A stretch of DNA of 62,421 nt, taken from the IMG/VR virus record IMGVR_UViG_3300033508_000392, positions 1-62,421 of that record. The stretch is one strand, 5' to 3'. Positions 1 through 62,421 of the stretch are shown here, piece after piece. Source of the DNA: a virus. Taxonomy: Duplodnaviria; Caudoviricetes. Both the position numbers and the translations under genes were made by a program. The notes beneath the pieces are model-generated. The model worked only from the letters and a program-made list of their open reading frames with translations. It was not told the DNA's origin and ran no database searches. How positions within the stretch are numbered: the stretch's first letter is position 1; each line of letters opens with the position of its first letter.

Positions 1-1111
1 CTCTTCCTAACTCCGTATTGGCATTATAAATATTTATATATGGCACTTTGAGACTTATATATTCTTTGCTTAAATATTTAACTGTCTCATCTCTCTTCTT
101 TTCAAATGTTTCCTTCAACCCATCTATTCTGTTTATTTCTTTCCACCAGTCTTTTCTTTCTTGGGAATCTTTATCTGAGTTTTGATAATTGTTTCTTGCT
201 TTTAGTCTATCAATAGGCTGCTGTTCAGGATCATAAATCGTACCATACAACTGCTTTAAATTAATTCTAACATCTTGTAGGGCCAATTGATCAGTTGATT
301 CTAAACCAATACTAAGTATTGTTTCCGGATCAATACTTTCGTCGAAAACAAACTCTAATATTGTCTTTCCCGCATTTCGGTTAATATCAACAATCATATC
401 ATCAACATCAATACCTCTAGCACTAGGATGGAAACCTTTCGGTACTTTAAAGCCTATTTTGTCTGCAGCTTCTGCAGTGATTTTACCAAATGCCAAAACT
501 ATCTTGGGGTCAGATTCTAAACCAAATACAGATTTTATTATTGCAATTTTTTCTCTTAAAAGTACGTTTGTTTCATCTTGCATTAATTTGCTATTTTCCC
601 ATACATACTTAACAATTGCAGAAGAAGATTCAACGAATATACCGTTTTTATCTTCTTGTCTATTTTCATATTCAAAAACACTAGTTTTCTTTTCTTTAAT
701 TATTAATTTGGAAAGTCCTGGCTCCAAAGCACGATTTTGTAGAATATCATCAATATACTTTTTTCTCATTTTTATTAAGTCTGTTATTATAGATCCTTCA
801 TAAGGATTAGAAGTACCGCTTATAGTTTGCATTAACTTAGTACCAGCTGGTTCTTTATGAAAGATGCCAAAATTCTCTTCTATATACATAGACTGATTCA
901 TCCCAAGAATTAAAAACTGAGGTTTCATTTTTCTCCAGTTTTCTTCTTTCCACATAACAGAAACATCACTTTTATTATTTCCATATATTGCGAAAGAACA
1001 CTCTTTACCCATTACTCCACCATCACTTAATGTTTGGGAAGCAAAATTCAAAAGCAATTCTTTATCAATTGGTTTTCTAAATTCTAATAGTATCTTTTCA
1101 AATAAATTCAT
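1..1111 (-). CDS. Partial ORF (runs off window start) with an N-terminal uracil-DNA-glycosylase-like superfamily domain
   Basis: Read manually (absent from ORF track): ATG at 1111, open to base 1. Motifs ILGMNQS, FGIFH, GSIITDLIK, VLAFG and FHPSARG resemble UDG-like proteins; AAGATAA motif 6 nt upstream. Confidence 0.6.
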   Translation of the reverse strand, partial: MNLFEKILLEFRKPIDKELLLNFASQTLSDGGVMGKECSFAIYGNNKSDVSVMWKEENWRKMKPQFLILGMNQSMYIEENFGIFHKEPAGTKLMQTISGTSNPYEGSIITDLIKMRKKYIDDILQNRALEPGLSKLIIKEKKTSVFEYENRQEDKNGIFVESSSAIVKYVWENSKLMQDETNVLLREKIAIIKSVFGLESDPKIVLAFGKITAEAADKIGFKVPKGFHPSARGIDVDDMIVDINRNAGKTILEFVFDESIDPETILSIGLESTDQLALQDVRINLKQLYGTIYDPEQQPIDRLKARNNYQNSDKDSQERKDWWKEINRIDGLKETFEKKRDETVKYLSKEYISLKVPYINIYNANTELGR

Positions 1112-1179
1112 GATATATTATCTTATATACCTATTTACATTTTTTACTATTTGTGGCATAATTATATTAAGAGGTGATT

Positions 1180-1584
1180 ATGTATTGTGATACTCCGGCT
1201 AAAAAGAATGGAGCAGATGTTGAAGATGCAGCTTTTGATAATCTTGAAAAGATGTGCGCTGCTAAGGGAATTGTGGCTGAGCATATATCAAAGACGGATC
1301 AATATGGCTTTGATGTTAAGTTAGAATATGGTGGTAAGGAAGTGATTGTAGATATTAAAACTCCTTCTGGTCCTAATAAAAACTCCGGCAATATGTCTGT
1401 TACCTATGATAGAAAAAACTTTGGTATTGTCTTCATTGATGGTAATGTTCTCTCCGAGAATAGAACAGATAAGAAGTGTGCTGGAATAGCAAGCAAAAAC
1501 CCTAAAGATATGGGTGGTTTCTTTTTAGTTATAAAATCTCTAACAGTAGATGAACTCTTTAAAGAATTGTTTGGTATATTATAA
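1180..1584 (+). CDS. Hypothetical protein, possible PD-(D/E)xK-fold nuclease
   Basis: GAGGTG SD before ATG 1180; DQYGFD...VDIK motif. Confidence 0.45.
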   Translation: MYCDTPAKKNGADVEDAAFDNLEKMCAAKGIVAEHISKTDQYGFDVKLEYGGKEVIVDIKTPSGPNKNSGNMSVTYDRKNFGIVFIDGNVLSENRTDKKCAGIASKNPKDMGGFFLVIKSLTVDELFKELFGIL

Positions 1585-1652
1585 AATTAATAACATAACA
1601 TGTTATCCCATGAAAATTTCTAAAGATAAGATAGTGGAAGCATATATAGTAT

Positions 1653-2546
1653 ATGAGTAAAAAATTAACCATGGAAAAGTTTCTCTCTAAATCTAAAGAA
1701 GTGCATGGAGATGTATATAATTACTCTTTAGTTGAATATATAAATTCTGCAACTAAAATAAAAATCATATGTTCTATACATGGAGTGTTTGAACAAACAC
1801 CCAACAATCATATATCAAAAAGTTATAAATGTCCTGAGTGTAAACGCCTTGGTATAAATGAATTTATAGAGAGATCAAAAGAATGGCATGGAAATAAATA
1901 TGACTACTCTTTAGTTGATTATAAAAACAAAAAAACTAAAGTTAAAATTATATGTCCTAAACATGATATATTTGAACAAGCTCCAGAAAATCATTATGCT
2001 GGTAGTGGTTGTCCGAAGTGTAATCCTATGTCATTACAAACAACAAAAGAATTTATTCTAAAAGCTAATAAAATCCATAAATATAGATATGATTATTCTT
2101 TAGTTGATTATAAAGGCATTTATAATAAGATTATAATAATATGTTCCAAACATAAAGAATTTTTACAAACACCAGCATCACATTTGCGCGGCTCTGGATG
2201 TCCACACTGCAAAGAATCCAAGGGTGAAATAAAGGTTACAAAATGGTTGAAGAAGCACAATATAGTTTTCAAGAAACAACACACATTCAAAGATTGTAAA
2301 AATAAACGACTATTGCCGTTTGACTTCTATATACCTTATTTAAATATTGTCATAGAATATGATGGCAAACAACATTTTGAGGTAGTAGAGGCTTGGGGTG
2401 GTGAAGATAGATTATCATATATTAAAAAGAATAATGAGATAAAAACTCTATATTGTAAAAACAAGGGAATAAAACTTATAAGAATAAAATATGATGATGT
2501 AGCAGAAAGCATACTTAATGGTATTGAAGAAATAGGAGGCAGTTAA
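1653..2546 (+). CDS. Free-standing homing-endonuclease-like protein (repeated YDYSLV..C..HG..H..G.GCP.C zinc modules plus C-terminal Vsr/PD-(D/E)xK-like domain)
   Basis: Three Cys/His repeats; LPFDFYIP...IEYDGKQH; paralog of 44612..45499. Confidence 0.8.
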   Translation: MSKKLTMEKFLSKSKEVHGDVYNYSLVEYINSATKIKIICSIHGVFEQTPNNHISKSYKCPECKRLGINEFIERSKEWHGNKYDYSLVDYKNKKTKVKIICPKHDIFEQAPENHYAGSGCPKCNPMSLQTTKEFILKANKIHKYRYDYSLVDYKGIYNKIIIICSKHKEFLQTPASHLRGSGCPHCKESKGEIKVTKWLKKHNIVFKKQHTFKDCKNKRLLPFDFYIPYLNIVIEYDGKQHFEVVEAWGGEDRLSYIKKNNEIKTLYCKNKGIKLIRIKYDDVAESILNGIEEIGGS

Positions 2547-2855
2547 ATGTCGCAGGCTGATGGTGATGTCAAATCAATTGATAAGACGAAATATGGATTA
2601 TATGAACCTGGTTTTTATCATGTCGTATTAATTAACGATAATTTTACACCTATGGACTTCGTTGTTGAAGTTCTTATAAAGATTTATTGTAAGTCAGAGG
2701 CAGATGCTATGAAGTTGATGATGAAAGTTCACAATGAAGGCCAAGCTATTGCTGGCACCTATGTTGAGGATATTGCTCTAACAAAGAGTGAATTGACCAA
2801 CAAGATTGCCAAAGATAATGGTTTCCCACTCAAAACAAAAGTACAACCCGCTTAA
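2547..2855 (+). CDS. clpS: ATP-dependent Clp protease adaptor ClpS
   Basis: YHVVLINDNFTPMDFVVEVL, MMKVHNEG, GFPL motifs; directly upstream of clpA. Confidence 0.95.
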   Translation: MSQADGDVKSIDKTKYGLYEPGFYHVVLINDNFTPMDFVVEVLIKIYCKSEADAMKLMMKVHNEGQAIAGTYVEDIALTKSELTNKIAKDNGFPLKTKVQPA

Positions 2856-2872
2856 TCAGGAGGATTAGATAT

Positions 2873-3586
2873 ATGGAACTTAGCAGAGAATTGAGGATGA
2901 TTATGAGCCATGCGTTTAACAAAGCACGTGAGCTCAAGAATGAGTATCTGATGCCCGAACATATTCTTTACTCCATTGTTAAGAATGATGAGGTCATTGT
3001 TGATAAGCTAAATATTGAACAAGACGATATTTTGGAAGATTTAACTGCCTTCTTCCAGACTAAAATCCCTCCTGCCGTTGATGGTCGCCAACCCGTTGAG
3101 TCTTTGGGCTTCAACCAGGTTATTCAAGCTTCTGTACAGCAGGTTGAGAACTCTTCACGTCAGACTGTGGAGGTTGGAGATATTCTTATTGCTATTTTTA
3201 ACGCGGGCGGTCAGTCTCGCTACATTCTTCAGAAGTATGGTATTGAGAAGGAAGACCTTCTTGAGGCTGTCACTGATACCCAAAGGGGCGATATGGAAAC
3301 CGAACAGCCTGAAGCACAGCAGCCTGGTGCTGCTCCTCGCAAGAAGAAGTCTATGCTTGAGGAGTATGCTGTCGAACTTGTCCAGCAGGCTCGTGATGGT
3401 AAGCTTGACCCCATTATCGGCCGTGACGCAGAGATTGAGCGTACTGTTCAAATCCTTTGCCGTAAGAAGAAAAACAACCCCATCCACGTCGGCGAAGCTG
3501 GCGTAGGTAAGTGTTTGGATGGAGATGAAAAAATTAAAATTCTTGTATCTGATGAATTGTACGAAGAATTAAAGAATTTTATTTAA
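2873..3586 (+). CDS. clpA: ClpA N-terminal part (Clp-N domain and start of AAA-1) fused to a 24-aa split-intein N fragment
   Basis: LDPIIGRDAEIERTVQILCRKKKNNPIHVGEAGVGK followed by CLDGDEKIKI...stop. Confidence 0.92.
   Translation: MELSRELRMIMSHAFNKARELKNEYLMPEHILYSIVKNDEVIVDKLNIEQDDILEDLTAFFQTKIPPAVDGRQPVESLGFNQVIQASVQQVENSSRQTVEVGDILIAIFNAGGQSRYILQKYGIEKEDLLEAVTDTQRGDMETEQPEAQQPGAAPRKKKSMLEEYAVELVQQARDGKLDPIIGRDAEIERTVQILCRKKKNNPIHVGEAGVGKCLDGDEKIKILVSDELYEELKNFI
3512..3583 (+). mobile_element. Split intein N fragment (IntN, 24 aa, block A only)
   Basis: Cys1 directly after Walker A GK; CLDGDEKIKI matches intein block A. Confidence 0.88.
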
Positions 3587-4669
3587 TTTGCTTTTAATGG
3601 ATTCAGACACAATAAGTTTATTGTGTTCTATTGTGTCTGAATCCCATAATACTATGACATCAAATCCATTTTCAACAGCAAGTTTATTCTTATACTGATC
3701 AAATTTAAAAACATCATTTGCAGATTGTTTTGTAAATTTATGTTCCCAGGTATTCCACTCTTTTTCATTTAATACATTTTTATTTGGATGAATATGAGAA
3801 CCGTTATATTCGAATATTAATTTAAGTGGCAATATTGTAAAATCATAAAAATATAATCTGTCTGTGTCTTTTATAAAAAATTCTTTATTATCTTGGATGC
3901 CCATAAATAAGTTTTTTATTCCAAAAATATTAATCAATTTATAATAAAATTCTTCAAAAATAACTAAAGATTGTTTTGACGCTTTTTTCATGGATGAATT
4001 TTTTAAATTTTCTATACATGTTTTGGTGCAAGCTTTTATCCAACCATCGTATTTAATAATCACTTTATCATATCCATACTTATCTATCATTTTTTCTAAT
4101 GATATGGCTTTTGATTTGTTTAGTTCGTTCATATCATTATTTTTAGTCAACGAATTAATCCATTTAACGTTTCTTTCTTTTAACCGATTTAGTCCTTCTT
4201 TTTCACCATATTTTTTAATAATTTTGTCTCGTGAAAAAACTGACTGTCTTTCTTTAATTTTATTTGTAGCTTCTTCTTTTGTCAAACCTTTTTTAATCCA
4301 ATACCCAACTTGTGTTGATGTTCTTGCCGCATATGATTCGGGGTTTAATTTTTGTTTTTCACTGTATTTCAATCCGTTGCCTATTTGTAGCGTAGATATT
4401 TTTTCTTTAGCTTCAATTTCTGTCCAACCTCTTAGAAACCAAAATTTAACCTGCAATATTGTTGATCTTTCTGATAAAGAATAACAGAATGTTTGCAACT
4501 CTTTATACCCTATTTTTTTATTTATATTAAAAAATTCATTTAATTTGTCTAATATATTTTCTATAGATTTATATTTGAATTTTTCTTGAAGAAATTTGTC
4601 CATAAACTGGATAAAATCGTTTTTACTGTCTGATTCAAAAAGTTTTGTTTGACGGTATGTAATAAGCAT
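3569..4669 (-). CDS. Endonuclease-like protein (C-terminal Vsr/PD-(D/E)xK-like domain) lying antisense between the clpA halves
   Basis: YFYDF...IFEYNGSHIH...GFDVIVLWDSD; K-rich KYG repeats; own AAGATAA motif and GGAG SD. Confidence 0.75.
   Translation of the reverse strand: MLITYRQTKLFESDSKNDFIQFMDKFLQEKFKYKSIENILDKLNEFFNINKKIGYKELQTFCYSLSERSTILQVKFWFLRGWTEIEAKEKISTLQIGNGLKYSEKQKLNPESYAARTSTQVGYWIKKGLTKEEATNKIKERQSVFSRDKIIKKYGEKEGLNRLKERNVKWINSLTKNNDMNELNKSKAISLEKMIDKYGYDKVIIKYDGWIKACTKTCIENLKNSSMKKASKQSLVIFEEFYYKLINIFGIKNLFMGIQDNKEFFIKDTDRLYFYDFTILPLKLIFEYNGSHIHPNKNVLNEKEWNTWEHKFTKQSANDVFKFDQYKNKLAVENGFDVIVLWDSDTIEHNKLIVSESIKSKLNKIL
3599..3644. repeat. Perfect 16-bp inverted repeat, 14-nt loop
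   Basis: GGATTCAGACACAATA (3599-3614) / TATTGTGTCTGAATCC (3629-3644). Confidence 0.9.
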
Positions 4670-4785
4670 ATATACTCCTGGTTTAGGTTTTTTCCTACTC
4701 CAGTTTATCTTTTAATAAATTTTAAGTTTGTGTTGTTTTCTTGAAAGATAATAGCATATATTATATAGATATTGAGGAGGAATAA

Positions 4786-5196
4786 ATGAAAGAGGTTGAC
4801 ATTAAGATTGGAAAGCTTTTTACTTTCCTTGAAAGCAAAGGCTATCAGTTTAAAGTGGATGAAGGTGTAGAGTCCAACTTAGATATTAAAATCCAAGATG
4901 AAAATTCTAATTGGCAAAATGTTCCCGCTTTTATCAAAAAGAAAGATGTTGTCCATGAAATTGGTCTAAATGATTTTGTATTCAAGTGTGGTTCAAAACA
5001 TAAAATTTGTGTAAATAAAAATACAAAAGAATGTAAATTTGCTTCTGATATCAAAGTTGGAGATGTTTTTGATTATGATGATATCATTTATACGGTTAAG
5101 TTCAACAATGTTGTCGGAGAAAATTTTGTATATGACATCCAGATTGATTCTGAAAATCATCTATACAAAACACCAAATGGGTTGATTAATCACAAT
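4786..5196 (+). mobile_element. Split intein C fragment (IntC) containing blocks B, F and G
   Basis: CGSKH (block-B-like His), VYDIQI (block F), terminal HN followed by Thr+1; more AT-rich than the extein. Confidence 0.88.
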
Positions 5197-6828
5197 ACGG
5201 CGATTACTGAAGGTTTGGCTCAGCGTATTGCTGCTGGTACCGTTCCTGAGATTTTGGCTGACTATGAAATCTTCTCCCTTGATATGGGCGGTATGCTTGC
5301 TGGTACCAAGTACCGTGGTGACTTTGAAGAGAGGATTAAGAAGATTGTTAAGGAAGTTGAACAGAAGGAAAAGGCCATCCTCTTCATTGATGAAATTCAT
5401 AACATCATTGGTGCTGGTCAAACTGGTCAGGGAACTATGGATGCCTCAAATATCTTGAAACCCTCCCTCTCCTCCGGAAGACTCCGTGTTATCGGTTCAA
5501 CTACCTTTGATGAGTATAAGAAACATGTTGAGAAGGATGCTGCTCTTGCTCGCCGCTTCCAGAAGATTGACATCGATGAACCTTCTGAGGAAGAGACTTT
5601 TGAAATCCTCAAGGGATTGCAGAAGAATTACGAAGAGTACCACAATGTCCAGTATACTGAAGATGCCCTCCGTTCTATTGCAAAGCTCTCTCACCTCTAT
5701 ATCAATGACCGTCACCTCCCTGATAAGGCTATTGACGTTATGGACGAAATCGGTGCCCTTCTCCGTATGCGTAACTTCAAGAAGAATGAAAAGGATCCCA
5801 TCTCTCTCCTCGTAACTGAGGCTGATGTTGAGAACGTTGTCTCTAAGATTGCCAAAATCCCTGAGAAGACCGTCTCCACCGACGAGACTGCTAAGCTTGG
5901 TACTCTTGCTGCTGATTTGAAGGCTCAGGTCTTTGGTCAGTCGGAAGCTATTGACCAGATTGTTCAGGCAATCAAACGCTCGCGTGCCGGTTTCCGCAAG
6001 AAGGATAAACCTGTGGCAAACATCCTCTTTGCTGGTAAGACTGGTGTTGGTAAAACCCACCTTGTCCGCAAGTTGGCTGAGACTATGGGTCTGACCCTCC
6101 ACCGCTTCGATATGTCTGAGTACCAGGAGAAGCACACTGTTGCTAAGTTGGTTGGTGCTCCTGCTGGTTATGTTGGTTATGAGGAAGGTGGTCTCTTGGT
6201 TGACGCCATCCGTAAGGAACCTCACTCCATCCTCCTCTTAGATGAGATTGAAAAGGCTCACTCTGACATCTATAACATCCTGTTGCAGGTTATGGATTAC
6301 GCCACCCTTACTGATAACCAAGGTAAGAAGGCCGACTTCCGTAATTGTATCATCATCATGACTTCTAATGCTGGTGCCCGCAATATCGGTACTAAGCCTC
6401 TTGGATTTGGAAGTGTTGCTCGCGGAGGTGAAGCTGTGGACACTGCTGTTGAGAAGTTCTTCTCACCTGAGTTCCGTAACCGTCTTGATAAGGTTGTGAC
6501 TTTCAATGACCTCACTTCTGAGGTTATCCGTGAGGTTGTTAAGGCTGAGATTAAGGAATTTGAAGGCATGCTCACCGAGAAGGGAGTTTCCCTCTCCATC
6601 ACCGATGCTGCTATCGACTGGTTTGTTAAGAACGGTTATAGCGACAAGTTTGGTGCTCGTCCTATCGCCCGCTTGGTTGACGATAAGATTAAGGACATCT
6701 TTGTTGATGCTGTTCTCTTCGGTGATTTGAAAAGTGGTGGTAGTGCAGAGATTGATGCTATTGATGGTGAGATTAAGGTTAATACCTTGAATCTCAATCT
6801 TGGCAATGCCCTAGCTCTTTCCGTATAG
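4786..6828 (+). CDS. clpA: Split-intein C fragment (137 aa) fused to the rest of ClpA (AAA-1 remainder plus AAA-2)
   Basis: ...VYDIQIDSENHLYKTPNGLINHN then TAITEGLAQRI; AGTKYRGDFEER, LFIDEIH, GKTGVGKT, LLLDEIEKAH, PEFRNRLD; SD GAGGAGG. Confidence 0.95.
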   Translation: MKEVDIKIGKLFTFLESKGYQFKVDEGVESNLDIKIQDENSNWQNVPAFIKKKDVVHEIGLNDFVFKCGSKHKICVNKNTKECKFASDIKVGDVFDYDDIIYTVKFNNVVGENFVYDIQIDSENHLYKTPNGLINHNTAITEGLAQRIAAGTVPEILADYEIFSLDMGGMLAGTKYRGDFEERIKKIVKEVEQKEKAILFIDEIHNIIGAGQTGQGTMDASNILKPSLSSGRLRVIGSTTFDEYKKHVEKDAALARRFQKIDIDEPSEEETFEILKGLQKNYEEYHNVQYTEDALRSIAKLSHLYINDRHLPDKAIDVMDEIGALLRMRNFKKNEKDPISLLVTEADVENVVSKIAKIPEKTVSTDETAKLGTLAADLKAQVFGQSEAIDQIVQAIKRSRAGFRKKDKPVANILFAGKTGVGKTHLVRKLAETMGLTLHRFDMSEYQEKHTVAKLVGAPAGYVGYEEGGLLVDAIRKEPHSILLLDEIEKAHSDIYNILLQVMDYATLTDNQGKKADFRNCIIIMTSNAGARNIGTKPLGFGSVARGGEAVDTAVEKFFSPEFRNRLDKVVTFNDLTSEVIREVVKAEIKEFEGMLTEKGVSLSITDAAIDWFVKNGYSDKFGARPIARLVDDKIKDIFVDAVLFGDLKSGGSAEIDAIDGEIKVNTLNLNLGNALALSV

Positions 6829-6849
6829 ACGATTTTATAAGGAGATTTT

Positions 6850-7149
6850 ATGAAATATGAACTAACTAATATTGGTGTTAAAATTGCTATTAAGGTGGCA
6901 AATAATATTGTTAAAAATGATAGTCAAAGTATTATTGCGGCCTTTAGATATGAAGGTGTTAATGATGCAGATGGGTCAATGGCTGCATATGCTGGGGCTA
7001 TTATGGAAATAGTAAACAGTGGACTTCTTTCTATTCTTAATAAAGCAGTACGATCACCAGGATATGCTAAAAATTTAACAATTGCTATTGCAGATATTGA
7101 TTTTGATGTTCGAGCCAGTGATGGAGAAAAACGCGAAAAAGATGATTAA
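6850..7149 (+). CDS. Hypothetical protein
   Basis: AAGGAG SD; ends just before a terminator. Confidence 0.7.
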   Translation: MKYELTNIGVKIAIKVANNIVKNDSQSIIAAFRYEGVNDADGSMAAYAGAIMEIVNSGLLSILNKAVRSPGYAKNLTIAIADIDFDVRASDGEKREKDD

Positions 7150-7161
7150 AACAATTTAGAT

Positions 7162-7190
7162 AAAAACCCACATAAAATGTGGGTTTTTTT
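7162..7190 (+). terminator. Intrinsic terminator
   Basis: AAAAACCCACAT-AAA-ATGTGGG followed by T7. Confidence 0.85.
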
Positions 7191-7211
7191 ATTTGTCGTA
7201 AAGATAATATC

Positions 7212-7487
7212 ATGAGATTTGAAAATGTCAAGATTGGTCAAATATTTAAACTTAATACAGGTTATATTTCCTTTCTTATCATAGACGGAAAGATGGGTGA
7301 GTACATTGATACAACCTATATTGCAATTAAAAATACTGATATGTTTGTTACAATAGCAGAGGGTGTTATGTATAATGAAGAAGATTGGAGAAATGAAGTT
7401 ATATCAAATAAACCCTCTTTTATAGATGATGAGCACGGACAAGAGATTATATTAAAACTTTTTAGTAGAGAGATAGATTGGGCATGA
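7212..7487 (+). CDS. Hypothetical protein
   Basis: Start reassigned to ATG 7212 (downstream of the terminator, 4 nt after AAGATAA). Confidence 0.65.
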   Translation: MRFENVKIGQIFKLNTGYISFLIIDGKMGEYIDTTYIAIKNTDMFVTIAEGVMYNEEDWRNEVISNKPSFIDDEHGQEIILKLFSREIDWA

Positions 7488-7765
7488 AAAATCTATTGAA
7501 GATGCTTTTTGAAGAATATCGTTATACTTGGCTCTATAGAGAAGTACATGGTTATAAGGGAAGAGTGTATTTTAAATTTGATCATATTGATAGTAATGCT
7601 GTCGAAATAGTCATGTCTCGTTACTATCCAAAAACAAAAAAGTGGGAGATGAATGTTTGTTCAACCATTGAGTATCTGGGTAAGTTATATATAGAAGAAG
7701 ATGAAGAAATAATAAGAGATTTAGAAGCAAAACACGCTATTTTCCTCCTCACCAAGGAAAGATAG
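7484..7765 (+). CDS. Hypothetical protein
   Basis: ATGA overlap with previous gene. Confidence 0.65.
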   Translation: MKNLLKMLFEEYRYTWLYREVHGYKGRVYFKFDHIDSNAVEIVMSRYYPKTKKWEMNVCSTIEYLGKLYIEEDEEIIRDLEAKHAIFLLTKER

Positions 7766-7768
7766 TAT

Positions 7769-8326
7769 ATGGATAATAAATACTCAACATTAAATAAAAT
7801 ATGGAACCCTGGTGAAATACCTGCCAAGAAATCTCAATTCAACTTGCTTGGTTTTAAACTTCCTACAATTGACAACAAAAATTTTTCATATAGAGTAATA
7901 TATGGTTTATTTGGTGAAACTCCTGAAAGAAGTGCGATAACACAAAAACTCGGTGGTAAACAAAAACCTGAAATGTTTGATATATATGGCGCAATTGAGT
8001 ACGCTGCCAATATGAACTCTGAATATAGAGACAATTCTCTTCCCAGATGTATTGTACCGAATTTTTCTAATTTTTATTTGGTATTTTATAGTTCAGATAT
8101 TGGTGAAGTCTTACTAAATATATCAGAAGAAAAACAATTTGAGTTTGCAAAAAAAATATTAGACGGTTATAAATCACACAGCAGTGGATATATTTCAATT
8201 GTTGGTATTCAAAAATTATATGGTAAAATTTGTAAAAAAGATAAACTGAAGATAGAGAACTGTAAACTATTTATCAGTTTTTGCATACCAGGAACAGAAA
8301 AACTGTTGATGATATATGAATACTGA
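7769..8326 (+). CDS. Hypothetical protein
   Basis: 185-aa ORF in tiled operon. Confidence 0.65.
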   Translation: MDNKYSTLNKIWNPGEIPAKKSQFNLLGFKLPTIDNKNFSYRVIYGLFGETPERSAITQKLGGKQKPEMFDIYGAIEYAANMNSEYRDNSLPRCIVPNFSNFYLVFYSSDIGEVLLNISEEKQFEFAKKILDGYKSHSSGYISIVGIQKLYGKICKKDKLKIENCKLFISFCIPGTEKLLMIYEY

Positions 8327-8339
8327 TTAAAGGAACAAA

Positions 8340-8672
8340 ATGAAAGATTTAATCTTCAAGTTGGTGTTTGAAAATTATGGTAAAGAGTTTATTGGGCATA
8401 TAAGAGCACTCATCAAGGATAAGAAGGACTTTGGTATCACCATCCATGGTTTTTCGGCAAGTGGGTTTGAGTATAATAAAGATGGGACTGTTGATATTTT
8501 TTTAGAAATTGAAGATATGGAAGGGAATGGCGGATACGCTGGGTGTACATTTGATGGTGAGCTGAAAGATATATTGATTGACTTCATGTATAGTGATGGG
8601 GATCAATATCAAAAATGGGTTTATGAAAGGGGAGTAAATAATGGCAAACAAAACAATGGTGGATATAGCTGA
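8340..8672 (+). CDS. Hypothetical protein
   Basis: AAGGA SD, tiled ORF. Confidence 0.65.
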   Translation: MKDLIFKLVFENYGKEFIGHIRALIKDKKDFGITIHGFSASGFEYNKDGTVDIFLEIEDMEGNGGYAGCTFDGELKDILIDFMYSDGDQYQKWVYERGVNNGKQNNGGYS

Positions 8673-8770
8673 AGCAAAAAAATTAGCTTTTATAGCTATA
8701 ATATTATCAAGTATAGCTATAGTACTAAGTATTGGTGTTCTGGTTTTAAAATTCTTCTAAAGGAGAGTAT

Positions 8771-9082
8771 TTGAGCAAACATATAGGTAGCAATAAAGCA
8801 AGGCATAAGAATAATTCTTTACCCATCGAGAAGAGAAGTGATAAAGTTTGCATTAATTTAATAAAAGAATTATTTGCAAATGAAGTTGGCATTGTTTACG
8901 GTGTAATATCTGACTTAGTTGACTTTTCTAAAATTGACGTTGCTTTAGATGAAGGATTAATATTCAATTTTGAAGAAAGGATTGATGAGACTATTGTTCG
9001 TGACCTTAAAAAAGAGTTTGATAAATATAGTATTCAACACCATTTTGATAAGAATAAACAAAAGCTAGTTATTTATAAATAA
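8771..9082 (+). CDS. Hypothetical protein
   Basis: AGGAG SD before TTG start. Confidence 0.6.
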   Translation: MSKHIGSNKARHKNNSLPIEKRSDKVCINLIKELFANEVGIVYGVISDLVDFSKIDVALDEGLIFNFEERIDETIVRDLKKEFDKYSIQHHFDKNKQKLVIYK

Positions 9083-9093
9083 AAGGAGTTATT

Positions 9094-9342
9094 ATGAAAT
9101 TGAAGAGTATATTAAAGAACTTAAAAATTAATGAGTGGAGTTACGAGGGAACAACAAACTCAAACGGTGGTAATGTAAAGTTTTCGGTAGAACAAATAGA
9201 TTCTGATAAATTTAAGTTAACTGTTTCAGATATTGATGGAAGTTTTAAGAAAGAGTATACTGGTGATTTTCGAGAAATAATGAATAGATGCATAGCTCTA
9301 CAACCTAATAACGATACAACAATTTCACGTGAATTTCAATAA
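9094..9342 (+). CDS. Hypothetical protein with basic N-terminus ending I-N-E
   Basis: AAGGAG SD; MKLKSILKNLKINE. Confidence 0.65.
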   Translation: MKLKSILKNLKINEWSYEGTTNSNGGNVKFSVEQIDSDKFKLTVSDIDGSFKKEYTGDFREIMNRCIALQPNNDTTISREFQ

Positions 9343-9417
9343 ATTATTTACATTACAGATAAGATAAGTATTGTTATTACAAGAATATATCATTTATAAG
9401 TAAAAATTGGAGGTATT

Positions 9418-9876
9418 ATGAGATATAATATACGTGAGTTGGAAATAATAAAAAATGCGCAACTTACTGAAAAAAATAAAATTTCAACTGGATATAAATT
9501 GCATGAAGCAGTTGACCTTAGTCAGAGTGTAGAAGATATTAATAGGTACTTACTGAGATATATAAAAACTCCTGTATCAACTTCTAAAGGAATTTTTAAA
9601 ATTGCAGATATATATGTGTTTGGTTCTGAATATGAAGACGAAGACTATGATGATGAAGACTATGATGATGAAGATGAAGACGGTTTAAATGAAGAAAATA
9701 TGAGTGAATTAGCACAATACTTACACGTTAAATTTTGGAATCATGATTTTGAATCGCAATGTCTTTACGACGATGTAGTAACAGAACAAAGTCTTTCCAA
9801 ACTCTTGGGTATAAATGTAAGCTTTAGTGAAGCTGGAAGACAAGATGATCTATTTTATGATTTCGATATATCATAA
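9418..9876 (+). CDS. Acidic hypothetical protein
   Basis: GGAGG SD; D/E-rich tract encoded by 15-bp tandem repeat GAAGACTATGATGAT at 9640-9669. Confidence 0.7.
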   Translation: MRYNIRELEIIKNAQLTEKNKISTGYKLHEAVDLSQSVEDINRYLLRYIKTPVSTSKGIFKIADIYVFGSEYEDEDYDDEDYDDEDEDGLNEENMSELAQYLHVKFWNHDFESQCLYDDVVTEQSLSKLLGINVSFSEAGRQDDLFYDFDIS

Positions 9877-9913
9877 TTGAATTTATATTCTAAGAATAGG
9901 CATAATTTCCTAT

Positions 9914-10126
9914 ATGGAATTTTATAAGCGTATTGTCCCAACTCGTCTCAAGAAGTATGCCCACTACATTGTTATATTCGATGATGGTTCTTACGCTACC
10001 TATGATAAGCAGATGAAGAAAATTGCCCATTTAACCGACCGTGTGTGGAGAACAAAGATATTCTCCTCTTTTAGCCTGATGATGGATGAGAATGAATTGT
10101 GTAAATTGATGTTACTTTTAAATTAA
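9914..10126 (+). CDS. Hypothetical protein
   Basis: Downstream of GCATAAT motif; no SD. Confidence 0.6.
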   Translation: MEFYKRIVPTRLKKYAHYIVIFDDGSYATYDKQMKKIAHLTDRVWRTKIFSSFSLMMDENELCKLMLLLN

Positions 10127-10129
10127 TTA

Positions 10130-10158
10130 TTTGGAAAACACTCTTCTTAATATATAAT
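10130..10158 (+). promoter_or_regulatory. Sigma70-like promoter TTTGGA-N17-TATAAT
   Basis: One of nine copies with identical 17-nt spacing. Confidence 0.75.
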
Positions 10159-10175
10159 ACTGAGAGAGGTGAATA

Positions 10176-10418
10176 ATGAAATGTAATTTGCGTTTTCCAC
10201 TTGAAGTTGGTGCTCTGTATCGTAATCAAATTCGGCGGGCTTTTGACAAGATGAAATTTGATCTTCAGGATAGAGATCCTGAAGCCATTGTTTCTATTAC
10301 TGAATCAAAGAGTTTTTTTGATTCCATATTCTATGTTAGTATCAGCAACATTGAAGAAGGTTATGCCAGAAATATTGAAACGTCTGTCAAGGGATGGGTT
10401 GAGATACTTAATGGATAA
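10176..10418 (+). CDS. Hypothetical protein
   Basis: GAGGTG SD. Confidence 0.7.
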   Translation: MKCNLRFPLEVGALYRNQIRRAFDKMKFDLQDRDPEAIVSITESKSFFDSIFYVSISNIEEGYARNIETSVKGWVEILNG

Positions 10419-10462
10419 TATAACATTTTATAATTTTTTTATAAGATAAAAGCATAATTAAA

Positions 10463-10487
10463 GTAGAATCACACGGAGTGGTTTGAA
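10463..10487 (+). promoter_or_regulatory. NAD-gene leader hairpin motif, copy 1 (nadM-Nudix)
   Basis: GTAG-AATCAC-ACGGA-GTGGTT-TGAA. Confidence 0.75.
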
Positions 10488-10512
10488 ATAAAATGAACAA
10501 AGGAGTTCATTA

Positions 10513-11538
10513 ATGAAAGCTGACTATTGCGTCTATATTGGACGTTTCCAGCCGTTTACTAATGCCCACAAGGTAATGGTTGAACGTGCTCTTGAAGAAG
10601 CCGAGAATGTGATTATTCTGCTCGGCTCAGATAAAGCCTCCCTCTCCCTTAGAAATCCCTTCACAACTCAAGAACGCATCTCTACGGTTTACTCTGTCTT
10701 TTCTGAGAAGAGGAACAACATTGTTGTCCTTCCTATTCAGGACAGTGCTTACAACTTCACTGCTTGGATTGCCGAAGTCCAGCGTAAGATTGGTGCCATC
10801 ATACATGAAGGTGCCAGCGTCAAGTTGATTGGTCATTTTAAGGATGATACTTCCTACTACCTCAAGCACTTCCCTCAGTGGGAACTTGTTACTGAGAATT
10901 CGAAGTGTGATGGTCTCTCTGCTACCGAAATTCGTGATGAACTCTTCTCGGGTAAGAAAGTTGGTTATTGGAAGAAGTATGTCCCGGCCGAAGTTGATGC
11001 CTTCATCTGCAATTGGATGACTCAGGATACCTACCGCTTTGACAATCTTGTTGCTGAGTACAAGTACATTGCTTCCTACAAGGAACAGTGGAAGTCAGCA
11101 CCGTATGCTCCCACCTTTGTTACAACCGATGCTGTGGTCTTCTGTCTTGGTCACATCCTCCTCATTGAGCGTGGTCGCAATCCTGGTAAAGGCCAGTTCG
11201 CCCTCCCTGGTGGTTTTCTCGACCAGCACGAGACTATTGAACAGGGTTGTATCCGCGAGCTGAAGGAAGAGACGAAGATTGATGTGGCCCTGCCCATCTT
11301 GAAGTCGTCTATTAAGCAGACTCATGTCTTTGACCAGCCGTGGCGTGACCCTCGTGGAAGGACAATCACCCATGCTCATCTCCTTCAGCTCACCACTAAG
11401 GAATTGCCTACAATCACTGCCGATGATGATGCTGCCAAGGTGATGTGGATTCCTCTTGCTGAACTTGACAAGATGGAGGGTATGTTTTTCAATGACCATC
11501 TCCAGATTATTAAGTTCTTCCTTGGAAGGAGTATGTAA
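10513..11538 (+). CDS. nadM: Bifunctional NMN adenylyltransferase / Nudix ADP-ribose pyrophosphatase (NadM-Nudix)
   Basis: YIGRFQPFTNAH, RNPF, SATEIR; Nudix box GGFLDQHETIEQGCIRELKEET; RDPRGRTITHA. Confidence 0.93.
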   Translation: MKADYCVYIGRFQPFTNAHKVMVERALEEAENVIILLGSDKASLSLRNPFTTQERISTVYSVFSEKRNNIVVLPIQDSAYNFTAWIAEVQRKIGAIIHEGASVKLIGHFKDDTSYYLKHFPQWELVTENSKCDGLSATEIRDELFSGKKVGYWKKYVPAEVDAFICNWMTQDTYRFDNLVAEYKYIASYKEQWKSAPYAPTFVTTDAVVFCLGHILLIERGRNPGKGQFALPGGFLDQHETIEQGCIRELKEETKIDVALPILKSSIKQTHVFDQPWRDPRGRTITHAHLLQLTTKELPTITADDDAAKVMWIPLAELDKMEGMFFNDHLQIIKFFLGRSM

Positions 11539-11792
11539 TGATATCGGAAGTACTTCAGCAAGTTAGGTTTAAACTCCATAAAAAGTGTGTTGATGGTGTC
11601 TTGGTTGTTAATTGTACTGTTGATGAGGCGATCGAAGTTATAAGAAAAGCACTTTTAGAACAAATTGCTATTCGTCCTAATATTATTCGGGAGTTGCGAC
11701 ATGGTGATTTACCTTATGATGGTAGTTTAGGAGATTTCCGTACTCAACAACAGGAAGGGGTGAATTATGTTCGATTCGCTAATTCAGAATAG
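11538..11792 (+). CDS. Hypothetical protein
   Basis: TAATG coupling to nadM. Confidence 0.6.
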   Translation: MISEVLQQVRFKLHKKCVDGVLVVNCTVDEAIEVIRKALLEQIAIRPNIIRELRHGDLPYDGSLGDFRTQQQEGVNYVRFANSE

Positions 11793-12036
11793 AGATAATG
11801 ACGAAGCTAAGTTGGCTTTATTGTATGGAACCCTTGACCCAGAAAAATACATAAATAATTTCATTGATCAAAATGGGGTTGATGTGGAACATATAGAGAA
11901 AGTTCTTGAAGAGTATAAGAACTGCGGTATTGTCAAAGATTATTCAATGGGTATAAAAACAAATAGTAGGGGTATAATAGAGTTGCAGATTGATATTGAA
12001 AGAGAAAAAAGGAGTTTAATTCTTTATGAAGGTTAA
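11767..12036 (+). CDS. Hypothetical protein
   Basis: Tiled ORF; N-terminal EAKLALL motif. Confidence 0.6.
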   Translation: MFDSLIQNRDNDEAKLALLYGTLDPEKYINNFIDQNGVDVEHIEKVLEEYKNCGIVKDYSMGIKTNSRGIIELQIDIEREKRSLILYEG

Positions 12037-12379
12037 TTTGGATAAAATTATCCGCCAGGGTAATCAGAAGGAAATGCAACAGCTCTTTGACGACATATCA
12101 AAGAAGATGTGGGATACCTTTAATGAGGATAATTTCTTCTCCATATCCTCCTTCATCCTTGAGTTGCTGGTCAATTCTTGGAAGAAGGATTTGGTTGCCA
12201 TCAGTCTTAAAAACGATGGTTTCTTTGATGACTTTATTCTTCATATGAAGGAGATCCTTGGGAGGGATATTGAAGAGTTGGGTGAAGAAGTAAGAGAGAA
12301 GGAGAGGGAGAAAGACCCTTTGTATATGGCAGCTAAACAGGCAGATATTGCTGCCGGTATTGCACCAAATAAAAAATGA
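12026..12379 (+). CDS. Hypothetical protein
   Basis: AGGAG SD, tiled ORF. Confidence 0.65.
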   Translation: MKVNLDKIIRQGNQKEMQQLFDDISKKMWDTFNEDNFFSISSFILELLVNSWKKDLVAISLKNDGFFDDFILHMKEILGRDIEELGEEVREKEREKDPLYMAAKQADIAAGIAPNKK

Positions 12380-12380
12380 A

Positions 12381-12406
12381 ATAGATTCTCAATGGAGAGA
12401 ATTGAA
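12381..12406 (+). promoter_or_regulatory. NAD-gene leader hairpin motif, copy 2 (pnuC-nadR)
   Basis: ATAG-ATTCTC-AATGGA-GAGAAT-TGAA. Confidence 0.75.
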
Positions 12407-12423
12407 ATTATAGGAGGTCTAAG

Positions 12424-13209
12424 ATGACTAATGTTCTGAATAGTGTTCACGGAGTGCTTACCGAATTCTGGGTGAATACGGTGGCTTATTTTAAGGGAGC
12501 TGAAAAAGTTAAGCTCACCAATCTTTTTGATGGATGGACTTTGTGGCAGAAGTCGTGGATTATCATTTCCACCCTTGCCATCACTATTGCATCCATCATG
12601 ACTTGGGATCCTACCAATGTCAGTGTTTCTATCATTTCGTTGATTGCCAGTATCTCGGGTATCTGGTGTGTTGTTCTTGTCGCCAAGGGCAAAATCTCCA
12701 ACTTCTTCTGGGGGACTATCAACGTCATCTTCTACGCCATTGCCGCTTACAACTGGCAAGTTTATGGTGACTTTATGCTCAACATCTTCTACTACCTCCC
12801 AATGCAGTTCTGGGGATGGTATATCTGGACTAAGCCTGAATTTAAGGCTGGTGCCGATGTTGTTAAGACTAAGCTTTTGAGTTGGAAGGGTTGGATTGTA
12901 CTTGTTGTTGTGGCAGCTGTAGCAACTGTTGGTTATGGCTTCTATCTCCAGAGTATCAACAACGTCAAACCTTTCATTGACAGTGCTTTGGTTGTTTGTT
13001 CCATCCTTGCTCAATTTCTTATGACTAAACGTTATGCAGAACAGTGGCTTTTGTGGATTGTGGTTGATGTACTTGGTGTCTACATCTGGTCGGTTGTTGT
13101 CTTCCAGAATGGTGGTCTTGCTAATATCGGTCTTCTTATTATGTTTTTTATGTGGACCTGCAATGCAATTTATGGTTACATCAACTGGTTGAAGATGAGT
13201 AAGAATTGA
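12424..13209 (+). CDS. pnuC: Nicotinamide riboside transporter PnuC
   Basis: Multi-pass membrane protein; CVVLVAKGKISNFFWG, MQFWGWYIW, AQFLMTKRYAEQWLLWIVVD, YGYINW. Confidence 0.93.
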   Translation: MTNVLNSVHGVLTEFWVNTVAYFKGAEKVKLTNLFDGWTLWQKSWIIISTLAITIASIMTWDPTNVSVSIISLIASISGIWCVVLVAKGKISNFFWGTINVIFYAIAAYNWQVYGDFMLNIFYYLPMQFWGWYIWTKPEFKAGADVVKTKLLSWKGWIVLVVVAAVATVGYGFYLQSINNVKPFIDSALVVCSILAQFLMTKRYAEQWLLWIVVDVLGVYIWSVVVFQNGGLANIGLLIMFFMWTCNAIYGYINWLKMSKN

Positions 13210-13415
13210 TCGGTAAGTACATTGCAGATACCGGGTTTTATGATGGCCTTGTGGTTGGTAAAGAATACCAATTACAGGATTGTGAGGATGCGACCCGGTA
13301 TCTTGTATTGAAGAACGAACTTGGTGCAACATCCACCTTGCTCAAAGACAAGTTTGTCAATGTGAAAGACGAATTGCTTGTTGCTGCCGAGAAGGCAGCA
13401 GGAGGAGAAATATGA
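13206..13415 (+). CDS. Hypothetical protein
   Basis: Fills the pnuC-nadR gap with overlapping stop/start. Confidence 0.6.
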   Translation: MIGKYIADTGFYDGLVVGKEYQLQDCEDATRYLVLKNELGATSTLLKDKFVNVKDELLVAAEKAAGGEI

Positions 13416-14425
13416 CTGTAGGATTTCTTGGTGGAAAGTTTCTTCCATTTCATCAGGGTCACTTGTATATGATTCTTCGAGCTTCAACCATGGTTGATAA
13501 GCTCTATGTTGTACTCACATCCTCCCCCAATCGGGACAAGGAACTATGTGACCGAGATGGTATCAAGTACATGCCAGCTGAGGTCAGAATGTCTTGGATT
13601 GGTGCATCTGTTGCCGACCTTGAGAATATTGAAGTTATCAACATTGTTGATGACCAGTGGAATTACAATTATGACTGGGAGGAAGGATCAAACAAAATCC
13701 GGAATGCCATCCCTGAGAAGCTGACCCACGTCTTCTCGAGTGAACCAGAGTATGACAAGTACTTTAAAGCTTACTATCCTGGAACGGAACATGTTGTTAT
13801 TGATGAAGGAAGGAATGCTGTTTCCATCTCTGCAACTGAATTGAGAAAGGATTTGTATAAGCATTGGGATATGCTCCCTGTAACTGTTCGTCCCTTCTTT
13901 GTTAAGAAGGTTGTTCTTATCGGGACAGAGAGTTGTGGTAAGTCAACTTTGACTAAGAAGTTGGCTAAGTTTTATAATACCAACTTTGTACACGAGGTTG
14001 GTAAGGATGACTACTGTTACAAGTACAAAAATCTCCTTACTCCGCAGATGTTCGTCTCCACTGCTATGGATCATTTTCGCCTTATCGAGAAACGAATGGA
14101 AGTTGCAAATAAGGTTGTCTTCATCGATACTGAGGCTGTTGTTACCCAGTTTTATCTTGAGATTTATACTGGTCAAAAATCGGCTTTAATCGATGAAGTT
14201 ATCAAATTACAAAATTTTGATCTCATCATCTATATGGAACCTGATGTTAAGTGGGTGGATGACGGAACTCGTTTCCTCGGTACCGATGAACAGAGGAAGG
14301 ATGGTAATGCTAAGTTGAAAAAGATGTTTGCCGACTATGGGCTTGAGTATATCTCTGTTACTGGATCCTATGAAGAGAGATTTGCTAAAGCTCGTGCCCT
14401 GGTTGATGAGATGATTGAGGTATGA
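13412..14425 (+). CDS. nadR: NadR-type NMN adenylyltransferase / ribosylnicotinamide kinase (no HTH domain)
   Basis: GGKFLPFHQGH, VFSSE, ISATELR; P-loop GTESCGKST; WVDDGTR. Confidence 0.93.
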   Translation: MTVGFLGGKFLPFHQGHLYMILRASTMVDKLYVVLTSSPNRDKELCDRDGIKYMPAEVRMSWIGASVADLENIEVINIVDDQWNYNYDWEEGSNKIRNAIPEKLTHVFSSEPEYDKYFKAYYPGTEHVVIDEGRNAVSISATELRKDLYKHWDMLPVTVRPFFVKKVVLIGTESCGKSTLTKKLAKFYNTNFVHEVGKDDYCYKYKNLLTPQMFVSTAMDHFRLIEKRMEVANKVVFIDTEAVVTQFYLEIYTGQKSALIDEVIKLQNFDLIIYMEPDVKWVDDGTRFLGTDEQRKDGNAKLKKMFADYGLEYISVTGSYEERFAKARALVDEMIEV

Positions 14426-14793
14426 TGGGACCAAAATGTTGTCAGTATGCAAAGGATTACATCCTTCTTGCTTATGATAGAGATGATGAAGCTGAAGATA
14501 CTGGTTATAACTTAGAATGTTATAAGCTGAATAAACCATATTGGCTCATCCGTGGTGTAAAGTCAGATGTATATAGCAGTAAATTTGAAGGTGCTCATCA
14601 GAAGATTTCTTTTTGTCCATCTTGCGGTACTAAAATGCCAGGCATCAGATTGAAAGCCATACAACCAAAAAAGGTGAGCATTGTTACTGATGGTGGTTAT
14701 TATTGTGATACGTGTGGTGAAAGATTGATTGCATGCGGATGTAAACAACCGTCTGAGATGTGGGAGGCTGATTATGGAAAAGACAAGAACTAA
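14422..14793 (+). CDS. Cys-rich hypothetical protein (zinc-binding)
   Basis: CC, FCPSCG, CDTCG...CGC. Confidence 0.65.
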   Translation: MMGPKCCQYAKDYILLAYDRDDEAEDTGYNLECYKLNKPYWLIRGVKSDVYSSKFEGAHQKISFCPSCGTKMPGIRLKAIQPKKVSIVTDGGYYCDTCGERLIACGCKQPSEMWEADYGKDKN

Positions 14794-15034
14794 GGGAAAT
14801 GTCATTGCTGAAGATATTGAACTGGGTCAAACCCTTTATGAGTTTGATTATGGGTTTGGTATTGAGACTGTGGTTCTGACTAAACCCATCTTGAATGAAC
14901 ACCGACAATGGGTGTGGAAGGCAGAGAACGTGAGGACTGGAGAGATTATTGACTATCTTGTTACTCCTGGTATGTCTCACTATGGTCCTAATCTTTATGA
15001 CTATATTGCTTATAGTGGAGTTAAATGGTCATGA
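14774..15034 (+). CDS. Hypothetical protein
   Basis: GGAGG SD before ATG 14774. Confidence 0.65.
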   Translation: MEKTRTKGNVIAEDIELGQTLYEFDYGFGIETVVLTKPILNEHRQWVWKAENVRTGEIIDYLVTPGMSHYGPNLYDYIAYSGVKWS

Positions 15035-15182
15035 ACTCAGAAGATGATTGGCTTGATAAATTACAAGAAGAAGAAATGAGTCATAAGTCTCTCTTTGATA
15101 TAATATGTGATTGGTTTCACAATTACGGTAACTATATTTCAATCTTTTTTACGATTTTTGTTTTTATTTATGCTATTTTTAA

Positions 15183-15211
15183 TTTGGTAAAGGAAATATT
15201 TTTAGTATAAT
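15183..15211 (+). promoter_or_regulatory. Promoter TTTGGT-N17-TATAAT, probably leaderless transcript
   Basis: ATG 15218 begins at the 7th base after the -10; no SD. Confidence 0.75.
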
Positions 15212-15217
15212 AGCTAT

Positions 15218-15463
15218 ATGAAGAAATGCGATAATTGCGGTAAGAATTTTGTAGTTAAACATCCTTCCCAAAGATTTTGTTCTCATAAGGGCAAGGGGAA
15301 TTGTAAGGATAGATGGCACAATAAAAATGATGTAGGAAGAGCTCTTGGTGGCTTGATGTATGGTAATAAGAAGTTCTTTGAGTCAAACAACAGAATTGAA
15401 CATGAATTCGATGAATGTGAAGATCCAGGTGACGATATGTATTACATGAATAAGGATTGGTAG
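15218..15463 (+). CDS. Small zinc-finger-like hypothetical protein
   Basis: CDNCG...FCS...CK. Confidence 0.65.
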   Translation: MKKCDNCGKNFVVKHPSQRFCSHKGKGNCKDRWHNKNDVGRALGGLMYGNKKFFESNNRIEHEFDECEDPGDDMYYMNKDW

Positions 15464-15484
15464 ACTTCCAAGAAGGAAGTTGAA
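15460..15484 (+). promoter_or_regulatory. NAD-gene leader hairpin motif, copy 3 (pncA)
   Basis: GTAG-ACTTCC-AAGAA-GGAAGT-TGAA. Confidence 0.72.
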
Positions 15485-15498
15485 TTAAGGAGGATGAT

Positions 15499-16122
15499 AT
15501 GGTTAGGAAAGTTTTAATTGTTGTTGACGTCCAGAAGGACTTTTGTCCTGGTGGGAGCTTGGCTGTTGCTCAAGGAGCAGCAATCATTCCCAATGTCAAT
15601 AAGCTAATCAATAGCGGGAAGTTTCATATGGTTGTTGCTACTCAGGATTGGCATCCCGAGGATCACGTTTCGTTTGCTGACAACCATGGTAAGCAGCCGT
15701 TTGAGATGATTGATGTCTCCTACGGCAAACAGATGCTTTGGCCTCGTCACTGTGTTCAGGGTAGTAAGGGTGCTATGTTCCATGATGACCTTCAGACAAA
15801 GAATGTCAACTACATTATGCGTAAGGGTATGAATAAGGATGTTGACAGCTACTCGGCTTTCATCGAGAATGACAAGAAGACCCCGACTGGTCTCTATGAC
15901 CTCATTGATCTCACCTTGTACGATGTTTATGTTGTTGGTATTGCCACCGATGTTTGTGTCTTCAATACTACTTTAAACGCCAGAGCCAACGGTAACAGTG
16001 GGACTAAGGTCTTTGTTGTTGAAGATGCTTGCGCTGGTGTTACTGAGGATGGAACCAAGGAAGCTATTGCTACGATGAAGGATAAGGGTATTTTGTTTGT
16101 GAATACTGCAGATCTTCTGTAA
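15499..16122 (+). CDS. pncA: Nicotinamidase/pyrazinamidase
   Basis: VDVQKDFCPGGSL, TQDWHP..H.SF, WPRHCVQ, RKG...DSYSAF, GIATDVCV. Confidence 0.95.
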   Translation: MVRKVLIVVDVQKDFCPGGSLAVAQGAAIIPNVNKLINSGKFHMVVATQDWHPEDHVSFADNHGKQPFEMIDVSYGKQMLWPRHCVQGSKGAMFHDDLQTKNVNYIMRKGMNKDVDSYSAFIENDKKTPTGLYDLIDLTLYDVYVVGIATDVCVFNTTLNARANGNSGTKVFVVEDACAGVTEDGTKEAIATMKDKGILFVNTADLL

Positions 16123-16379
16123 AAAGAGGGTATGCGTACTTTGCACAACATGATATATTAAGAAGCAAGGAGAACATAGTGTTCTATATTGCTGTTGTTG
16201 GTTTGGTTGCTATTTGTTTGGGAATTGATGCAGTTGCCTTCTACCTTGGAGTGACTGAGTTCAACGACCTTCTGAGCATCTTTCTTGTTGCGTGGGTTGT
16301 TGTGACCTTTGTTGGTCTCTGTATCAGCAACCGTAGTATCAAGAAAACGTTCAAAAGTTTCTTTTAAGGAGGATGGGAG

Positions 16380-17042
16380 ATGGAACGTTACAAATATCCA
16401 AGAACACGTCATCTCCCATTTTCTCCGGGAGCTACTTCAGACGATAAATTCATTTCTGACTTCAGTGGTTTTAAGGGCAAGAAGGTAGTCATTACCGAGA
16501 AGATGGATGGTGAAAATACAACTTGTTACCCTGATGGTACATGTCATGCTCGTTCTCGTGATAGTGGATATCATGAGTCACGCACCTGGATTAATCGCTT
16601 TGCTACTATCGGTCTTGAAATGAAGAATGTCTCTTCTAAGGTGAATTGGAGATTGTGTGGTGAAAATATGTTTGCTGAACACTCCATCCACTATACCGAC
16701 CTCCTCTCCTACTTCTATATGTTTGGCGTGTGGGAGAATGACTTGTGTTTGGACTGGAATTTTACCAAATATATTGCTGACAAACTGGGAATCATTCTTG
16801 CCCCTGTTCTCTATGAGGGGGAGTTTGATGAGTTGGTGATTAAAGCTTTGCCTAATACTCTGACTGCCAACCAAGAGGGATTTGTTGTTCGTATTGTTGA
16901 CAACATCTACCCCTCAGATTGGGATAAGTGTATTGCCAAGTGGGTTCGTCCCAACCATGTTACGACTGACAAACATTGGATGAGTAAGAAGCTGGTGAAG
17001 AATGGATTGTCACCCGAAGCTAAAAGACATTTGTGGATGTAG
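16380..17042 (+). CDS. RNA ligase family nucleotidyltransferase
   Basis: KYPRTRHLP, TEKMDGENTT (motif I), GEN, EGFVVR, AKWVR. Confidence 0.85.
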   Translation: MERYKYPRTRHLPFSPGATSDDKFISDFSGFKGKKVVITEKMDGENTTCYPDGTCHARSRDSGYHESRTWINRFATIGLEMKNVSSKVNWRLCGENMFAEHSIHYTDLLSYFYMFGVWENDLCLDWNFTKYIADKLGIILAPVLYEGEFDELVIKALPNTLTANQEGFVVRIVDNIYPSDWDKCIAKWVRPNHVTTDKHWMSKKLVKNGLSPEAKRHLWM

Positions 17043-17050
17043 GAGTGGGT

Positions 17051-17260
17051 ATGAATATTGTGATGAGTGGTAAGGTGACTGTAATTACCTCTAAGACAAA
17101 GGTGTTTGTAAATGGAGAAGACATCCCTCTTCCTGAGGGTATGGACACCAGCTCTGTTACCCAAATCAATGGCCGCGTGTTTGTTGGTGGGTATGAATAC
17201 AGAGACAAACGTAAGACTTTTGTCCCTACCATCCGAGCATGGTTTTATAAGCATTTCTAA
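17051..17260 (+). CDS. Hypothetical protein
   Basis: AGGAG SD before ATG 17051. Confidence 0.6.
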   Translation: MNIVMSGKVTVITSKTKVFVNGEDIPLPEGMDTSSVTQINGRVFVGGYEYRDKRKTFVPTIRAWFYKHF

Positions 17261-17270
17261 GGATGAAGTT

Positions 17271-17798
17271 ATGCTAAAAAGGATTAAGCTCCATACTGGT
17301 TGGCAAACTGTAAAATTCCTCACTCCTGTCATCGCAACCAAGGGTCATTGGCTTGGTCAGTATTATGTCTGTACTGATGACTGTGAAATTTGCAAGATTA
17401 GTGAAGAAGCTATGGCAATTGATAGACGAAGTCCATTTGTTAGTGAGACAAGAGCCCGCCACACTTATAGTGCTTTTGCTGAGGTTGATGGAGAGAAGGG
17501 TATTTTCAATACCAATCAGAAGAATTTTGTAGATTGGATTGTTGAGTATGATATGGCTGATGAATACATCATCCTCAATCATGACTTCAGGATTTTTGCT
17601 CGAGAGGAGAAGGCTGCACCTGGTTTCTCATACAACAAGATCATTAACATTGATATTGATGAAGCTGATGAACCAAGAACTAAGATTGAGCAAAGATTGA
17701 TGACCAAGAGAGACATCCCAGAAGAAGTTCTTGTAAAGTTGAGAGAAGATTTCGATGAGTTTATGGTGCAGAGTACTAAGAAGATTTTGACAGAATGA
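17271..17798 (+). CDS. Hypothetical protein
   Basis: AAGGA SD before ATG 17271. Confidence 0.65.
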   Translation: MLKRIKLHTGWQTVKFLTPVIATKGHWLGQYYVCTDDCEICKISEEAMAIDRRSPFVSETRARHTYSAFAEVDGEKGIFNTNQKNFVDWIVEYDMADEYIILNHDFRIFAREEKAAPGFSYNKIINIDIDEADEPRTKIEQRLMTKRDIPEEVLVKLREDFDEFMVQSTKKILTE

Positions 17799-18109
17799 AG
17801 ATTATCACTAAAGAGGGTCAGATGCATATTGAAGGTTGGGCATACAAGGAAAATGAAGAAGAGAAGGCTCAGAAGAATAGAACTGAGGAATTTAATCTTG
17901 TTGTCAATCGTTCCATCAATGACTATGTTGTTGTAGAGCGTAAGAAGCCTGGGTATGCTCATATCACCTATACTGGTCATCTTAAGCCTGGTCATCCTGG
18001 TTTTACGGTTAGAGAGTTGGCTGTCTTCTTAGATGAAGGCAATCTGTGTTTTGGTGGTCGAGGAAGTATTAAGGGTGATAACTTTGAAATCACTGTTTAT
18101 ACAGATTGA
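17795..18109 (+). CDS. Hypothetical protein
   Basis: ATGA coupling. Confidence 0.65.
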   Translation: MKIITKEGQMHIEGWAYKENEEEKAQKNRTEEFNLVVNRSINDYVVVERKKPGYAHITYTGHLKPGHPGFTVRELAVFLDEGNLCFGGRGSIKGDNFEITVYTD

Positions 18110-18111
18110 GG

Positions 18112-18165
18112 TTTGGAGAAAGCATATTTGATTGTATAATGTAGAGACTGACGGACAGTCTCGAA
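18112..18165 (+). promoter_or_regulatory. Promoter TTTGGA-N17-TATAAT followed directly by NAD-gene hairpin motif copy 4 (nadE)
   Basis: -10 at 18135-18140; GTAG-AGACTG-ACGGA-CAGTCT-CGAA at 18141-18165. Confidence 0.8.
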
Positions 18166-18175
18166 TGAGGTAAAA

Positions 18176-18664
18176 ATGAAAATTGCGCTTGCACAACTTG
18201 ACGTCAAAGCGGGACGTCCTAAACTGAATGTAGCTCGGATGCTTGAGATGATTGCTGAGGCAAAATCTCGTGGTGCCGAGCTTATTGCTTTTCCTGAAAT
18301 GGCTGTTGGTGGTTATCTTGTCGGAGATAAGTGGACTGATGATGACTACTGCCGTAATCTTATGGAATGTAATGATGTAATCCGCATGGCAGCTGATGGT
18401 ATTATTGTTGTGTGGGGTAATGTTTATTTAGATAAAACTCGAAAAGCTAAAGACGGTAGATTTGTGCGTTTTAACACAGTTTACCTTGCTGAAAATAAAA
18501 AACTAAACTTTAGGTTTAAATCAGCTCTTCCAAATTATAGAATTTTTGATGATGTAAGGTATTTTGCCAACCCCATGGATTTTGGAATTGTTCCAACTCC
18601 TGTTCGCTTAAACAATGGTTTAAATATTGGCTTAGAAGTCTGCGAAGATATGTGGATTCGATAA
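18176..18664 (+). CDS. nadE: Glutamine-dependent NAD+ synthetase, N-terminal fragment (nitrilase/glutaminase domain up to the catalytic Cys)
   Basis: KIALAQL, FPEM..GGY, KSALPNYRIFDD.RYF, GLEVCEDMW then stop. Confidence 0.9.
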   Translation: MKIALAQLDVKAGRPKLNVARMLEMIAEAKSRGAELIAFPEMAVGGYLVGDKWTDDDYCRNLMECNDVIRMAADGIIVVWGNVYLDKTRKAKDGRFVRFNTVYLAENKKLNFRFKSALPNYRIFDDVRYFANPMDFGIVPTPVRLNNGLNIGLEVCEDMWIR

Positions 18665-18711
18665 GTTTTTAAAATATTGCCAAAGATAAGCTAATGCTTA
18701 TTGGAGGTAAT

Positions 18712-19698
18712 ATGAAAAAATTAAGATATATTTATGAAATAAAAAATTTAATAAATAATAAAAATTATATTGGTAAACGTACTTGTCCTAAAAATTGTAT
18801 ACCGGAAACAGACAGGTACTTTGGTTCAGGTTCTTTTCTTCGTGGTCATTACACAAAAGTGAATGGAATATACGTTTGGATCAAAGGTGGTGGAGTTTTT
18901 GATAAATATGGTAAAAATAATTTTATTAAAAATATTGTTGTGAGTGGAATGTTTACTGTAAAAGAAATTGATGAGTACGAAAAGTATTATATATCATTAA
19001 ATAAACTTTCTGGAAAAGCTGAGTATAATATTACTCTTGGTGGAACTGGTTATAAAGCATCGCAAGCATTTAAAGGTGCAAAATGGTACAATGATGGAAA
19101 AATTGAATTATTATCAAAACAACCAATAGAGGGATTTAATTCTGGAAGAATTGAAAAAACAAAAAAACCAAAAACAAAAGGAAAATATAATTGGTTTACA
19201 AATGGCGTTATTGACTTGATTTCAGATATTTGTCCAGAAAATTTTGTTAGAGGTAAAACAAATAATAGACCACCAAGTCAATTAGGAAAAAAGTGGTTTG
19301 AAAAAGATGGGAAATATGGTATATTTTATGAAGGACAACAACCAGAAGGATGGATAAAATCAAGAAGAAATACTTTTCCATCGCTTAAAGGATTTCATCA
19401 ATATACTAATGGTATAAGTACGAAACTGTGTGAAGAAGGACAACAGCCAGAAGGATGGTATATTGGAAATCCACATATAAAAAATACACATTATTTTAAT
19501 AACGGTATTATTGATAAAATGTGTGTAGATGGAGAACAACCAGACGGATTTGTAAGAGGAAGACTATATAAAACAAATTCTGGAAAAAAATGGTATACTA
19601 ATGGAGTAAAAAATGGTCTTTACAGAGAAGGAGAACAGCCAAATGGATTTAAGCCAGGAACACTATCAAGAGGGCGGAAAAACGAATTTCAACAATAG
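18712..19698 (+). CDS. GIY-YIG homing endonuclease inserted in nadE
   Basis: YIY...YIG, YFGSG, YN...GG; about six W/Y-x-N-G...P-E/D-G repeats; GGAGG SD; AAGATAA at 18683. Confidence 0.85.
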   Translation: MKKLRYIYEIKNLINNKNYIGKRTCPKNCIPETDRYFGSGSFLRGHYTKVNGIYVWIKGGGVFDKYGKNNFIKNIVVSGMFTVKEIDEYEKYYISLNKLSGKAEYNITLGGTGYKASQAFKGAKWYNDGKIELLSKQPIEGFNSGRIEKTKKPKTKGKYNWFTNGVIDLISDICPENFVRGKTNNRPPSQLGKKWFEKDGKYGIFYEGQQPEGWIKSRRNTFPSLKGFHQYTNGISTKLCEEGQQPEGWYIGNPHIKNTHYFNNGIIDKMCVDGEQPDGFVRGRLYKTNSGKKWYTNGVKNGLYREGEQPNGFKPGTLSRGRKNEFQQ

Positions 19699-21058
19699 TA
19701 ATATTTATGGAATTAATCCAACCAAAGAACTCATTGAGGCCGGAGCAGATATAATTATCAACATTTCATCATCCCCTTGGGGTCCAGGAAAAAGTAGAGC
19801 CCGTGACAATCGTGTAAGAGAACTGCACGATGAGTTGGGTGACCGCTTCGTCCCCTTCTACTATGTGAATGCTTGTGGTGTTCAGAACAACGGCAAGAAC
19901 ATCATCCTCTTTGATGGTGATAGCCGTGGTTATACCAAGAATGGTGGAAAAATCTCTCACAAGGGTTTGAAGGCTTACGCTGAAGGTATCATCTACTTTG
20001 ACAAGGCTGATCATGACCCCAAGAACTGGCCCATGTTTATGCCTGACCCTCGTACTGCTGAAGATATTAAGATTGATGAAAAGATGGCTGGTATCCTCCG
20101 TGCCTATAAGGGCATTGATGAAATGATGGGGTATGAGCCGAAGTACGTCTTTGGTCTCTCTGGCGGTATCGACTCTTCTCTTAATGCTACCTTGGCTGTT
20201 CTTGCTCTTGGCAAGGAGAGAGTTATGGGTTTCAACCTCCCCAGTAAGTACAACTCTTCCAAGACGAAGGGTGCTGCTGCTGAACTGGCTGCCAACCTCG
20301 GCATCTCTTATGAAACCATCAGCATTGAAGATATTCTCGCCCCCACTATTAGTATGCTTAAGGGTGTAAGTGGGAACGACCTTCCTTCTCTCGTGGAAGA
20401 GAATGTCCAGGCCAAAATTCGTGGCACCTCCATCCTCTCCAACATTGCTGGTATGGTTGGTGGTGTAATGACCAACAATGGTAATAAACTGGAAATTGCT
20501 CTTGGTTATGCCACCCTCTATGGTGATGTAAATGGCGTCTTTGCTCCTCTTGGTGACCTCACCAAGGTTGAGATTTGGGAGATGGCCAACCGCATCAATA
20601 AGAGGTATGGCAACCTCATTCCTAAGTCGATGATTCCTGATGATGACTTTGAGTTCAACGATGGAATTGCTCCTTCTGCCGAATTGAAGGACAACCAGCT
20701 TGACCCAATGAAATGGGGATATCACGATCGCATGATTGAGATGATGATGGACTTCAAGAAGCATGGTCCTGAAGATTTCATGTGCTGGTACCTTAATGGG
20801 GAATTAAGTGAAAAAATGGGAGTGAGTGACCAGTTGCTGAAGAAGTATGGTTTGGATGATGGAAAGACATTTGTTGATGACCTGGAGTGGTTTGTCAAGC
20901 AGATGCAGAAGTCTGTCTTCAAGCGTGTCCAATCTCCTCCCATTGTCCTCCTCTCGAAGACTGCCTTCGGTTATGACCTGCGTGAAAGTCAGTTTGTTTG
21001 GGAAAGTAGCTTAGAGTATGACCGTCTGCGTGTTAAGATTCTTAATGGAGGTAAGTAG
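19643..21058 (+). CDS. nadE: Glutamine-dependent NAD+ synthetase, C-terminal fragment (rest of glutaminase domain plus synthetase domain)
   Basis: NPTKELIEAGADIIINISSSPW, FDGDS, GLSGGIDS, ENVQAKIRG, GYATLYGD, PSAEL; AAGGAG 9 nt before ATG 19643 (the ORF could also open at 19613). Confidence 0.9.
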   Translation: MDLSQEHYQEGGKTNFNNSNIYGINPTKELIEAGADIIINISSSPWGPGKSRARDNRVRELHDELGDRFVPFYYVNACGVQNNGKNIILFDGDSRGYTKNGGKISHKGLKAYAEGIIYFDKADHDPKNWPMFMPDPRTAEDIKIDEKMAGILRAYKGIDEMMGYEPKYVFGLSGGIDSSLNATLAVLALGKERVMGFNLPSKYNSSKTKGAAAELAANLGISYETISIEDILAPTISMLKGVSGNDLPSLVEENVQAKIRGTSILSNIAGMVGGVMTNNGNKLEIALGYATLYGDVNGVFAPLGDLTKVEIWEMANRINKRYGNLIPKSMIPDDDFEFNDGIAPSAELKDNQLDPMKWGYHDRMIEMMMDFKKHGPEDFMCWYLNGELSEKMGVSDQLLKKYGLDDGKTFVDDLEWFVKQMQKSVFKRVQSPPIVLLSKTAFGYDLRESQFVWESSLEYDRLRVKILNGGK

Positions 21059-21294
21059 TGGAAAGAATTAAGGCTGAGGATATGCGTAAGTTGGCTGACG
21101 ACTCTAAGAATGAGTATGGCGTGATTGCTAAACTTATTCAGGTTGAAGCTGAAATGAAGAAGACTGAGCTGCATATTTATCAATATGTAAAAGAAATTGT
21201 TTTGATTATGCTCGAGGAGGATGGATTCGAAGTTATTCGACAACCAAGTATTGCCATCCAGAAAGACAATCTTTATTATACTGTGAGGTGGTGA
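21058..21294 (+). CDS. Hypothetical protein
   Basis: GGAGG SD, GTG start. Confidence 0.6.
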   Translation: MERIKAEDMRKLADDSKNEYGVIAKLIQVEAEMKKTELHIYQYVKEIVLIMLEEDGFEVIRQPSIAIQKDNLYYTVRW

Positions 21295-21444
21295 TATGAA
21301 AGAAGAAGATTATAAGACAGAACTTGAATATCGTGAACAATTACTTAGAGGCATGCTTAGGTTTGTTGTTCCCTATATGAGTAACAAATCTAAAGAAGCG
21401 GAAGAAATCATCCGCCGCAGTAAAGAACTTGTGGAGAAAAAATA

Positions 21445-21651
21445 ATGCTTAAACCTGATTTGACCAAATCTGCCTTCTCTTCTGGCCTCTTCCCTGCTGA
21501 AATGGCTCGTATCCAGATTGGCCTCTGTGCCATCTGTTCTGAGCCTGTCAGGGAAGAGGATTTCGCAGACTCTCTTTCTAAAAGGGAGTATTCTATTTCT
21601 GGTTTGTGCCAACACTGTCAAGATGAAGTGTTTGCCGAAGGAGAAGATTGA
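21445..21651 (+). CDS. Small zinc-finger protein
   Basis: CAIC...SKREYSISGLCQHCQDEVF. Confidence 0.7.
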   Translation: MLKPDLTKSAFSSGLFPAEMARIQIGLCAICSEPVREEDFADSLSKREYSISGLCQHCQDEVFAEGED

Positions 21652-21652
21652 T

Positions 21653-21970
21653 ATGAAGTATATTTTGATTGTGTTGACAGCTTTGCTATTGGTATCCTGT
21701 ACTCCCTATATCAAGACAGATCAGGTTGGTACTTCAATGCTTCCTGACGGGTATGAGTTGAAGGAGATTTATACTGGTGGGTATCACGTCTTCGTCATTT
21801 TCAAGGATGGACTACCATATCAGGGAACTGGTACTGGTTACTCCAGCGGTAAGACCACTGCCAATGTTTCATCTCTGGTTGTCGAATCAGCTGAAGATGA
21901 AATTGCCGACCTGAATAAGAAAATTGAAATTGCCAAGCTCAAGAAGCAGTTGAAAGATTTGGAGAAGTAG
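21653..21970 (+). CDS. Putative lipoprotein
   Basis: MKYILIVLTALLLVSC signal peptide/lipobox; AAGGAG SD. Confidence 0.7.
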   Translation: MKYILIVLTALLLVSCTPYIKTDQVGTSMLPDGYELKEIYTGGYHVFVIFKDGLPYQGTGTGYSSGKTTANVSSLVVESAEDEIADLNKKIEIAKLKKQLKDLEK

Positions 21971-21972
21971 TA

Positions 21973-22311
21973 ATGTGTACAACTTGTGACGATAGTGGTA
22001 AAATTATTGTTGGTGGTTTTGAAGGAGTTGATACTATTACCTGCCCAGATTGTACTGTAAAACAAGCCAAAAATTTTTTAATTGAAACGATCATCCTTGA
22101 AGGAGAGGTTACTCTTAACAAAGCCGATGGTGGTGCAGCATTGATTAGTGATCAAATTTCAGAAGGTCGGGGAAATAGCGATTCTGGTATTTATGTCCGT
22201 ATTTGTAGTTGGGATGATGATTTTTGCTACGGTAGAACATCTTCTCCCAACCACAAAGACATTGAATCTCTTCGTGGTAAAAGAGTTAGAGTTACTGTGG
22301 AGATTATTTAA
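21973..22311 (+). CDS. Hypothetical protein with N-terminal CxxC...CxxC
   Basis: CTTC...CPDC. Confidence 0.65.
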   Translation: MCTTCDDSGKIIVGGFEGVDTITCPDCTVKQAKNFLIETIILEGEVTLNKADGGAALISDQISEGRGNSDSGIYVRICSWDDDFCYGRTSSPNHKDIESLRGKRVRVTVEII

Positions 22312-22805
22312 TGGGGAGGGAAATAGAACGCAAGTTTTTGATTACCAAGTTGCCTGAGGTTTTTACTACTATGGAGCCCGATATGTATATCAGTCAAGCC
22401 TATGTTGATACTAACATCACCATACGTATACGACTCATCGAATGGTGTCGTCCTCAGAGGTCTGAAGCTGTTATGACTATTAAGAAGGCGGTGGAAGGAT
22501 TTACTCGTCTTGAGTATGAATTCCCTATTCCTCATAAAGAAGCCTATGACATGATTGTGGAATTGTGTGGTGGTAAAGTTATGGAGAAAGAGCGTTTTCG
22601 TTTTATATATCCTCTTGAAGGAGAGAATAGACACATCTGGGAGATTGACATCTTCCACGGTCAGTTTGAAGGTCTCATTCTTGCTGAAATTGAACTTAGT
22701 TCTGAGGATGAAAAGTTTGAGAAGCCCTCCTGGATTGGTGAAGAAGTTACTTCTGACAAGCAATACACCAACGAGAATATGTTTAGGGGGATGAAAGATG
22801 CGTGA
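22311..22805 (+). CDS. CYTH-domain protein (triphosphate tunnel metalloenzyme)
   Basis: EIERKFL, RLEYEFPI, WEIDIF, LAEIEL, PSWIGEEVT. Confidence 0.9.
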   Translation: MGREIERKFLITKLPEVFTTMEPDMYISQAYVDTNITIRIRLIEWCRPQRSEAVMTIKKAVEGFTRLEYEFPIPHKEAYDMIVELCGGKVMEKERFRFIYPLEGENRHIWEIDIFHGQFEGLILAEIELSSEDEKFEKPSWIGEEVTSDKQYTNENMFRGMKDA

Positions 22806-23948
22806 ATTTATTTTGAAAAGGATTGAAGACTTAAAAATTAAGGAACGTGGTTTCCCTAAGGATACTATGCGTTGGAGAAATTCTGAGTTTGATGGAAAAC
22901 ATTTCTCCGTTCTGAAGTTTGAAGATTTGTGTAACGAAGATTTGATACAAGTTTTTGAACTACTTCTTTTTAAATATTACAAGAATATGGGGTGAGCATG
23001 AGTAAAGAAGATGATATTGCGAGAGAAGCAAAGGACATACTTTCTGGTAAGCCACGTAGTGCAGCCTACAGTCAACAGGGTGGTTTCATCCGTTTCTTTA
23101 TTAAGGGAACTGATAGCAAGAAGATGGAGGATTTTGGTACTAACGTCAAAGACTATCTTAGTTCTGGTGTTAAGGGGTATGAAAACATTCGAATTATCAA
23201 CACTGTAGAAGGTGATTCAATTTGTGTTATTGAAGTTCAATCTTCTGACAAGTTTAGTATTCTTAAGGATAGATGGGAAGCTCTTTCAAAATTTGCCGGA
23301 TTTCCTCCTCTGGAGATTCTATGATGAGTGAAGATCAAGAAGCAAAAGACTTTCTTCTTGGGAAGACAAGAATAAAAACTTATACATATGTTGGAAAGTT
23401 TGTCATCTATATGAAGTTTGATTCCAAGAGTAAGAAGCAGGTTAAAAAGTTCATTAATCAATTTATTACTCTGGTGGAGAGGAAGGGAGTGGTGAGGATA
23501 TTGGATAACCCATATGAGAAAAGTAGTATTTTTGTTACTACCTTCACAAACTCATACGATTATATAATTAAAGATATTGCTATAATTTGGAAAGAATATA
23601 CTGACTTTATGAAGGTACCAAATGAGTGATGCTGCTATTGCTAAAAACTTCCTCCTTGGGAAGGATAATCTTTCTGTTGTTCGCAACAAAGAAAGTATCA
23701 AATTCTTCATGCGCTACTTTAAAGAGAATAAGGAAGAGTGTAGAAACTTTCTTAGAGAGATTGAAACCTATGTCTGTGAGCTTGCAGATAAGAAGAAGAG
23801 AACTACAAGATATTGGCACTTTTTTAATAATCCCTACGGAGACAGCGTGATGCTGCTCGAAGTAAGACATGATGCGAATGTAATGACCAGTATTTATGGA
23901 AGATGGGAATATCTTAGAAATTTTGCCGACCTGAAGGAGGAAAAATGA
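22798..23948 (+). other. Run of four small hypothetical ORFs (22798-22995, 22992-23324, about 23321-23629, 23622-23948); the last three share an N-terminal AK(D/N)xLxGK motif
   Basis: EAKDILSGK, EAKDFLLGK, IAKNFLLGK. Confidence 0.65.
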
Positions 23949-24136
23949 AATGTCCCCTTTGCCATAAAGAAAATAACTGTAGTATGATTCATGGTTCAAT
24001 CGATGGGTGCTGGTGCCTAACTGTATCAGTACCCTCCTCTTTATTGAAGTTGGTTAAAACAGAAGATGGATGCATTTGCCGAGAGTGTATTGATAAAGAA
24101 AATATTCGTTTAGAGGGTGTACAAATCTCGGTTTAA
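23945..24136 (+). CDS. Cysteine-rich CWC family protein
   Basis: CPLC...C...CWC...CICRECI. Confidence 0.8.
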   Translation: MKCPLCHKENNCSMIHGSIDGCWCLTVSVPSSLLKLVKTEDGCICRECIDKENIRLEGVQISV

Positions 24137-24152
24137 ATGATAGGATGTAAAT

Positions 24153-24704
24153 ATGAAAACTATCAACCTCTATGTCTGTGATGTCTGCGGTAAAGAAAGC
24201 CGTGTCCTTGATACTCTCACAAAACATGAAACTGCTTGTAAAAGGGCAAAGGCTCTTGAGGAGAAGAGGGAGAGGGAGTACCTCACCCTGAGAGATGAAT
24301 TCTGTGAACGCTTCACTCTTGAGAATGCTGCTGACTGTATCAACTGGTTTGTTGGTGAGATGTTTGACGACCACTTCCCTGAAATCAAAATTAAGGTGAG
24401 GTATGAAGAGTGTGCCTCCAATAGCCATGAAGCTCCCATGGGTGGAGTTACCAACTGGCATCATACCAACGACCTCCCCAGGGGTTATCCTGGTTTTACT
24501 GGCAGTATTGGCGGTATTTACTCTAAAAAGGGAAAGACCATCTCTCAATATTGCGGTTCCTTTGGTAGGAAGTATTCTATGCCCATCTCCACAGGAACTG
24601 GTGGTGGAGACAGCAAAACATGGGGTTATGGTGTAACTTTCTGGGTGGATGACTTTCCGGATCTGCAGGTGAAATGCGCCAAAAGGCTTTTGGAAGAAGT
24701 TTGA
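24153..24704 (+). CDS. Hypothetical protein
   Basis: CDVC...HETAC zinc finger; AGGA SD. Confidence 0.7.
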   Translation: MKTINLYVCDVCGKESRVLDTLTKHETACKRAKALEEKREREYLTLRDEFCERFTLENAADCINWFVGEMFDDHFPEIKIKVRYEECASNSHEAPMGGVTNWHHTNDLPRGYPGFTGSIGGIYSKKGKTISQYCGSFGRKYSMPISTGTGGGDSKTWGYGVTFWVDDFPDLQVKCAKRLLEEV

Positions 24705-24717
24705 TTTATAGTATAAT
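24689..24717 (+). promoter_or_regulatory. Promoter TTTGGA-N17-TATAAT
   Basis: Motif copy with 17-nt spacer. Confidence 0.75.
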
Positions 24718-24738
24718 AGATACATCAAGGAGAGTGGC

Positions 24739-25128
24739 ATGACTATTATTACTGACGAAATGATGAAGAATGGTTATAAGCTTGATTGGCGCAAAGGATC
24801 CGTCTATGTTTACAACCGTTCACGTGACAATCGTCAACAGCAGTGTGTTTGTCCGATTTGCGGCCAGAGTGCTCAAGAACAGGAAGATGGTCTTTGGTAC
24901 GAACATGCATATGAGTGGGACGGTAAAACGAAGATCACCACTGAGGCTTGCCATCTTCCTGAAGAAGATAAGATTCGTCAGGAGTTGGCCATCATCGAAA
25001 AGGCTTCGGATGAAGATATGTCTTTCAAGAAACTAATGAGGAGTAATGATTTCAGCCGGGAAGCTCTTCTTATTGCAGAAAAGAGGGAATACTACGAAAC
25101 TTACCGTTTTTATCAGCCTGTTTGGTAA
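24739..25128 (+). CDS. Hypothetical protein
   Basis: AAGGAG SD; CPIC. Confidence 0.7.
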   Translation: MTIITDEMMKNGYKLDWRKGSVYVYNRSRDNRQQQCVCPICGQSAQEQEDGLWYEHAYEWDGKTKITTEACHLPEEDKIRQELAIIEKASDEDMSFKKLMRSNDFSREALLIAEKREYYETYRFYQPVW

Positions 25129-25174
25129 AAGCATAATTTATTGTATAATGTAGGAGTTGATGGACAACTCTGAA
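25121..25174 (+). promoter_or_regulatory. Promoter TTTGGT-N17-TATAAT followed directly by NAD-gene hairpin motif copy 5 (pncB)
   Basis: -10 at 25144-25149; GTAG-GAGTTG-ATGGA-CAACTC-TGAA at 25150-25174. Confidence 0.8.
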
Positions 25175-25183
25175 GGAGATATT

Positions 25184-26362
25184 ATGAAAATGAACCCTAT
25201 TATCGTTAGTCTGTTGGATCAGGATCTTTATAAATTGACCATGCAGCAGGCTTTTTTCCACCAGCAATCTGCTCGGTGGGGTAAGTATGTTTTCAAGTGC
25301 CGCAATGCTGGCATTACCTGGACTGAGGAAATGGTTGAAGAGATTAACGCTCAGTTTGACCATCTTTGCACCCTCCGTTATACAGAAGAGGAGCTTTCCT
25401 ACCTTGGTAATATTCGGTTTATGAAGCGTGGCTTCATTGAATTCCTCCGTCTCTTCCAGTTTACCCGTAAGCACATCCGCATCTGGAAGAGTGGCGATAT
25501 TCTTCATATTGAATGTGAGGGTCCCGTCTATCTCACTTCTCCCTTCGAAATTTTCACTCTGGCGATTGTGAACGAGGTTTATTTCTACTTCACTGCTGGG
25601 CAAAGTGAAGAATTGTTTGCCAAGGGTATGGAGCGTTTGATTGAAAAGACAGATTTTATCCGTGCCAATCCTTTTCGTTTCACTGACTTTGGTACTCGTC
25701 GTCGTTTCAGCGCTCAGTGGCAGGAGACTGTTGTTCGCTACCTCTCTGAAAATCTTCCTAAGGAAGTTTTTGCTGGTACTTCGAATGTCTATCTTGCCAT
25801 GAAGCTTGGTCTTACCCCTATTGGTACGATGGCGCATGAATGGGTGCAACTCTTTCAAGGTTTGGATGGTGTTACTCTTGCCAATAGTCAGCGAGCTGCA
25901 TTTCAGGCCTGGGTTGATGAATACCGTGGGGATTTGGGTATTTTGCTTTCTGATACTCTTGGTTTTGGAAAATTCCTCAAAGACTTTGACCTCTACTTCG
26001 CAAAACTCTCAGACGGAACAAGGCACGACAGCGGTGACCCCCATGATTGGGCTCGCAAGATGATTGCTCACTATAAAAAGCTTGGTATTGATCCCAAGAC
26101 TAAGCAACTAGTCTTCAGTGATGGTTTGGATGCTTATGCCGCTCATCGTCTCCAGAAGGCTTTTGGGGATCAGGCTCTTCTTTCGTTTGGTATTGGTACC
26201 AATTTGACCAATGACTTTCCTGGTATCATCCCTCTTCAGATTGTTATGAAGATTGTCACTGTTGATGGAAAGCCTGTTGCCAAGATCAGCGACAACCCGG
26301 CCAAGACCATGAGCGATGACGTCGAGTTTGTAAACTACCTCAAGAAGGTATCGAAGGTATGA
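25184..26362 (+). CDS. pncB: Nicotinate phosphoribosyltransferase
   Basis: SLLDQDLYKLTMQQA, DFGTRRRFS, GTSNV, GTMAHEW, RHDSGDP, VFSDGL, FGIGTNLTND, AKISD. Confidence 0.93.
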   Translation: MKMNPIIVSLLDQDLYKLTMQQAFFHQQSARWGKYVFKCRNAGITWTEEMVEEINAQFDHLCTLRYTEEELSYLGNIRFMKRGFIEFLRLFQFTRKHIRIWKSGDILHIECEGPVYLTSPFEIFTLAIVNEVYFYFTAGQSEELFAKGMERLIEKTDFIRANPFRFTDFGTRRRFSAQWQETVVRYLSENLPKEVFAGTSNVYLAMKLGLTPIGTMAHEWVQLFQGLDGVTLANSQRAAFQAWVDEYRGDLGILLSDTLGFGKFLKDFDLYFAKLSDGTRHDSGDPHDWARKMIAHYKKLGIDPKTKQLVFSDGLDAYAAHRLQKAFGDQALLSFGIGTNLTNDFPGIIPLQIVMKIVTVDGKPVAKISDNPAKTMSDDVEFVNYLKKVSKV

Positions 26363-26488
26363 ACGCTACCCTGAGAATGGATGTTGTTACTTATGATGGA
26401 TATAAACCATAACTATTTAATTACACTTTTGTAACATATACAAATATGTAGTAAAGATAAGCATAATTACCCTGGGAGGTGGGATAAT

Positions 26489-26677
26489 ATGGTTAAGGCA
26501 AGCTGGTTAAAAAAGGCTTTTGTTGTTGCAAGACTTAGATTTATCGGATACGTTCATTGCGGTAATGGTAAGTTTTACAAAAAAAAAGCTGTTATTACCG
26601 ATAGTAGTGGTAGACAAGTAATTTATCGTGTTTATGGTGATGATAGTGTTATATTTCACTATTACTGGGACAACTAA
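26489..26677 (+). CDS. Small hypothetical protein
   Basis: GGAGG SD; followed by a terminator. Confidence 0.55.
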   Translation: MVKASWLKKAFVVARLRFIGYVHCGNGKFYKKKAVITDSSGRQVIYRVYGDDSVIFHYYWDN

Positions 26678-26679
26678 AT

Positions 26680-26706
26680 AAAACCCCTCAAGGGGGTTTT
26701 ATTTTT
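26680..26706 (+). terminator. Intrinsic terminator
   Basis: AAAACCCCT-CAA-GGGGGTTTT followed by ATTTTT. Confidence 0.8.
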
Positions 26707-26740
26707 AATAAATACATTATAAGATACATTAGGAGAAAAT

Positions 26741-28936
26741 ATGATTCTAAACCAAGATACACCAGACGTTCAAACTAACGTTACAAATAAAAGTAAAGAA
26801 TTTACAATTAAGACTACGGCTAAAGCCTTTAAGATTTTGAGTTCTGGTCTTTATTCTGATAAGATCAAGGCCATTATTCGTGAATTGTCATGTAATGCTT
26901 GGGATTCTCATAAATCTGCCAGGAATAAAAATCCCTTCTTTGTTCATCTCCCTGGTTCTTTGGAGCCATGGTTTTCTGTCCGTGACTTTGGTATTGGTTT
27001 GTCGGAAGAGGATGTGATGAATCTCTACTCCACTTACTTCGAAAGTACCAAAACCAACTCCAATGATCAGATTGGTGCTCTTGGTCTTGGTTCCAAGAGT
27101 CCATTCTCCTATACTGACTCCTTCAACGTTACTTCGATTTTTGATGGTTTTACTAAAACCTACACGGCCTTCATTGATAAAAGTGGTACTCCCTCCATTG
27201 TTAAGATTCATGAAGAAGAGAGTGGTGAGCACAACGGTCTCGAGATTAAGTTTGCTGTTGACAAGCAAGATTTTGATGAATTTGCTAAGAAGGCTGGAGT
27301 TGTCTTCCGTGTCTTTACAGCGAAGCCCACTGTTGTTGGCAATACCCGTTACACCAGTTATGAGCAAACCATGGAAAGGGTTCTTGAGGGCAAGGGTTGG
27401 TTTTTCTACAAGACCAGCTTCTACAACTCTGAAAAGTGCATGGCTCTTCAAGGTAATATTGAATATCCAATTGATCATAACCAGCTTGGTGAATTGACCA
27501 ACCAGCAGAAGTTTGTTGTTGAGAATAAATTCTATCTTGATTTTAAAATTGGTGAGTTGGACATTGCTGCAAGCCGCGAAGGTCTCGGTTATGATGAACC
27601 CACAGTTGCCAACATCAAGATTGCTCTTGATAGAGCTTATTCTGAATTTGCTGGAAAGTTGAAGAAGAAGATTGACGTCTCTAAGACACTCTGGGATGCT
27701 CACATTACTGCTGTCAAGCTGATGAACAATATGGATTTGCGCTATCATCATACCTCCCATCTCCAGATTAGTTGGAAGGGTAAGAAACTTACCCTTAATG
27801 AACAAATGACCTACTACTTCTCCAAGTGGGGCCAGCTTGTTGATGGTAAGAAGACTGTTGACATTCTTGATTCAAAGCTCAAGATTGTTAGCTTCCGTAT
27901 GGATACCTATAGCCGTGCAAGCCGTGTTAGCCGCTCAGATGATTATAGTGCTGATGATGATGATTACGAATCAAGAGTCAGTATCCATCCTTCCAATGAG
28001 GTTCATTTTGTTGTGAATGATGAGCCCAATGAGAAGGAGAGTAAGGTTGTTCGCAAGGCTCGTCAGGTTGCCAAGAATAATAGAGGACACTACGTCTATC
28101 TTCTCAATAGCATGAGTAAGAAGTTCTTTACTGCCATGGGTAATCCTGAATACACCCTTTCCTCTACCATCGTCCTTGAGAAGCCTGTGCGTAAGAATGG
28201 CAAGTCCTCAATGCCTGAAGATTACTTCAAGATCAACAACACCTCATTTGACAATTTTGCTTTTGATAACATTGATGAGAGTCTTGATTCCAGGGAAGGA
28301 AACTTCTACCTCCACAAGGTGAGAGAGAAGTTTGTTTGGGGTGAACAAGATTACAGCCATATGGACCTTGCCAATCTCTTCAACTTCCTTAAGAAGATTG
28401 GAGCAGTTGCAGCTGATAAGTCCCTCTTAGCTATTCGTCCTGCTGAGACTTCCCTGAAGCGTTTCTCCACCCTCAAGTGGATTGACTTCATTGCTTTTGC
28501 AGCTGAGGCTGTTAAGAAGTATATTGGGGAGAATGCTGATACTATCAAGGCTCCTATTATCATTGAGAAGAGGAAGGAGTTTATTGAGAGTAAAATGGAT
28601 TACTATGTTCGTGAGAAAATGATTAGCGAGCTCAAGGATCATGAAGTTGAGTATCCTGCAACCTCCTGCTTTATGAATGTAGCAAGAATTGTTGCTAAGT
28701 CAAGGGATGCTGCTCATGATAACAAACAAGCTATCAATGATACCCGTCATATTATGAGTATGGCTAACATCCTTGGTATTAACATCCAAACAAAGTTGGA
28801 GTTTAGTCTGGATGATGTTGATTACATGAAAACCTACCCCATGTTGGAATTAACCAACAGTAGTTGGAATTATAGAGACAAATTTGATGTCATCAGAACA
28901 TATATTATTATGGTCGATAAGAGTAAGGAGGAATAA
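26741..28936 (+). CDS. rIIA: rIIA-like protein (N-terminal GHKL/HATPase domain)
   Basis: KAFKILSSGLYSDKIKAIIRELSCNAWDSH, RDFGIGLS, STK..SNDQIGALGLGSKSPFSY, SREGL. Confidence 0.9.
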   Translation: MILNQDTPDVQTNVTNKSKEFTIKTTAKAFKILSSGLYSDKIKAIIRELSCNAWDSHKSARNKNPFFVHLPGSLEPWFSVRDFGIGLSEEDVMNLYSTYFESTKTNSNDQIGALGLGSKSPFSYTDSFNVTSIFDGFTKTYTAFIDKSGTPSIVKIHEEESGEHNGLEIKFAVDKQDFDEFAKKAGVVFRVFTAKPTVVGNTRYTSYEQTMERVLEGKGWFFYKTSFYNSEKCMALQGNIEYPIDHNQLGELTNQQKFVVENKFYLDFKIGELDIAASREGLGYDEPTVANIKIALDRAYSEFAGKLKKKIDVSKTLWDAHITAVKLMNNMDLRYHHTSHLQISWKGKKLTLNEQMTYYFSKWGQLVDGKKTVDILDSKLKIVSFRMDTYSRASRVSRSDDYSADDDDYESRVSIHPSNEVHFVVNDEPNEKESKVVRKARQVAKNNRGHYVYLLNSMSKKFFTAMGNPEYTLSSTIVLEKPVRKNGKSSMPEDYFKINNTSFDNFAFDNIDESLDSREGNFYLHKVREKFVWGEQDYSHMDLANLFNFLKKIGAVAADKSLLAIRPAETSLKRFSTLKWIDFIAFAAEAVKKYIGENADTIKAPIIIEKRKEFIESKMDYYVREKMISELKDHEVEYPATSCFMNVARIVAKSRDAAHDNKQAINDTRHIMSMANILGINIQTKLEFSLDDVDYMKTYPMLELTNSSWNYRDKFDVIRTYIIMVDKSKEE

Positions 28937-29977
28937 ATGGGTGTTGCATATGTTGTGACTGGTAGTGCAGTCAATTTGACGATTGATGGAAAGGTCAACG
29001 TCATTCACAAGTCACATGCTAATTATAGCAAGGTGATTGAAATGTTGAAATCGGGTGATATCAGCCAGGATAAGCTTGAACTGCTCATGTCTCCTGCTAA
29101 GAAGATCAATGAGTTTGGTAAGGGGAAGCTGAAGGTCAAGGATAGTGTTGTTGTCTATGTCAATGACCAGGATGAGGTCAAGGTCACTGTTGATAACTCT
29201 CTCATCAAGCGTATTGAGACTATGATGGAAGAGGGCTTCGAGGTTGGCCCACTTGTTCTCTTCTTTGAGAACCTGATGCTCAATACCTCATCTCACTCTG
29301 TTCGTGGTCTCTATCGTTTCTTGGAGAACAACGAACTCCCACTCACCGATGATGGTCACTTCCTTGCTTATAAGAAGGTGCGTGCCAACTACAAAGATGT
29401 TCATACCAACACCTTTGATAACAGTATTGGTAAGGTTGTTGAAATGTTGCGTAATCAGGTTGATGAGGACTACACCCGCACCTGTTCCACTGGTTTGCAC
29501 TTTGCCTCACTCTCCTATGCTAAGGATTTCTACTCCCGCCATGATGCTGATGACCACCTCATCATTGTCAAGATTAATCCTAAGGACGTAGTTGCCTTCC
29601 CCAATGACTATAAGAATGCCAAGGGGAGAGCCTGCCGTTATGAGGTAATTGGTGAGGTTAAGAATGATGGAATGGAACGTCTCCTCAGCAACTTCCAGGG
29701 ATTGCAGGATATTGACCAGCTCCAGAAGTTGTTTGACTTTGTTCGCAGCGTTGTTGAGAAGCACACTCCAAAGGGAGAGGATGGAAAGCCAACCATCAGC
29801 TTCAAGCTCAATGATACCTTGGTCAATTATGGATTGCACAAGGAGAGAGTGAGAGATGTTATCAATGACGTTCGTGCTGAGTACAACATCACTACTGAGC
29901 TGACTGATACCAGCGTCACCTCCATCTATAAGTTGGTCAATTTTATCACCAAGGAAGTTGACTTCTCTAAGCGCTAA
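28937..29977 (+). CDS. rIIB: rIIB-like protein
   Basis: LYRFLE...LTDDGHFLAYKKV, CSTGLH, VKINPKDVV..P.DY..AKGRACRYEV; follows rIIA. Confidence 0.9.
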   Translation: MGVAYVVTGSAVNLTIDGKVNVIHKSHANYSKVIEMLKSGDISQDKLELLMSPAKKINEFGKGKLKVKDSVVVYVNDQDEVKVTVDNSLIKRIETMMEEGFEVGPLVLFFENLMLNTSSHSVRGLYRFLENNELPLTDDGHFLAYKKVRANYKDVHTNTFDNSIGKVVEMLRNQVDEDYTRTCSTGLHFASLSYAKDFYSRHDADDHLIIVKINPKDVVAFPNDYKNAKGRACRYEVIGEVKNDGMERLLSNFQGLQDIDQLQKLFDFVRSVVEKHTPKGEDGKPTISFKLNDTLVNYGLHKERVRDVINDVRAEYNITTELTDTSVTSIYKLVNFITKEVDFSKR

Positions 29978-29995
29978 CCTTTAACAAAGGAGGAG

Positions 29996-30023
29996 AAGGT
30001 GCAGCGAAAGTTGCACCTTTTTT
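29996..30023 (+). terminator. Intrinsic terminator after rIIB
   Basis: AAGGTGCAGC-GAAA-GTTGCACCTT followed by TTTT. Confidence 0.8.
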
Positions 30024-30025
30024 AT

Positions 30026-30928
30026 ATGAGCCGTTCTATACAGGTAAGACATAGACAGAAGATACTCAAAATGAAGCAAGAGAAGGCTGAAGATAGAGCT
30101 GCTGTTGTTTTTGCCAAGGCTCTTCTCTCTGGTGATAAGCAGGTCTCGTGTAACAGTTGTATCTTCAGAGAAGGTATTATGTTTGATAAATTTTATGATA
30201 CTAAGAATGAAGAAAGCTGGGTCATACCAAAAGCTGGTATAGAACCAATAATGGTGGATGCCAACAGAGGTTATTCCAAGAAGGTGAATATGGTTAGAGG
30301 GAGAGATTGGGATTATCCTCACTACGTATGTGTCTGTAAGATAAATATAAAGAAGAGATGTTTTCAAACCCCTTTACCTAAAGAAGGTTTCTGTGGTCAC
30401 TTTAAACCCAAGGAGATAATAATAAGATGATAGCAACATGGCTTGTGACTAACGAGTGTACTGAACCCGTAACTGATATAGAGTTACAAAACCTGCTAAT
30501 TAAAGTTAATAAAACTTTTGATAACAAATATCTTCTCTCTGAAATTGTAGAAACAAAGGGATGGCTTAGAAAGAGAAAAATCTATAATTATGCACTCTAT
30601 TGGAATACTCTGGGAAATGAATATCAATGTATAGATTTTTATACTGCTGAAGATTATAAAAGTTACGGTATAAGTGCTACAGTCATCGCGGCATATTTCT
30701 ATGGGCTACTAAATGGGAGAAAAAATGACTAGTTTACAAATCACAATTGAAGAATTTGAACTTGATGGAAAGCAGAAGGTCAATGTTCGTATTCACAATT
30801 ACAGAGCAGATGACGCTACAGAAAGTGAGAAGAAGGAAGCTGATAGATTGGAACCTCTCATCCTTGATGTTTTAATGAATAATATCAAAAATCCAACTCT
30901 CTATCAGAAATCCTCCTGGGAGGAATAA
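30026..30928 (+). other. Three small hypothetical ORFs (about 30026-30430, 30427-30732, about 30725-30928)
   Basis: Tiled, coupled ORFs. Confidence 0.6.
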
Positions 30929-31344
30929 TGGAATTTGACGACCTACACCAAGAAATAATCCGTGACCACTACAAACATCCACGTAACAAAAAACCTCTCT
31001 CCCACCTGAAGGCATTTGAAAACCCATCCTGTGGTGATACGGTCAAAATTGACCTCTCAGAAACAGACCACATTACCTCTGTCTACTTTGATGGCTCAGG
31101 CTGTTCCATTTCCATGTGTTCCGCCTCGATGATGTCTGAATTGTTGACTGGCAAGAGTATTGATGATGCTAAGGTGATTGTCGGCCGCTTCCTCTCTGTT
31201 ATTATGGGTCAAGAACCTATCGAGATTCTAGAAGATTATGGTGATTTGGTTGCCTTAAGCGGTGTTATCAATCTACCTGTAAGAGCCAAATGTGCCACCT
31301 TGGCCTGGAATGCTGCTCAACAGATTTTAAATGATTACAAATAA
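30928..31344 (+). CDS. sufU: SUF-system NifU/SufU-type Fe-S assembly protein
   Basis: IIRDHYKHPRN, NPSCGD, GCSISMCSASMM, RAKCATLAWNA. Confidence 0.9.
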   Translation: MEFDDLHQEIIRDHYKHPRNKKPLSHLKAFENPSCGDTVKIDLSETDHITSVYFDGSGCSISMCSASMMSELLTGKSIDDAKVIVGRFLSVIMGQEPIEILEDYGDLVALSGVINLPVRAKCATLAWNAAQQILNDYK

Positions 31345-31963
31345 TAACTATCCAACACCAGAATACTATACTCTCGAGTTTACTAAAATAAGTGAGAAGG
31401 TGGATTACTTTCTCAAGAGTGAATATGTTTTTAGAGTTGTTGATGTATCTAAGGGTGGTGGCAATAGCATCTCCTTTTCGGTCAAGGGAACAGATGTATT
31501 TGATAAGTGGATGAGATATGCTCAAGATTATGTTGTGAGTAAAAATAATAATGGTGTATATGATAGCAATAAATTCAAGTGTGATATTTCTATAACTGGT
31601 GGTCGGGGTATATTCACCTTTTCTGGCGTCTGGCCACGCTCAATATCATATAATGAGAATAATCAAGTTGTTGAATTGATGTTTGACAGTCTTACCATTC
31701 CAGCAACTGAAGTGAAAGTTGATGTCACCAATCTCAAACCTAAAAAGGCTCTTAAAAAAGTAGAAGCAATCAAAAAAGCTTACGAGGATGATGTCAAACA
31801 GAAGTATGTTGAGAGTAGAGAGGATGTAAAAACTAAAGTTGAAGTTGACCCTGATTATATAGCTGCTATGAAGGAGCTGGAAGAGGAGTTGAAACTCTCC
31901 TCGTCTGAAGCTTGGGATAAAAAGTTGAAAGAGACTTTGGATAAATCAAACACCACGGTATAA
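31331..31963 (+). CDS. Hypothetical protein (weak resemblance to gp19-like tail-tube proteins in the N-terminal half)
   Basis: FTFSGVWPRSISY...ELMFD. Confidence 0.5.
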   Translation: MITNNNYPTPEYYTLEFTKISEKVDYFLKSEYVFRVVDVSKGGGNSISFSVKGTDVFDKWMRYAQDYVVSKNNNGVYDSNKFKCDISITGGRGIFTFSGVWPRSISYNENNQVVELMFDSLTIPATEVKVDVTNLKPKKALKKVEAIKKAYEDDVKQKYVESREDVKTKVEVDPDYIAAMKELEEELKLSSSEAWDKKLKETLDKSNTTV

Positions 31964-31964
31964 T
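31936..31964 (+). promoter_or_regulatory. Promoter TTTGGA-N17-TATAAT
   Basis: Motif copy with 17-nt spacer. Confidence 0.75.
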
Positions 31965-31982
31965 ATCAGCAAGAGGTTATCG

Positions 31983-32847
31983 ATGTTTGGAAAAAATAAA
32001 CGTGTTATTTTCGAAACTCTCAAGGCTGATATGGAAGAGAGTATCAGGATGTGGAAAATGGCTCAGAATGAAGGTTGGGCAGAGGATAGTCATATGTGTC
32101 TCAGGTACATTGACCGGCTTGATCACTCTACGACTATTGCCCGGGGTCTACTCCATGAAGAAAAAATTACCCATGACCAATACCGTGCTCTCTACCAGGT
32201 TGATATGGACTTTATCACCTGGCGCAAAGAGAATATCAAATGGGTAACTCAGTTTGTTGATGATGTTAAAAGGGGAGAAATGCAGCAGCGGTATGAAGAA
32301 AGTCAGCGTGCTCAAGCTGAAGGTCTTAGCCAACTTCTTGGTGCTATTTTTGGTACCCAAATTTTTACTCAAGAAGATGAAGATGAAAAAAATTGATGCT
32401 AAATTGCAAAGACTTACCAATGCCATTTCTACTCTGAGGGCAGCTGCTCTGTTTTTTGAGTCCAGGAATATTGTTAGTCTTGAGTTGGACAACCTTACCC
32501 TAACAGCAGCCTATTGGTGGTTTGGTCAATCTCCCAAAGATGGTGATACCATCCTCGATCAGGAATTAGAATTAGTACGGAAATATGATCTCCACAACAT
32601 CATGGAGTTTAATGTTTTCAACGGCAACCAAATTAAGATGAGTTTAAAGTAAGGAGGAAAAATGAACCGTTTTCACGAAGTCTTTCTTAGGAAGTTAATG
32701 GAGCTTTCAAAAGAACATGGTTTTATCATTACAGAAGGTGGCCTTATTGAACCGATTGGTGATTGGGTAGAGCCTGGTAAAGCTTGGAATTATACAGCAG
32801 ATGAAACGCCTGATGGTGTTAAGCTGACAGGTATTGAGGTTCATTGA
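31983..32847 (+). other. Three hypothetical ORFs (31983-32396, about 32383-32652, 32662-32847)
   Basis: Tiled ORFs with SD motifs between a promoter and a terminator. Confidence 0.6.
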
Positions 32848-32848
32848 T

Positions 32849-32876
32849 GAAAGGCTCTCTTCGGAGAGCCTTTTTT
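32849..32876. terminator. Bidirectional intrinsic terminator with UUCG tetraloop
   Basis: AAAGGCTCTC-TTCG-GAGAGCC followed by TTTTTT, between convergent genes. Confidence 0.88.
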
Positions 32877-33138
32877 ATTTGGCTCTGAATAAACCAGATA
32901 TGAATTCATGATATCCTGGAAAAGGAAAGGCATACCTGTAGGTAAGGCCTCTATCTTCCCAATCATCTTTGGTTGTATCTTCTTGTACTATTATAACATC
33001 ACCATTAGACCGAAAGGTGAGCAGATAATATTCAATTATAGTATTATCTTTATAGTAAGTAAAGAGTAGAAAATTGGAGCTCATACTAGCTACATCAATT
33101 TTGTATAATTTATCAACTTCAATTTCTTCAAAGGTCAT
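32875..33138 (-). CDS. Hypothetical protein
   Basis: Minus-strand ORF; AAGATAA 4 nt before ATG 33138. Confidence 0.55.
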   Translation of the reverse strand: MTFEEIEVDKLYKIDVASMSSNFLLFTYYKDNTIIEYYLLTFRSNGDVIIVQEDTTKDDWEDRGLTYRYAFPFPGYHEFISGLFRAK

Positions 33139-33183
33139 GCATTTATCTTGTATGATTAGCATAATTAGTTGCAGAGGTGAAAT

Positions 33184-33651
33184 ATGGAAAGGTTTACATT
33201 CTTCTGGTCAGGTCCATTTAGTCAATGGCATCCTTCCAGTTTTGAAGCTGAAGACAAGAAATTTAACTGTGCAGAACAATATATGATGTATAAGAAGGCC
33301 GAATTCTTTGGAGATATAGAAACGGCTCAAAAAATTATGGAGACATCAAATCCAAAAACTCAAAAAGCTCTTGGTCGCCAGGTTGATGGCTTTGATAAGG
33401 ATAGATGGGACGATGTTGCAAGGGGTTTTGTTTACATGGGTAATCATTATAAGTTTACACAAAACAAAGAACTCTTAAGGAAACTAATGGAAACTGAATA
33501 TACTACACTGGTTGAAGCTTCTCCCGTAGATACTATATGGGGAATTGGTCTTTCTGAAGATGACCCGCGTTCTTGGCATAGAGAAACATGGAGGGGAAGT
33601 AATTGGCTTGGTGAAATACTGACTAAACTAAGGGAGGATTTGAGTAAATGA
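33184..33651 (+). CDS. NADAR (YbiA-like) family protein
   Basis: FSQWHPS, AEQYMMYKKA, KALGRQV, KFTQN, LVEASPVDTIWGIG, GSNWLGEIL. Confidence 0.92.
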   Translation: MERFTFFWSGPFSQWHPSSFEAEDKKFNCAEQYMMYKKAEFFGDIETAQKIMETSNPKTQKALGRQVDGFDKDRWDDVARGFVYMGNHYKFTQNKELLRKLMETEYTTLVEASPVDTIWGIGLSEDDPRSWHRETWRGSNWLGEILTKLREDLSK

Positions 33652-34396
33652 TTTTTATATCTGCTCGTAAATGTCTTCTTTGCGGAGATGCTGTCTACAG
33701 CCGTGCAAATTATGACTATAGAAGTTGTTATTGCGGTAATGTTTCTGTAGATGGCGGGTCAATGCTTAAGGATGAATTTGGAAAAATAAGTGGTGAAGTT
33801 TACGGGAGAATTATTGTTCACGATATGTCAAAATCGGAACTTACTGAAATAGCATTAGATATAAATACACCAAACCTAAAAGATGCATTAAAAATTATGT
33901 ACGATGATTGGAACAAGAACACTAATAATTATGGTCTTGTAAGAGATAAGAGTTATACGGATGATGAAAGAGCTGTTTTAAAGGCAAAGGATATTTTAAT
34001 AAGATGAAGAAACTAATAATAGGTGTTAAAGCCTTTAAGTGTACAATGTGTGGTGATGCTGTTTATGGAAGAGCAAAATATAGTAATGATGAAATTAGCT
34101 GTTATTGTGGCAATCTCACTGCACATAGTGGCTGCTGCTTTTCTCACCATGGTAAAATCCTTGGAAGTGATAGATTTGATTTTGAGGTCAAGTTCCCACA
34201 AACGGCTCGTATTTGTAATGTTTACTTAAAGATTAAACCCATGCCTTATTCAAAAATAGAAAAGATGTTTTATGATGATTACAAAACTAAAAGAAATAAA
34301 TATGGTAGATGGATAGATTCAGAATTTGATCAGCAGTTGAGAATAACCTCAAAGGCCAAAATGGACTTAATACGTGAACCTAAGACAGATAATTGA
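33648..34396 (+). other. Tandem paralogous Cys-rich ORFs (33648-34007, 34004-34396)
   Basis: Both have C..CGDAVY...SCYCGN and a C-terminal KAK..LIR. Confidence 0.7.
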
Positions 34397-34890
34397 AGGT
34401 AGTATATTCAACAGGTGGTGGATGGATGACAAACATGACTTCATCTATCCCTATAGATGGGGTAGACACTCTTCATCAAGTATGAAATGTCATTTTATTT
34501 ATAAAACAAACAAATCAATGTTTGAAAAAGATTTCAAAAATTCAACTGATGAAATGGTTTGGGTGTTCGGAGAGAAGTCAATAGCTGTTAATTGGGAATC
34601 AATTGATAAAGAGTTTATAAAGGTGGATGATGAACAGGCAACGTCCTTAAATGCCATTATAGCCAAGAAGATGCTATTAGGAGAAATTGATGGTTGATAA
34701 AGAAGCAAGATTTGTTCTCATCTATGGTATGACTAAGAAGGAATATCAAGAGAAGGAATTTAATTTCTACATGGACAATGTTGGATCTCTGGCCCAGGGT
34801 GGTACAGCTACAGACATTAAGGTAATAGAAGCTCTTTATAAACACATGGAGGACAATCTAAATAAGGTGGGTATAAAAATTGGAGAATGA
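34374..34890 (+). other. Two small hypothetical ORFs (34374-34697, 34687-34890)
   Basis: Tiled ORFs. Confidence 0.55.
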
Positions 34891-35046
34891 AGATGTTGAA
34901 AAGTTGGTTGAGAAGAAGGTAAAAGAACAACTTGAGAAGATGGATAATGAGGGTGCTAAATTTGCTCTTGTTAATGGTATAACCATAGAACAATATTTAA
35001 CATCATTATTTAACAAGGGTGGAGAAATTGGTATATCCTCCAGGGG

Positions 35047-35571
35047 ATGGAAATGAAAATTATACAATTATTTGCAGGTCCTGGTGCAGGTAAAAGTGCA
35101 CTTGCTTATAAATTGGCTGGTGAAATGAAGGCTCGTGGTATAAACTGCGAACTCGTAACTGAGGTAGCAAAAGATGTAACATGGGAGAAAAACTTCCATC
35201 AACTAAGTAATCAATTTTTTATAGTCGCTAAACAGTTTGATAGGATAAGACGTCTTGAGGATAAAGTAGATTATATTATTACAGATGCGGGTCTTTTACA
35301 AAATATTCCTTACTTTAAAGATGAAAGATATAAGGTTGAGTTGTCAGAGATAATGTGTAAGTTACATCGTTCATATAAAACTATAAATTTCTTTGTTCAT
35401 CGTTTGGAAGGATTTGATGCCAATGGTAGAAAGGAAGATTTAGAAGAATCAGTAAAAATAGATGAAGATACTATGAAGATTTTAAAAAGTGAAAAAGTGT
35501 TATTTAAGGATATAACTCCAGATACAAGTGTAGATGATCTTATAAGTATGATAGAGACATATAATGAATAA
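35047..35571 (+). CDS. P-loop kinase/NTPase (NadR-kinase-like AAA_28 type)
   Basis: GPGAGKS, ELVTEVAKD, YIITD. Confidence 0.75.
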   Translation: MEMKIIQLFAGPGAGKSALAYKLAGEMKARGINCELVTEVAKDVTWEKNFHQLSNQFFIVAKQFDRIRRLEDKVDYIITDAGLLQNIPYFKDERYKVELSEIMCKLHRSYKTINFFVHRLEGFDANGRKEDLEESVKIDEDTMKILKSEKVLFKDITPDTSVDDLISMIETYNE

Positions 35572-36241
35572 TTTTGCCCTAAAGACAGGTGATGGGGATT
35601 TTGAAACTAAAGTATTACATTACGCCTGTGTGATGGAACCAGATACTTACTCAATAAAGAGATTTAATAGAGCTGAAGATGTTCCCTCAGACTACATCAC
35701 ATTTGGTAATATAGATTGGGTTACAGATTGTTTAGGTAAAGTTCCTACCCCAGACTACTATCCCGATTTTGTCAAACATCTCCTCAGAAGGAAAGTTTGG
35801 AAGGAAGAGAATTGGCCAATGCATTTAAAGGAAAGTGTTTTCATAAAACCATTTGACAAACCAAAACGTTATCAACATATAATAACAAGACCTGGTTCTT
35901 ATAAAGGCAAGAAGAAGGGACCTCACTGGTGTTCTGAAATAATTAAATTTGGTAATGAATGGAGATTGTATGTTCAAGACGGAAGAATAGTATATAGCGG
36001 ATGGTATTATCCAGAACCAGGTCCAGATGTAAGTTGTCCTCAAGAATATATAGATGAAATACAGGATTGTATCCCAAGTGGGTGGTGTGGAAGCATAGAT
36101 ATTGGTGAGTATAACGGGAAATTAACTCTTGTAGAATGCGGGGAGCCATACGGCACAGGATTTTATGGTCCAATAACAGACGGAAAAATATACGCTGATT
36201 GGTCATTCGCTGGATGGAAATGGATAAAGGAGCATATGTGA
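35564..36241 (+). CDS. ATP-grasp domain protein (R2K-like)
   Basis: PDYYP, VFIKP, EWRLYV, DIG...LVE. Confidence 0.65.
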   Translation: MNNFALKTGDGDFETKVLHYACVMEPDTYSIKRFNRAEDVPSDYITFGNIDWVTDCLGKVPTPDYYPDFVKHLLRRKVWKEENWPMHLKESVFIKPFDKPKRYQHIITRPGSYKGKKKGPHWCSEIIKFGNEWRLYVQDGRIVYSGWYYPEPGPDVSCPQEYIDEIQDCIPSGWCGSIDIGEYNGKLTLVECGEPYGTGFYGPITDGKIYADWSFAGWKWIKEHM

Positions 36242-36410
36242 ATTTAGTAACAACTGAAGATTATGAAGAAGAATTTGATGGTCTATGGGCTGGCAGTTTT
36301 ATCCATAATGTCATTCTTAAGGATGGATTTTATACTGGAATATGGGCGAGCCAAATGGGTATATATAGGGTGAGTGTTCCCCATGAAATTTGTAAAGTAA
36401 AAGAAGACAA

Positions 36411-36794
36411 ATGAAATTAGGTTTGGATATTCATGGTGTTTTAGATAGTAATCCAGATTTTGTTACATTGGCTATAAACACCAGAGCCGTGGGAGGTGAA
36501 GTACATATTATAACCGGTTCCTCTTATGACGAGGATTTAAACTTCCTCCTCCTCAGTTTGAGTAAAGGTGTTGTCTTTTGGGATTATCTCATCTCTGTTC
36601 AAGATGAATTGGCCAAGGTGATGCCGCATTCCTATATTGATAAACATGGTCGACCTTGTTGGGATGATGATGTATGGGATGCATTTAAGGGAGGATATTG
36701 CGACAGAAACAATATAGATGTTCACTATGATGATACTGAAAGATATGGCCAGTACTTCACCAAGACAACATTTATATTATACAAGAGTATTTAA
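36411..36794 (+). CDS. HAD-like hydrolase
   Basis: GLDIHGVL, IITG, K...HYDD. Confidence 0.65.
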   Translation: MKLGLDIHGVLDSNPDFVTLAINTRAVGGEVHIITGSSYDEDLNFLLLSLSKGVVFWDYLISVQDELAKVMPHSYIDKHGRPCWDDDVWDAFKGGYCDRNNIDVHYDDTERYGQYFTKTTFILYKSI

Positions 36795-36901
36795 TTTAAT
36801 GAAATTGCTATAATAATAAAAATGTAATTTAAAAAAGTTTTCTTATTTTTAAAATAAACTTGGTTTATATAAACAAGATAAGAATATAAAGTTAGATATC
36901 T

Positions 36902-37025
36902 GGGGGTGATTTAGAATCGATTGAAATTAAGATTTAGTTCGACGTAAGGCCTACAACATCGAAAGAACTAGTTCATTAAAATGATGCTTGGTTTCAAGAC
37001 TGGGGGGCGGATCCCCACACCTCCA
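36902..37025 (+). ncRNA. ssrA: Miniature tmRNA-like RNA (tRNA-like domain plus P2; only about 55 nt of interior)
   Basis: Acceptor GGGGGTG/CACCTCC with G3-U wobble and discriminator A; unpaired D-loop analogue ending TCGA; 11-bp P2 TTGAAATTAAG/CTTGGTTTCAA; GAC; T-arm TGGGG-GGCGGAT-CCCCA. Confidence 0.85.
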
Positions 37026-37109
37026 TTTTTAAGTGAGTAAATATATATTACATAATGCCTGTGTCACATGCAAATTTGCTCTTTTTAATATAGTTTTATT
37101 GGATAAAAA

Positions 37110-37424
37110 ATGGATAATAGACAAAATATGGCATTTACTAGAGTTGATCATGAATATGTTATAAAGGAACATGTTGAAGAACTAAAACAGTGTCTTGAGG
37201 AAGAGATTACTGGAGGTAAACTTGATCACATCAACGCAGCGCGCGTATGCATTGAACAATTAATCCCTCCTCTCAAAGAAAAAAAATATGTTGTTGATAG
37301 TTATGTAGAAGAATTAAAAGAATGTATTGACGAAGAAATTATCCGGGGTGTAGAAGATCAGGTTAAGGCTACACAAATATGTATTGAAAATATAAGTAAT
37401 TTGATGAAAAAACTACATCATTGA
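37110..37424 (+). CDS. Hypothetical protein made of a tandem ~44-aa duplication
   Basis: YV...VEELK.C..EEI..G..D...A...CIE twice. Confidence 0.7.
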   Translation: MDNRQNMAFTRVDHEYVIKEHVEELKQCLEEEITGGKLDHINAARVCIEQLIPPLKEKKYVVDSYVEELKECIDEEIIRGVEDQVKATQICIENISNLMKKLHH

Positions 37425-37472
37425 TGTATAAATTTGAGCTCCAGCTTGCATTAATGCTAAAGAGGGGAAAAT

Positions 37473-37814
37473 ATGACTATAGGTCTTTTGTATGAAGATT
37501 ACTGTAAAGAACGTGATCTTGAGTTTATTAAAAGATTTGAGGGTAAATGGATGTATGGAAATGATACATTTTATTACCATATAATAAAAGATTTCCTAGT
37601 CTTTAAGTCTGATAGTTGTTCCATTATTGATAGGGTTCAACTGACAATAAAAGATATATTATCATTTGAAGAAATAACCGATGAATTGTTTTTATCTCAA
37701 TTAAATACTGTCTTGGTAAAAGCATATCTTAATGGGGTATATTTAGAGAGAAAATATCCCGTTGGTTGGTATAAATTTGCAACCAAGAGAGTAAATATTA
37801 TGGAGGAAAAATGA
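37473..37814 (+). CDS. Hypothetical protein
   Basis: GAGGGG SD. Confidence 0.6.
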   Translation: MTIGLLYEDYCKERDLEFIKRFEGKWMYGNDTFYYHIIKDFLVFKSDSCSIIDRVQLTIKDILSFEEITDELFLSQLNTVLVKAYLNGVYLERKYPVGWYKFATKRVNIMEEK

Positions 37815-37937
37815 AACAGCATGATAAGCTTGTACCGTTAAATGAAAATTTGTATTTTTTAAAAAAATTTATTGAAAATAAAAAACTATACGAAGTTGAT
37901 ACACCTCCACCGATTTTGTTTATAAATAAGGAAAAAA

Positions 37938-38354
37938 ATGAAACCGCCTAAAATGTCCATAATAGTGAGAAAGGATCTTAATATGAGACGCGGAAAATCC
38001 TGTGCGCAGGCGAGTCACGCGGCAATGAAAGTTTTCTTTGATAGGATGAAAAAAGTAGAAGCTGATCCATTTGCATTTGAGGGTAATGGGAAAGACTTGT
38101 ATGAAACTTCATTCACTCCTGAAATGGAAGAATGGAAGAATGGTCTTTTTACCAAAATTGTTTTGGGCTGTGATAATGAAGAAGAAATTCACTTTCTTAA
38201 AGCTAAGGCTGATGAATTAGGAATTCCAGCTGCTATCATTATTGATTCTGGTCTCACTGAGTTTGGTGGAGTACCAACTATCACCTGCATTGCCCTTGGT
38301 CCGTATAAGGCAGAAGTACTTGAAGAATTGACTTCGAAATATTCATTATTATAA
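37938..38354 (+). CDS. pth2: Peptidyl-tRNA hydrolase, PTH2 family
   Basis: IIVRKDLNMRRGKSCAQASHA, KIVL, IIDSGLTEF, TCIALGP. Confidence 0.92.
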   Translation: MKPPKMSIIVRKDLNMRRGKSCAQASHAAMKVFFDRMKKVEADPFAFEGNGKDLYETSFTPEMEEWKNGLFTKIVLGCDNEEEIHFLKAKADELGIPAAIIIDSGLTEFGGVPTITCIALGPYKAEVLEELTSKYSLL

Positions 38355-38388
38355 TATAAATACCTTTGTTTAGACAAGATAATATTGT

Positions 38389-39006
38389 ATGAGTAAAAAA
38401 GATTTAATAGAAGAAAAAGCTTTATTGCTGCAAGAAATACATCACCGGGTAAAAAACAATTTTCAAATTATTATTTCATTAGTTGAATTACAAATTGTTC
38501 GTCATCCGGAAAGCAGAAGTGTTTTTATCGACCTAATTAGTCGTATTCGTTCAATGTCTCTTATATATGAAAATCTTCTACTTGCCGATAATCTTAATTA
38601 TATTAAATTTTCAGATTACGTAAAAATTTTAATAGATAGTATAACAACAAGTTTAAAGTCTAATATTAATTTTATTATAAAATTCAGTGACGATTTAATT
38701 CTAAATCTAGAACAAGCAACATCAATCGGAATAGCAATAAATGAAATATTAATTAATATTGTTCATCATGCATTTAAAGAACAAAAATCTAAGAAAGCAG
38801 AAATAACTTTATACGAAAAAGATGGCAGGGTTTATATAGCAATAGAAGATAATGGTATTGGTATTGATTCAAAATTTTTAAAACATGATTCTTCTACTCT
38901 TGGCTTAAATCTTGTAAAAATGCTTATAAAAAATCAACTTGAAGGTAATATTAATATTATCAACGATAGTGGTACAAAAATATTTTTAGATTTTAAAAAG
39001 GATTAA
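38389..39006 (+). CDS. Histidine kinase core (HisKA_2 plus HATPase), no sensor domain
   Basis: LLQEIHHRVKNNFQII, INEILINIVHHAF, IEDNGIGI, TLGLNLV. Confidence 0.88.
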   Translation: MSKKDLIEEKALLLQEIHHRVKNNFQIIISLVELQIVRHPESRSVFIDLISRIRSMSLIYENLLLADNLNYIKFSDYVKILIDSITTSLKSNINFIIKFSDDLILNLEQATSIGIAINEILINIVHHAFKEQKSKKAEITLYEKDGRVYIAIEDNGIGIDSKFLKHDSSTLGLNLVKMLIKNQLEGNINIINDSGTKIFLDFKKD

Positions 39007-39008
39007 TT

Positions 39009-39724
39009 GTGTTGAATTATAAAGAGATAGTTAAACTACCATTTATAGATGACCCATTTTTTTATCTCGACAATATTTTAATTAATGATATCAAGGTATT
39101 ATTTCCTACTGTACAGGATGGTATTGATACCTTATATGATAAATATGAAGGTGTTGAGGTATTTGATATATGCACTTTATTATATGACAATGGATTTATA
39201 ATATCTCTTGGATTTGACGTTGAAAATTTTGACTATGATGAAAATGAAGAAGAGGGTCAATTCCACTCTGGTACAATTGATATATTGTTCAATAATGACT
39301 TTGCTATCGATCGTTGCAATTCATCTATGGATTAAGAAATGGTAACAAACAGTATAATATTTTCGGAGTAAAGCATATTTAAAAGAAGAGGTGAATGATG
39401 CTTTCTGCTGGTGTTGTTATCAAGTATAAAGAATACAGAGATAAGGAACTTGAACCTGGATGGAGCTACATCCTTCTTAAGGGAAGGAGAAAGATTTCAG
39501 AGGGTAAGTACATCTACAAAGTAGAAGAATTAGAACTTATTTATAGAAAAACAAATGAATATAAATTTATAAAAAGAGAAATAACAAGTTCGGTTCTCAA
39601 CAAACTTGTAGCTAATCTGAGTGACACCTGGCGTCACAAATGGACAATAAAAAAAATTGAATATACAACTGCTGAAGAGTGCAACTGGGATTCAATGGTT
39701 GCCAAGCTTTTATTACTCTCATAG
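39009..39724 (+). other. Two hypothetical ORFs (39009-39335, 39395-39724)
   Basis: Tiled ORFs. Confidence 0.55.
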
Positions 39725-39753
39725 TTTGGGAACGAAGGAGTATATAGTATAAT
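39725..39753 (+). promoter_or_regulatory. Promoter TTTGGG-N17-TATAAT (probably leaderless topoisomerase mRNA)
   Basis: ATG 39760 begins at the 7th base after the -10. Confidence 0.72.
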
Positions 39754-39759
39754 ATGGAC

Positions 39760-41484
39760 ATGAACAATGACAAATGGAATAGTTTGACCCACAATGGTCC
39801 AGTCTTCCCTCCTGCTTATGAAGCCAAGGGTTATCACGTCTTTGTAGCCGGAGTTCCTACTGTCCTCTCCCCTGAGGCTGAGGAAATGGCTTATGCTTGG
39901 GCTCAGAAGCATGCCACAGATTATATCAAGGACAAGCTCTTTCAGAAGAACTTCTACAGGGACTTTAGTGCCCTCCTCCCTAAGAACTTGAAAATTGCCA
40001 AGTTCCCTGAACAGTGGGACTTCCGCAACGTCATCCGTGACATTGAGGCTAAGAAGGAACTTCGCTCTCTTGAAACCAAGGAAGAGAAGAATAAGAAGAA
40101 GGCGGAAGCTGCCGCGGTTAAGGCCATCTATGGTTGGGCCAACCTCAATGGTGAAGCCGTTCCTCTTGGCAACTACATGATTGAACCTGCTGGTCTTTTT
40201 ATGGGCCGCGGCGATCACCCGGCCAGAGGCTCATGGAAAATTTCGGTTCGTCCTGAAGACATCACCATCAATCACTCTGTTTCCACCCCCGCTCCCAAGG
40301 CTCCTGAAGGTCATAATTGGAAGGCTGTTGTTGAAAATAAGAATGCCCTCTACATTGCCACCTGGGTTCAGGAACTGACTGGTGAGTACAAGAAAGTACT
40401 TTTTAGTGCTGATAGTATTGTCAAGCAATCTTCCGACCAGAAGAAGTTTGATAAGGCCATCAAGCTCGCCAAGAAGCTCGACTATGTGAATTGCGAGATT
40501 GACAAACTCCTGGATAGTAAGCTTGTTCAGACCCGCAAGCTTGCCACCGTTAGTAAGCTCATCTCTCAATTGGCCATTCGTGTTGGTGATGAAAAGGGTG
40601 AGGATGAAGCTGCAACATTTGGAGCAAGTTCTCTCCTAATTTCGCATATTAAAATTGATGCTCAGAAGAAGACTGTTGAGCTTGACTTCTTGGGTAAGGA
40701 CAGCGTTCGCTACAATAATGTTGTCTCCTTCTCTGACTCGATGATTCGCAACCTCCTCTGGTTGTCTGAGGGTAAGAAGCCCTCAGACCAGCTCTTCCCT
40801 GGTGTCAACTCCTCTGATGTCAATGAATTCTTTGGCAACATCCTGGAAGGTGTGACTGCCAAGGTCTTCCGCACCGCTTATGGCTCCAAGCTCCTTGCTG
40901 AGGAGTTGGCCAAACAGGATGTGAGCAAGCTAACTGCTGGTCAGAAGCTGAAGTACTTCACTGATGCCAACCTCACTGTTGCCAAAAAGCTCAACCATCA
41001 GACGGCCATCTCTCCTGCTTACAAGGAAGGTGTGGCTAAGATGAAGGAACAGCTCAAGGAACTGAAGCTCGAGTTGAAGACTCACAAGGATGAGACCAAA
41101 GCTCAGGTTGAAGAAGCCAAAACTCTGCGTGATGCTGTCTTGGCTAAGGCTGCTTCCTATACTGGCGATAGGAAGAAGGATGCTGTTCGCCGTGCTAAGG
41201 CTTCCTACGACAAGAAGGTTGCCTCTATTGAAGCGAAGACTACACGTATCCAGACTCGTATTGATAACTTTGAGGCCAAGCTTGACATCAAGCAGAAGAC
41301 GGCTGGTGTTGCCTTGGGTACGAGTAAGACCAACTATAGTTCGCCAAGAATTGCTTTTTCTTTCTGCAAGGCTAACAATATTGATTCTAAAAAAATTTTT
41401 ACTCCAACGCTCCAGCGTAAATTTGCTTGGGCAGCAGATACTAATTCTGAATATTATAAAAATTACCCTAATGTAGATTACTAA
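39760..41484 (+). CDS. DNA topoisomerase IB, long archaeal/eukaryote type
   Basis: KWNSLTHNGPVFPPAYE, NYMIEPAGLFMGRGDHP, AIRVGDEK, DFLGKDSVRY, TAKVFRT, LNHQ, coiled-coil linker, GTSKTNY. Confidence 0.93.
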   Translation: MNNDKWNSLTHNGPVFPPAYEAKGYHVFVAGVPTVLSPEAEEMAYAWAQKHATDYIKDKLFQKNFYRDFSALLPKNLKIAKFPEQWDFRNVIRDIEAKKELRSLETKEEKNKKKAEAAAVKAIYGWANLNGEAVPLGNYMIEPAGLFMGRGDHPARGSWKISVRPEDITINHSVSTPAPKAPEGHNWKAVVENKNALYIATWVQELTGEYKKVLFSADSIVKQSSDQKKFDKAIKLAKKLDYVNCEIDKLLDSKLVQTRKLATVSKLISQLAIRVGDEKGEDEAATFGASSLLISHIKIDAQKKTVELDFLGKDSVRYNNVVSFSDSMIRNLLWLSEGKKPSDQLFPGVNSSDVNEFFGNILEGVTAKVFRTAYGSKLLAEELAKQDVSKLTAGQKLKYFTDANLTVAKKLNHQTAISPAYKEGVAKMKEQLKELKLELKTHKDETKAQVEEAKTLRDAVLAKAASYTGDRKKDAVRRAKASYDKKVASIEAKTTRIQTRIDNFEAKLDIKQKTAGVALGTSKTNYSSPRIAFSFCKANNIDSKKIFTPTLQRKFAWAADTNSEYYKNYPNVDY

Positions 41485-42688
41485 TTGTTGAGTAGTCTTC
41501 TACATCTAGTAAAAATAAAAATTCTTTACCAACTGATTTAGAATATTCTTCTGCTGCTTTATTTTTAGCTTCTATTTTTCCAGAGGCTAAATCTTTTTTA
41601 TACCAACCATGTGATTGTTTTATTTCTACAATGAAATAATCTAATTCAAAATCAACATGGTAAATATGTGATTTTTCATCTAATTTATATTCTAAGGAGG
41701 GACCATCTTTAATATTTAGATTTTTGTTTAAACAGTAGTTTATAAAATTCAATTCAGCATTATTTTGATAATGTAAATCATCTCTTAATTTCTTAAGAGT
41801 TTGAGTTTTTCCGAAACCAGACAACTGTTTTTTGTGAATTGATGGAACTTGCGCTGGATATTTGACACCATATTTTTTTATGAAAACACTTTCTTTCAAT
41901 CGTTTAACTGATTCAAGTTGAGACATGTGTTCTACACCATATCTCTCCATCATAGTATTTTTAATCTTTTTCTTAAAATCATCGGTGTTTTGATAAAACT
42001 CAACACCATACCTTTCTAGATTTGTTTTTTTCATTTTATTGTGTATGTCTTCATAGTCTAGTTTGTTTTCCATGTTTTTCTTAAATTCATCTGTTTGTGA
42101 TATGTGTTCTACTCCATACTTTTTTATCATAGATTTCTTATATTTTTCAGATCCAGACAAACATGGCATTGTTGCACCGTACTTTTCTAGATTTGTTTTT
42201 TTAATTTTATCTCTAACCTCTGATAATGAATTTATATTTTCAGTACCATATCTTTCTAGGTTTGTTTGTTTAATTTTATCCTTAACCTTGTCTGATTTAA
42301 ATGGATTATCAACACCATACTTTTCCAAATTAGTTTGCTTAATTTTATTTTTAATTTTTTCAGATGATGTACCAATTCCACCGTATCTTTGAATCGATGT
42401 GGTATTTATTTTATTTCTAGTTTCTGGATTTTTCTGACCACATGATCGGCAGCACGTCTTATTATAACCTTTTGACCATTGATTAAATTTACATTTATTT
42501 TCACATTCTGGATTTGCGCATTTTGGTATTTTAATTTTAAAATAAAAAAGATATAGTTTTTCAAATGTATAAAAACCTTCTTGCTGAAATTCGTGCATAT
42601 ATTTTTTAATATCATCTGGAATATAGGTACATATTTTTTGTTTGAGAATTTTATCGTTTATAAATTGTAGTATGTCTTGGTCGTCCAT
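41468..42688 (-). CDS. Homing-endonuclease-like protein (K.TNLEKYGV repeats plus PD-(D/E)xK C-terminus)
   Basis: Multiple KQTNLEKYGV-type repeats; YHVDF...VEIK; GGAGG SD and AAGATAA; converges on and overlaps the topoisomerase stop. Confidence 0.75.
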   Translation of the reverse strand: MDDQDILQFINDKILKQKICTYIPDDIKKYMHEFQQEGFYTFEKLYLFYFKIKIPKCANPECENKCKFNQWSKGYNKTCCRSCGQKNPETRNKINTTSIQRYGGIGTSSEKIKNKIKQTNLEKYGVDNPFKSDKVKDKIKQTNLERYGTENINSLSEVRDKIKKTNLEKYGATMPCLSGSEKYKKSMIKKYGVEHISQTDEFKKNMENKLDYEDIHNKMKKTNLERYGVEFYQNTDDFKKKIKNTMMERYGVEHMSQLESVKRLKESVFIKKYGVKYPAQVPSIHKKQLSGFGKTQTLKKLRDDLHYQNNAELNFINYCLNKNLNIKDGPSLEYKLDEKSHIYHVDFELDYFIVEIKQSHGWYKKDLASGKIEAKNKAAEEYSKSVGKEFLFLLDVEDYSTISNLH

Positions 42689-42761
42689 ATAGCTAAACCT
42701 CCAGATTACTTGATTATCTTAAGTATTTTCAGAAAATATTGCATATTTAAAGGAGATAAAT

Positions 42762-44608
42762 ATGAAACCTTCGTCCATACCAACTAAGTTAAATATAACG
42801 CACCAATGGTTGGTATGGACTCCCAAGAGAGGAAATTATGCTGGACTTGAAAAGTATGTCTGCTTAGTCCAGGTACCAACACACTATAGAGAAGAAGTAC
42901 TACAGTGTGTAGTTGCAGGATTTAAAAAGAGGGGCGGTGAGCCACACCTTCACCTGGGTCAGATTACTGGATATCAATACGATAACAACACCACAAAACT
43001 TATGGATGAAGATAAAATTGCTTTATTTGAAAGCATGTTTAAAACATATAAAAAAGATTGGGAAGTAAGAAGAACTGTGCAGAAGGCAAAGTTACTTCTT
43101 CTCTCTATAAAAAATAATAAAAAGTGAGGAAAATTAATGTTCAATAAGATTAGAGCCTTCTTTCTTAAAAAGAAGGTTGATAGGATGAAGCTTGAAGCTG
43201 AAAAAATTTATATGCTATCACATATATTACTTGTTTTATACAATAATACAAAGATAATGCGGACCTTAGATGATAAACAGAGAATTGATGTTTTTAACGC
43301 CTATGTTAAAACTCTCTATGGTACAATGACTGACGTTGATAGAGTTTTGTTTACACAAGCTGCCGCAGAAACAAATAAAGCAATTGATCAGATTAGTAAG
43401 AATATACCAATCAATGAAATTCAAATTAAAAGACAATTAGATGAGATTTTCAGATCAGCAAGATGATTGGCATATATATAATTAAAAAGAAAGATCCTAG
43501 TAGAACCGTCTATATAAATGTAATAGAAAAATTTGAAAAGGATGGAAGACAAGGTTGGAAGATATTACGTACTTCGCCAAAATTTTCTCTTCACTCCCTA
43601 ATATTTAAAGAATGGATGGAAGAAAAAGATGCTGAATATTTCTTTACAAAAAGAAAACCACTTGAAGAATCAGAAATAACAAAGATGTTACTCACAGGTC
43701 AAATAAGTGCAAAATTCGTTTAAATTATACAAAAATCCAAGAGGAAGATTCATCTCCCTTGAACTCATAAAAGACACAGATCACTATGGTGCTTATTTTA
43801 TTGGTCATCAGGGACAGCATAGTTTTATTAGCTTCGTAGATGAGAAGAATATACCTGAATATATTGAAAAACTCTGTCTTATTGAGGCGGATGATGTGGA
43901 ACAGGCTAAAGCAGCTCTTTACAGAATAAACAACGATCTTAATTTGGATATGAGGGAAAATGAAAATCTTTTTAACTGGTAAAAGAGGCAGTAAATCTGC
44001 CTTCAAAATATCAACTGCACATGTTCATACAAATATTGATCCAGTTGTTGAAGACTACTTGAATAATTACTTGAAACTTAAGGCAGATGATCCTAATTAT
44101 TACAAAAGTTTTAAAAATTTTATTGATTATGCAACTCAATCCTACTCCATGGATAGGATTTATGTTGGGGATACTGAAATTGATGCACCAGTTAGGAAGT
44201 TGAGTACAAAGGTATGGGTTGAAATAATCAATACATATGCAGAAACTTACCCAGACAAATACGCAAAGTTTTGTCTCTCAGAATAGCATATTTAGAATAA
44301 AGGAGTTTAACATGGATAGAGGTGATGTGTTGGCGTTTGAGAGTGATGATGAAAAGTACAAGGATTGGAAGTACTTCCGTGTTATTAATGCCCGTACTGT
44401 AGAAAATTATGTGGCTGAAGGTGATGATAACAAGAAAGTTGGTGCTAAGATGTACCTTGAAGGCAATGTCTATACCAAGAAGAAGACTGTCTTGAAGGCA
44501 CAAAAACTGTTCATTGGTGATTTTTTTAAAATGACAACGGAGGGTAAATCTAATCTTGCAGGTGAAGCTGATATAGCACTAATATTTTTAACCAATAGAG
44601 ATTTCTAA
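42762..44608 (+). other. Six small hypothetical ORFs (42762-43127, 43137-43466, 43463-43723, 43707-43982, 43960-44286, about 44312-44608)
   Basis: Tiled ORFs; several end with AKxxL-like motifs. Confidence 0.6.
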
Positions 44609-45499
44609 GGTATGATTGATTTTATTATTAAGGCGAAAGCTAAACATCAAGATAAATATGATTATTCTCTAGTTGATTACAAAAATAATAAAATCAAGAT
44701 AAAAATTATATGTCAAAAGCATGGAATCTTTGAACAAGTTCCAAAATCTCATACTTCTGGAAATGGTTGCCCTAAATGTGCAAATAATGCTAAGTTGGGA
44801 TCAGATAAGTTCATTATTGAAGCAAACATTATTCATAGCAACAAATATGATTATTCTCTAGTTAAAGATTATAAGAATTCTTATTCTTATGTAAGCATAA
44901 TATGTCCGAAGCACGGTATATTTGATCAAATGGTTGGCTCTCATTTACATTCTAAGAACGGATGTCCAGATTGTGCAGATAATATAAGACTAACAACAGA
45001 TAAGTTTATAACAAGAGCAAAAGAAATTCACGGTAACAAATATGATTATTCTCTAGTTGATTATAAAACTAACAAAACTAAAGTTAAAATTATATGCCCA
45101 AATCATGGAATATACCTACAAATACCAAATTCTCATCTATCTAGTAAAACTGGTTGTCCAATATGCAAGGAAAGTAAAGGCGAAAAAGAAATAACTTTTT
45201 TCTTAGCAAGCCGCAATATAAGATTTGATAAACAAAAAACTTTTGAAAATTGTAAAAATATAAACAAACTGCCATTTGATTTTTATTTACAAGATTTAAA
45301 TATTTGTATTGAATATGACGGAGAACAACACTTTGTTGCCAAGGATGTTTGGGGTGGAGAAGAAACATTGAAATATATACAAAAAAATGATATTATAAAA
45401 AATAAATATTGTAAAGATTATAATATAAAGTTGATAAGAATATCATATAAGGAGAATGTCAGTGCAGCGCTCATTTTCCTCACCAATAGAGATTTCTGA
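44576..45499 (+). repeat. Duplicated gene 3' end (ALIFLTNRDF-stop) at both sides of the endonuclease
   Basis: 44576-44608 and 45467-45499 encode the same 10 residues; ACCAATAGAGATTTCT is identical, the earlier codons are synonymous variants. Confidence 0.85.
44612..45499 (+). CDS. Homing-endonuclease-like protein, paralog of 1653..2546
   Basis: Three YDYSLV..C.KHG..H..GCP.C repeats; LPFDFY...IEYDGEQH. Confidence 0.8.
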   Translation: MIDFIIKAKAKHQDKYDYSLVDYKNNKIKIKIICQKHGIFEQVPKSHTSGNGCPKCANNAKLGSDKFIIEANIIHSNKYDYSLVKDYKNSYSYVSIICPKHGIFDQMVGSHLHSKNGCPDCADNIRLTTDKFITRAKEIHGNKYDYSLVDYKTNKTKVKIICPNHGIYLQIPNSHLSSKTGCPICKESKGEKEITFFLASRNIRFDKQKTFENCKNINKLPFDFYLQDLNICIEYDGEQHFVAKDVWGGEETLKYIQKNDIIKNKYCKDYNIKLIRISYKENVSAALIFLTNRDF

Positions 45500-46444
45500 C
45501 GAAGATATAATCAACGAAGCTAAGGCTGTATTGGTAGGCGAAAATCTCGAAGAAGAAATTTGCCGTAATGTAAAAAAAGTATTACAGCCTTGGATTGGTC
45601 AACCTTTTAATCAATATAGAATGTATGATCCAAAAGTTGCAGTTGAATACTACCTCCAATCTTTAGTTGATAAAAAAAGAATATATCAATTTCATGTTAT
45701 GACTATGCCAGATAGATCTATAAGTGTTCAAGTAAGGAATAGTCCGATAATCGATACGATTATATCAATTATTATAAATATAATTTAAACACATATAAAC
45801 ACATAACTCCACATTTAATTGCTACTAAGGAGTTTATATGGCAGATCATGAGCAGTTTTTAAAAGAAAATCGAGAAGCACTTCTGGAAGAAATGGCTGAT
45901 AGTATTGGCAAAATGAATTCAATTATAGATTCTGTATTACATGCTCCGATATCTGCAGAACTTGATGGTTCTTTAATGAGAACATACTTTGCTGCTAATG
46001 CTGTTCAAGTTGGTAATCTCACTACTCTCTTCAATCAATATTATGTTCTTCTTAAAGGAGCAATTCCTAAGAAGAACAGACCTGTGGGATTTGCCTCCCT
46101 AATTAAGGGTGCTGGTATTAAGGTTGCTGGACCTGGTGTATCTGTTTTAACAGAAGACGAAGCGGATGAATAATAAACTTCAGGTTGGTGATATCTTAAT
46201 ACCAAAGAAGATAAAACATAAAGGATATATTTTCTGGAAAGAAGCTAAATTCCTTGTTGTTTACGGCATTGATTATGATAGCGGTCCCTGGGGCCCAAGT
46301 GACCAAAAACAAATTCATATGAAGAATGAAGAAGGAATTGAAATGACAACAAACTATTCCTTCATCTCTTCACTGGTTGAAAAAGGAAGTATTAGACTAG
46401 TGAGAGATGAATCAGAAAAGGCTAAAATACTTCTTTCCCAATAG
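45456..46444 (+). other. Three hypothetical ORFs (45456/45462-45788, 45838-46173, 46166-46444)
   Basis: Tiled ORFs with SD motifs. Confidence 0.6.
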
Positions 46445-46473
46445 TTTGGATATTTGATAATACACGGTATAAT
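46445..46473 (+). promoter_or_regulatory. Promoter TTTGGA-N17-TATAAT (probably leaderless)
   Basis: ATG 46480 begins at the 7th base after the -10. Confidence 0.75.
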
Positions 46474-46479
46474 ATCTAT

Positions 46480-47326
46480 ATGAATACCAACTTTCGTGAC
46501 AACATTTATAATCAAGATGAAGAAATTCGGGTTTTGTGGACTACTCTTGAAAATGTAAATACCTTTGGTGAATTGTCTGAAAGTTATAAAAAAATTATAA
46601 CATCATACTTCCTCTTGTTTAAAGATAAAGAAGGCTGGGAAAGTGTTGATCATATGATTGCTACCATTCAGGCCAAAATTAAACTCACTGGGTGGAATTC
46701 TTCCTATGCAATTAAAGCACTTAACGAACGAACTAAGCAAAGATATAAGCGAAGCTAATATACCTAAGGGTGATGTTTATTTTAAAACACCACCTTACGA
46801 TCGTCGCAGATGGGGTGAAATACAAGATGTAGTTGTTGTTGACGGTTATACAATAAATGTCTATCACAACCATACAGTAGATGGTAATCACGTACTACAA
46901 AGATTTAAAGAAAGAATTACAGATGGTACAGCAACATTTCGTAATCCTCTAACAAGAGAAATATCACAACATAAAGATGTACCTGGTTGGAAAAGTTACC
47001 CACCAACAGTTTTACACTCCATAGTCAAAAAATCAATAGAGAAGATCAATAGTGAATTTGGTCTTTACGACGATGATAGCTTAAACGACTATATGGTTAT
47101 TGATGACAAAAAGAATATAGTTTTACGCTTTAATCTGATGAATATCAATCCAGATAAAGATGATACAAAGAGACAAGTTTTAATCTTTACAGTTCTTACT
47201 AAAGAAATGTTGCATGCTGGTGAGACGTCATGGGATATGAAGACAAGTTCTAATTTTATAGATTTTGAAACAGTTATTATTGAAGATATGGGTGAAAAGA
47301 AAAGTTTTATAATCTTCTATGTTTGA
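46480..47326 (+). other. Two hypothetical ORFs (46480-46758; second ends 47326, start uncertain)
   Basis: ORF track. Confidence 0.55.
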
Positions 47327-47350
47327 ATAATACTGCTTATATGATATAAT
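47322..47350 (+). promoter_or_regulatory. Promoter TTTGAA-N17-TATAAT (probably leaderless)
   Basis: ATG 47357 begins at the 7th base after the -10. Confidence 0.7.
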
Positions 47351-47356
47351 ATCCAT

Positions 47357-47869
47357 ATGAAGAATATGGAATTTGTGCGCTGGGGTGGACTCAGTGCTGT
47401 TAAACAAAAGGAACGCTTTGTTCCTGATAAAATTCTCAAATCTGATCATGAAATTGGAACGTTTCATCGTCCTCCCACCCGTCGTGGTATCTATGCCTTC
47501 CTTCCGGATTGCATTGAGATGTTCCTTGTTGCGTGGAAGTTGTTCGACAAGGAGAAGCAGGATGAGAATGGAAGAAACATCCTCAAGAAGGAGTTTGAAC
47601 ACCCTCGTCGTTTCTCCTACAGTGGAAAAATCTGGACTCACATTCATGTTAATCACCCCCAAGTAACCTACTACCGTAAACGTGACTCTTGGTATGAGAC
47701 GGATACCGACTCCCTCCCCATCATCCTGAAATTGCATAAGTGGGAGTTGAATAATGAAGGGTCGAATGATTCTTTCTTCGGACAGGCTAAAGACTTTCCT
47801 GAGATTTCAAGAGTATGGCGACGTTTCTGTAAGGATCACTTTGAAGTTTTTATTGAACGTGTCAACTGA
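47357..47869 (+). CDS. Hypothetical protein
   Basis: RWGGLS, FHRPPTRRGIYAF, KDHFEVFIE. Confidence 0.7.
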   Translation: MKNMEFVRWGGLSAVKQKERFVPDKILKSDHEIGTFHRPPTRRGIYAFLPDCIEMFLVAWKLFDKEKQDENGRNILKKEFEHPRRFSYSGKIWTHIHVNHPQVTYYRKRDSWYETDTDSLPIILKLHKWELNNEGSNDSFFGQAKDFPEISRVWRRFCKDHFEVFIERVN

Positions 47870-47898
47870 AAGCATAATTTACTTAAGTGAGGATTGAA

Positions 47899-48975
47899 AT
47901 GAAGATTACCGTTATTGAAAACAAAAAGACGAAGCACATCCGCTCTGCCAACTATAATTACAACTTTAATAAAGAGACGGGTTTCTTTGCTCGTTGGGGT
48001 GCAACCAAAGAAGATGACCCACAATGGGCTCCTGGTCCTGAAATTCTTGACATTGAAATCTCTGCTGGCAAGTGTATGGCTGGTTGCCGTTTCTGCTATA
48101 AGTCAAACAATGGTTCCCTCCCTGTCAAGAACATGACGCTCGCTCAGTTTAAAAACATCCTTAATAAGATGCCCAATACCTTAACTCAGGTTGCGTTCGG
48201 AATAACGGATATCAACACCAACACCGACTTCTTCCCTATGATGGATTATTGTCGTGAGAAGGGTATTGTGCCCAACTTCACTTGTAATGGTTGGCAGGTT
48301 ACTAAAGAGGTAGCTGAAAAAGTTGCTGCCACCTGCGGAGCGGTTGCCGTCTCCGTTTACAACAAGGATGCCTCTTATGGTGCCATTAAGTCCTTTGCTG
48401 ATGCTGGTATGAAGCAGATCAACATTCATTTCATGCTTTCTGAAGAGACATATGACCGTGCTTTTGAAATTGTCTCTGATGCTGCTAGTGATGAAAGACT
48501 TAAGGGATTGAATGCCATTGTCTTCCTTGCCTATAAACCAAAAGGTCCTCATCCTGATTCCTATCACACTGTTAAGGATGTTGCTAAATACCAAGCTCTC
48601 ACCACACACTGTGAAGAGAAGGGTGTTAGTTACGGTATGGATAGCTGCAGCGCTGGTATGTACATCAAGTCAATTCAGGATCGTCCTGATAAGCAGAAAC
48701 TTTCTCTCTTTGTTGAGAGTTGTGAAAGTAGTATGTTTTCTGGTTACATCAATGTTGAGGGTAAGTACTACCACTGTTCCTTCTCTGAAGGTGAAGGTCT
48801 TTGGAAGGATGGACTTGATGTTCTCGCCTGTACCGACTTTATGAAGGAAGTATGGGAACATCCTCTGACTGTTAAGTTTCGCAAGTTGTCTGTTAAGAGT
48901 GCAGATAAGAATCCTTACAAGGATTGTGGTGATTGCCGTTCTTGTCTCGTCTTCCCATCAATCAACCCGTGGTAA
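47899..48975 (+). CDS. Radical SAM enzyme with C-terminal SPASM/twitch-like Cys cluster
   Basis: CMAGCRFC (CxxxCxxC); SCESSMFSGYINVEG..YHCSF; CGDCRSC. Confidence 0.9.
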   Translation: MKITVIENKKTKHIRSANYNYNFNKETGFFARWGATKEDDPQWAPGPEILDIEISAGKCMAGCRFCYKSNNGSLPVKNMTLAQFKNILNKMPNTLTQVAFGITDINTNTDFFPMMDYCREKGIVPNFTCNGWQVTKEVAEKVAATCGAVAVSVYNKDASYGAIKSFADAGMKQINIHFMLSEETYDRAFEIVSDAASDERLKGLNAIVFLAYKPKGPHPDSYHTVKDVAKYQALTTHCEEKGVSYGMDSCSAGMYIKSIQDRPDKQKLSLFVESCESSMFSGYINVEGKYYHCSFSEGEGLWKDGLDVLACTDFMKEVWEHPLTVKFRKLSVKSADKNPYKDCGDCRSCLVFPSINPW

Positions 48976-48988
48976 TAAGGAGTAAAAA

Positions 48989-49249
48989 ATGAATCTTCAA
49001 ACTCTATTCGAAAACTATCTTGGTTTTATCTGGGGAGCGTTCCTATTTGACATGAATGTTTTTAGTCAGGCATGGATCTATATCTGGATGTGTATTCCAG
49101 CTGTTGCCTATTTGGCTTTTTTCTGTATAAAATGGTTTGTAATTACCCTACCTATTTTTTTTCCATTTTATATTATTGCTGGTGCTATTGAGGATAAAGT
49201 AGAGAATGTACAAAGAATTAAAAAGGTAAAACAAAATAATGAACTTTGA
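48989..49249 (+). CDS. Small membrane protein
   Basis: Long hydrophobic stretch; AAGGAG SD. Confidence 0.7.
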   Translation: MNLQTLFENYLGFIWGAFLFDMNVFSQAWIYIWMCIPAVAYLAFFCIKWFVITLPIFFPFYIIAGAIEDKVENVQRIKKVKQNNEL

Positions 49250-50147
49250 AGATGCTAAACTAAAATTCTACCACCGCTGGACAGAGACGCACCGTTTCTA
49301 TCATGGAGTGGAACACCTTAATTCCATGCTTGAAAAGATTGATGATAATCTTGTCTTAAAATATTTCGCACTCTTTCATGATGTTATTTATGACCCAAGG
49401 TCATCTGTCAACGAGGAGAGAAGTGCTCAACTTTTTAGAAGTGTGATGGGAGAGATTGAAGATCTTACCCATGACGAGAAGTATCTTATTATCGAAATGA
49501 TTCTTACTACGAAAACTCACAAAACAGATAGTCCTATTGTTCAGCAAGCAATTGATCTAGATATGGACATTCTTAAATCTGATTTTCCCACTCTTCTTGA
49601 TTATGAGGGAAAGATTTTTAAAGAGTATCAATTCCATCCAATTGAAGAGTATAGAAAGGGAAGAGTTGGCTTTTTAAGAAGTCAGGGACTTAATCAGTTG
49701 GCGGATTATGTCCAGAACAAGAAATATAACATTGGTATCTATGCTGGTTCCTTTAATCCCTTCCACATTGGCCATCTTGACGTCCTAAGGAATGCTGAAA
49801 CCATATTTGATAAGGTAATTCTTGTACAGGGTGTTAATCCTGATAAGGGTGGTGAGAAGGTTGAATTACCAGTTTCCCTCCCCAATGAAAAGATTGTACA
49901 CTCAGGTCTTATTACTGAACTTTTCAATATCCATGGTAACTACAATCTTACCATGGTGAGAGGCATGAGAAATGAATTTGATGTTACAGCTGAAATGAAC
50001 TATCAAGCTTGGGTGAATGAACTCAATCCTGATATCAAGTTTGTTCACATCTTTTGTAGGCCGGAAAATGCTAAAATTTCATCATCTGGCTTGAAGTCTA
50101 TGTCTTCCTTTAAGGGTTTTGATATTAACAAATATATTGTGAGGTGA
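49239..50147 (+). CDS. coaD: HD-domain fused to phosphopantetheine adenylyltransferase (CoaD-like)
   Basis: RFYH..EH, FHDVIYDP; YAGSFNPFHIGH, VRGMRNEFD...E, ISSS. Confidence 0.78.
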   Translation: MNFEDAKLKFYHRWTETHRFYHGVEHLNSMLEKIDDNLVLKYFALFHDVIYDPRSSVNEERSAQLFRSVMGEIEDLTHDEKYLIIEMILTTKTHKTDSPIVQQAIDLDMDILKSDFPTLLDYEGKIFKEYQFHPIEEYRKGRVGFLRSQGLNQLADYVQNKKYNIGIYAGSFNPFHIGHLDVLRNAETIFDKVILVQGVNPDKGGEKVELPVSLPNEKIVHSGLITELFNIHGNYNLTMVRGMRNEFDVTAEMNYQAWVNELNPDIKFVHIFCRPENAKISSSGLKSMSSFKGFDINKYIVR

Positions 50148-50635
50148 GTATGAAGACTGTTATTATTGGACCTTCTGGAAGTGGAAAATCCTTTATTACT
50201 GAGGGTATGAAAGGTAATGTTCTTAACGTAGATGATTTTGTTAGTGAGTTGTATAAAACTGATGACTTAATCGAACATTTCATGTTTACTCTGCCACTTA
50301 ATAAAGCTGTCAATGATGATGCTACTATTAATAAAGGCAGGTTACTCTCCATCCTTTTGGAAAATCCAGAAGCTAGGAAGAGATTGGAAGATTTTCTCTT
50401 TATTAAAATTTTGGATAAGGTTAATATTATGGAGAATAGTTGTAGTGATATTTTCGTTGATGGTTTGATGCCTCGCTTCGTAGCACACTTTGATAGAGTT
50501 ATTTATATTGAGATGCGAGATGAGGATAGGTTGAAGAATCTTGTCAAACGCGGTATCTCAGAAGAAAGGGCAAAAAAGTTGATTGATTTACAGAGGGGTA
50601 TGTTTCATACTCTTCTTGTGGAGGATTTGAGATGA
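50144..50635 (+). CDS. coaE: Dephospho-CoA kinase-like P-loop kinase
   Basis: GPSGSGKS, NVDDFVSELY, INKGRL...L, RL..L.KRG.S.....ID.Q; follows coaD. Confidence 0.68.
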   Translation: MSMKTVIIGPSGSGKSFITEGMKGNVLNVDDFVSELYKTDDLIEHFMFTLPLNKAVNDDATINKGRLLSILLENPEARKRLEDFLFIKILDKVNIMENSCSDIFVDGLMPRFVAHFDRVIYIEMRDEDRLKNLVKRGISEERAKKLIDLQRGMFHTLLVEDLR

Positions 50636-50811
50636 TTGCTGGAAAGTATTGTAGGTGCTCCAGATGCGGACATATTGGATATGCACATAATTCCGGTGGA
50701 AGGGTGGGATTTTGCCAGCAGTGTGGAAGGAATGATGGTTTGGTAGAAGTTCCACTGGATTATAAAGAAAAGCCAAAGTTTGATTTATTTAAGATTTTTA
50801 AGAGGTAGAAT

Positions 50812-51321
50812 ATGAAAATAAGAAACGGTTTTGTAAGCAACTCCTCATCCTCATCCTTTGTGGTTGGCTTCCCCACCATCCCGCGTACTAAGGAAAAAAT
50901 GAAGTCCTTTCTCTTCCCTGACGGTGACGAATTCTATCCTTCACCTTTTGAAGATAGAAGATGGTCTAATGATACAGTAGCTGAGACAGTATTCAATGAT
51001 ATGGCTGGTAAAATGCCTCTCTCTTCTGATGAATTTGTTAAGGCAACAGCCGACAATGCAGAAATTAATTACAACTCTAAGAAGTATGAAATGATTGATA
51101 CCCGTGATGATGGTTCTACATATAAGACGACTGACTGGGATAAGCTTGAAGAAGATAGGTTGAAGCTCTCAAAGAAGAATGCTGATAAATTTTTGAAAGA
51201 GAATAATGATTATTACTACTTTGAGTTTGCCTATGCTGATGAAGATGGTGACTATGGTTGTGACCTGGAACATGGTGATTTGTTTAAAGCTTTACCTCAT
51301 ATGAGAATGAGCCATCATTAA
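50812..51321 (+). CDS. FVSNSSSSSF-motif protein 1
   Basis: MKIRNGFVSNSSSSSFVV. Confidence 0.8.
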   Translation: MKIRNGFVSNSSSSSFVVGFPTIPRTKEKMKSFLFPDGDEFYPSPFEDRRWSNDTVAETVFNDMAGKMPLSSDEFVKATADNAEINYNSKKYEMIDTRDDGSTYKTTDWDKLEEDRLKLSKKNADKFLKENNDYYYFEFAYADEDGDYGCDLEHGDLFKALPHMRMSHH

Positions 51322-51324
51322 GGA

Positions 51325-52064
51325 GTGAGTATGTTTGTATTTGGTTGTTTCTTTTCAGAAGATGAAATTCTCAGCAAGTATGGTCCAGATGATAGAGCAA
51401 AACACCTTCTTGATAAGGGATATGACATCTCTCTTTGGGGTGTTATCGATGAGTTTAAGGTTCGTTATCCCGAATTCTGTATTGATACCATATCCACCGC
51501 TGGAAAGCAGATTGTAGCCTTTGGTAGAGAGTATCATACTATGGGTCAGGATGAAACACGTTCTCAATTTGAAGGGAGTGTTGTTTCTACTCTAAAAGAG
51601 TTGTTTGATTTCGATTTTAGGTGTTTTATGATGGAGGTTGCAGAATGATTAGTTTGAAAGAATCAGTCAATGACTTTGATCAATATGAAAAAGATATAGC
51701 TGATATCATCAGATATATTATGAGAGTGGGTACAATCGAATTGGAAAACTATGTAGCTAATGTCAGGTCATCATCTGTTGGTGGTGATCCTGGGGTAAAA
51801 TGTTTTAAATTTGATTTGAGAAAATTCACTAAAGGTAAAGTATTTGGTAAATATGAAGATATAGTATCGCTTGTTTTCCTTGAAGATGATGGCAATATAT
51901 TTATTCTTAAAGGACATGGAATGAAACTTAATTATTCTACACAATTAGATTTTATCAGGTTTATGAAAGAGTTGGAAACCGAGTTGAGTGTCAGATCTCA
52001 GGAACGTGATTCTTACAATGATTCATCTGAAGCTTTTAAAGAACTAATGAAGGATAGGGTATGA
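51325..52064 (+). other. Two hypothetical ORFs (51325-51648, about 51645-52064)
   Basis: Tiled ORFs. Confidence 0.6.
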
Positions 52065-52627
52065 AATTGAGAAATGGTTTTGTTAGTAATAGCTCATCCT
52101 CATCTTTTATTATTGGGAGTGTAGGTGACCCTCTTCTCCTTAAAGCAATGGAGGCAGCAGGTGAGAGTAAAAACATCCCTATAAAAGATGTAGCCAGAGA
52201 GATGCTTAAATCATCAGATAGAAAAAAATATATTAAATGGTTGAAAAAAGTACCAGAAAATGTTAAATTTATTTGTTTTAATTCATGTAATTATGATACC
52301 GAAATCATGGCATATGAAAATTATGTTACTGTATTAACCTGTAACAACGAATCTTTTGACTGGGATACGGCTTTCGATATTATTGAAACAAGGTATAATG
52401 TTAATAGAAAGTATATTGAAGATACAGATCTGTGGGAAGATTTAGTAAGAGGAAGTCCTTACTATTCAACCAATGGAGAATATAAATTTGATGAATTTAA
52501 CGATGATTTAAGCATCTATCTAACTTACTCTCTTGAGAAGATTGCAAAAGAGTATGGTCCGGCTGCTTATATCTGCGAAAAAGGGGTGATGCTTTATGAA
52601 AATGAGAACAGGATTTGTATCAAATAG
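52061..52627 (+). CDS. FVSNSSSSSF-motif protein 2
   Basis: MKLRNGFVSNSSSSSFII. Confidence 0.8.
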   Translation: MKLRNGFVSNSSSSSFIIGSVGDPLLLKAMEAAGESKNIPIKDVAREMLKSSDRKKYIKWLKKVPENVKFICFNSCNYDTEIMAYENYVTVLTCNNESFDWDTAFDIIETRYNVNRKYIEDTDLWEDLVRGSPYYSTNGEYKFDEFNDDLSIYLTYSLEKIAKEYGPAAYICEKGVMLYENENRICIK

Positions 52628-53117
52628 CTCTTCTTCCTCTTTTATCATTATGGGAACTGGACCACTAAATATCCCAGAATTTAGTTGTTGGGAGTTGAAT
52701 GTTCCAGAAGACTTTGGTGGAACAACTGAGTTCGGATGGGAAAGACAAATTCATACAGGATTTGGTTCTCGTCTCAATTTCTGTTACGCTCAAATTCTGA
52801 GTGTTATCGCAAGTTCAGAATATGACCTTCTCCTCGTTAAGGCAACCGAAGCAACTGGTGATGAACTGAAACATACTTGGCTTGTAATGCTCGAGAAGGT
52901 ATTGAAGGATGAGTTGCATATTGATACTATCAATTGGAATCTTGGTGATTATAATGAGCAGGGAAAAACATGGTGTTATATTGATCATGCTTCTTCTGCC
53001 CACGAGGGATGTAATAACGAGATGTTTGAGAGCTATGATAAGTTGAGAGAGTGGCTCTTCTGTGAAGGTGGAGAAATCCACATACAGAATGATAATGATG
53101 GTTATGGAGATGAATAA
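52596..53117 (+). CDS. FVSNSSSSSF-motif protein 3
   Basis: MKMRTGFVSNSSSSSFII; YIDH; C-terminal QNDN. Confidence 0.8.
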   Translation: MKMRTGFVSNSSSSSFIIMGTGPLNIPEFSCWELNVPEDFGGTTEFGWERQIHTGFGSRLNFCYAQILSVIASSEYDLLLVKATEATGDELKHTWLVMLEKVLKDELHIDTINWNLGDYNEQGKTWCYIDHASSAHEGCNNEMFESYDKLREWLFCEGGEIHIQNDNDGYGDE

Positions 53118-53152
53118 AGCATAATTATATTTTCTAACAAAGGAGGTTGGAT

Positions 53153-53638
53153 ATGAAATTTCGTAGTGGTTTTGTTAGCAATTCTTCATCATCATCTTTC
53201 ATCATGGGTTTTGCTGTTGTATCAGACCTAGATAAAGTAAAGAAGTGGATGGATGAGACTGGAATTGATCTCAATATTGAACTTATGTCCTATCTTGAAA
53301 ACAAATATGATGCCCCAGCTGTATATGGAAGTGTTCTTAGAATGGAGAACTTCAACGGTGGTATACTCGAAATTGATACTAAAAATATTGATCTTGGCTT
53401 AACAGAAGATGCCCATGCAAAAGCTCTACTTACCTACGGTACTGACCCATACGTTGTTTGGTTTAGTGAATCTGGTGGTGAACCTTCCTGGGATGAAGAG
53501 AGAGAAGAGTATGACTATGACGTTGATCTTGATTTCTTTGGTGATAAAGAGGTAAAACTCTATAAAGCCTTCACCGAAGGTACCATCCCGGGTATTGTAT
53601 CTGGTCAAGCATCTTTTGGTGCTGGTAGAGACGGTTAA
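53153..53638 (+). CDS. FVSNSSSSSF-motif protein 4
   Basis: MKFRSGFVSNSSSSSFIM; ends GAGRDG; AGGAGG SD. Confidence 0.8.
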   Translation: MKFRSGFVSNSSSSSFIMGFAVVSDLDKVKKWMDETGIDLNIELMSYLENKYDAPAVYGSVLRMENFNGGILEIDTKNIDLGLTEDAHAKALLTYGTDPYVVWFSESGGEPSWDEEREEYDYDVDLDFFGDKEVKLYKAFTEGTIPGIVSGQASFGAGRDG

Positions 53639-53654
53639 TATCATTTAATTTATT

Positions 53655-53683
53655 AAAAGGCAGTCTTTTGGCTGCCTTTTTTT
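53655..53683 (+). terminator. Intrinsic terminator
   Basis: AAAAGGCAGTC-TTTT-GGCTGCC followed by T7. Confidence 0.85.
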
Positions 53684-53765
53684 ATTTGTATAGAAAAAAT
53701 GATTATTTTCTGATTTTTTGCAAAAGATAACTTGTAGTAATACTATAAGAGATGGAGAAAAATCC

Positions 53766-55805
53766 GTGAGTGAATATTTTTTAAAAAATCCAAGCGCAAG
53801 CAAGATCACAATAGATGATCTCGGGTATGAAATTGCCTCCAACCAATCAATTACAATTGATGAAAATGACTTTGACGGATTTCTAACCCCTAACATGGTT
53901 TCAGCTCTCAATTCTGGTTTAGTATTGTCTAGAACTGATGTTGGTGATACCTCGGGCGATTATCCTACAAATATTGCTATTGAAAAATTAACTCTTAAAT
54001 CAACTTGGAGACAAAAAGTTGCAACTTATGCTCAACTTCCACTTGTCGGCAATGAACACACTGATATTCGCCTTGTTGACAGTACTGGTATTCTTTACTG
54101 GTGGGATCAACCAAAAGCAGAGTGGGTTCAACTTACAAATACTTTTTCGTTAACAGTCGCAGAATATGATGGTGACCCAAATGGAAAAAATATTACAAAG
54201 ATTGTATTTGTAGAAGCAGAAGATGATGTCTATATTGATGATGATAATCATATAGCTTATGTTGGTGTACCAGATACATGTCCGTCAATAAACGGAAAAA
54301 ATTTAACAATTGCTGGTACATCACTAGTTACTGGACGTCTATCGCAAAATAATATAAATTATAAAGTCGGTGATCCTGCTGGTTTAAATATATCTTATAT
54401 AACAAAAGATGGTACGTTTACTATTAGTTCACCGCTTAATTCCGATCAAGGTGACAAGGGCTTAATAAAAGTATATTTTAATGGAATAGTTGCCGCCACA
54501 ATTGATTTAGCTATTAATTTTATTGAAGTAAACAGAGATGGCAACCAGGTTTTGACAGGCTATGATATTAAAGGCTTAGGTGATACAACAGTTAATGGAA
54601 CAGTAACCCTTCCTTACGGTTTTTTTGAAGTTATAAAAGTTGGTAAATACAATGGATTTAAATATTACCAAACATGGCAGGCACAGTTTTCAATTGCCAA
54701 CCCTACAGCTTTGAGACAAGGTTGGAATGAAATTTATATGACACATGAAGGTCTAGCGTCTGGTACACAAACATCAAACAGGGTTGATATCTTCTTTGAT
54801 AGCGATGCTGGTGCTGATCCTTCAACCAATGTTCCAACAGTTGTACAGAATGTACCAGTTTATCGCTGGCTTTCCGGTGTTAAATTTTATGATACCGGTT
54901 CTACATGGAAAGTAGATTTTATTGCATTTGATGCTTTTAACAACGTTTATCATACATCAAATGCACCTGCTGTTGTACAGGGTTGGCCAGGTTTAACAGC
55001 TACTCCTATAGAATATTTTAATACTGTTGTCGCTGGTGTTTCCTCACCTCCAGTTATTGGTGAAACAATGACCGTTAATGATTGGACACTAACTCAAACA
55101 GCTAATCAAATGTCATTAGATGCACGATTAGATGTATTTGCTCAAGATCCATATGCTATATATGGTAGTAAAACTTCCCTTGCGGAGAATATTATGATTT
55201 TCTCCTATCCAACAGCCTCAACACCTCTCAAAGAATACTTTAGGGATGAAAACTATCGTCTTCTAAGCGGTGCATATGATACTGTTCCAACGACCATTAC
55301 GGGTCAATGGAATAGCCAAAATAACATTCATACCTATGATGGTGGAGCAGGATTACAAGTTTTTATGGATAAACTTGTTTTCCCAAAAATTGATCACTCT
55401 ACATCTCTACCTTCAGGAAATCCGAATTATGCTCCTCTAGGATTAGAACAGCACAAATATTATTACCGAGCATTTAAGGATACTAAACTATCAAGAGCAC
55501 AGGGAACTCTTCGTATAACTGGTGTGACTAAACAGCAAATGCTTAATGGTGATATTAAGGTTTGGATTAAAATACCTTCTCAAACTGGTTGGCTTAGTTT
55601 GAATAAAGATTATAACTATGCAACTTTTACCGGTATAGATGAAGATGGATGTTGGATGCAAAGAGATGTTCAAACTAATGCAGACTTTGTTTTTGGTTTG
55701 GATAGATTCAGAACAGAATTCGGAAACTATATGATTATAGTTAAAGTTGAAATACCAATCAATAATGGTATTGAGTTACAACATCTTGAGATAACTGACT
55801 GGTAG
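53766..55805 (+). CDS. Putative virion structural protein (tail/baseplate-associated)
   Basis: GTG start after GGAG; T/N/G-rich, beta-type composition; N-terminal ~70 aa homologous to 58570..62043. Confidence 0.65.
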   Translation: MSEYFLKNPSASKITIDDLGYEIASNQSITIDENDFDGFLTPNMVSALNSGLVLSRTDVGDTSGDYPTNIAIEKLTLKSTWRQKVATYAQLPLVGNEHTDIRLVDSTGILYWWDQPKAEWVQLTNTFSLTVAEYDGDPNGKNITKIVFVEAEDDVYIDDDNHIAYVGVPDTCPSINGKNLTIAGTSLVTGRLSQNNINYKVGDPAGLNISYITKDGTFTISSPLNSDQGDKGLIKVYFNGIVAATIDLAINFIEVNRDGNQVLTGYDIKGLGDTTVNGTVTLPYGFFEVIKVGKYNGFKYYQTWQAQFSIANPTALRQGWNEIYMTHEGLASGTQTSNRVDIFFDSDAGADPSTNVPTVVQNVPVYRWLSGVKFYDTGSTWKVDFIAFDAFNNVYHTSNAPAVVQGWPGLTATPIEYFNTVVAGVSSPPVIGETMTVNDWTLTQTANQMSLDARLDVFAQDPYAIYGSKTSLAENIMIFSYPTASTPLKEYFRDENYRLLSGAYDTVPTTITGQWNSQNNIHTYDGGAGLQVFMDKLVFPKIDHSTSLPSGNPNYAPLGLEQHKYYYRAFKDTKLSRAQGTLRITGVTKQQMLNGDIKVWIKIPSQTGWLSLNKDYNYATFTGIDEDGCWMQRDVQTNADFVFGLDRFRTEFGNYMIIVKVEIPINNGIELQHLEITDW

Positions 55806-55815
55806 AGGAGAATAT

Positions 55816-56187
55816 ATGAAGAATTTAAAAAGTTTTCACACTAAACTTGTAAAAGAAAATACCAATGATTATTTTGTTGAAGAAAGTGTTGATAAAGATA
55901 TAGCAAAGGAAGATTCTCTCGAACTTGTATCACAGTTTGTTAAAGATGTTAAAAAAAAGTTTCCAAACAAGCAAGATAAACTAGAGATATTAAGAGATGT
56001 ATCTAAGGTTTTAGAATTTTATATTAATGAAATAGAAAATACGTCGTCTTCTATTGACGTAATGTCTGCATCATCAGCACCTCCTGTTTTAGGCTTTGAT
56101 GACGTACAGAATAAGGGTGAAGATGATGATATTGATACGGTTGATAATATGAGTGGTATAAGTTCTTTATTGAAAAGTCGTAGTTAG
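55816..56187 (+). CDS. Hypothetical protein (possible internal head protein)
   Basis: GAGGAG SD; N-terminus MKNLKSFHTKLVKE; acidic. Confidence 0.6.
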   Translation: MKNLKSFHTKLVKENTNDYFVEESVDKDIAKEDSLELVSQFVKDVKKKFPNKQDKLEILRDVSKVLEFYINEIENTSSSIDVMSASSAPPVLGFDDVQNKGEDDDIDTVDNMSGISSLLKSRS

Positions 56188-56211
56188 AAGTTATAAATAA
56201 CGGAGGAAGAA

Positions 56212-56682
56212 ATGGACCCAAGGAAATTAGATTCAAAAAATACACCAGCAAGGTGGAGAATTATTGGTAAGGACCTTATTGAAAATGATCCAACGCATCT
56301 TGCAGAACTTGAACCAGGCTATCGTGCTGTTCTTGAGAAGGCAGCTGATTATGCTTCTCGAGAAGAGTTTGGTATTGGTAACCAACCAGATGTTGGTAGT
56401 GAGGCAAAACCTGTTCCTGTCTTAGTCAAAACTGTAGATCTTACTGGCCCAATTGATCAAGAAACATTAGCTGTTGGTGATGATTTGGTGTTCGGTGTTA
56501 CAGTTGCTCCAGTCGAAGCCGCAAATAAGACAGTTACATGGACATCGAGTGACACAGGAATTGCTACGGTTACTGCAGCTGGTAAAGTTACAGGAGTTGC
56601 TGTAGGAACAGTTAAAATTACTGTGCAAGCTAATGATTCAAACGGAGCCAAGAGTAGTACAAAAATTATCGTTGTTGCATAA
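56212..56682 (+). CDS. Ig-like (Big_2) domain virion protein
   Basis: TVAPVEAANKTVTWTSSDTGIATVTAAGKVTGVAVGTVKITV. Confidence 0.85.
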   Translation: MDPRKLDSKNTPARWRIIGKDLIENDPTHLAELEPGYRAVLEKAADYASREEFGIGNQPDVGSEAKPVPVLVKTVDLTGPIDQETLAVGDDLVFGVTVAPVEAANKTVTWTSSDTGIATVTAAGKVTGVAVGTVKITVQANDSNGAKSSTKIIVVA

Positions 56683-56691
56683 GGATAAGTC

Positions 56692-56862
56692 ATGAAAATT
56701 AAGATTGAAAAAAAGAGTGGGGAAAAATTTTTAATTCTCTTCTCTGACGATGAAAGAGATGTAAAAGGCTTTTTTGTCAACCGTTCCGAGCTTAGGCGTT
56801 TAGAGTCAAATTTAAATGAAATACTTGAGTACGGAAATGAGCAAGCTGGAGATGATATTTAA
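56692..56862 (+). CDS. Small hypothetical protein (56 aa)
   Basis: Read manually; AAGGA SD, fills gap. Confidence 0.55.
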   Translation: MKIKIEKKSGEKFLILFSDDERDVKGFFVNRSELRRLESNLNEILEYGNEQAGDDI

Positions 56863-56873
56863 GGAGTTATGGC

Positions 56874-58010
56874 GTGGCAGAATTTACCCAAGTTGAAAAA
56901 ATAAATTTAGCACTTAAAGCCATCTTTGGTCTCCAGGGCACCTGGAATACAGATCCACCAAATGGTTTTCATTGGTCTCAAGAGGAATATGCTTATCAGC
57001 AGTGGACGTTAAATGATGAAATAATCATGGAGACAATTCCCAGAGCGGATACTGCAGCACAAGCTGCTATAAACATTGCTACCAACCCTGGAATGATTCA
57101 GGAAGCTCAGTTGAAATTGTCCGTTGTTCCTGGTACGAACGGTAGAGCTTGGGCTGCCTTCAAAACCTATAATAATAAGGACTCTGGAGTAAATGGTGAT
57201 TGGATTCAACCTCAGATGTTTGGTAGAGGATATGCTCTACGTCTCTATGAAGATAACGGTACTCACAGCGATGCAATTCCAACGTCTGGTGCTCCAGGTA
57301 ATGAAATAGCAACAACAATGGGCACGTGGATTCCCAACTATAAGATGGGATTCCTTATACTTGGAGATGCAACAACTGTTCCAGCTATGGGATGGACTTC
57401 CCCACTATGGGTTAATGTTTATCGCTATATTGGTCCAAAAGGTGTTACCGGCTCATCAGCCGGTGTTTCGCTCGATGACGCATATAATAACGGTAGAACG
57501 ATTACAATTGATGAAGGTCCAGTTGTTTTTAACGCAACTACAGGTTATGCATCTTTACAAATTACTCCGGTTGTATCAGCACCAACACAAAATCTCCAAG
57601 AAGGACAAATTACTATAGTTGGTGGTGTACAATATCAATACAACTCCACTAAGAATAAGTGGCTTTCTATTAGTAAAGAATCCGCATCTTTCACGGGAAG
57701 GTTTGGATGTGGTAACTATCTCTCCTCTGATAAACACGGTAGTATAGGAAGTGGTTTTACTCTTCTGAAGAATGGTACAATCACTGGTCTTACAGCTATT
57801 GTTGGTTGGGGTGCCCAGAATAAAAAATTCTATATAATGAAAAATGGTGTTCATACCTCACTCCAATCATTTACGATGGTTGGAGGAAAGATTATTGACG
57901 CTACATTAAATTTAGACGTGAATGCTGGTGATACAGTTCAAATTTATTTTGAACCAGGAGCGCAAGCTTTTTCACCACGTGTAAATCTTGAAATATCGTG
58001 GAGATTGTAA
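56874..58010 (+). CDS. Putative tail-fibre-associated structural protein
   Basis: C-terminal ~130 aa homologous to the C-terminus of 58570..62043 (YQY...KWLS...NGTI..LTA...NAGD..Q). Confidence 0.65.
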   Translation: MAEFTQVEKINLALKAIFGLQGTWNTDPPNGFHWSQEEYAYQQWTLNDEIIMETIPRADTAAQAAINIATNPGMIQEAQLKLSVVPGTNGRAWAAFKTYNNKDSGVNGDWIQPQMFGRGYALRLYEDNGTHSDAIPTSGAPGNEIATTMGTWIPNYKMGFLILGDATTVPAMGWTSPLWVNVYRYIGPKGVTGSSAGVSLDDAYNNGRTITIDEGPVVFNATTGYASLQITPVVSAPTQNLQEGQITIVGGVQYQYNSTKNKWLSISKESASFTGRFGCGNYLSSDKHGSIGSGFTLLKNGTITGLTAIVGWGAQNKKFYIMKNGVHTSLQSFTMVGGKIIDATLNLDVNAGDTVQIYFEPGAQAFSPRVNLEISWRL

Positions 58011-58549
58011 TGAATTTAAAAAAATTAAGCACATACTTGAATGAAGAAAAAGTATCGCAAGAAGAACTTGCTGGATTGATTGGATTGGCAAATGAACATG
58101 GTGTTAGGTTTCCAGACAACTATACTTCTTTGGTACAGAGAGGCGCTTTTGTGGGATTGGATAGAGAAATGTATAATGAAATTAAGAAATGGATTCTCGA
58201 TAATAGTAGGAGATAGTAAATGAATTTTAATAAGGCTACGAAAAATCTTTTATCTGAAATGGATATGAGCACAAATACTGCAATGGCCAAGAATACTGAT
58301 TTAATGAGTGGCGAACAAGGTGATAGCAAAAAAATCCAACTTATGAGAAAGATGGGAGCTGACGAAAAAGTTATCGCTCGATGGAAGACCTCAGAAGCCA
58401 GGGGTATATCATTTGAATCATTTTTAATTGGTTTAATTGATGAAATTAAGAATGGAGCTCCTACTGATGATAAAATAGATGTTAATAGCTTAGACGATGA
58501 TGATGACATGATTGGCGGATTTGTAAGTAAAAAATTTACTAGAGATTAA
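58010..58549 (+). other. Two small hypothetical ORFs (58010-58216, 58220-58549), possible internal head proteins
   Basis: N-termini MNLKKLSTYLNE and MNFNKATKNLLSE. Confidence 0.55.
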
Positions 58550-58569
58550 TAAAAAAATGGAGTTGATAG

Positions 58570-61500
58570 ATGACCTATTATCTTAAGAATACATCTGGAA
58601 CTACGGTAACTCTTCGAGACCTGGGTATTGTCCTCATAGACAATACTTCATTGCCCATAGATAGTAATGATATTACAGGCTGGTTGACACCAGATATGGC
58701 TGATGCACTTAACACTCCATCAGATTTAATACTTGGAACAACAGATATTGGTGATTCTTCGGGAGATTTTACTCCAGAAAATGCCATTCTTGCATTATCT
58801 TTAATTTCTAAGGTTGATAGAGACAATCCAACTAGAACAACTTTTACTCAAGCCTCAGATGCTGATCCGAACACAGACATAACAGCTGCAGAAGCAGAAG
58901 AATTAACAAATGGTTCAGATACTATACTCCATAACCATGATAATAGATACTATACAGAAACAGAACTCTCAACATCACATACCGGTACTGTAAAAATACA
59001 CTGGGATAATATTATTAATGCTCCGCAAACTGGAGCACCAGAGTGGCAAGAACCTGTCAATTGTATAACTGTTCAGGTTTCTGGTTCTCCTCCTACTGGA
59101 ATAAATGGCAATTTTTATATGGACACCGATAATAACCATCTTTATAAATATGATGGTACAGCGTGGCAAGATTTAGGTGTGCCCAGTCCAGGTATGAGAT
59201 TTGTTGATGCCAATTCCGATGAAATTTATGAATGGGCTGGTAGTGCCTGGACAACGACAACTCCACAGGCTAATTGGTCTGTTTTAGTTCAAGACGATGG
59301 TGATGGCAAGGGTGCCCAATATGTTTACGATGGTATAAAATGGACAAAGATTGCTGATGTTGACTGGGGAACACATTCAAGTATTGGTGGCAGAGATGTT
59401 GCAAATTCACACCCTGCCTATGCTATTTCTTATGATAATTCTATTTCTGGTCTAGCAAATAATATAGATACAGTTCAAGAAGCTTTAGATTACATTTCAC
59501 TCAATAACGGTGTTGAGTTGGATAATATAATGGTTGTATCTAAAAATGGTGATGATAACAAATTAGGTGTTGTTCTTGGTACTTTTGCTAATCCTTTCCG
59601 TACCGTCCAGAAAGCTATTGATTCCGTACCAACAACTGGTCCCAAGGCTGCAACAATAGACAACTGTTATCTAGTTCTTATTATGCCAGGTGAATATGTT
59701 GAAAATGTTAATACATCGAAAGAATACGTATTTATTTCCGGTTGGGATAGAGATGCCACAATAATTACTTCTTCTTCTGGTGATACTCTTACTATTTCAA
59801 CTACTGGCGAAAAATCGACTGGTATTAATAATATTACAATCGAAACAACGTCTACAAACGCTTCCGATAATGCTATTCATCTAAATGGTAATAACCCACA
59901 AATTAAAGATGCAAATATTAAGGCAACGGCCGGTGCAAGAACGGTTTATATTTCTGGTTCATATAATTATACCTTTAACAGAGTTAAAATGTATGACGGT
60001 ATCGTGCGTATTGATAATGGTTCTGTAGACTTATTTGCCTCCCTAGTAACAGGTGCACAAACTGTAATTACAAACGGTACAGTTTTGATAAGAGATTCTA
60101 GATTTCAATATTCTAACGGGGATGTAATCGTTCAATCTGGTGGTACAGTAAGATTCCTTTTCGGTAAAATTGCGTCTAATGGTACATTTAAAGACTATAA
60201 TCAAACATCTGGAGCTGTTGCCTGGGGATGGGTAGATTGTGATAATACAAAAACTGTATTTAATGGAACTTTCGATCTTATTTTTAAATCAAAAAATCTT
60301 TCTTATGACAACTCAATTTCTCATCTTATCGCTACCAATGTTCAAAATGCTATCGATGAAATTGATCAAAATGTCGATATCACAGTAACGAATCTTGGTA
60401 ATCATATTGGTAATAATAATAATCCTCATACTGTAACTTTTACGCAAGCTTCTATTGCTGATCCGAATACAGATATAACGGCGTTAGAAGCTGAAACACT
60501 AACCAATGGTTCTAGTGCTGATACTTTGCACTTCCATAACGCAACAAATATTGTTTATAATAAGAATACTGCAAACGTTTTAGAAACAACAAACGTACAA
60601 GATGCTGTTGATTATATTGTTAAATATTACCGCGTTCAACCAAAGAATGTTATTTTTATTGCAAAAAATGGTGATAATACTGAATTACCAAACGGTCATA
60701 CTGGAAGTTTTGGTTCTCCATATCTTACTATTCAAGCAGCTGTCAATAAGATTGAATTTAACAATGACAACTCTCTTACAAATCCTTATATTGTTTGGAT
60801 TGGTCCTGGTCTATATACAGAAACAGTCATTTTGAATGATAACCGTCTGGATAATATTGCTTTTGTTGGTAATAATGCTATCATACAATCTTCTGGCGTC
60901 GCAGTTCGTTCCTCTCTTCTCAACGGTGGATTTTCTAAGCTTGAATTTGAAAATATTGTTATTGATGGCGATGTATATTTTGAGGGTTCTGTAAACGGTG
61001 GTACAACATTTGATGCCGTTTGCAAGTTTAAGAATTCAGAAATTCTTGGTGATATTGGAGTTAAAAATCTAGTCTCGTTAGAATTTGAAGATGTATATAT
61101 CAATGGTAATCTTTCTGTTGAAAATGTATCCGACTTAGTTAATAGAAACGTTAGATATGAATCTGGTAATACAATTAACATCTCCTACAACTCATCAAAT
61201 CCTAAGCCGATCAACTGTGTTCAAACTCACCTTATGATTAATGATTCAAACATTAAGGCAAGTTTGGTTGTTTCTCTAGGAAGTGTAGTTGAAGTATTTA
61301 ATTCAACACTTGGCTCATCCTCATCAACAACAACAACCAACGGTATTATAATAACACAGGATGGTTGGCTTGGTGCCGGTTCAACAATAGTAAATGCTAC
61401 TGGTGAATTACAGACTCGCGGTACATTCTTTGATAAACCAAAATTAACTATAAATCCTTCTGGTATCTGGCACAACGAAACAAAGTCAGACGTTGTCTTC

Positions 61501-62043
61501 TACAACAACGCCATCACGCTCATCCCAGCAGATAATGTTCAAGATGCAATCGATAATCTTAAGGGAAGGATTGATGCATTCAAAATCCCTAAGGGTACTG
61601 TATTCCCAACTCCGGCTGAAGATGCCGACCTCTTCTATAGAACCGATAGAAGTATTACCTATCAATATGATGGAACAAGAAGCAAGTGGTTGTCAACAAC
61701 TCAGATGACCTATGATTGGGGTGCTGCTAATGCTGATGGTAAATATTTGAATATACATGGGGCCGTCAGTACTATGTCTGGTTATCTCATGCCAAGAAAC
61801 GGAACAATAATAACTCTTACAGCAAAAACTGCTTCTGGTAATCAAACAAAAGATATTGAGATAAGAAGAAATAACGACTCGACAAATGCGTTGAGGACTT
61901 TTACTCTTACTTCAGGATCATTTAGTTCTGTTACTGAGAATGTTAATTTCAATGCAGGAGATTATTTACAAGCTTTTGCTATATCTAATAGTACACCTGC
62001 TAGAGATATTGTCGTAGTTGCTACAATTTGCTGGAGAGATTAG
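58570..62043 (+). CDS. Large tail fibre/tailspike-like protein with two pectin-lyase-like beta-helix regions and internal repeats
   Basis: Two V(S/A)KNGD...G....P..T(V/I)Q.A modules; repeated TFTQAS.ADPNTDITA.EAE.LTNGS and (T/N)VQ.A.D motifs. Confidence 0.75.
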   Translation: MTYYLKNTSGTTVTLRDLGIVLIDNTSLPIDSNDITGWLTPDMADALNTPSDLILGTTDIGDSSGDFTPENAILALSLISKVDRDNPTRTTFTQASDADPNTDITAAEAEELTNGSDTILHNHDNRYYTETELSTSHTGTVKIHWDNIINAPQTGAPEWQEPVNCITVQVSGSPPTGINGNFYMDTDNNHLYKYDGTAWQDLGVPSPGMRFVDANSDEIYEWAGSAWTTTTPQANWSVLVQDDGDGKGAQYVYDGIKWTKIADVDWGTHSSIGGRDVANSHPAYAISYDNSISGLANNIDTVQEALDYISLNNGVELDNIMVVSKNGDDNKLGVVLGTFANPFRTVQKAIDSVPTTGPKAATIDNCYLVLIMPGEYVENVNTSKEYVFISGWDRDATIITSSSGDTLTISTTGEKSTGINNITIETTSTNASDNAIHLNGNNPQIKDANIKATAGARTVYISGSYNYTFNRVKMYDGIVRIDNGSVDLFASLVTGAQTVITNGTVLIRDSRFQYSNGDVIVQSGGTVRFLFGKIASNGTFKDYNQTSGAVAWGWVDCDNTKTVFNGTFDLIFKSKNLSYDNSISHLIATNVQNAIDEIDQNVDITVTNLGNHIGNNNNPHTVTFTQASIADPNTDITALEAETLTNGSSADTLHFHNATNIVYNKNTANVLETTNVQDAVDYIVKYYRVQPKNVIFIAKNGDNTELPNGHTGSFGSPYLTIQAAVNKIEFNNDNSLTNPYIVWIGPGLYTETVILNDNRLDNIAFVGNNAIIQSSGVAVRSSLLNGGFSKLEFENIVIDGDVYFEGSVNGGTTFDAVCKFKNSEILGDIGVKNLVSLEFEDVYINGNLSVENVSDLVNRNVRYESGNTINISYNSSNPKPINCVQTHLMINDSNIKASLVVSLGSVVEVFNSTLGSSSSTTTTNGIIITQDGWLGAGSTIVNATGELQTRGTFFDKPKLTINPSGIWHNETKSDVVFYNNAITLIPADNVQDAIDNLKGRIDAFKIPKGTVFPTPAEDADLFYRTDRSITYQYDGTRSKWLSTTQMTYDWGAANADGKYLNIHGAVSTMSGYLMPRNGTIITLTAKTASGNQTKDIEIRRNNDSTNALRTFTLTSGSFSSVTENVNFNAGDYLQAFAISNSTPARDIVVVATICWRD

Positions 62044-62070
62044 CATAATTAAATTATAAATAGTTAATAA

Positions 62071-62104
62071 TTTATCAATCAATCAAAATTGATTGATTGA
62101 TAAA
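62071..62104. repeat. Perfect 16-bp inverted repeat with 2-nt spacer
   Basis: TTTATCAATCAATCAA-AA-TTGATTGATTGATAAA. Confidence 0.85.
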
Positions 62105-62177
62105 ACAAAATTTTGTAAAGATAATAATATCAGATTATTGAGAATAAGATATGATGAATACATATTGGAGAGATTAA

Positions 62178-62421
62178 ATGAAATTTAATAAGTTGATTAA
62201 GGAAGTAAAAGGCAATCTTGGAAAAGGTGACCAGATTACAATTCCAGGTAATTCAAGTGTTTGGACTATAGAAGATGAAGATGATGAATATCTCCATATT
62301 AAGAATAATACAAACGATGAGAAGACATCTATATCAAAATATAAACTCATGGATATTAAGAAATTCCCCATCCTTGAATTTAAGACACAGGAAGAAAAGC
62401 AGGTAGAGATTGATAGATATA
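62178..62421 (+). CDS. Partial hypothetical protein (runs off window end)
   Basis: GGAG SD; MKFNKLIKEVKG... open to the end. Confidence 0.6.
   Translation, partial: MKFNKLIKEVKGNLGKGDQITIPGNSSVWTIEDEDDEYLHIKNNTNDEKTSISKYKLMDIKKFPILEFKTQEEKQVEIDRY

Follow-up and report, generated by a model that had tools for sequence, protein, structure and literature searches.

The window analyzed here is a stretch of 62,421 nucleotides from an uncultured large phage of the Caudoviricetes, in which the gene for the protein unfoldase ClpA is divided between two open reading frames, ORF1 and ORF2, with a gene of the opposite strand lying between them. The question raised by this arrangement is whether the two frames still give rise to one ClpA protein and, if so, by which mechanism. 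A first-pass annotation had proposed that an atypically split intein interrupts the gene at a Walker A motif, that an antisense endonuclease lies between the halves and that the intein is a candidate new orthogonal tool, in a host protein unusual for split inteins.

Layout of the divided gene

ORF1 consists of ClpA residues 1-213 and 24 extra residues, the first of which is Cys, and its C-terminal end reads GEAGVGK, then CLDGDEKIKILVSDELYEELKNFI, then stop. ORF2 begins with 137 extra residues ending with NGLINHN, which are followed by TAITEGLAQRI, that is, by Thr and the remaining part of ClpA (Table 1). Both extra pieces had been described in the first-pass annotation, as had a Shine-Dalgarno sequence proper to ORF2, and all three are present, the last as GAGGAGG, 5 nt upstream of the ATG. 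Subtraction of the extra residues leaves 213 (237-24) and 543 (680-137) residues, and their sum, 756, is ClpA-sized as claimed: ORF1 residues 3-214 and ORF2 residues 138-667 match phrog_4871 (PHROG phage ATP-dependent protease, 764 positions) and meet at its position 227. In the uninterrupted ClpA of Pectobacterium phage CBB (765 aa), Lys243 corresponds to Lys213 of ORF1 and Thr244, in GEPGVGKT, aligns with ORF2 Thr138, the C-extein being 44% identical to CBB residues 244-763. Sequence alignment confirms that the extein pieces are colinear with intact ClpA once the extras are removed, and that the break is exact and not a chance resemblance.

Table 1. Features of the divided clpA locus, in window coordinates
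Feature	Position	Strand	Evidence
clpS adaptor gene	2547..2855	+	Pfam ClpS, E 1.9e-26; phrog_27368
ORF1, 237 aa	2873..3586	+	
ClpA N-extein, residues 1-213 (N domain and D1 start, to the Walker A Lys, GEAGVGK)	2873..3511	+	ORF; Pfam Clp_N; phrog_4871 positions 8-227
Predicted IntN, 24 residues (CLDGDEKIKILV and tail SDELYEELKNFI), and stop codon	3512..3586	+	ORF; Cys1 conservation
Putative free-standing homing-type endonuclease gene, 366 aa	3569..4669	-	Homologues; AF2 model; structure alignment
Sigma-70-like match	4649..4676	+	Consensus scan
Spacer separating the nuclease gene start from the divergent ORF2 start	4670..4785		Sequence; consensus scan
Ribosome-binding site GAGGAGG	4774..4780		
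ORF2, 680 aa	4786..6828	+	
Predicted IntC, 137 residues (block B His72, block F His125, block G His136-Asn137)	4786..5196	+	AF2 model; Foldseek; family profile
ClpA C-extein, 543 residues from Thr138 (remaining D1, its lid, D2, D2-small domain)	5197..6828	+	Pfam AAA_lid_9, AAA_2 (E 3.7e-58), ClpB_D2-small; phrog_4871 227-756
D2 Walker A GKTGVGKT, uninterrupted in this clpA	6034..6057	+	Alignment with relatives

The IntN is made up of 12 residues of strand followed by a 12-residue tail, and over the final 18 nt its region overlaps the antisense nuclease gene, tail to tail, at the 3' end of the latter, an overlap that recurs in a relative, contig L006 (8920-8937). The sigma-70-like match (TTGACG-16 nt-TATACT), a pattern match only, starts within the nuclease gene, and just its end falls in the spacer. 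With the oppositely oriented gene between ORF1 and ORF2, there is no guarantee that the two halves are expressed in balanced amounts. The clpS gene is the immediate 5' neighbor of the fractured clpA and lies outside the mobile cassette.

Fold and family of the intein

In Pfam, no Hint or intein family was matched by IntC or IntN of the window copy, even at E<=10; structure and family profiles provide the link with inteins. The first-pass annotation had staked its reading on a Hint fold, and such a fold was found for IntC: its AF2 model (pLDDT 93.9, pTM 0.85) retains helix alpha-1 (residues 8-17) and gave 39 Foldseek matches in the PDB at E<=0.001, all of which, among the matches listed, are inteins or intein-like Hint domains, with the Pho RadA intein (3.1e-6), gp41-1, Mxe GyrA, Cat (6dsl) and VidaL (6vgv) at the top. 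VidaL, which superimposes with a TM of 0.70/0.71 (rmsd 2.8, about 16% structural identity), is also the best match in PDB sequences of a profile built from 18 family members (E 4.6e-10), followed by Pho RadA (9.3e-8), gp41-1 (1.6e-7) and PolB16 (2.7e-6), and Cat likewise appears in both kinds of match. In this alignment (profile 14-137 against chain 20-142) the block B of VidaL is CAFNH, of the same kind as the CGSKH of the window (ORF2 residues 68-72). VidaL presumably originates from a lake metagenome, its gene of origin coding for a helicase or a recombinase.

A census of the intein family counted 123 protein clusters, of which 16 sit in ClpA-type hosts; all recognized hosts of the family are P-loop NTPases. 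The domain is N-terminal, the split form, in 105 clusters (104 beginning with Met) and internal in the other 18. Contiguous natural versions exist at the ClpA D1 site (P0042) and at the D2 site (P0071), where GxGK is followed by C..., a short linker and a sequence like the start of IntC, and these forms show what joins the two intein pieces. Cys1 is invariant in all 9 N pieces of the alignment, which come from split as well as contiguous forms, as are K52, H72 and N137 in 65 of 65 sequences, while H125 and H136 are conserved in at least 90%. Residue +1 is T in 100 clusters, S in 21 and C in 1 (1 unread), and the last three residues, readable in 122, are HHN in 115, NHN in 4 and SHN in 3, the window copy having Asn ahead of the penultimate His. 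The canonical Thr of the block B motif TxxH is missing in the window IntC (G69/S70). Within the family, Thr at +1 and the unusual block B are the norm, and no peculiarity of the window copy.

Prediction of the IntC-IntN complex gave a score of 0.60 against 0.00 for the best of 3 controls (contacts agreeing by at least 85% between runs, partner pLDDT at least 61), classed as 'weak support': for comparison, 116 of 157 solved complexes scored at or above the pass mark, as did 2 of 215 mismatched pairs, and a score of 0.60 or under occurred in only 18 of the 157 and in both passing mismatches, counts that are only approximate because custom alignments were used. The pass may also reflect memorized structures, because split-intein complexes have already been solved. 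The Hint fold, the VidaL match and the conserved Cys1, His, HN and Thr+1 support the view that the window clpA is interrupted at its D1 Walker A by an atypically split intein, and make it probable that IntN and IntC associate and splice to give a ligated ClpA.

As for novelty, the argument of the first-pass annotation was overstated. Insertion between the invariant Lys and the Thr (+1 nucleophile) of Walker A is the 'classic' P-loop intein insertion (PMC5050341), with T or S at +1 in 121 of the 123 clusters; a CGSKH-type block B is shared with the active VidaL; and an IntN of 24 aa falls within the natural range of 15-37 aa (PMC13014065, available part). The claim of an unusual host holds to the extent that the fractured genes of phage origin described by Dassa, London, Stoddard, Schueler-Furman and Pietrokovski (2009; PMC2677866, available part) lie in enzymes of DNA synthesis, repair and packaging, unlike the protein unfoldase of the window, and that 'Clp', 'P-loop' and 'Walker' have 0 occurrences in the available text; on the other side, a supplementary table of PMC4760082 already records single inteins for ClpA and for ClpB. 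The kind of element is thus already known, and what is new is a well-supported further example in an unusual host protein.

Among characterized inteins, VidaL shares with the window copy a short IntN, cysteine dependence and a split close to the N terminus, ahead of helix alpha-1 (S1 region), but its IntN has 16 aa instead of 24 (PMC13014065; PMC11185735, available part). Ungapped extrapolation of the profile alignment would put the start of the window IntC earlier in the fold by about 10 residues, and the second strand would then belong to IntC. AceL-TerL, GOS-TerL and Cat, which are employed in peptide ligation, are also natural split inteins; their IntN measures 25-37 aa and their host is the large terminase, a P-loop ATPase of phages, but they are split after alpha-1 (S2 site) and use Cys+1 (PMC11766414 and PMC13014065, available parts), whereas the window IntC keeps alpha-1 and is followed by Thr. 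Pho RadA (4e2u, 2lqm) and mycobacteriophage TerL1-a have the same Lys/Thr insertion (PMC5050341), but their inteins are contiguous and come without a free-standing nuclease gene.

The antisense nuclease

The window protein has no match in Pfam, none in the PDB by Foldseek at E<=0.001 (best 1vsr, at 0.085) and no relevant one by profile against PDB sequences. It has 49 homologues, two of them annotated at source as 'very-short-patch-repair endonuclease', in whose alignment D276, E287 and G290 do not vary and H294 hardly varies. In the AF2 model (pLDDT 87.7) the N-terminal region is helical, and the C-terminal domain (residues ~229-363) aligns in VIA-align with 3hrl (Z 9.9), with the homing endonuclease I-Bth0305I, the Vsr-like EDxHD prototype (3r3p; Z 9.6, rmsd 3.0, 95 of 98 residues), and with Vsr (1cw0; Z 9.2, rmsd 3.4, 112 aligned). 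This modeling supports a Vsr/I-Bth0305I-type nuclease fold, in agreement with the endonuclease assigned to this place beforehand. Like the window protein, I-Bth0305I has a non-catalytic N-terminal region ahead of the nuclease domain, and its Asp196-His213 spacing of 17 compares with an Asp followed by an acidic residue at +11 and a His at +18 in the window; unlike it, I-Bth0305I has its gene within a group I intron and not on the opposite strand between intein halves (PMC3239194, available part). The two have no detectable sequence match, and no residue of the window nuclease could be assigned as the last Asp of EDxHD.

A proposed route from two products to one ClpA

The locus is very probably a phage fractured gene as Dassa et al. 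use the term. A mobile cassette, consisting of the intein head, the nuclease gene and the intein tail with its own ribosome-binding site, is placed in clpA where the codon for Lys213 of the D1 Walker A meets that for Thr, leaving two products, ClpA(1-213)-IntN and IntC-ClpA(214-756). The near-complete Hint domain of IntC lacks Cys1 and the first beta strand, both of which IntN would contribute, and for this reason the two proteins are proposed to find each other. The assembled intein would then follow standard class 1 splicing, in which an N-S acyl shift at Cys1 is followed by transesterification to the hydroxyl of Thr+1, by cyclization of Asn137 and by an O-N shift, and the P-loop GVGK-T would be whole again in a ClpA of 756 residues. 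The nuclease would be the homing engine, cutting intein-free clpA alleles at the D1 site during co-infection, upon which the cassette is copied in. In the accessible part of PMC2677866, a Vsr-like nuclease family is found at 12 of the loci, and the break of a terminase locus falls at an unusual place, its long C part holding every N motif but N1.

The intein pieces might instead hold the two ClpA fragments together with no ligation, ClpA working or half working as two chains, as reported for a fragmented phage ribonucleotide reductase, assembled without splicing by interaction domains of mobile-element origin (PMC3045599, available part). The missing block B Thr and the NHN end would suit such docking, but it would leave a 161-residue domain wedged between Lys and Thr of the D1 P-loop; moreover, the residues for splicing are all kept (Cys1, H72, N137, and a +1 nucleophile in 122 of 123 clusters), and VidaL, with a similar block B in the alignment, reportedly splices with a half-life of ~1 min (PMC13014065). 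We regard docking as improbable.

It is more improbable still that a selfish cassette killed clpA and that the pieces are functionless, decaying remnants. Both extein ORFs are free of stops, full length and match the ClpA profile end to end, the exteins are ~70% identical to those of relatives against ~60% for the intein, and ORF2 retains a strong ribosome-binding site. The same two-ORF layout is found in the independent contigs P0002, P0003 and L006, with intein identities of 59-62%, and a layout in two or three pieces persists in diverged contigs, besides the recurrence of ClpA-type hosts in the family. For a dead gene speak the D1-site nuclease gene of L006, already broken into two ORFs, and the window itself, in which the need for ClpA is not demonstrable because it is a 29%-complete fragment from which clpP is absent.

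Hardly any weight is given to side reactions alone, in which C- or N-terminal cleavage frees fragments such as an N-domain protein or a P-loop-less D1-D2 protein: atypically split inteins may C-cleave substantially (PolB16 up to 25%; PMC13014065) and the window copy differs from most of the family beside the penultimate His, but the products would have no intact D1 Walker A, and Asn cyclization alone needs neither Cys1 nor the +1 nucleophile, yet both are conserved.

Relatives of this clpA have a further cassette of split intein and nuclease, located at the D2 Walker A: the gene of L006 is divided into three pieces, and pieces from P0002 and P0003 end with GKTGVGK followed by CLH...

Anatomy of the interrupted clpA locus

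The clpA gene of the window carries a fractured-gene element of the Dassa type, in which an atypically split, VidaL-related, P-loop-homing intein is combined with an EDxHD-like nuclease and for which splicing is predicted. The ORFs stand exactly as the first-pass annotation had described them, with coordinates and junctions readable in the sequence (see the table), and this layout is real; the mechanism then proposed, assembly of ClpA by a trans-splicing split intein associated with a homing nuclease, is its best explanation and is highly probable. The two halves of the host gene keep their original order and orientation, each as an independent ORF with its own part of the intein (ORF1, the ClpA N-extein followed by IntN; ORF2, IntC followed by the ClpA C-extein), and ORF2 is preceded by a ribosome-binding site, GAGGAGG, 5 nt upstream of its start.

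Features of the clpA locus in the window and in L006, a relative's locus on another viral contig
Feature	Coordinates	Strand	Length	Description
Window clpS	2547-2855			Directly upstream of clpA; Pfam ClpS, E 1.9e-26
Window ORF1	2873-3586	+	237 aa	GEAGVGK, then 24 C-terminal residues CLDGDEKIKILVSDELYEELKNFI
Window nuclease ORF	3569-4669	-	366 aa	18-nt tail-to-tail overlap with the end of ORF1
Window ORF2	4786-6828	+	680 aa	First 137 residues end NGLINHN, then TAITEGLAQRI
L006 ClpA N piece			236 aa	
L006 D1-site nuclease	8920-9534 and 9531-9881	antisense		Broken into two ORFs
L006 ClpA middle piece			451 aa	IntC at head, second IntN (26 aa) at tail
L006 D2-site nuclease	11334-12302	antisense	322 aa	Whole
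L006 ClpA C piece			395 aa	IntC and rest of D2

The host protein is recognized on both sides of the break. ORF1 residues 3-214 correspond to positions 8-227, and ORF2 residues 138-667 to positions 227-756, of the PHROG phage ATP-dependent protease profile (764 positions), in which the extra 24 + 137 residues have no match; Pfam places Clp_N in ORF1 and AAA_lid_9, AAA_2 (E 3.7e-58) and ClpB_D2-small in ORF2. In Pectobacterium phage CBB the gene annotated as clpA is uninterrupted (765 aa), and ORF2 Thr138 is aligned to its Thr244, the Thr of GEPGVGKT, with 44% identity over the remainder. Removal of the extra residues leaves 213 + 543 = 756 residues in which, by the Pfam matches and by colinearity with PHROG and CBB, the ClpA domain order is kept (N domain, D1 with its lid, D2, D2-small); to judge from the 756-residue length alone, the protein would be without a ClpB-type middle domain. 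The D2 Walker A site of the window (6034-6057) is uninterrupted, and a PLGFGS stretch in the D2 of ORF2 resembles a ClpP-docking tripeptide. No clpP was found in the 62-kb window, an absence that says little because this AT-rich sequence (GC 0.30-0.43) is a fragment with an estimated completeness of 29% (CheckV). An assembly chimera was considered and rejected on the ground that the same layout is found again in independent contigs.

Just 5' of clpS lies a free-standing endonuclease gene (window 1653-2546, plus strand), which matches phrog_559 "HNH endonuclease" (E 2.3e-80) and the Pfam DUF4379 and DUF723 zinc-finger repeats, and in which the repeat KYDYSL...KIKIICP.HG.FEQ occurs three times. 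A homologue occupies the same place in L006 (6968-7852).

No relative was recovered when viral contigs were searched with the single sequence of ORF2 residues 1-205; the alignment-based scans did recover relatives. Among 50,697 phage records searched by blastn, none covered at least 80% of the locus, and only short pieces, about 66-69% identical, were returned, in the clpA genes of jumbo phages and in other records; no second IntC copy was found in the 62-kb window, either with the IntC HMM on six-frame ORFs or by genome search. The search of sequencing runs listed no RNA run with the locus and only two DNA runs, with small shares of the sampled words (0.08 and 0.05), which yielded short pieces of sequence. 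Because most of these pieces are less than 90% alike and lie in conserved ClpA parts, most are assigned to other organisms. One low-likeness joint in run X2 (3511->5293; side 21) would fit a clpA without the cassette from some other organism, but it is below the trust limits of the tool and no conclusion is based on it. In the public DNA run X1, labelled as a microbial mat metagenome, two short contigs are identical to window 3501-3651 and 5043-5278, and span the IntN/nuclease overlap and the IntC/extein junction, respectively; a low-depth presence of this phage, or of one very near to it, is therefore possible in that run.

Intein identity and the split point

When IntC and IntN of the window copy were searched alone, no Pfam Hint or intein family was returned even at E<=10, and structure and family profiles were therefore used; sub-threshold matches to Pfam Intein_splicing are found on the homologous region of a few family members (P0011, P0067, P0088, P0117). 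With IntC and Thr+1 as the query, HMMER was run in full against 1.84 billion cluster representatives and found 123 proteins at E<=0.001, of which 44 reach E<=1e-10. The AlphaFold2 model of IntC with 10 extein residues, built from an alignment of 64 family proteins, is confident (mean pLDDT 93.9, pTM 0.85) and has 39 Foldseek matches in the PDB at E<=0.001, those listed being inteins or bacterial intein-like Hint domains, among them Pho RadA (3.1e-6), gp41-1, Mxe GyrA, the atypically split Cat intein and VidaL (TM 0.70/0.71, rmsd 2.8). The Hint fold expected of the joined pieces is borne out on the IntC side. VidaL is also the top match of an 18-member family profile against PDB sequences (E 4.6e-10), followed by Pho RadA (9.3e-8), gp41-1 (1.6e-7), Spl DnaX, PolB16 (2.7e-6) and Cat (4.9e-6). 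A splicing half-life of about 1 min is reported for VidaL (PMC13014065).

The residues expected of an intein are in place. Cys214 of ORF1, the intein Cys1, directly follows the Walker A Lys and is Cys in all nine aligned N pieces; IntC carries H72, H125 and H136-N137, with His72 (block B) and Asn137 present in 65 of 65 members and His125 (block F) and His136 in at least 90%. In block B the Thr of TxxH is replaced (C-G-S-K-H in the window) and is missing across the family, and the block B of VidaL, which reads CAFNH in the alignment, is of the same style. At residue +1, the 123 clusters of the family (50% identity) have Thr in 100 cases, Ser in 21 and Cys in one, with one unread, while the last three intein residues of the 122 readable clusters are HHN in 115, NHN, the type of the window, in four and SHN in three. 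Natural short IntN pieces are given a range of 15-37 residues (PMC13014065), which includes the 24 aa found here. The three features that had been singled out as special, namely the Thr+1, the unusual form of block B and the IntN length of 24 aa, are either normal for the family or inside the known range.

As for the position of the split, the domain is internal in 18 of the 123 family proteins, and the eight of these examined at full sequence are natural one-piece versions (for example P0042 at the ClpA D1 site and P0071 at the ClpA D2 site). Seven of the eight show GxGK, then C..., a short linker and a sequence like the start of IntC; the exception is P0043, in which the intein begins after GGL and SGKGKS lies downstream of it. 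The one-piece member P0052, which has no linker, runs as strand, turn, strand and then an IGxxF helix across the junction, and the IntC model begins with coil (residues 1-7), which leads into a helix at 8-17. Because of these two layouts, the split is placed, at the level of regions, probably before helix alpha-1, in the N-terminal S1 region rather than in S2. The S1 region is assigned to VidaL and PolB16, and S2, after alpha-1, is used by AceL-TerL and GOS-TerL (PMC13014065).

IntN consists of a 12-residue strand and a 12-residue tail, the last five residues of which are encoded within the overlap with the nuclease gene. The docking of the two pieces was predicted for IntC with the last 41 residues of ORF1 and scored 0.60 against 0.00 for the best of three controls, a result classed by the procedure as "weak support"; at least 85% of the contacts agree between runs and the partner pLDDT is at least 61. 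Of 157 solved complexes 116 attain the pass mark, as do 2 of 215 mismatched pairs, and a score of 0.60 or lower is found in only 18 of those 157 complexes and in both passing mismatches. Because the alignments were made for this analysis and split-intein complexes have already been solved, these counts hold only roughly and this pass may reflect likeness only.

The last codons of IntN and of the nuclease overlap tail to tail over 18 nt in the window (3569-3586), and over 18 nt (8920-8937) and 23 nt (11334-11356) in L006; because their codons overlap, the C-terminal ends of the IntN tail and of the nuclease constrain each other.

The antisense gene and its predicted nuclease

The protein encoded between the two halves has 49 homologues of similar length, two of which are labelled "very-short-patch-repair endonuclease" by their source. 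In an alignment of 38 members S231, D276, E287 and G290 are invariant, and H294, K327 and W342 nearly so. Sequence comparison with known families gave little: Pfam was uninformative on the window protein and, on the 38 members, returned DUF559 in five (best E 0.002) and MTES_1575 in two, too weak to be used alone; phmmer against PDB sequences gave a chance match alone (E 1.8), and the 38-member profile nothing relevant in the same set. By structure, Foldseek found no PDB match to the whole model at E<=0.001, the best being 1vsr (E 0.085). VIA-align, which is independent of Foldseek, places three nucleases on top for model residues 229-363, namely 3hrl (Z 9.9), the catalytic domain of I-Bth0305I (3r3p; Z 9.6, rmsd 3.0, 95 residues aligned) and Vsr (1cw0; Z 9.2, rmsd 3.4, 112 aligned), with the following rows at Z 8.4 and lower; only the C-terminal domain is matched. 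The fold, together with D276, E287 and H294, points to a putative member of the Vsr-like or "EDxHD" homing endonuclease family with predicted nuclease activity. Vsr-like nucleases are reported in 12 of the fractured-gene loci of Dassa et al. (PMC2677866), and the EDxHD homing endonuclease family was characterised by Taylor et al. (PMC3239194).

In the non-catalytic part of the nuclease (window 3572-4669, minus strand), residues about 75-215 form repeated helical modules, FWFLRGWTEIEAKEKIS and YWIKKGLTKEEATNKIK, which are followed by IIKKYGEKEG and MIDKYGYDKV; these are possibly DNA-binding repeats.

Hosts of the intein family and clpA genes in three pieces

The domain stands at the N terminus in 105 of the 123 clusters, 104 of which begin with Met, and these clusters are the split forms. 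An extein family is recognisable in 56 of the 123, and all 56 are P-loop NTPases in which the Pfam match resumes just past Walker A: ClpA-type proteins (16 clusters, 5 at D1 and 11 at D2), SF2 helicases (13), RecA (6), AAA_5 (5), PhoH (4), ClpX-like proteins (3), clamp loaders (3), other AAA proteins (3), DnaB (2) and ABC (1). Insertion between the Lys and the Thr of Walker A is termed the "classic" P-loop intein insertion (PMC5050341), and P-loop ATPases are described as favoured intein hosts (PMC4760082); a supplementary table of the latter work records two bacterial cases, an intein in a ClpA and another in a ClpB. A phrase search of the literature returned no paper on an intein of ClpA, ClpB, ClpX or ClpC, one paper in which intein, ClpA, P-loop and phage are all mentioned, separately, and nothing on T4Lh as an intein. 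Nor was a split or fractured clpA described in the literature searched, outside which stand the 2014/2020 papers introducing VidaL and its relatives.

In relatives, clpA carries the cassette twice. The IntC of P0002 and P0003 is 62% and 59% identical to that of the window, and both proteins terminate at the D2 Walker A, where GKTGVGK leads into a second IntN, 26 residues long. The whole layout is found on a 53,938-base viral contig (L006), in the order endonuclease, clpS, ClpA N piece, antisense nuclease (two ORFs), middle piece, antisense nuclease and C piece, so that clpA (8227-13618) is in three pieces, with one cassette per Walker A. A family tree was built by quick search from 124 rows and 140 columns; 63 of its 120 inner branches are unresolved, and only two well-supported small clades and a label-clustering count are used from it. 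In this poorly resolved tree, the intein of the window falls together with the two other D1 versions that are close to it (SH-aLRT 96), and the D2 intein of L006 groups elsewhere with another D2 version (SH-aLRT 99). Host labels are clustered beyond chance: they change 42 times, the mean after shuffling is 56.2, and none of 200 shuffles matches the observed count.

Taken together, these data allow a wider reading, which we put forward tentatively and regard as somewhat doubtful in its entirety: a large, VidaL-related, P-loop-homing split-intein family, undescribed in the literature searched, in which the element of the window would be one lineage and which would hop between NTPases, with a naturally orthogonal pair in ClpA and an IntN tail acting as an address. 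The GxxGxGK|T/S site common to otherwise unrelated NTPases would be the route by which members pass from one host to the next, and the hosts include ClpA D1, ClpA D2, ClpX-like proteins, RecA/UvsX, DnaB, SF2 helicases, PhoH, MoxR-like proteins and clamp loaders. The two diverged inteins in the two Walker A loops of the L006 ClpA would have to act as the orthogonal pair, so that an AAA+ motor is assembled from three pieces with neither wrong joints nor a circularised middle piece, and the 12 residues of the IntN tail beyond the first strand would give each pair its specificity.

Since the kind of element is already established, the value of the locus is that of a catalogue entry and a possible tool, with no new principle involved. 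Short-IntN split inteins, the N piece of which can be synthesised as a peptide, are few, and there is demand for them in the semisynthesis of proteins and in protein editing in live cells; four of 25 aa or less are named in PMC13014065 and PMC11185735 (VidaL, 16; PolB16, 15; AceL-TerL, 25; the engineered split M86, 11 aa), where the IntN of the Cat intein is given as 30 aa. To these the window locus adds a 24-aa Cys1/Thr+1 candidate. More useful would be the roughly one hundred natural split relatives as a source of fast or mutually orthogonal pairs, possibly including pairs that coexist in one protein. What is worth keeping is the unfoldase host, the size of the split family and the presence of two diverged members in one ClpA of the relatives: fracturing by an intein and a homing nuclease reaches beyond DNA-metabolism genes to a phage protein-quality-control motor, where the insertion point is the most conserved loop of the ATPase.

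Some members depart from the common pattern. The one-piece P0052 (1023 aa), inserted after ...KGIK, resembles a tape measure in its long coiled stretches and its run of Gly; Pfam assigns it no P-loop family, and it is possibly a non-NTPase host or a diverged P-loop protein. On a 386-kb contig (L003/L007:10001-11389), a 462-aa protein without a Pfam family starts with a related IntC (36% identity); a pattern search found no matching IntN-ended ORF within 10 kb upstream, and either the N half may be located elsewhere or the pattern may have missed it. Seven proteins (P0057, P0109, P0110, P0111, P0116, P0119 and P0125) start with an IntC of this split-intein family and have, internally or at their end, the N-terminal part of another intein (Pfam Intein_splicing positions ~10-95), which suggests that their host genes have been broken more than once, by different intein types.

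What the first reader, a model, noticed from the sequence alone, without database searches (positions are those of the whole stretch)
10463..25174. Covarying hairpin motif marks the leader of five NAD+-salvage units: a candidate phage NAD regulon
Seen: nadM GTAG-AATCAC-ACGGA-GTGGTT-TGAA (10463); pnuC ATAG-ATTCTC-AATGGA-GAGAAT-TGAA (12381); pncA GTAG-ACTTCC-AAGAA-GGAAGT-TGAA (15460); nadE GTAG-AGACTG-ACGGA-CAGTCT-CGAA (18141); pncB GTAG-GAGTTG-ATGGA-CAACTC-TGAA (25150). The 6-bp stems differ in sequence but keep pairing (one G-U), while the flanks (RTAG...YGAA, extendable as G-Y, A.G, U-A) and the loop (ANGGA in four of five) are conserved. Each copy lies just 5' of the SD. The genes are scattered over 15 kb among unrelated ORFs, and I noticed the motif only before NAD genes. 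Established: ANGGA hairpin loops are the CsrA/RsmA recognition element. Inference: a structure-based cis-element co-regulating the pathway, read by CsrA or a phage RNA-binding protein, or a minimal metabolite-responsive RNA. I do not recognise it as a described NAD operator or riboswitch.
Basis: partly seen in the sequence, partly recalled or inferred. Interest (0 to 1): 0.92.

Follow-up and report, generated by a model that had tools for sequence, protein, structure and literature searches.

The report
NAD-gene leader RNA hairpin, phage and spirochaetes
A tiny folded RNA signal sits in front of every NAD-rebuilding gene unit of this large uncultured phage and in front of the matching gene in a few spirochaete bacteria, so it is probably a previously uncatalogued switch that sets how much of these enzymes is made.

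Summary
Five 25-26-nt hairpins (RUAG, 6 variable bp, purine-rich loop, YGAA) lie exactly where stated. A strict scan and two covariance models found no other copy on either strand of the 62-kb record. All five precede NAD salvage units: nadM-Nudix, pnuC(-nadR), pncA, nadE and pncB.

The same element precedes nadM in two related uncultured phage contigs and in four Spirochaetia genomes, where it is the only hit in each 3-4 Mb genome. Across 11 copies, 77 of 77 stem cells pair and 6 of 7 pairs show double changes. UAG, GAA, the stem length and the last loop A never vary.

It matches no Rfam family, including both NAD+ riboswitch classes, and I found no paper describing it.

"Phage regulon" is too narrow, because bacteria carry the element too.

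Most likely it is a translational operator next to the Shine-Dalgarno sequence, read by a dedicated protein (NadM-Nudix is the obvious candidate). A minimal riboswitch is the main alternative.

Earlier scan notes describe a different NAD leader (GAUAGAC loop) on other DNA, not this motif.

The parts
10463..10487 (+). Motif copy 1 (nadM leader): GTAG-AATCAC-ACGGA-GTGGTT-TGAA
   Evidence: 37-40 bits. It is preceded by the promoter-like box AAAGCATAATT at 10449.
10493..10510 (+). Second hairpin of the nadM leader, holding the SD (ATGAAC-AAAGGA-GTTCAT). It ends 2 nt before ATG 10513.
   Evidence: present in the MFE fold. The same GAAC..GGA..GTTC hairpin is seen in L015, L037 and L043.
10513..11538 (+). 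nadM-Nudix (NMN adenylyltransferase + ADP-ribose pyrophosphatase type)
   Evidence: Pfam CTP_transf_like + NUDIX
12381..12406 (+). Motif copy 2 (pnuC leader): ATAG-ATTCTC-AATGGA-GAGAAT-TGAA. It starts 2 nt after the stop of ORF 12026-12379, so it is intercistronic.
12424..14425 (+). pnuC (12424-13209) and the NadR-like RNK/NMNAT gene (13412-14425). This is one unit, and the second gene has no copy of its own.
   Evidence: Pfam NMN_transporter; AAA_28 + CTP_transf_like
15460..15484 (+). Motif copy 3 (pncA leader): GTAG-ACTTCC-AAGAA-GGAAGT-TGAA. Its TAG is the stop codon of ORF 15218-15463.
15499..16122 (+). pncA-type nicotinamidase (isochorismatase fold)
   Evidence: Pfam Isochorismatase
18141..18165 (+). 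Motif copy 4 (nadE leader): GTAG-AGACTG-ACGGA-CAGTCT-CGAA. TATAAT abuts it, and an AAAGCATA box lies at 18119.
18176..21058 (+). Split nadE: glutaminase part 18176-18664, an interposed ORF 18694-19698 (no Pfam hit), and synthetase part 19613-21058
   Evidence: Pfam CN_hydrolase and NAD_synthase; tblastn with spirochaete NadE
25150..25174 (+). Motif copy 5 (pncB leader): GTAG-GAGTTG-ATGGA-CAACTC-TGAA. Its GAA runs into the SD GGAG.
   Evidence: A promoter-like TTGGTA-16-TATAAT lies at 25122-25149.
25184..26362 (+). pncB nicotinate phosphoribosyltransferase
   Evidence: Pfam NAPRTase_N + NAPRTase. It is 60.7% identical to the PncB of the motif-bearing spirochaete operon.

Best explanation
The element is a cis-acting RNA operator dedicated to NAD salvage genes.

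Its anatomy is a 7-bp helix (an invariant G paired to Y, plus 6 freely covarying pairs). The helix is capped by a 5-nt purine-rich loop (6 nt in one copy) that always ends in A. At its base sit the invariant unpaired triplets UA(G) on the 5' side and GAA on the 3' side.

It is transcribed within the mRNA and ends 9-26 nt before the start codon. In 8 of 11 copies the SD lies 0-8 nt after GAA; in five of these (the four bacterial copies and phage pncB) it follows GAA directly. In the other 3, the nadM leaders of the phage clade, it lies next to a second hairpin that holds the SD.

I infer that a dedicated reader grips both the base platform and the loop, which would explain the fixed stem length, and so blocks or frees 30S binding at the neighbouring SD. 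This would set translation of every NAD salvage unit together according to NAD status.

NadM-Nudix, which is encoded behind a copy in every genome that has the motif, is the obvious candidate for an autogenous, ligand-modulated repressor.

Shown here: the structure, its invariants, its gene association and its presence in both phage and bacteria.
For: - Structure: 77 of 77 cells pair in 11 copies, and 6 of 7 pairs have changes on both sides. The covariation score is 1.283 against 0.317 in shuffles (0 of 500 reach it), and slid registers pair only 22-47%. The 7-bp hairpin is the MFE in 8 of 9 leaders folded.
- Specificity in the phage: there are 5 of 5 copies before NAD units and none elsewhere.
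- Orthologous nadM leaders keep the motif with different stems: L015/L038 (NadM 72% identical) and L037 (77%).
- Bacteria: G003 and G004 carry it before a nadM-pncA-like-nadE-pncB operon. G735 carries it before a nadM that stands alone between oppositely oriented genes of ordinary chromosomal kind (AsnA, peptidase M90). G755 carries it before nadM on a 2.6-kb contig. It is the single hit in each of these 3.4-4.3 Mb genomes.
- Controls: hits in 2 of 151 genomes of an order sample, 2 of 40 of one family, 2 of 8 of another family and 1 of 151 of a class sample. Every hit is a nadM leader.
- Two phage copies are intercistronic, so the element does not need to be at a 5' end.
- GAA abuts or overlaps the SD in pncB, nadE and the four bacterial copies.
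- The stem length is invariant and the loop is 5 nt in 10 of 11 copies, as expected if base and loop are read together.
- Analogy: the T4/RB69 DNA polymerase represses its own mRNA through a hairpin operator that extends over the RBS (PMC3014915, passages read).
Against: - No expression or binding data exist. No RNA run holds the stretch.
- No reader was identified.
- An alignment of 7 motif-linked NadM proteins, 6 without the motif and 1 with the divergent form showed no group-specific basic patch or insertion. Only one column (E322) separates the groups.
- In nadE and pncB a sigma70-like TATAAT ends 1 nt before the motif. A start about 7 nt downstream would delete the 5' half of the element from those transcripts.
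- Two NadM-bearing genomes of the same family (G006, G054) lack the motif.
- The covariance models were trained on the copies they score best. The independent evidence is the pattern scan and the protein-first discovery of the bacterial copies.
- In genome searches only the top 48-150 candidates per genome were scored.
Confidence: 0.5

Rival explanations
1. It is a minimal riboswitch. The invariant UAG/GAA platform and loop would form a pocket for NAD+ or a fragment or precursor (NMN, NaMN, ADP-ribose, nicotinamide riboside). Ligand binding would lock GAA, and with it the adjoining SD.
For: - It is associated only with NAD salvage genes, in unrelated genomic settings: a phage with five separate units, a bacterial operon and a bacterial nadM that stands alone.
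- It is the one hit per bacterial genome.
- The invariant unpaired purines sit next to the SD.
- Known NAD+ riboswitches also precede nadA or pnuC and include the RBS (PMC7749635, passages read).
- No dedicated protein reader was found.
Against: - It is only about 25 nt with a single helix. No pseudoknot, junction or outer helix is conserved; I checked the flanks by eye on the folds.
- The loop letters vary (ACGGA, AUGGA, AAGAA, AAAGA, GGAGA).
- The fixed stem length is more typical of protein operators.
- No consistent alternative pairing serving as an expression platform was found.
Confidence: 0.27
2. It is a CsrA/RsmA site. CsrA would bridge a GGA in the hairpin loop and the GGA of the SD and repress translation.
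For: - 8 of 11 loops contain GGA.
- A second GGA or GAG lies in the SD 10-30 nt downstream.
- csrA (PF02599) is present in 4 of 4 motif-bearing bacterial genomes.
Against: - 3 of 11 loops (pncA, L037, L015) have no GGA, while UAG and GAA, which are not part of CsrA recognition as I recall it, are invariant.
- A global regulator does not explain a motif found once per genome and only at NAD genes.
- No csrA lies in the window, though the record is estimated to be only 29% complete.
Confidence: 0.05
3. It is a passive mRNA element, such as a 5' stabilising hairpin, an RNase processing site or an insulator that keeps the SD free, with no NAD-specific sensing.
For: - In G003, G004 and G755 a -10-like hexamer lies 6-7 nt upstream, so the RNA may start at the G of GUAG (my reading).
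- The AAAGCATAAT box lies just upstream in the phage-clade nadM leaders.
- The hairpins are stable.
Against: - A generic element should occur before many genes, but it occurs only before NAD genes.
- Two copies are intercistronic.
- Invariant flanks with free stems indicate sequence-specific reading.
Confidence: 0.08
4. It is a GTAG-tagged REP-type mobile palindrome, or a DNA operator or promoter element.
For: - 8 of 11 copies begin with GTAG, the tag of the REP superfamily (PMC3733652, abstract read; lead from earlier notes).
- In nadE and pncB the element touches a TATAAT.
Against: - REPs are high-copy, near-identical 20-40-bp palindromes found mostly downstream of genes and often in inverted pairs (PMC3733652 abstract).
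- Here the stems differ completely between copies, all copies point towards the downstream gene, and each bacterial genome has one copy.
- No Y1 transposase lies in the window.
- The G-U pairs and the G-U/G-C closing pair make sense only in RNA of the + strand.
- The flanks are not palindromic, as a dimeric DNA operator would need.
Confidence: 0.03

Closest known systems
NAD+-II riboswitch (pnuC motif, Streptococcus; PMC7749635)
   Same: It is a small leader RNA before an NAD salvage gene (pnuC) that reaches the ribosome binding site, and it is expected to switch off when NAD is plentiful.
   Different: NAD+-II has P1, P1a and a pseudoknot with many conserved letters over about 55-65 nt (passages read). 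The present element is one 7-bp hairpin with 7 invariant letters. It gives no Rfam match even at E<=10.
NAD+-I riboswitch (nadA motif, Acidobacteria; PMC6859854, abstract seen in the listing)
   Same: It is a leader RNA found exclusively before an NAD biosynthesis gene.
   Different: It has a tandem two-domain architecture before nadA. There is no Rfam match here, and the gene set and taxa differ.
Two-hairpin 'GAUAGAC-loop + SD hairpin' leader of nadM/nadV, noted repeatedly by this scan on other DNA (e1-5944824, e1-5690161, e1-5988677). Those notes found it in no catalogue.
   Same: - It precedes nadM-Nudix.
- Hairpin stems are free while a short purine-rich single-stranded word is fixed.
- In the phage-clade nadM leaders the same kind of SD-holding second hairpin follows. 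I saw the GAUAGAC form myself in Phaeobacter phage MD18 and Xanthomonas phage LucasX.
- Its AUAGA fits both our loop pattern (RNRRA) and our 5' flank (RUAGA).
   Different: - There the invariant word is the loop. Here the loop varies and the invariants are the flanks UAG/GAA.
- In the window, GATAGAC occurs once on the + strand, inside a CDS and without a stem.
- R1 does not hit the GAUAGAC leaders.
- Whether the two share a reader is unknown.
Autogenous translational operators of enzymes, e.g. the T4/RB69 DNA polymerase gp43 operator (PMC3014915)
   Same: It is a short hairpin with critical loop letters, plus sequence running into the RBS, bound by the enzyme encoded downstream (passages read). 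This is the mechanism I think most likely here.
   Different: That operator serves one gene. Here one element serves five units and also occurs in bacteria, and no binding protein has been shown.
CsrA/RsmA binding hairpins
   Same: A GGA sits in a hairpin loop and a second GGA in the SD in 8 of 11 copies.
   Different: GGA is missing in 3 of 11 loops. The invariant flanks and the restriction to NAD genes are unexplained.
GTAG-tagged REP elements (PMC3733652)
   Same: A GTAG tag is followed by a palindrome. One copy donates its TAG as the stop codon of the upstream ORF.
   Different: The copy number, the variable stems, the upstream position, the single orientation and the conserved 3' GAA all differ, and no RAYT was found.

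Membership tests
NAD+-II riboswitch (pnuC motif) | Match to the curated covariance model | tested here: not met
   No Rfam hit at gathering score in the window. No hit at E<=10 in 10000-26000 or in five related loci.
NAD+-II riboswitch (pnuC motif) | P1, P1a and a pseudoknot involving the RBS (PMC7749635) | tested here: not met
   There is a single hairpin. No conserved second helix or loop complement appears in the 9 leaders folded or in the 11-copy alignment of the motif with 2-4 nt of flank on each side.
NAD+-II riboswitch (pnuC motif) | Binds NAD+/NMN/NR | not testable with these tools
   This needs in-line probing or ITC.
NAD+-I riboswitch (nadA motif) | Match to the curated model; tandem bulged-stem domains before nadA | tested here: not met
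   Searches gave no match. The element is one hairpin, and no nadA gene is involved.
CsrA/RsmA target site | GGA in the loop of every functional hairpin site | tested here: not met
   8 of 11 loops have GGA. 3 of 11 (AAGAA, AAGAA, AAAGA) do not.
CsrA/RsmA target site | CsrA encoded by the organism | tested here: inconclusive
   PF02599 is present in 4 of 4 bacterial genomes and absent from the phage fragment, whose host is unknown.
GTAG-tagged REP | GTAG tag at one end of a palindrome | tested here: met
   GTAG in 8 of 11 copies and ATAG in 3 of 11.
GTAG-tagged REP | High copy number of near-identical units, mostly downstream of genes and often in inverted pairs | tested here: not met
   There are 5 copies with unrelated stems, all upstream of genes and all on the + strand. 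Each bacterial genome has one copy.
GTAG-tagged REP | Associated RAYT (Y1 transposase) | tested here: inconclusive
   No PF01797 match in the window, but the record is a fragment.
Two-hairpin GAUAGAC nadM/nadV leader (scan-internal, uncatalogued) | Hairpin with an invariant GAUAGAC loop | tested here: not met
   The only + strand GATAGAC in the window (17421) lies in a CDS without a stem. The loops here are ACGGA, AUGGA, AAUGGA and AAGAA.
Two-hairpin GAUAGAC nadM/nadV leader (scan-internal, uncatalogued) | Second hairpin holding the SD, directly before nadM or nadV | tested here: met
   This is met for the nadM copy only (10493-10510) and for L015, L037 and L043. It is not seen in the other four window copies.
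Bulged-G (loop E / sarcin-ricin type) module, consensus recalled from memory as AGUA opposite GAA | GUA opposite GAA next to a Watson-Crick helix, closed by a second helix | tested here: inconclusive
   RUA/GAA next to the helix occurs in 11 of 11 copies, with G at the first position in 8 of 11. No outer helix is conserved. The 3-D fold is not testable here.

The most novel reading that the evidence does not exclude
This is a third, and the smallest, class of NAD-responsive riboswitch: a 25-nt hairpin whose UAG/GAA platform binds NAD+ or a breakdown product directly. It would be shared by Spirochaetia and a lineage of giant phages. The phage would have placed it before five scattered genes so that its whole NAD-rebuilding arsenal (the deamidating Preiss-Handler route, NadM, and a PnuC-NadR pair of the NARP3 type) is translated only when a host defence has drained NAD+.
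Probability: 0.25. Interest if true: 0.92.

Novelty: new variant of a known kind. Interest (0 to 1): 0.78.

Why it matters
Phage NAD+ reconstitution pathways are now known as counter-defences against NAD-depleting immunity. I read the bioRxiv 10.1101/2024.02.11.579819 abstract in the listing, and passages of the NARP3 paper PMC13464706. That paper does not contain the words hairpin or riboswitch.

Nothing in the papers I searched says how phages control these costly genes. A single, very small RNA word that ties five dispersed genes into one regulon, and that also guards the homologous bacterial genes, gives a directly testable handle on this question. It can be approached with 25-nt oligonucleotides, reporter fusions and pull-downs.

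If a protein reads it, this is a new enzyme-linked translational regulon. If a metabolite reads it, this is a new riboswitch class of minimal size. It also links this T4-like phage lineage to spirochaete hosts, or at least to their gene pool.

Tried and rejected
- Near-identity DNA search of 10000-26500 against the phage collection found no match.
- The motif was not found in 27 distant viral NAD loci (PncB, PnuC, PncA and NadE relatives at 32-49% identity).
- It was not found in phages RB16, Moby, MD18 and LucasX, nor in viral loci L039-L042.
- Alignment-based scans found only one clade member in IMG/VR, one in the metagenome contigs and none in the genome contigs.
- The NadM alignment of proteins with and without the motif gave no group-specific feature.
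- The promoter scan is at background level (49 found against 46 expected), so I do not claim transcription starts.
- Sequencing runs: no RNA holder is listed. The one DNA run held a small share (0.09) and I did not lay it.
- I looked by eye for an outer helix, a loop pseudoknot and an anti-SD alternative pairing. None was consistent across copies.
- L043 (G002) has a look-alike (TAAG, a 6-bp stem, a GGGGA loop, three extra letters, then TGAA and the SD hairpin). No model scored it, so I did not count it.
- Literature searches found no description of this motif.
I added it and corrected the summary to say that two models (R1, R3), not three, were run on the window.

Full report
**What is there.** I scanned both strands of the 62,421-bp record, which is the whole assembly held. 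The pattern was NTAG, a perfect 5-7-bp stem with G-U allowed, a 3-8-nt loop and NGAA. It returned these five sites and no other. First-order Markov shuffles gave a mean of 0.33 and never more than 2 (300 shuffles).

Pfam confirms the genes behind them:
- NadM-Nudix
- PnuC, followed in the same unit by a NadR-like RNK/NMNAT protein
- a PncA-type isochorismatase
- a split glutamine-dependent NadE
- PncB

The record is a fragment of a large phage with T4-like rIIA and rIIB. CheckV estimates it to be 29% complete, and it has no close DNA relative in the phage collection. Other NAD-linked genes have no copy of their own: the NadR-like gene, which is second in the pnuC unit, and a NADAR gene at 33184-33651.

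**Specificity.** Model R1, built from the five copies plus one orthologue, scored the five at 36-40 bits with all filters off. The next best hits scored 19.9 and 18.1 bits; both lie inside coding sequences and have no stem. The final model R3 gave 31-37 bits for the five, against 21.8 and 18.9 for the next hits. With 107 ORFs in my rough gene call and seven NAD-gene starts, five out of five by chance has a probability of about 2e-7.

**Relatives.** Distant viral NAD loci lack the motif (27 loci), and so do RB16, Moby, MD18 and LucasX. The two reachable members of the phage's own NadM clade keep it before nadM with different stems:
- L015/L038 (72% identity): ATAG-AGATTC-AAAGA-GAGTCT-TGAA
- L037 (77% identity): ATAG-AATTAC-AAGAA-GTGATT-CGAA

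A protein-first scan of GTDB genomes then found the same element in bacteria:
- Two Spirochaetia genomes of one family (their records are titled Spirochaetota and Treponemataceae MAGs; G003, G004) carry GTAG-GCYGAT-ACGGA-ATYRGC-CGAA, 10-11 nt before the ATG of nadM. In G003, nadM heads an operon of nadM, a PncA-like gene, nadE and pncB in an ordinary chromosomal setting.
- Two genomes of another family in the same class (G735, G755) carry GTAG-TYCGCC-GGAGA-GGCGGA-TGAA before nadM. In G735 nadM stands alone, between oppositely oriented AsnA and peptidase M90 genes.

In each of these four genomes the element is the only hit. Wider samples gave only these hits: 2 of 151 (order), 2 of 40 and 2 of 8 (two families) and 1 of 151 (class). 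Only the top 48-150 candidates per genome were scored in these searches.

NadM-Nudix itself is rare in the phylum. It was found in 1 of 401, 4 of 42, 3 of 401 and 2 of 8 genomes in the samples searched. Of the eight bacterial NadM genes whose upstream DNA I read:
- four have the motif;
- one (G002) has a divergent look-alike;
- three (G005, G006, G054) have none.

The phage proteins are closest to these spirochaete ones. PncB is 60.7% identical, against 50% for the best record in the phage collection; NadE is 45-54% and NadM 46-49% identical.

**Structure.** In the 11-copy alignment all 77 stem cells pair, and six of seven pairs change on both sides. The seventh pair is G-U in 7 copies and G-C in 4. 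The covariation score is 1.283 against 0.317 in shuffles (0 of 500 reach it), and slid registers pair only 22-47%. The G-U pairs place the structure on the + strand RNA.

The invariant features are U, A and G on the 5' side, the last loop A, G, A and A on the 3' side, and the stem length. The loop is 5 nt in 10 of 11 copies, purine-rich (RNRRA), and its letters vary. The 7-bp hairpin is the minimum-energy fold in 8 of 9 leaders. No outer helix, pseudoknot partner or common alternative pairing was evident.

The base (RUA opposite GAA next to a G-Y pair) recalls a bulged-G/loop E module. That resemblance rests on my memory of the consensus and is not a test.

**Position.** The element ends 9-26 nt before the ATG (subtract one from the printed spacers).
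- In pncB, nadE and the four bacterial copies, GAA touches or overlaps the SD.
- In the phage-clade nadM leaders a second hairpin holding the SD follows.
- The pnuC and pncA copies are intercistronic. One starts 2 nt after a stop codon, and the other supplies the stop codon of the upstream ORF. A 5'-terminal position is therefore not required.

**Mechanism.** The fixed helix length between two conserved ends, the free stem sequence, the nearness to the SD and the restriction to one pathway fit a translational operator read by a dedicated factor. An autogenous enzyme-repressor is the most economical version, because every genome with the motif has a copy directly before nadM-Nudix. The T4/RB69 gp43 operator is the textbook parallel (PMC3014915).

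I found no sequence feature of NadM that marks the motif-bearing group, so this step is inference. Direct ligand sensing remains a serious alternative. It would make this an unusually small riboswitch.

CsrA is disfavoured. Three of 11 loops lack GGA, and the invariant flanks and the NAD restriction are unexplained, although csrA is present in the four bacteria.

A GTAG-tagged REP was raised by earlier notes and checked against PMC3733652 (abstract). It fails on copy number, variable stems, orientation and position, and no Y1 transposase lies in the window.

**Unresolved point.** In nadE and pncB a good TTGGnn-16-TATAAT ends just before the motif. If it is used, those transcripts would start inside the stem. 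A general promoter-like box (AAAGCATAaTT, at least eight + strand sites before genes) lies 14 nt further upstream and would include the motif. No RNA data exist to decide.

**Comparison with what is known.**
- Rfam 15 gives nothing at gathering scores. At E<=10 it gives nothing at these sites or in the related loci.
- NAD+-II is defined by P1, P1a and a pseudoknot (PMC7749635), which are absent here.
- Four literature searches found no description of the motif. The NARP3 paper on phage PnuC-NadR does not contain the words hairpin or riboswitch.
- Earlier notes of this scan describe a different, widespread nadM/nadV leader with a GAUAGAC loop followed by an SD hairpin. I saw that form myself in phages MD18 and LucasX.
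- The present motif shares with that leader the gene, the SD hairpin (nadM copy only) and a purine word compatible with AUAGA. Its invariants are the flanks, not the loop. It is therefore best treated as a separate class that may or may not share a reader.

**Verdict.** This is a real, NAD-specific, covarying RNA element present in a phage lineage and in a few spirochaetes. It is uncatalogued, and its reader is unknown.

Noticed in passing
window 2506, 10449, 18119, 25128, 37719, 39370, 47869, 53116 (+ strand): A box AAAGCATAaTT recurs 25-45 nt before start codons. It is kept before nadM in L015 and, in slightly altered form, in L037. It looks like this phage's own promoter word.
   Followed up: partly
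window 18112-18140 and 25122-25149: nadE and pncB share a TTGGnn-16-TATAAT cassette that ends 1 nt before the hairpin. A start about 7 nt downstream would remove the 5' half of the motif from such transcripts.
   Followed up: partly
window 18176-21058: nadE is split. The CN_hydrolase part (18176-18664) and the NAD_synthase part (19613-21058) are separated by a 334-aa ORF (18694-19698) with no Pfam hit at E<=0.001.
   Followed up: no
window 12424-14425: PnuC plus a NadR-like RNK/NMNAT protein, with no HTH domain seen by Pfam, is the gene pair recently named NARP3 in coliphages (PMC13464706).
   Followed up: partly
window 25184-26362; L044 6718-7881: The phage's NAD enzymes are closest to Spirochaetia homologues (PncB 60.7%) although its rIIA/rIIB are T4-like. 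The host may be a spirochaete, a group for which I know of no T4-like phage.
   Followed up: partly
window 33184-33651, 22311-22805, 30928-31344, 16380-17042: NADAR, CYTH, NifU-like and RNA ligase genes lie among the NAD genes. None has the motif.
   Followed up: no
window 1653-2546 and 44612-45499; 4786-6828: There are two paralogous HNH/homing-endonuclease genes and a ClpA-like ATP-dependent protease gene.
   Followed up: no
L034 (Stenotrophomonas phage Moby) 2440-2482 and 3520-3562; L035 (Phaeobacter phage MD18) 2450-2500 and 3840-3894: nadM and nadV of unrelated phages share an SD-holding hairpin of the form GAA..GGAG..UUC. In MD18 it is preceded by a GAUAGAC-loop hairpin.
   Followed up: partly
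L043 5255-5307 (G002, a record titled as an uncultured Spirochaetia bacterium): This is a divergent look-alike of the motif: TAAG, a 6-bp stem, a GGGGA loop, three extra letters and TGAA. It is followed by the same SD hairpin as in the phage nadM leader and stands before a nadM-nadE pair.
   Followed up: partly

Follow-up and report, generated by a model that had tools for sequence, protein, structure and literature searches.

A miniature one-piece tmRNA relative of alphaproteobacterial type predicted in a large T4-like phage

Introduction

What is an RNA gene that has both ends of a tmRNA and only a 55-nt stub between them? A typical tmRNA has about 350 nt and four pseudoknots, and it has long been asked which share of it is truly needed. 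A 124-nt element of this kind lies in a virus-derived DNA stretch of 62,421 nt (the window, meaning the whole stretch analysed), which is a whole IMG/VR virus record with an estimated completeness of 29%. A natural form of this size could serve as a minimal substrate for defining what SmpB and the ribosome require for restart, and it bears on whether phages rescue ribosomes without marking proteins or jam host quality control. Here we describe the anatomy of the element, its relatives and its genomic setting, and weigh the functions that it may have.

Results

A 124-nt element folds with the architecture of a tmRNA

The element, referred to as the mini-tmRNA, was dissected by sequence inspection and by minimum free energy (MFE), centroid and constrained folding into the following parts.

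36902-37025, + strand: the whole mini-tmRNA, 124 nt
36902..36908, + strand: 5' strand of the acceptor stem, GGGGGTG, carrying G3 of the G3-U pair (sequence and MFE fold)
36909..36920, + strand: D-loop AUUUAGAAUCGA, stemless, 12 nt, with a TCGA end (sequence)
36921..36931, + strand: 5' strand of P2, 11 nt (MFE, centroid and constrained folds agree)
36932..36986, + strand: stub of an mRNA-like domain inside P2, 55 nt (MFE fold)
36934-36940 paired with 36965-36971, + strand: hairpin 1 (MFE fold)
36973-36976 paired with 36981-36984, + strand: hairpin 2, loop TAAA (MFE fold)
36987..36997, + strand: 3' strand of P2 (MFE and constrained folds)
36998..37000, + strand: GAC linker, the same as GAC in the RF01849 and RF04321 consensus
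37001..37017, + strand: T-arm UGGGG-GGCGGAU-CCCCA, with a 5-bp stem and a 7-nt loop, alphaproteobacterial type
37018..37025, + strand: 3' strand of the acceptor stem, CACCTCC, and discriminator A; CCA not encoded
37026..37030, + strand: run of five T straight after the discriminator (sequence)

The acceptor strands GGGGGUG and CACCUCC form 7 bp, G3-U included, and P2 comprises 11 bp, two of them G-U. The features of alanine identity are thus all in place (the 7-bp acceptor, G3-U70 and discriminator A73), and the D region has no stem, ends in UCGA and is followed by the long P2 in place of an anticodon arm. Unconstrained MFE and centroid folds both gave this tmRNA-like architecture, at -33.5 kcal/mol (z -1.79); 7 of 200 shuffled sequences folded as well. 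A degenerate pattern describing the whole architecture matched the window only once, at exactly 36902-37025, and matched none of 100 shuffles, so a chance origin is excluded. Inside P2, the 55 nt fold as two small hairpins, which were predicted from the mini-tmRNA sequence alone with no input from covariation. PK1-PK4 are absent from the MFE fold, a method that cannot detect pseudoknots, and a 55-nt stub would offer too little room for a pseudoknot ring.

These results agree with an earlier note on this DNA, which had read the same anatomy from the letters (G3-U acceptor, D-loop, P2, GAC, T-arm and discriminator A). The two pairings that it had placed in the stub, TAGTTC/GAACTA and TCAT-TAAA-ATGA, reappear in the MFE fold, and the 55 nt are indeed insufficient space for the pseudoknot ring that it had failed to see. 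A tRNA with an intron was considered as the identity of 36902-37025 and rejected. The T run at 37026..37030 may possibly provide a transcript end or a 3'-processing context; a promoter and terminator scan gave nothing above chance near the mini-tmRNA and 0 terminator sites at the T run.

Likeness of the tRNA-like domain to alphaproteobacterial tmRNAs

Standard detectors pass over the element. ARAGORN called 0 tmRNA genes in the window, a scan of the window at Rfam gathering scores gave 0 matches, and a search of 801 nt at E values up to 10 returned no tmRNA family; the check proposed in the earlier note, ARAGORN together with the Rfam tmRNA models at gathering score, therefore left the mini-tmRNA undetected. 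On its own record, RF00023 gave 0 matches and RF01849 reached 5.2 bits at most, while RF02544 did not match the mini-tmRNA and had its sole window match elsewhere (E 3.12). Partial likenesses emerged when 138 nt were searched alone: the 3' half matched RF04321 at 23.4 bits (E 0.0021; cut-off 47), and 36998-37032 matched RF01849 at 14 bits (E 0.0086; cut-off 50). In this part the RF01849 consensus reads GAC-CCGGG-GGCgGUA-CCCGG-CGcCUCC and the mini-tmRNA reads GAC-UGGGG-GGCGGAU-CCCCA. The consensus loop GGCgGUA is also in line with the earlier claim that GGCRG-type T-loops occur in alphaproteobacterial tmRNAs.

The 5' end pointed the same way. A 5' signature made of GGGG, three bases and the D-loop 12-mer was found at nine loci in IMG/VR, six of which are two-piece phage tmRNAs; two loci, L002 and L008, repeat the L001 sequence. 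ARAGORN called tmRNAs at L005, L006 and L007, with the tags ANADTYAIAA and ANDDYALLAA, and no tmRNA was called at the 5'-signature loci L003, L004 and L009. L001, L005 and L006 pass RF04321 at 67.7-77 bits, and in all three the D-loop 12-mer is letter-identical to that of the mini-tmRNA. The exact 3' pattern had 0 matches in IMG/VR, as had the architecture pattern and a looser version of it. With the loop fixed as GGCGGAT, a pattern search gave a single match in a GC-rich coding region, which was set aside as chance. By blastn, 36000-39500 had no match among GenBank phages and 36880-37050 matched short pieces only, the sole informative one being the T-arm of Sinorhizobium phage Phosso. Its linker, T-arm and acceptor strand are near-identical to those of the mini-tmRNA; in Phosso, this stretch falls inside an RF01849 match of 108 bits and carries no annotation in its record.

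Judged from the D-loop, the partial Rfam matches and the Phosso T-arm, the tRNA-like domain is of the alphaproteobacterial kind, and the host of the phage is predicted to be an alphaproteobacterium. The gene order of the mini-tmRNA is unpermuted, with the 5' and 3' halves in standard order within the 124 nt. Comparative sequence analysis thus confirms 36902-37025 as a real one-piece miniature tmRNA relative with an alanine-type tRNA-like domain. The anatomy and the D-loop and T-arm likenesses bear out the central proposal of the earlier note, a mini-tmRNA with a complete alanyl tRNA-like domain.

One-piece minis in other contigs and genomes

Seven other one-piece minis of 108-123 nt were found, in two metagenome contigs and five Chloroflexia genomes. 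L011, L012 and L013 were retrieved with a loosened pattern. L011 (108 nt) lies on a metagenome contig. L012 (123 nt) also lies on a metagenome contig, has its CCA encoded and is directly followed on its 3' side by a tRNA-Ile; the contig is phage-like, with an amidase and a DNA methylase. L013 (120 nt) lies on a genome contig of a Chloroflexia MAG. A covariance model, R1, was built from four minis (36902-37025, L011, L012 and L013), and it retrieved minis from five of the 101 genomes sampled in one Chloroflexia order. All five of these genomes also encode a full-length tmRNA, at 125.8-198.6 bits. Half of the eight minis pass the RF00023 gathering score (L012 at 63.2, L064 at 49.3, L065 at 60.8 and L066 at 68.6 bits); 36902-37025, L011, L067 and L068 do not. 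One mini directly follows 23S-5S rRNA.

In an alignment of the eight minis, the acceptor and T stems are paired in 96 of 96 cells, part of which reflects selection, since GGGG and YYCCA were set in the search pattern and the same pairs are part of R1; the variable stem positions of L011-L013 were unconstrained in the search pattern. Five of the 12 stem pairs show changes on both sides, namely acceptor pairs 5 and 6 and three T-stem pairs. G3-U is present in 8/8 minis. The covariation score was reached by 0/500 shuffles, and slid controls paired in 41-63% of cells. A single bacterial order supplies five of the eight minis, and four of these five were retrieved with the model built from the remaining four minis.

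Genomic setting of the mini-tmRNA

The window encodes RIIA and RIIB, and the source virus is a large T4-like phage. Genes in the neighbourhood of the mini-tmRNA encode an AAA_28 ATPase, an R2K ATP-grasp enzyme, a HisKA_2 kinase and a long-form topoisomerase IB. Two further genes are taken up below.

37938-38354: PTH2 (PF01981, E 7.7e-29), 913 nt 3' of the mini-tmRNA
2873-6828: phage-encoded ClpA-like ATPase

ARAGORN found no tRNA gene across the 62-kb window. In the same window, which holds about 29% of the genome, neither an SmpB gene nor a gene for a CCA-adding enzyme was found. On a crude ORF map the gap that the mini-tmRNA occupies measures 315 nt and ranks third in size among 101 gaps with a median of 11 nt. 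The GC content of the mini-tmRNA, 0.435, stands out against 0.14 and 0.226 in the flanks.

Short pieces matching the window were found in freshwater and microbial-mat sequencing runs, with no RNA dataset listed among the matching runs. In run X2, a 151-nt unitig covers 36882-37032 with one difference; in run X1, two unitigs cover 36864-36998 and 37013-37163 with 0 differences each. The earlier note had named assembly collapse of a full-length ssrA as an outcome that would overturn its reading. Because unitigs of these two other public runs match the mini-tmRNA sequence, such a collapse is unlikely; X1 or X2 may itself be the source sample. Runs X4 and X5 have no unitig cover over 36910-37260, which counts neither way.

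The locus was also compared through its flanking genes. IMG/VR contains no relatives of the downstream ORF and many of the upstream ORF, P0002-P0013 being at 50-64% identity to the latter. For the upstream ORF, the nearest named relatives in GenBank belong to KVP40-like T4-type Vibrio phages, in which no tmRNA is annotated at that place. We compared 36 IMG/VR loci of the upstream gene family, all distant, with the upstream protein at 45% identity at most. This family often lies among phage tRNA genes (at least one tRNA within 3 kb in 11/36 loci). The 5' motif occurs in 0/36 of these loci, and R1 matched nothing in them besides a tRNA-Ala. Searches of five relatives' whole records with R1 or RF04321 gave no real match; one weak R1 match in the relatives' records turned out to be coding sequence.

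PTH2 is where the earlier note had placed it, about 0.9 kb downstream. The functional link to the mini-tmRNA that the note had drawn found no comparative support, as L012, the only other phage contig with enough context, had no PTH2 among the 10 ORFs scanned. Clearance of peptidyl-RNA by Pth2 is possible.

A candidate restart signal and two short frames

The interior of the mini-tmRNA contains a putative resume-codon context and two short reading frames.

36946..36954, + strand: restart (resume-codon) context AANGCNNAY, with GCC at 36949-36951 (8/8 minis)
36949..36984, + strand: frame 1, AYNIERTSSLK and stop, 11 codons plus TGA (translation)
36950..36979, + strand: frame 2, PTTSKELVH and stop, 9 codons plus TAA, the TAA lying in the loop of hairpin 2 (translation)

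AANGCNNAY is present in all eight minis, in which GCS begins at nt 48, 38, 51, 49, 51, 49, 49 and 48; when each mini interior was dinucleotide-shuffled 2000 times, 2-9% of the shuffles contained it. In form it matches the resume sites of L001 and L006 and the RF04321 consensus (UAAaU, then GCa AAC). The motif is likely to be a restart signal together with the first two codons, Ala and then Asn, His or Tyr. Since it was defined after the data were seen and five of the eight minis belong to one lineage, we grade the restart signal as likely and the short tag frame of the mini-tmRNA as unproven. The earlier description of almost no mRNA-like domain thus holds for length, only 55 nt lying inside P2, and falls short in that the restart context is kept in every mini.

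An in-frame stop closes the frame in four of the eight minis, after 11 codons in 36902-37025, 10 in L012 and 5 each in L064 and L065; L011, L066, L067 and L068 have none before the 3' end. Read by eye, all three frames of the stub reach a stop inside it. In a sequence rich in AT, chance alone would be expected to give a stop within 12 codons. Both frames given by the earlier note, AYNIERTSSLK-stop and PTTSKELVH-stop, translate as it stated, and neither ends in an Ala-Ala degron, the C termini being SSLK and ELVH.

The sequence leaves the reading frame of the stub ambiguous. In E. coli, A86 is described as the chief determinant of the resume frame and stands four bases ahead of the resume codon (PMC2481249). 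The GCC frame has U at -4, where this rule calls for A, and the UA spacing (the U85/A86 rule of PMC2481249) fits CCU, hence the PTTSKELVH frame, better. Support for GCC, and with it the AYNIERTSSLK frame, comes from alignment to the other minis and from an Ala codon that is near-universal.

Discussion

What might such an RNA do? The reading that we favour, with confidence a little above even, is a mini-tmRNA of alphaproteobacterial type that lets translation resume on a short frame of its own, the chain being released with no degron. The transcript would be trimmed by RNase P and 3' nucleases, receive its CCA from a host enzyme and be charged by AlaRS via G3-U and A73. It would then bind host SmpB and EF-Tu and enter ribosomes stalled at mRNA ends, in competition with the two-piece tmRNA of the host. 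The nascent chain would be taken over, translation would restart on the short frame of the mini-tmRNA, and the chain would be freed with a short tail, Ala-AYNIERTSSLK, lacking the Ala-Ala degron. The net effect would be ribosomes freed during infection and products left unmarked for destruction by ClpXP or ClpAP, the host rescue system probably being diverted by the mini-tmRNA.

A bolder claim can be built on this: that 124 nt is the smallest natural tmRNA doing complete trans-translation, pseudoknot-free, with a 9-11-codon frame and a degron-less phage tail. We regard this claim as less likely than not. If it were true, the phage would recycle stalled ribosomes while sparing truncated proteins, which would perhaps be re-addressed, for example to the phage ClpA-like ATPase (2873-6828), and an alphaproteobacterial-type tmRNA would have gone back from two-piece to one-piece order, which is otherwise described only for a jakobid mitochondrion.

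The main competitor is a pure decoy, which would bind SmpB (perhaps also AlaRS and EF-Tu) or enter stalled ribosomes with its stub untranslated and so block host trans-translation; the conserved restart motif would then be a second SmpB contact only. We give this a substantial though minority share of belief. The same idea has been published for phage DS6A and for a construct consisting of the tRNA-like domain only (PMC4131195). The DS6A tmRNA is described as little beyond a tRNA-like domain (PMC4131195; PMC11915505), and a molecule like it is reported to inhibit tmRNA strongly, chargeable or not (PMC4131195 citing Mao et al. 2009; PMC11915505). The four minis that lack an in-frame stop would fit a decoy, as would the start of P2 only 2 nt past the TGA, so that reading to the stop would need P2 to unwind. 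A decoy needs the tRNA-like domain alone, however, some 65-80 nt in the descriptions of DS6A and of plastids (PMC11915505), yet in all eight minis a stub of more than 40 nt survives, its restart context lying at a fixed distance, and 36902-37025 has in-frame stops in both frame 1 and frame 2.

Functionlessness is the substance of another reading, a tmRNA gene decaying after an internal deletion. The absence of the mini from the 36 relatives' loci and five relatives' whole records, the Rfam scores below threshold and the lost CCA are what decay could leave, and curators of a tmRNA database are reported to have rejected large-internal-deletion tmRNAs in some MAGs as artefacts (PMC11915505). A remnant would nevertheless have to retain all 12 stem pairs, G3-U, A73, the D-loop and the restart motif intact, as a sharp GC island within a tightly packed genome, and independent occurrences of the compact plan are seen in phage-like contigs and in 5/101 genomes of a Chloroflexia order that carry a full tmRNA; we consider decay improbable. 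Less probable still, and in practice dismissed, is the idea that the element has nothing to do with tmRNA and is a chance fold, an attP-type fragment of a host tRNA or tmRNA, or a member of another tRNA-like RNA family. The blank ARAGORN and Rfam gathering scans would suit such an origin. Against it stand the lack of any match to the architecture pattern in 100 shuffles, the likeness of the D-loop and T-arm to validated tmRNAs, the absence of matches to other Rfam tRNA-like families at E up to 10, and the T4-like nature of the phage (RIIA/RIIB). Both halves of the acceptor are there and complementary, more than an attP fragment would require.

Returning to the mini-tmRNA as a member of a class, what it contributes is an alphaproteobacterial-type domain in unpermuted order. 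Newly observed is the restart context AANGCNNAY, kept at a nearly constant position in all eight minis. Its conservation both in phage minis and in bacteria with a full tmRNA suggests a shared function, of which no description was found in the literature searched. No use of 'mini-tmRNA', 'miniature', 'smallest' or 'shortest tmRNA' was found there either, and Table S2 of PMC11915505 may list phage minis. The terms 'minimal tmRNA' and 'tmRNA-like RNA' occur once each, under titles that concern Helicobacter pylori and dinoflagellate mitochondria. Because ARAGORN and the Rfam cut-offs overlook such genes, minis would go unannotated in phage genomes.

Comparison with known systems

Phage tmRNAs are known in one-piece and two-piece form (PMC4131195; PMC9004378, on marine myophages). 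The closest by description is that of the Mycobacterium phage DS6A, classed as 'TLD only' (PMC4131195; PMC11915505); a 'Standard, no CDS' class counts 9 among 97,179 sequences (PMC11915505). Like the DS6A molecule, the mini-tmRNA is phage-encoded, in one piece and of alanine type, has neither pseudoknots nor a degradation tag, and is a likely competitor for SmpB. Compared with DS6A by description, it differs in its 11-bp P2, its 55-nt stub, its restart context and its terminated short frame, and in a T-loop of alphaproteobacterial type.

Most Alphaproteobacteria are reported to carry two-piece permuted tmRNA genes (PMC9004378). With the two-piece tmRNAs of this type (RF01849, RF04321, Phosso) the mini-tmRNA shares the D-loop, the T-arm, the linker and the form of the restart context. 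Unlike them, it is 124 nt long and not permuted (the ARAGORN calls at L005-L007 span 318-326 nt), has no Ala-Ala tag end and scores far under the Rfam cut-offs.

Strong reduction and alphaproteobacterial ancestry are features that it has in common with the jakobid and oomycete mitochondrial tmRNA (RF02544). The tmRNA gene of the Jakoba libera mitochondrion is described as 're-permuted' (PMC11915505), and a comparable change of order may have occurred in the mini-tmRNA. Plastid tmRNA forms of Mallomonadaceae are given as about 65 bp and devoid of a CDS (PMC11915505). Such sources provide the precedents for tag-less tmRNAs to which the earlier note had appealed; unlike the mini-tmRNA, these mitochondrial and plastid forms are organellar and have no tag frame at all.

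From standard tmRNA (RF00023) the mini-tmRNA departs in having about one third of the length, no PK1-PK4 and a T-loop that is not of the UUCGA type. Like standard tmRNA, it runs in the order acceptor, D-loop, P2, restart site, frame, P2, T-arm and acceptor.

Mini-tmRNAs in a Chloroflexia order

One-piece mini-tmRNAs of 119–123 nt were found in one order of Chloroflexia, in 5 of the 101 genomes sampled (loci L064/L018 and L065–L068). All five carriers also contain a full-length tmRNA. The copy in genome G001 is located as follows:

G001:C8:3963777-3963896, mini-tmRNA (L064/L018)

It lies directly after the 23S and 5S rRNA genes and shares an identical T-arm and acceptor strand with the full tmRNA of that genome. 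Genome G102 contains a second mini-like match.

Phage tmRNAs

Two further tmRNA matches were obtained with Rfam models, one in an IMG/VR phage locus and one in Sinorhizobium phage Phosso:

L001:3429-3518, two-piece phage tmRNA (RF04321, 73 bits)
PV764938.1, 349553-350242, (-) strand, alpha_tmRNA match in Phosso (L062/L069; RF01849, 108 bits, ~690 nt)

The tag frame of the two-piece tmRNA is unusually long, with 29 codons (ANASKGEVTVSGKNIKFSARSVKRQLLAV, then a stop), and the same sequence is carried by phage loci L002 and L008. The GenBank record of Phosso has no annotated feature beneath the T-arm match, and ARAGORN, scanning the 1.2-kb locus, did not call the alpha_tmRNA.

Genomic neighborhood

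The gene upstream of the 124-nt element belongs to a family that is widespread among large phages and has an invariant start, MKLGLD..HGV:

window 36411-36794, phrog_13623, KVP40.0164-like gene (relatives at L026-L061)

tRNA genes lie within 3 kb in 11 of these 36 loci, with 11 tRNAs at L035 alone; in one IMG/VR phage locus, at L058:1285-1380, ARAGORN called a tRNA-SeC with anticodon tca.

The window of this T4-like phage also encodes a stand-alone HisKA_2/HWE-type histidine kinase core of 205 aa (38389-39006) and a long-form, eukaryote-type topoisomerase IB (39754-41484) comprising an N-terminal DNA-binding fragment, a catalytic core and a C-terminal domain. A ClpA/ClpB-type double-AAA ATPase gene is present in pieces (2873-6828); this ATPase may be relevant, since SsrA-tagged proteins are substrates for degradation by ClpA in some bacteria.
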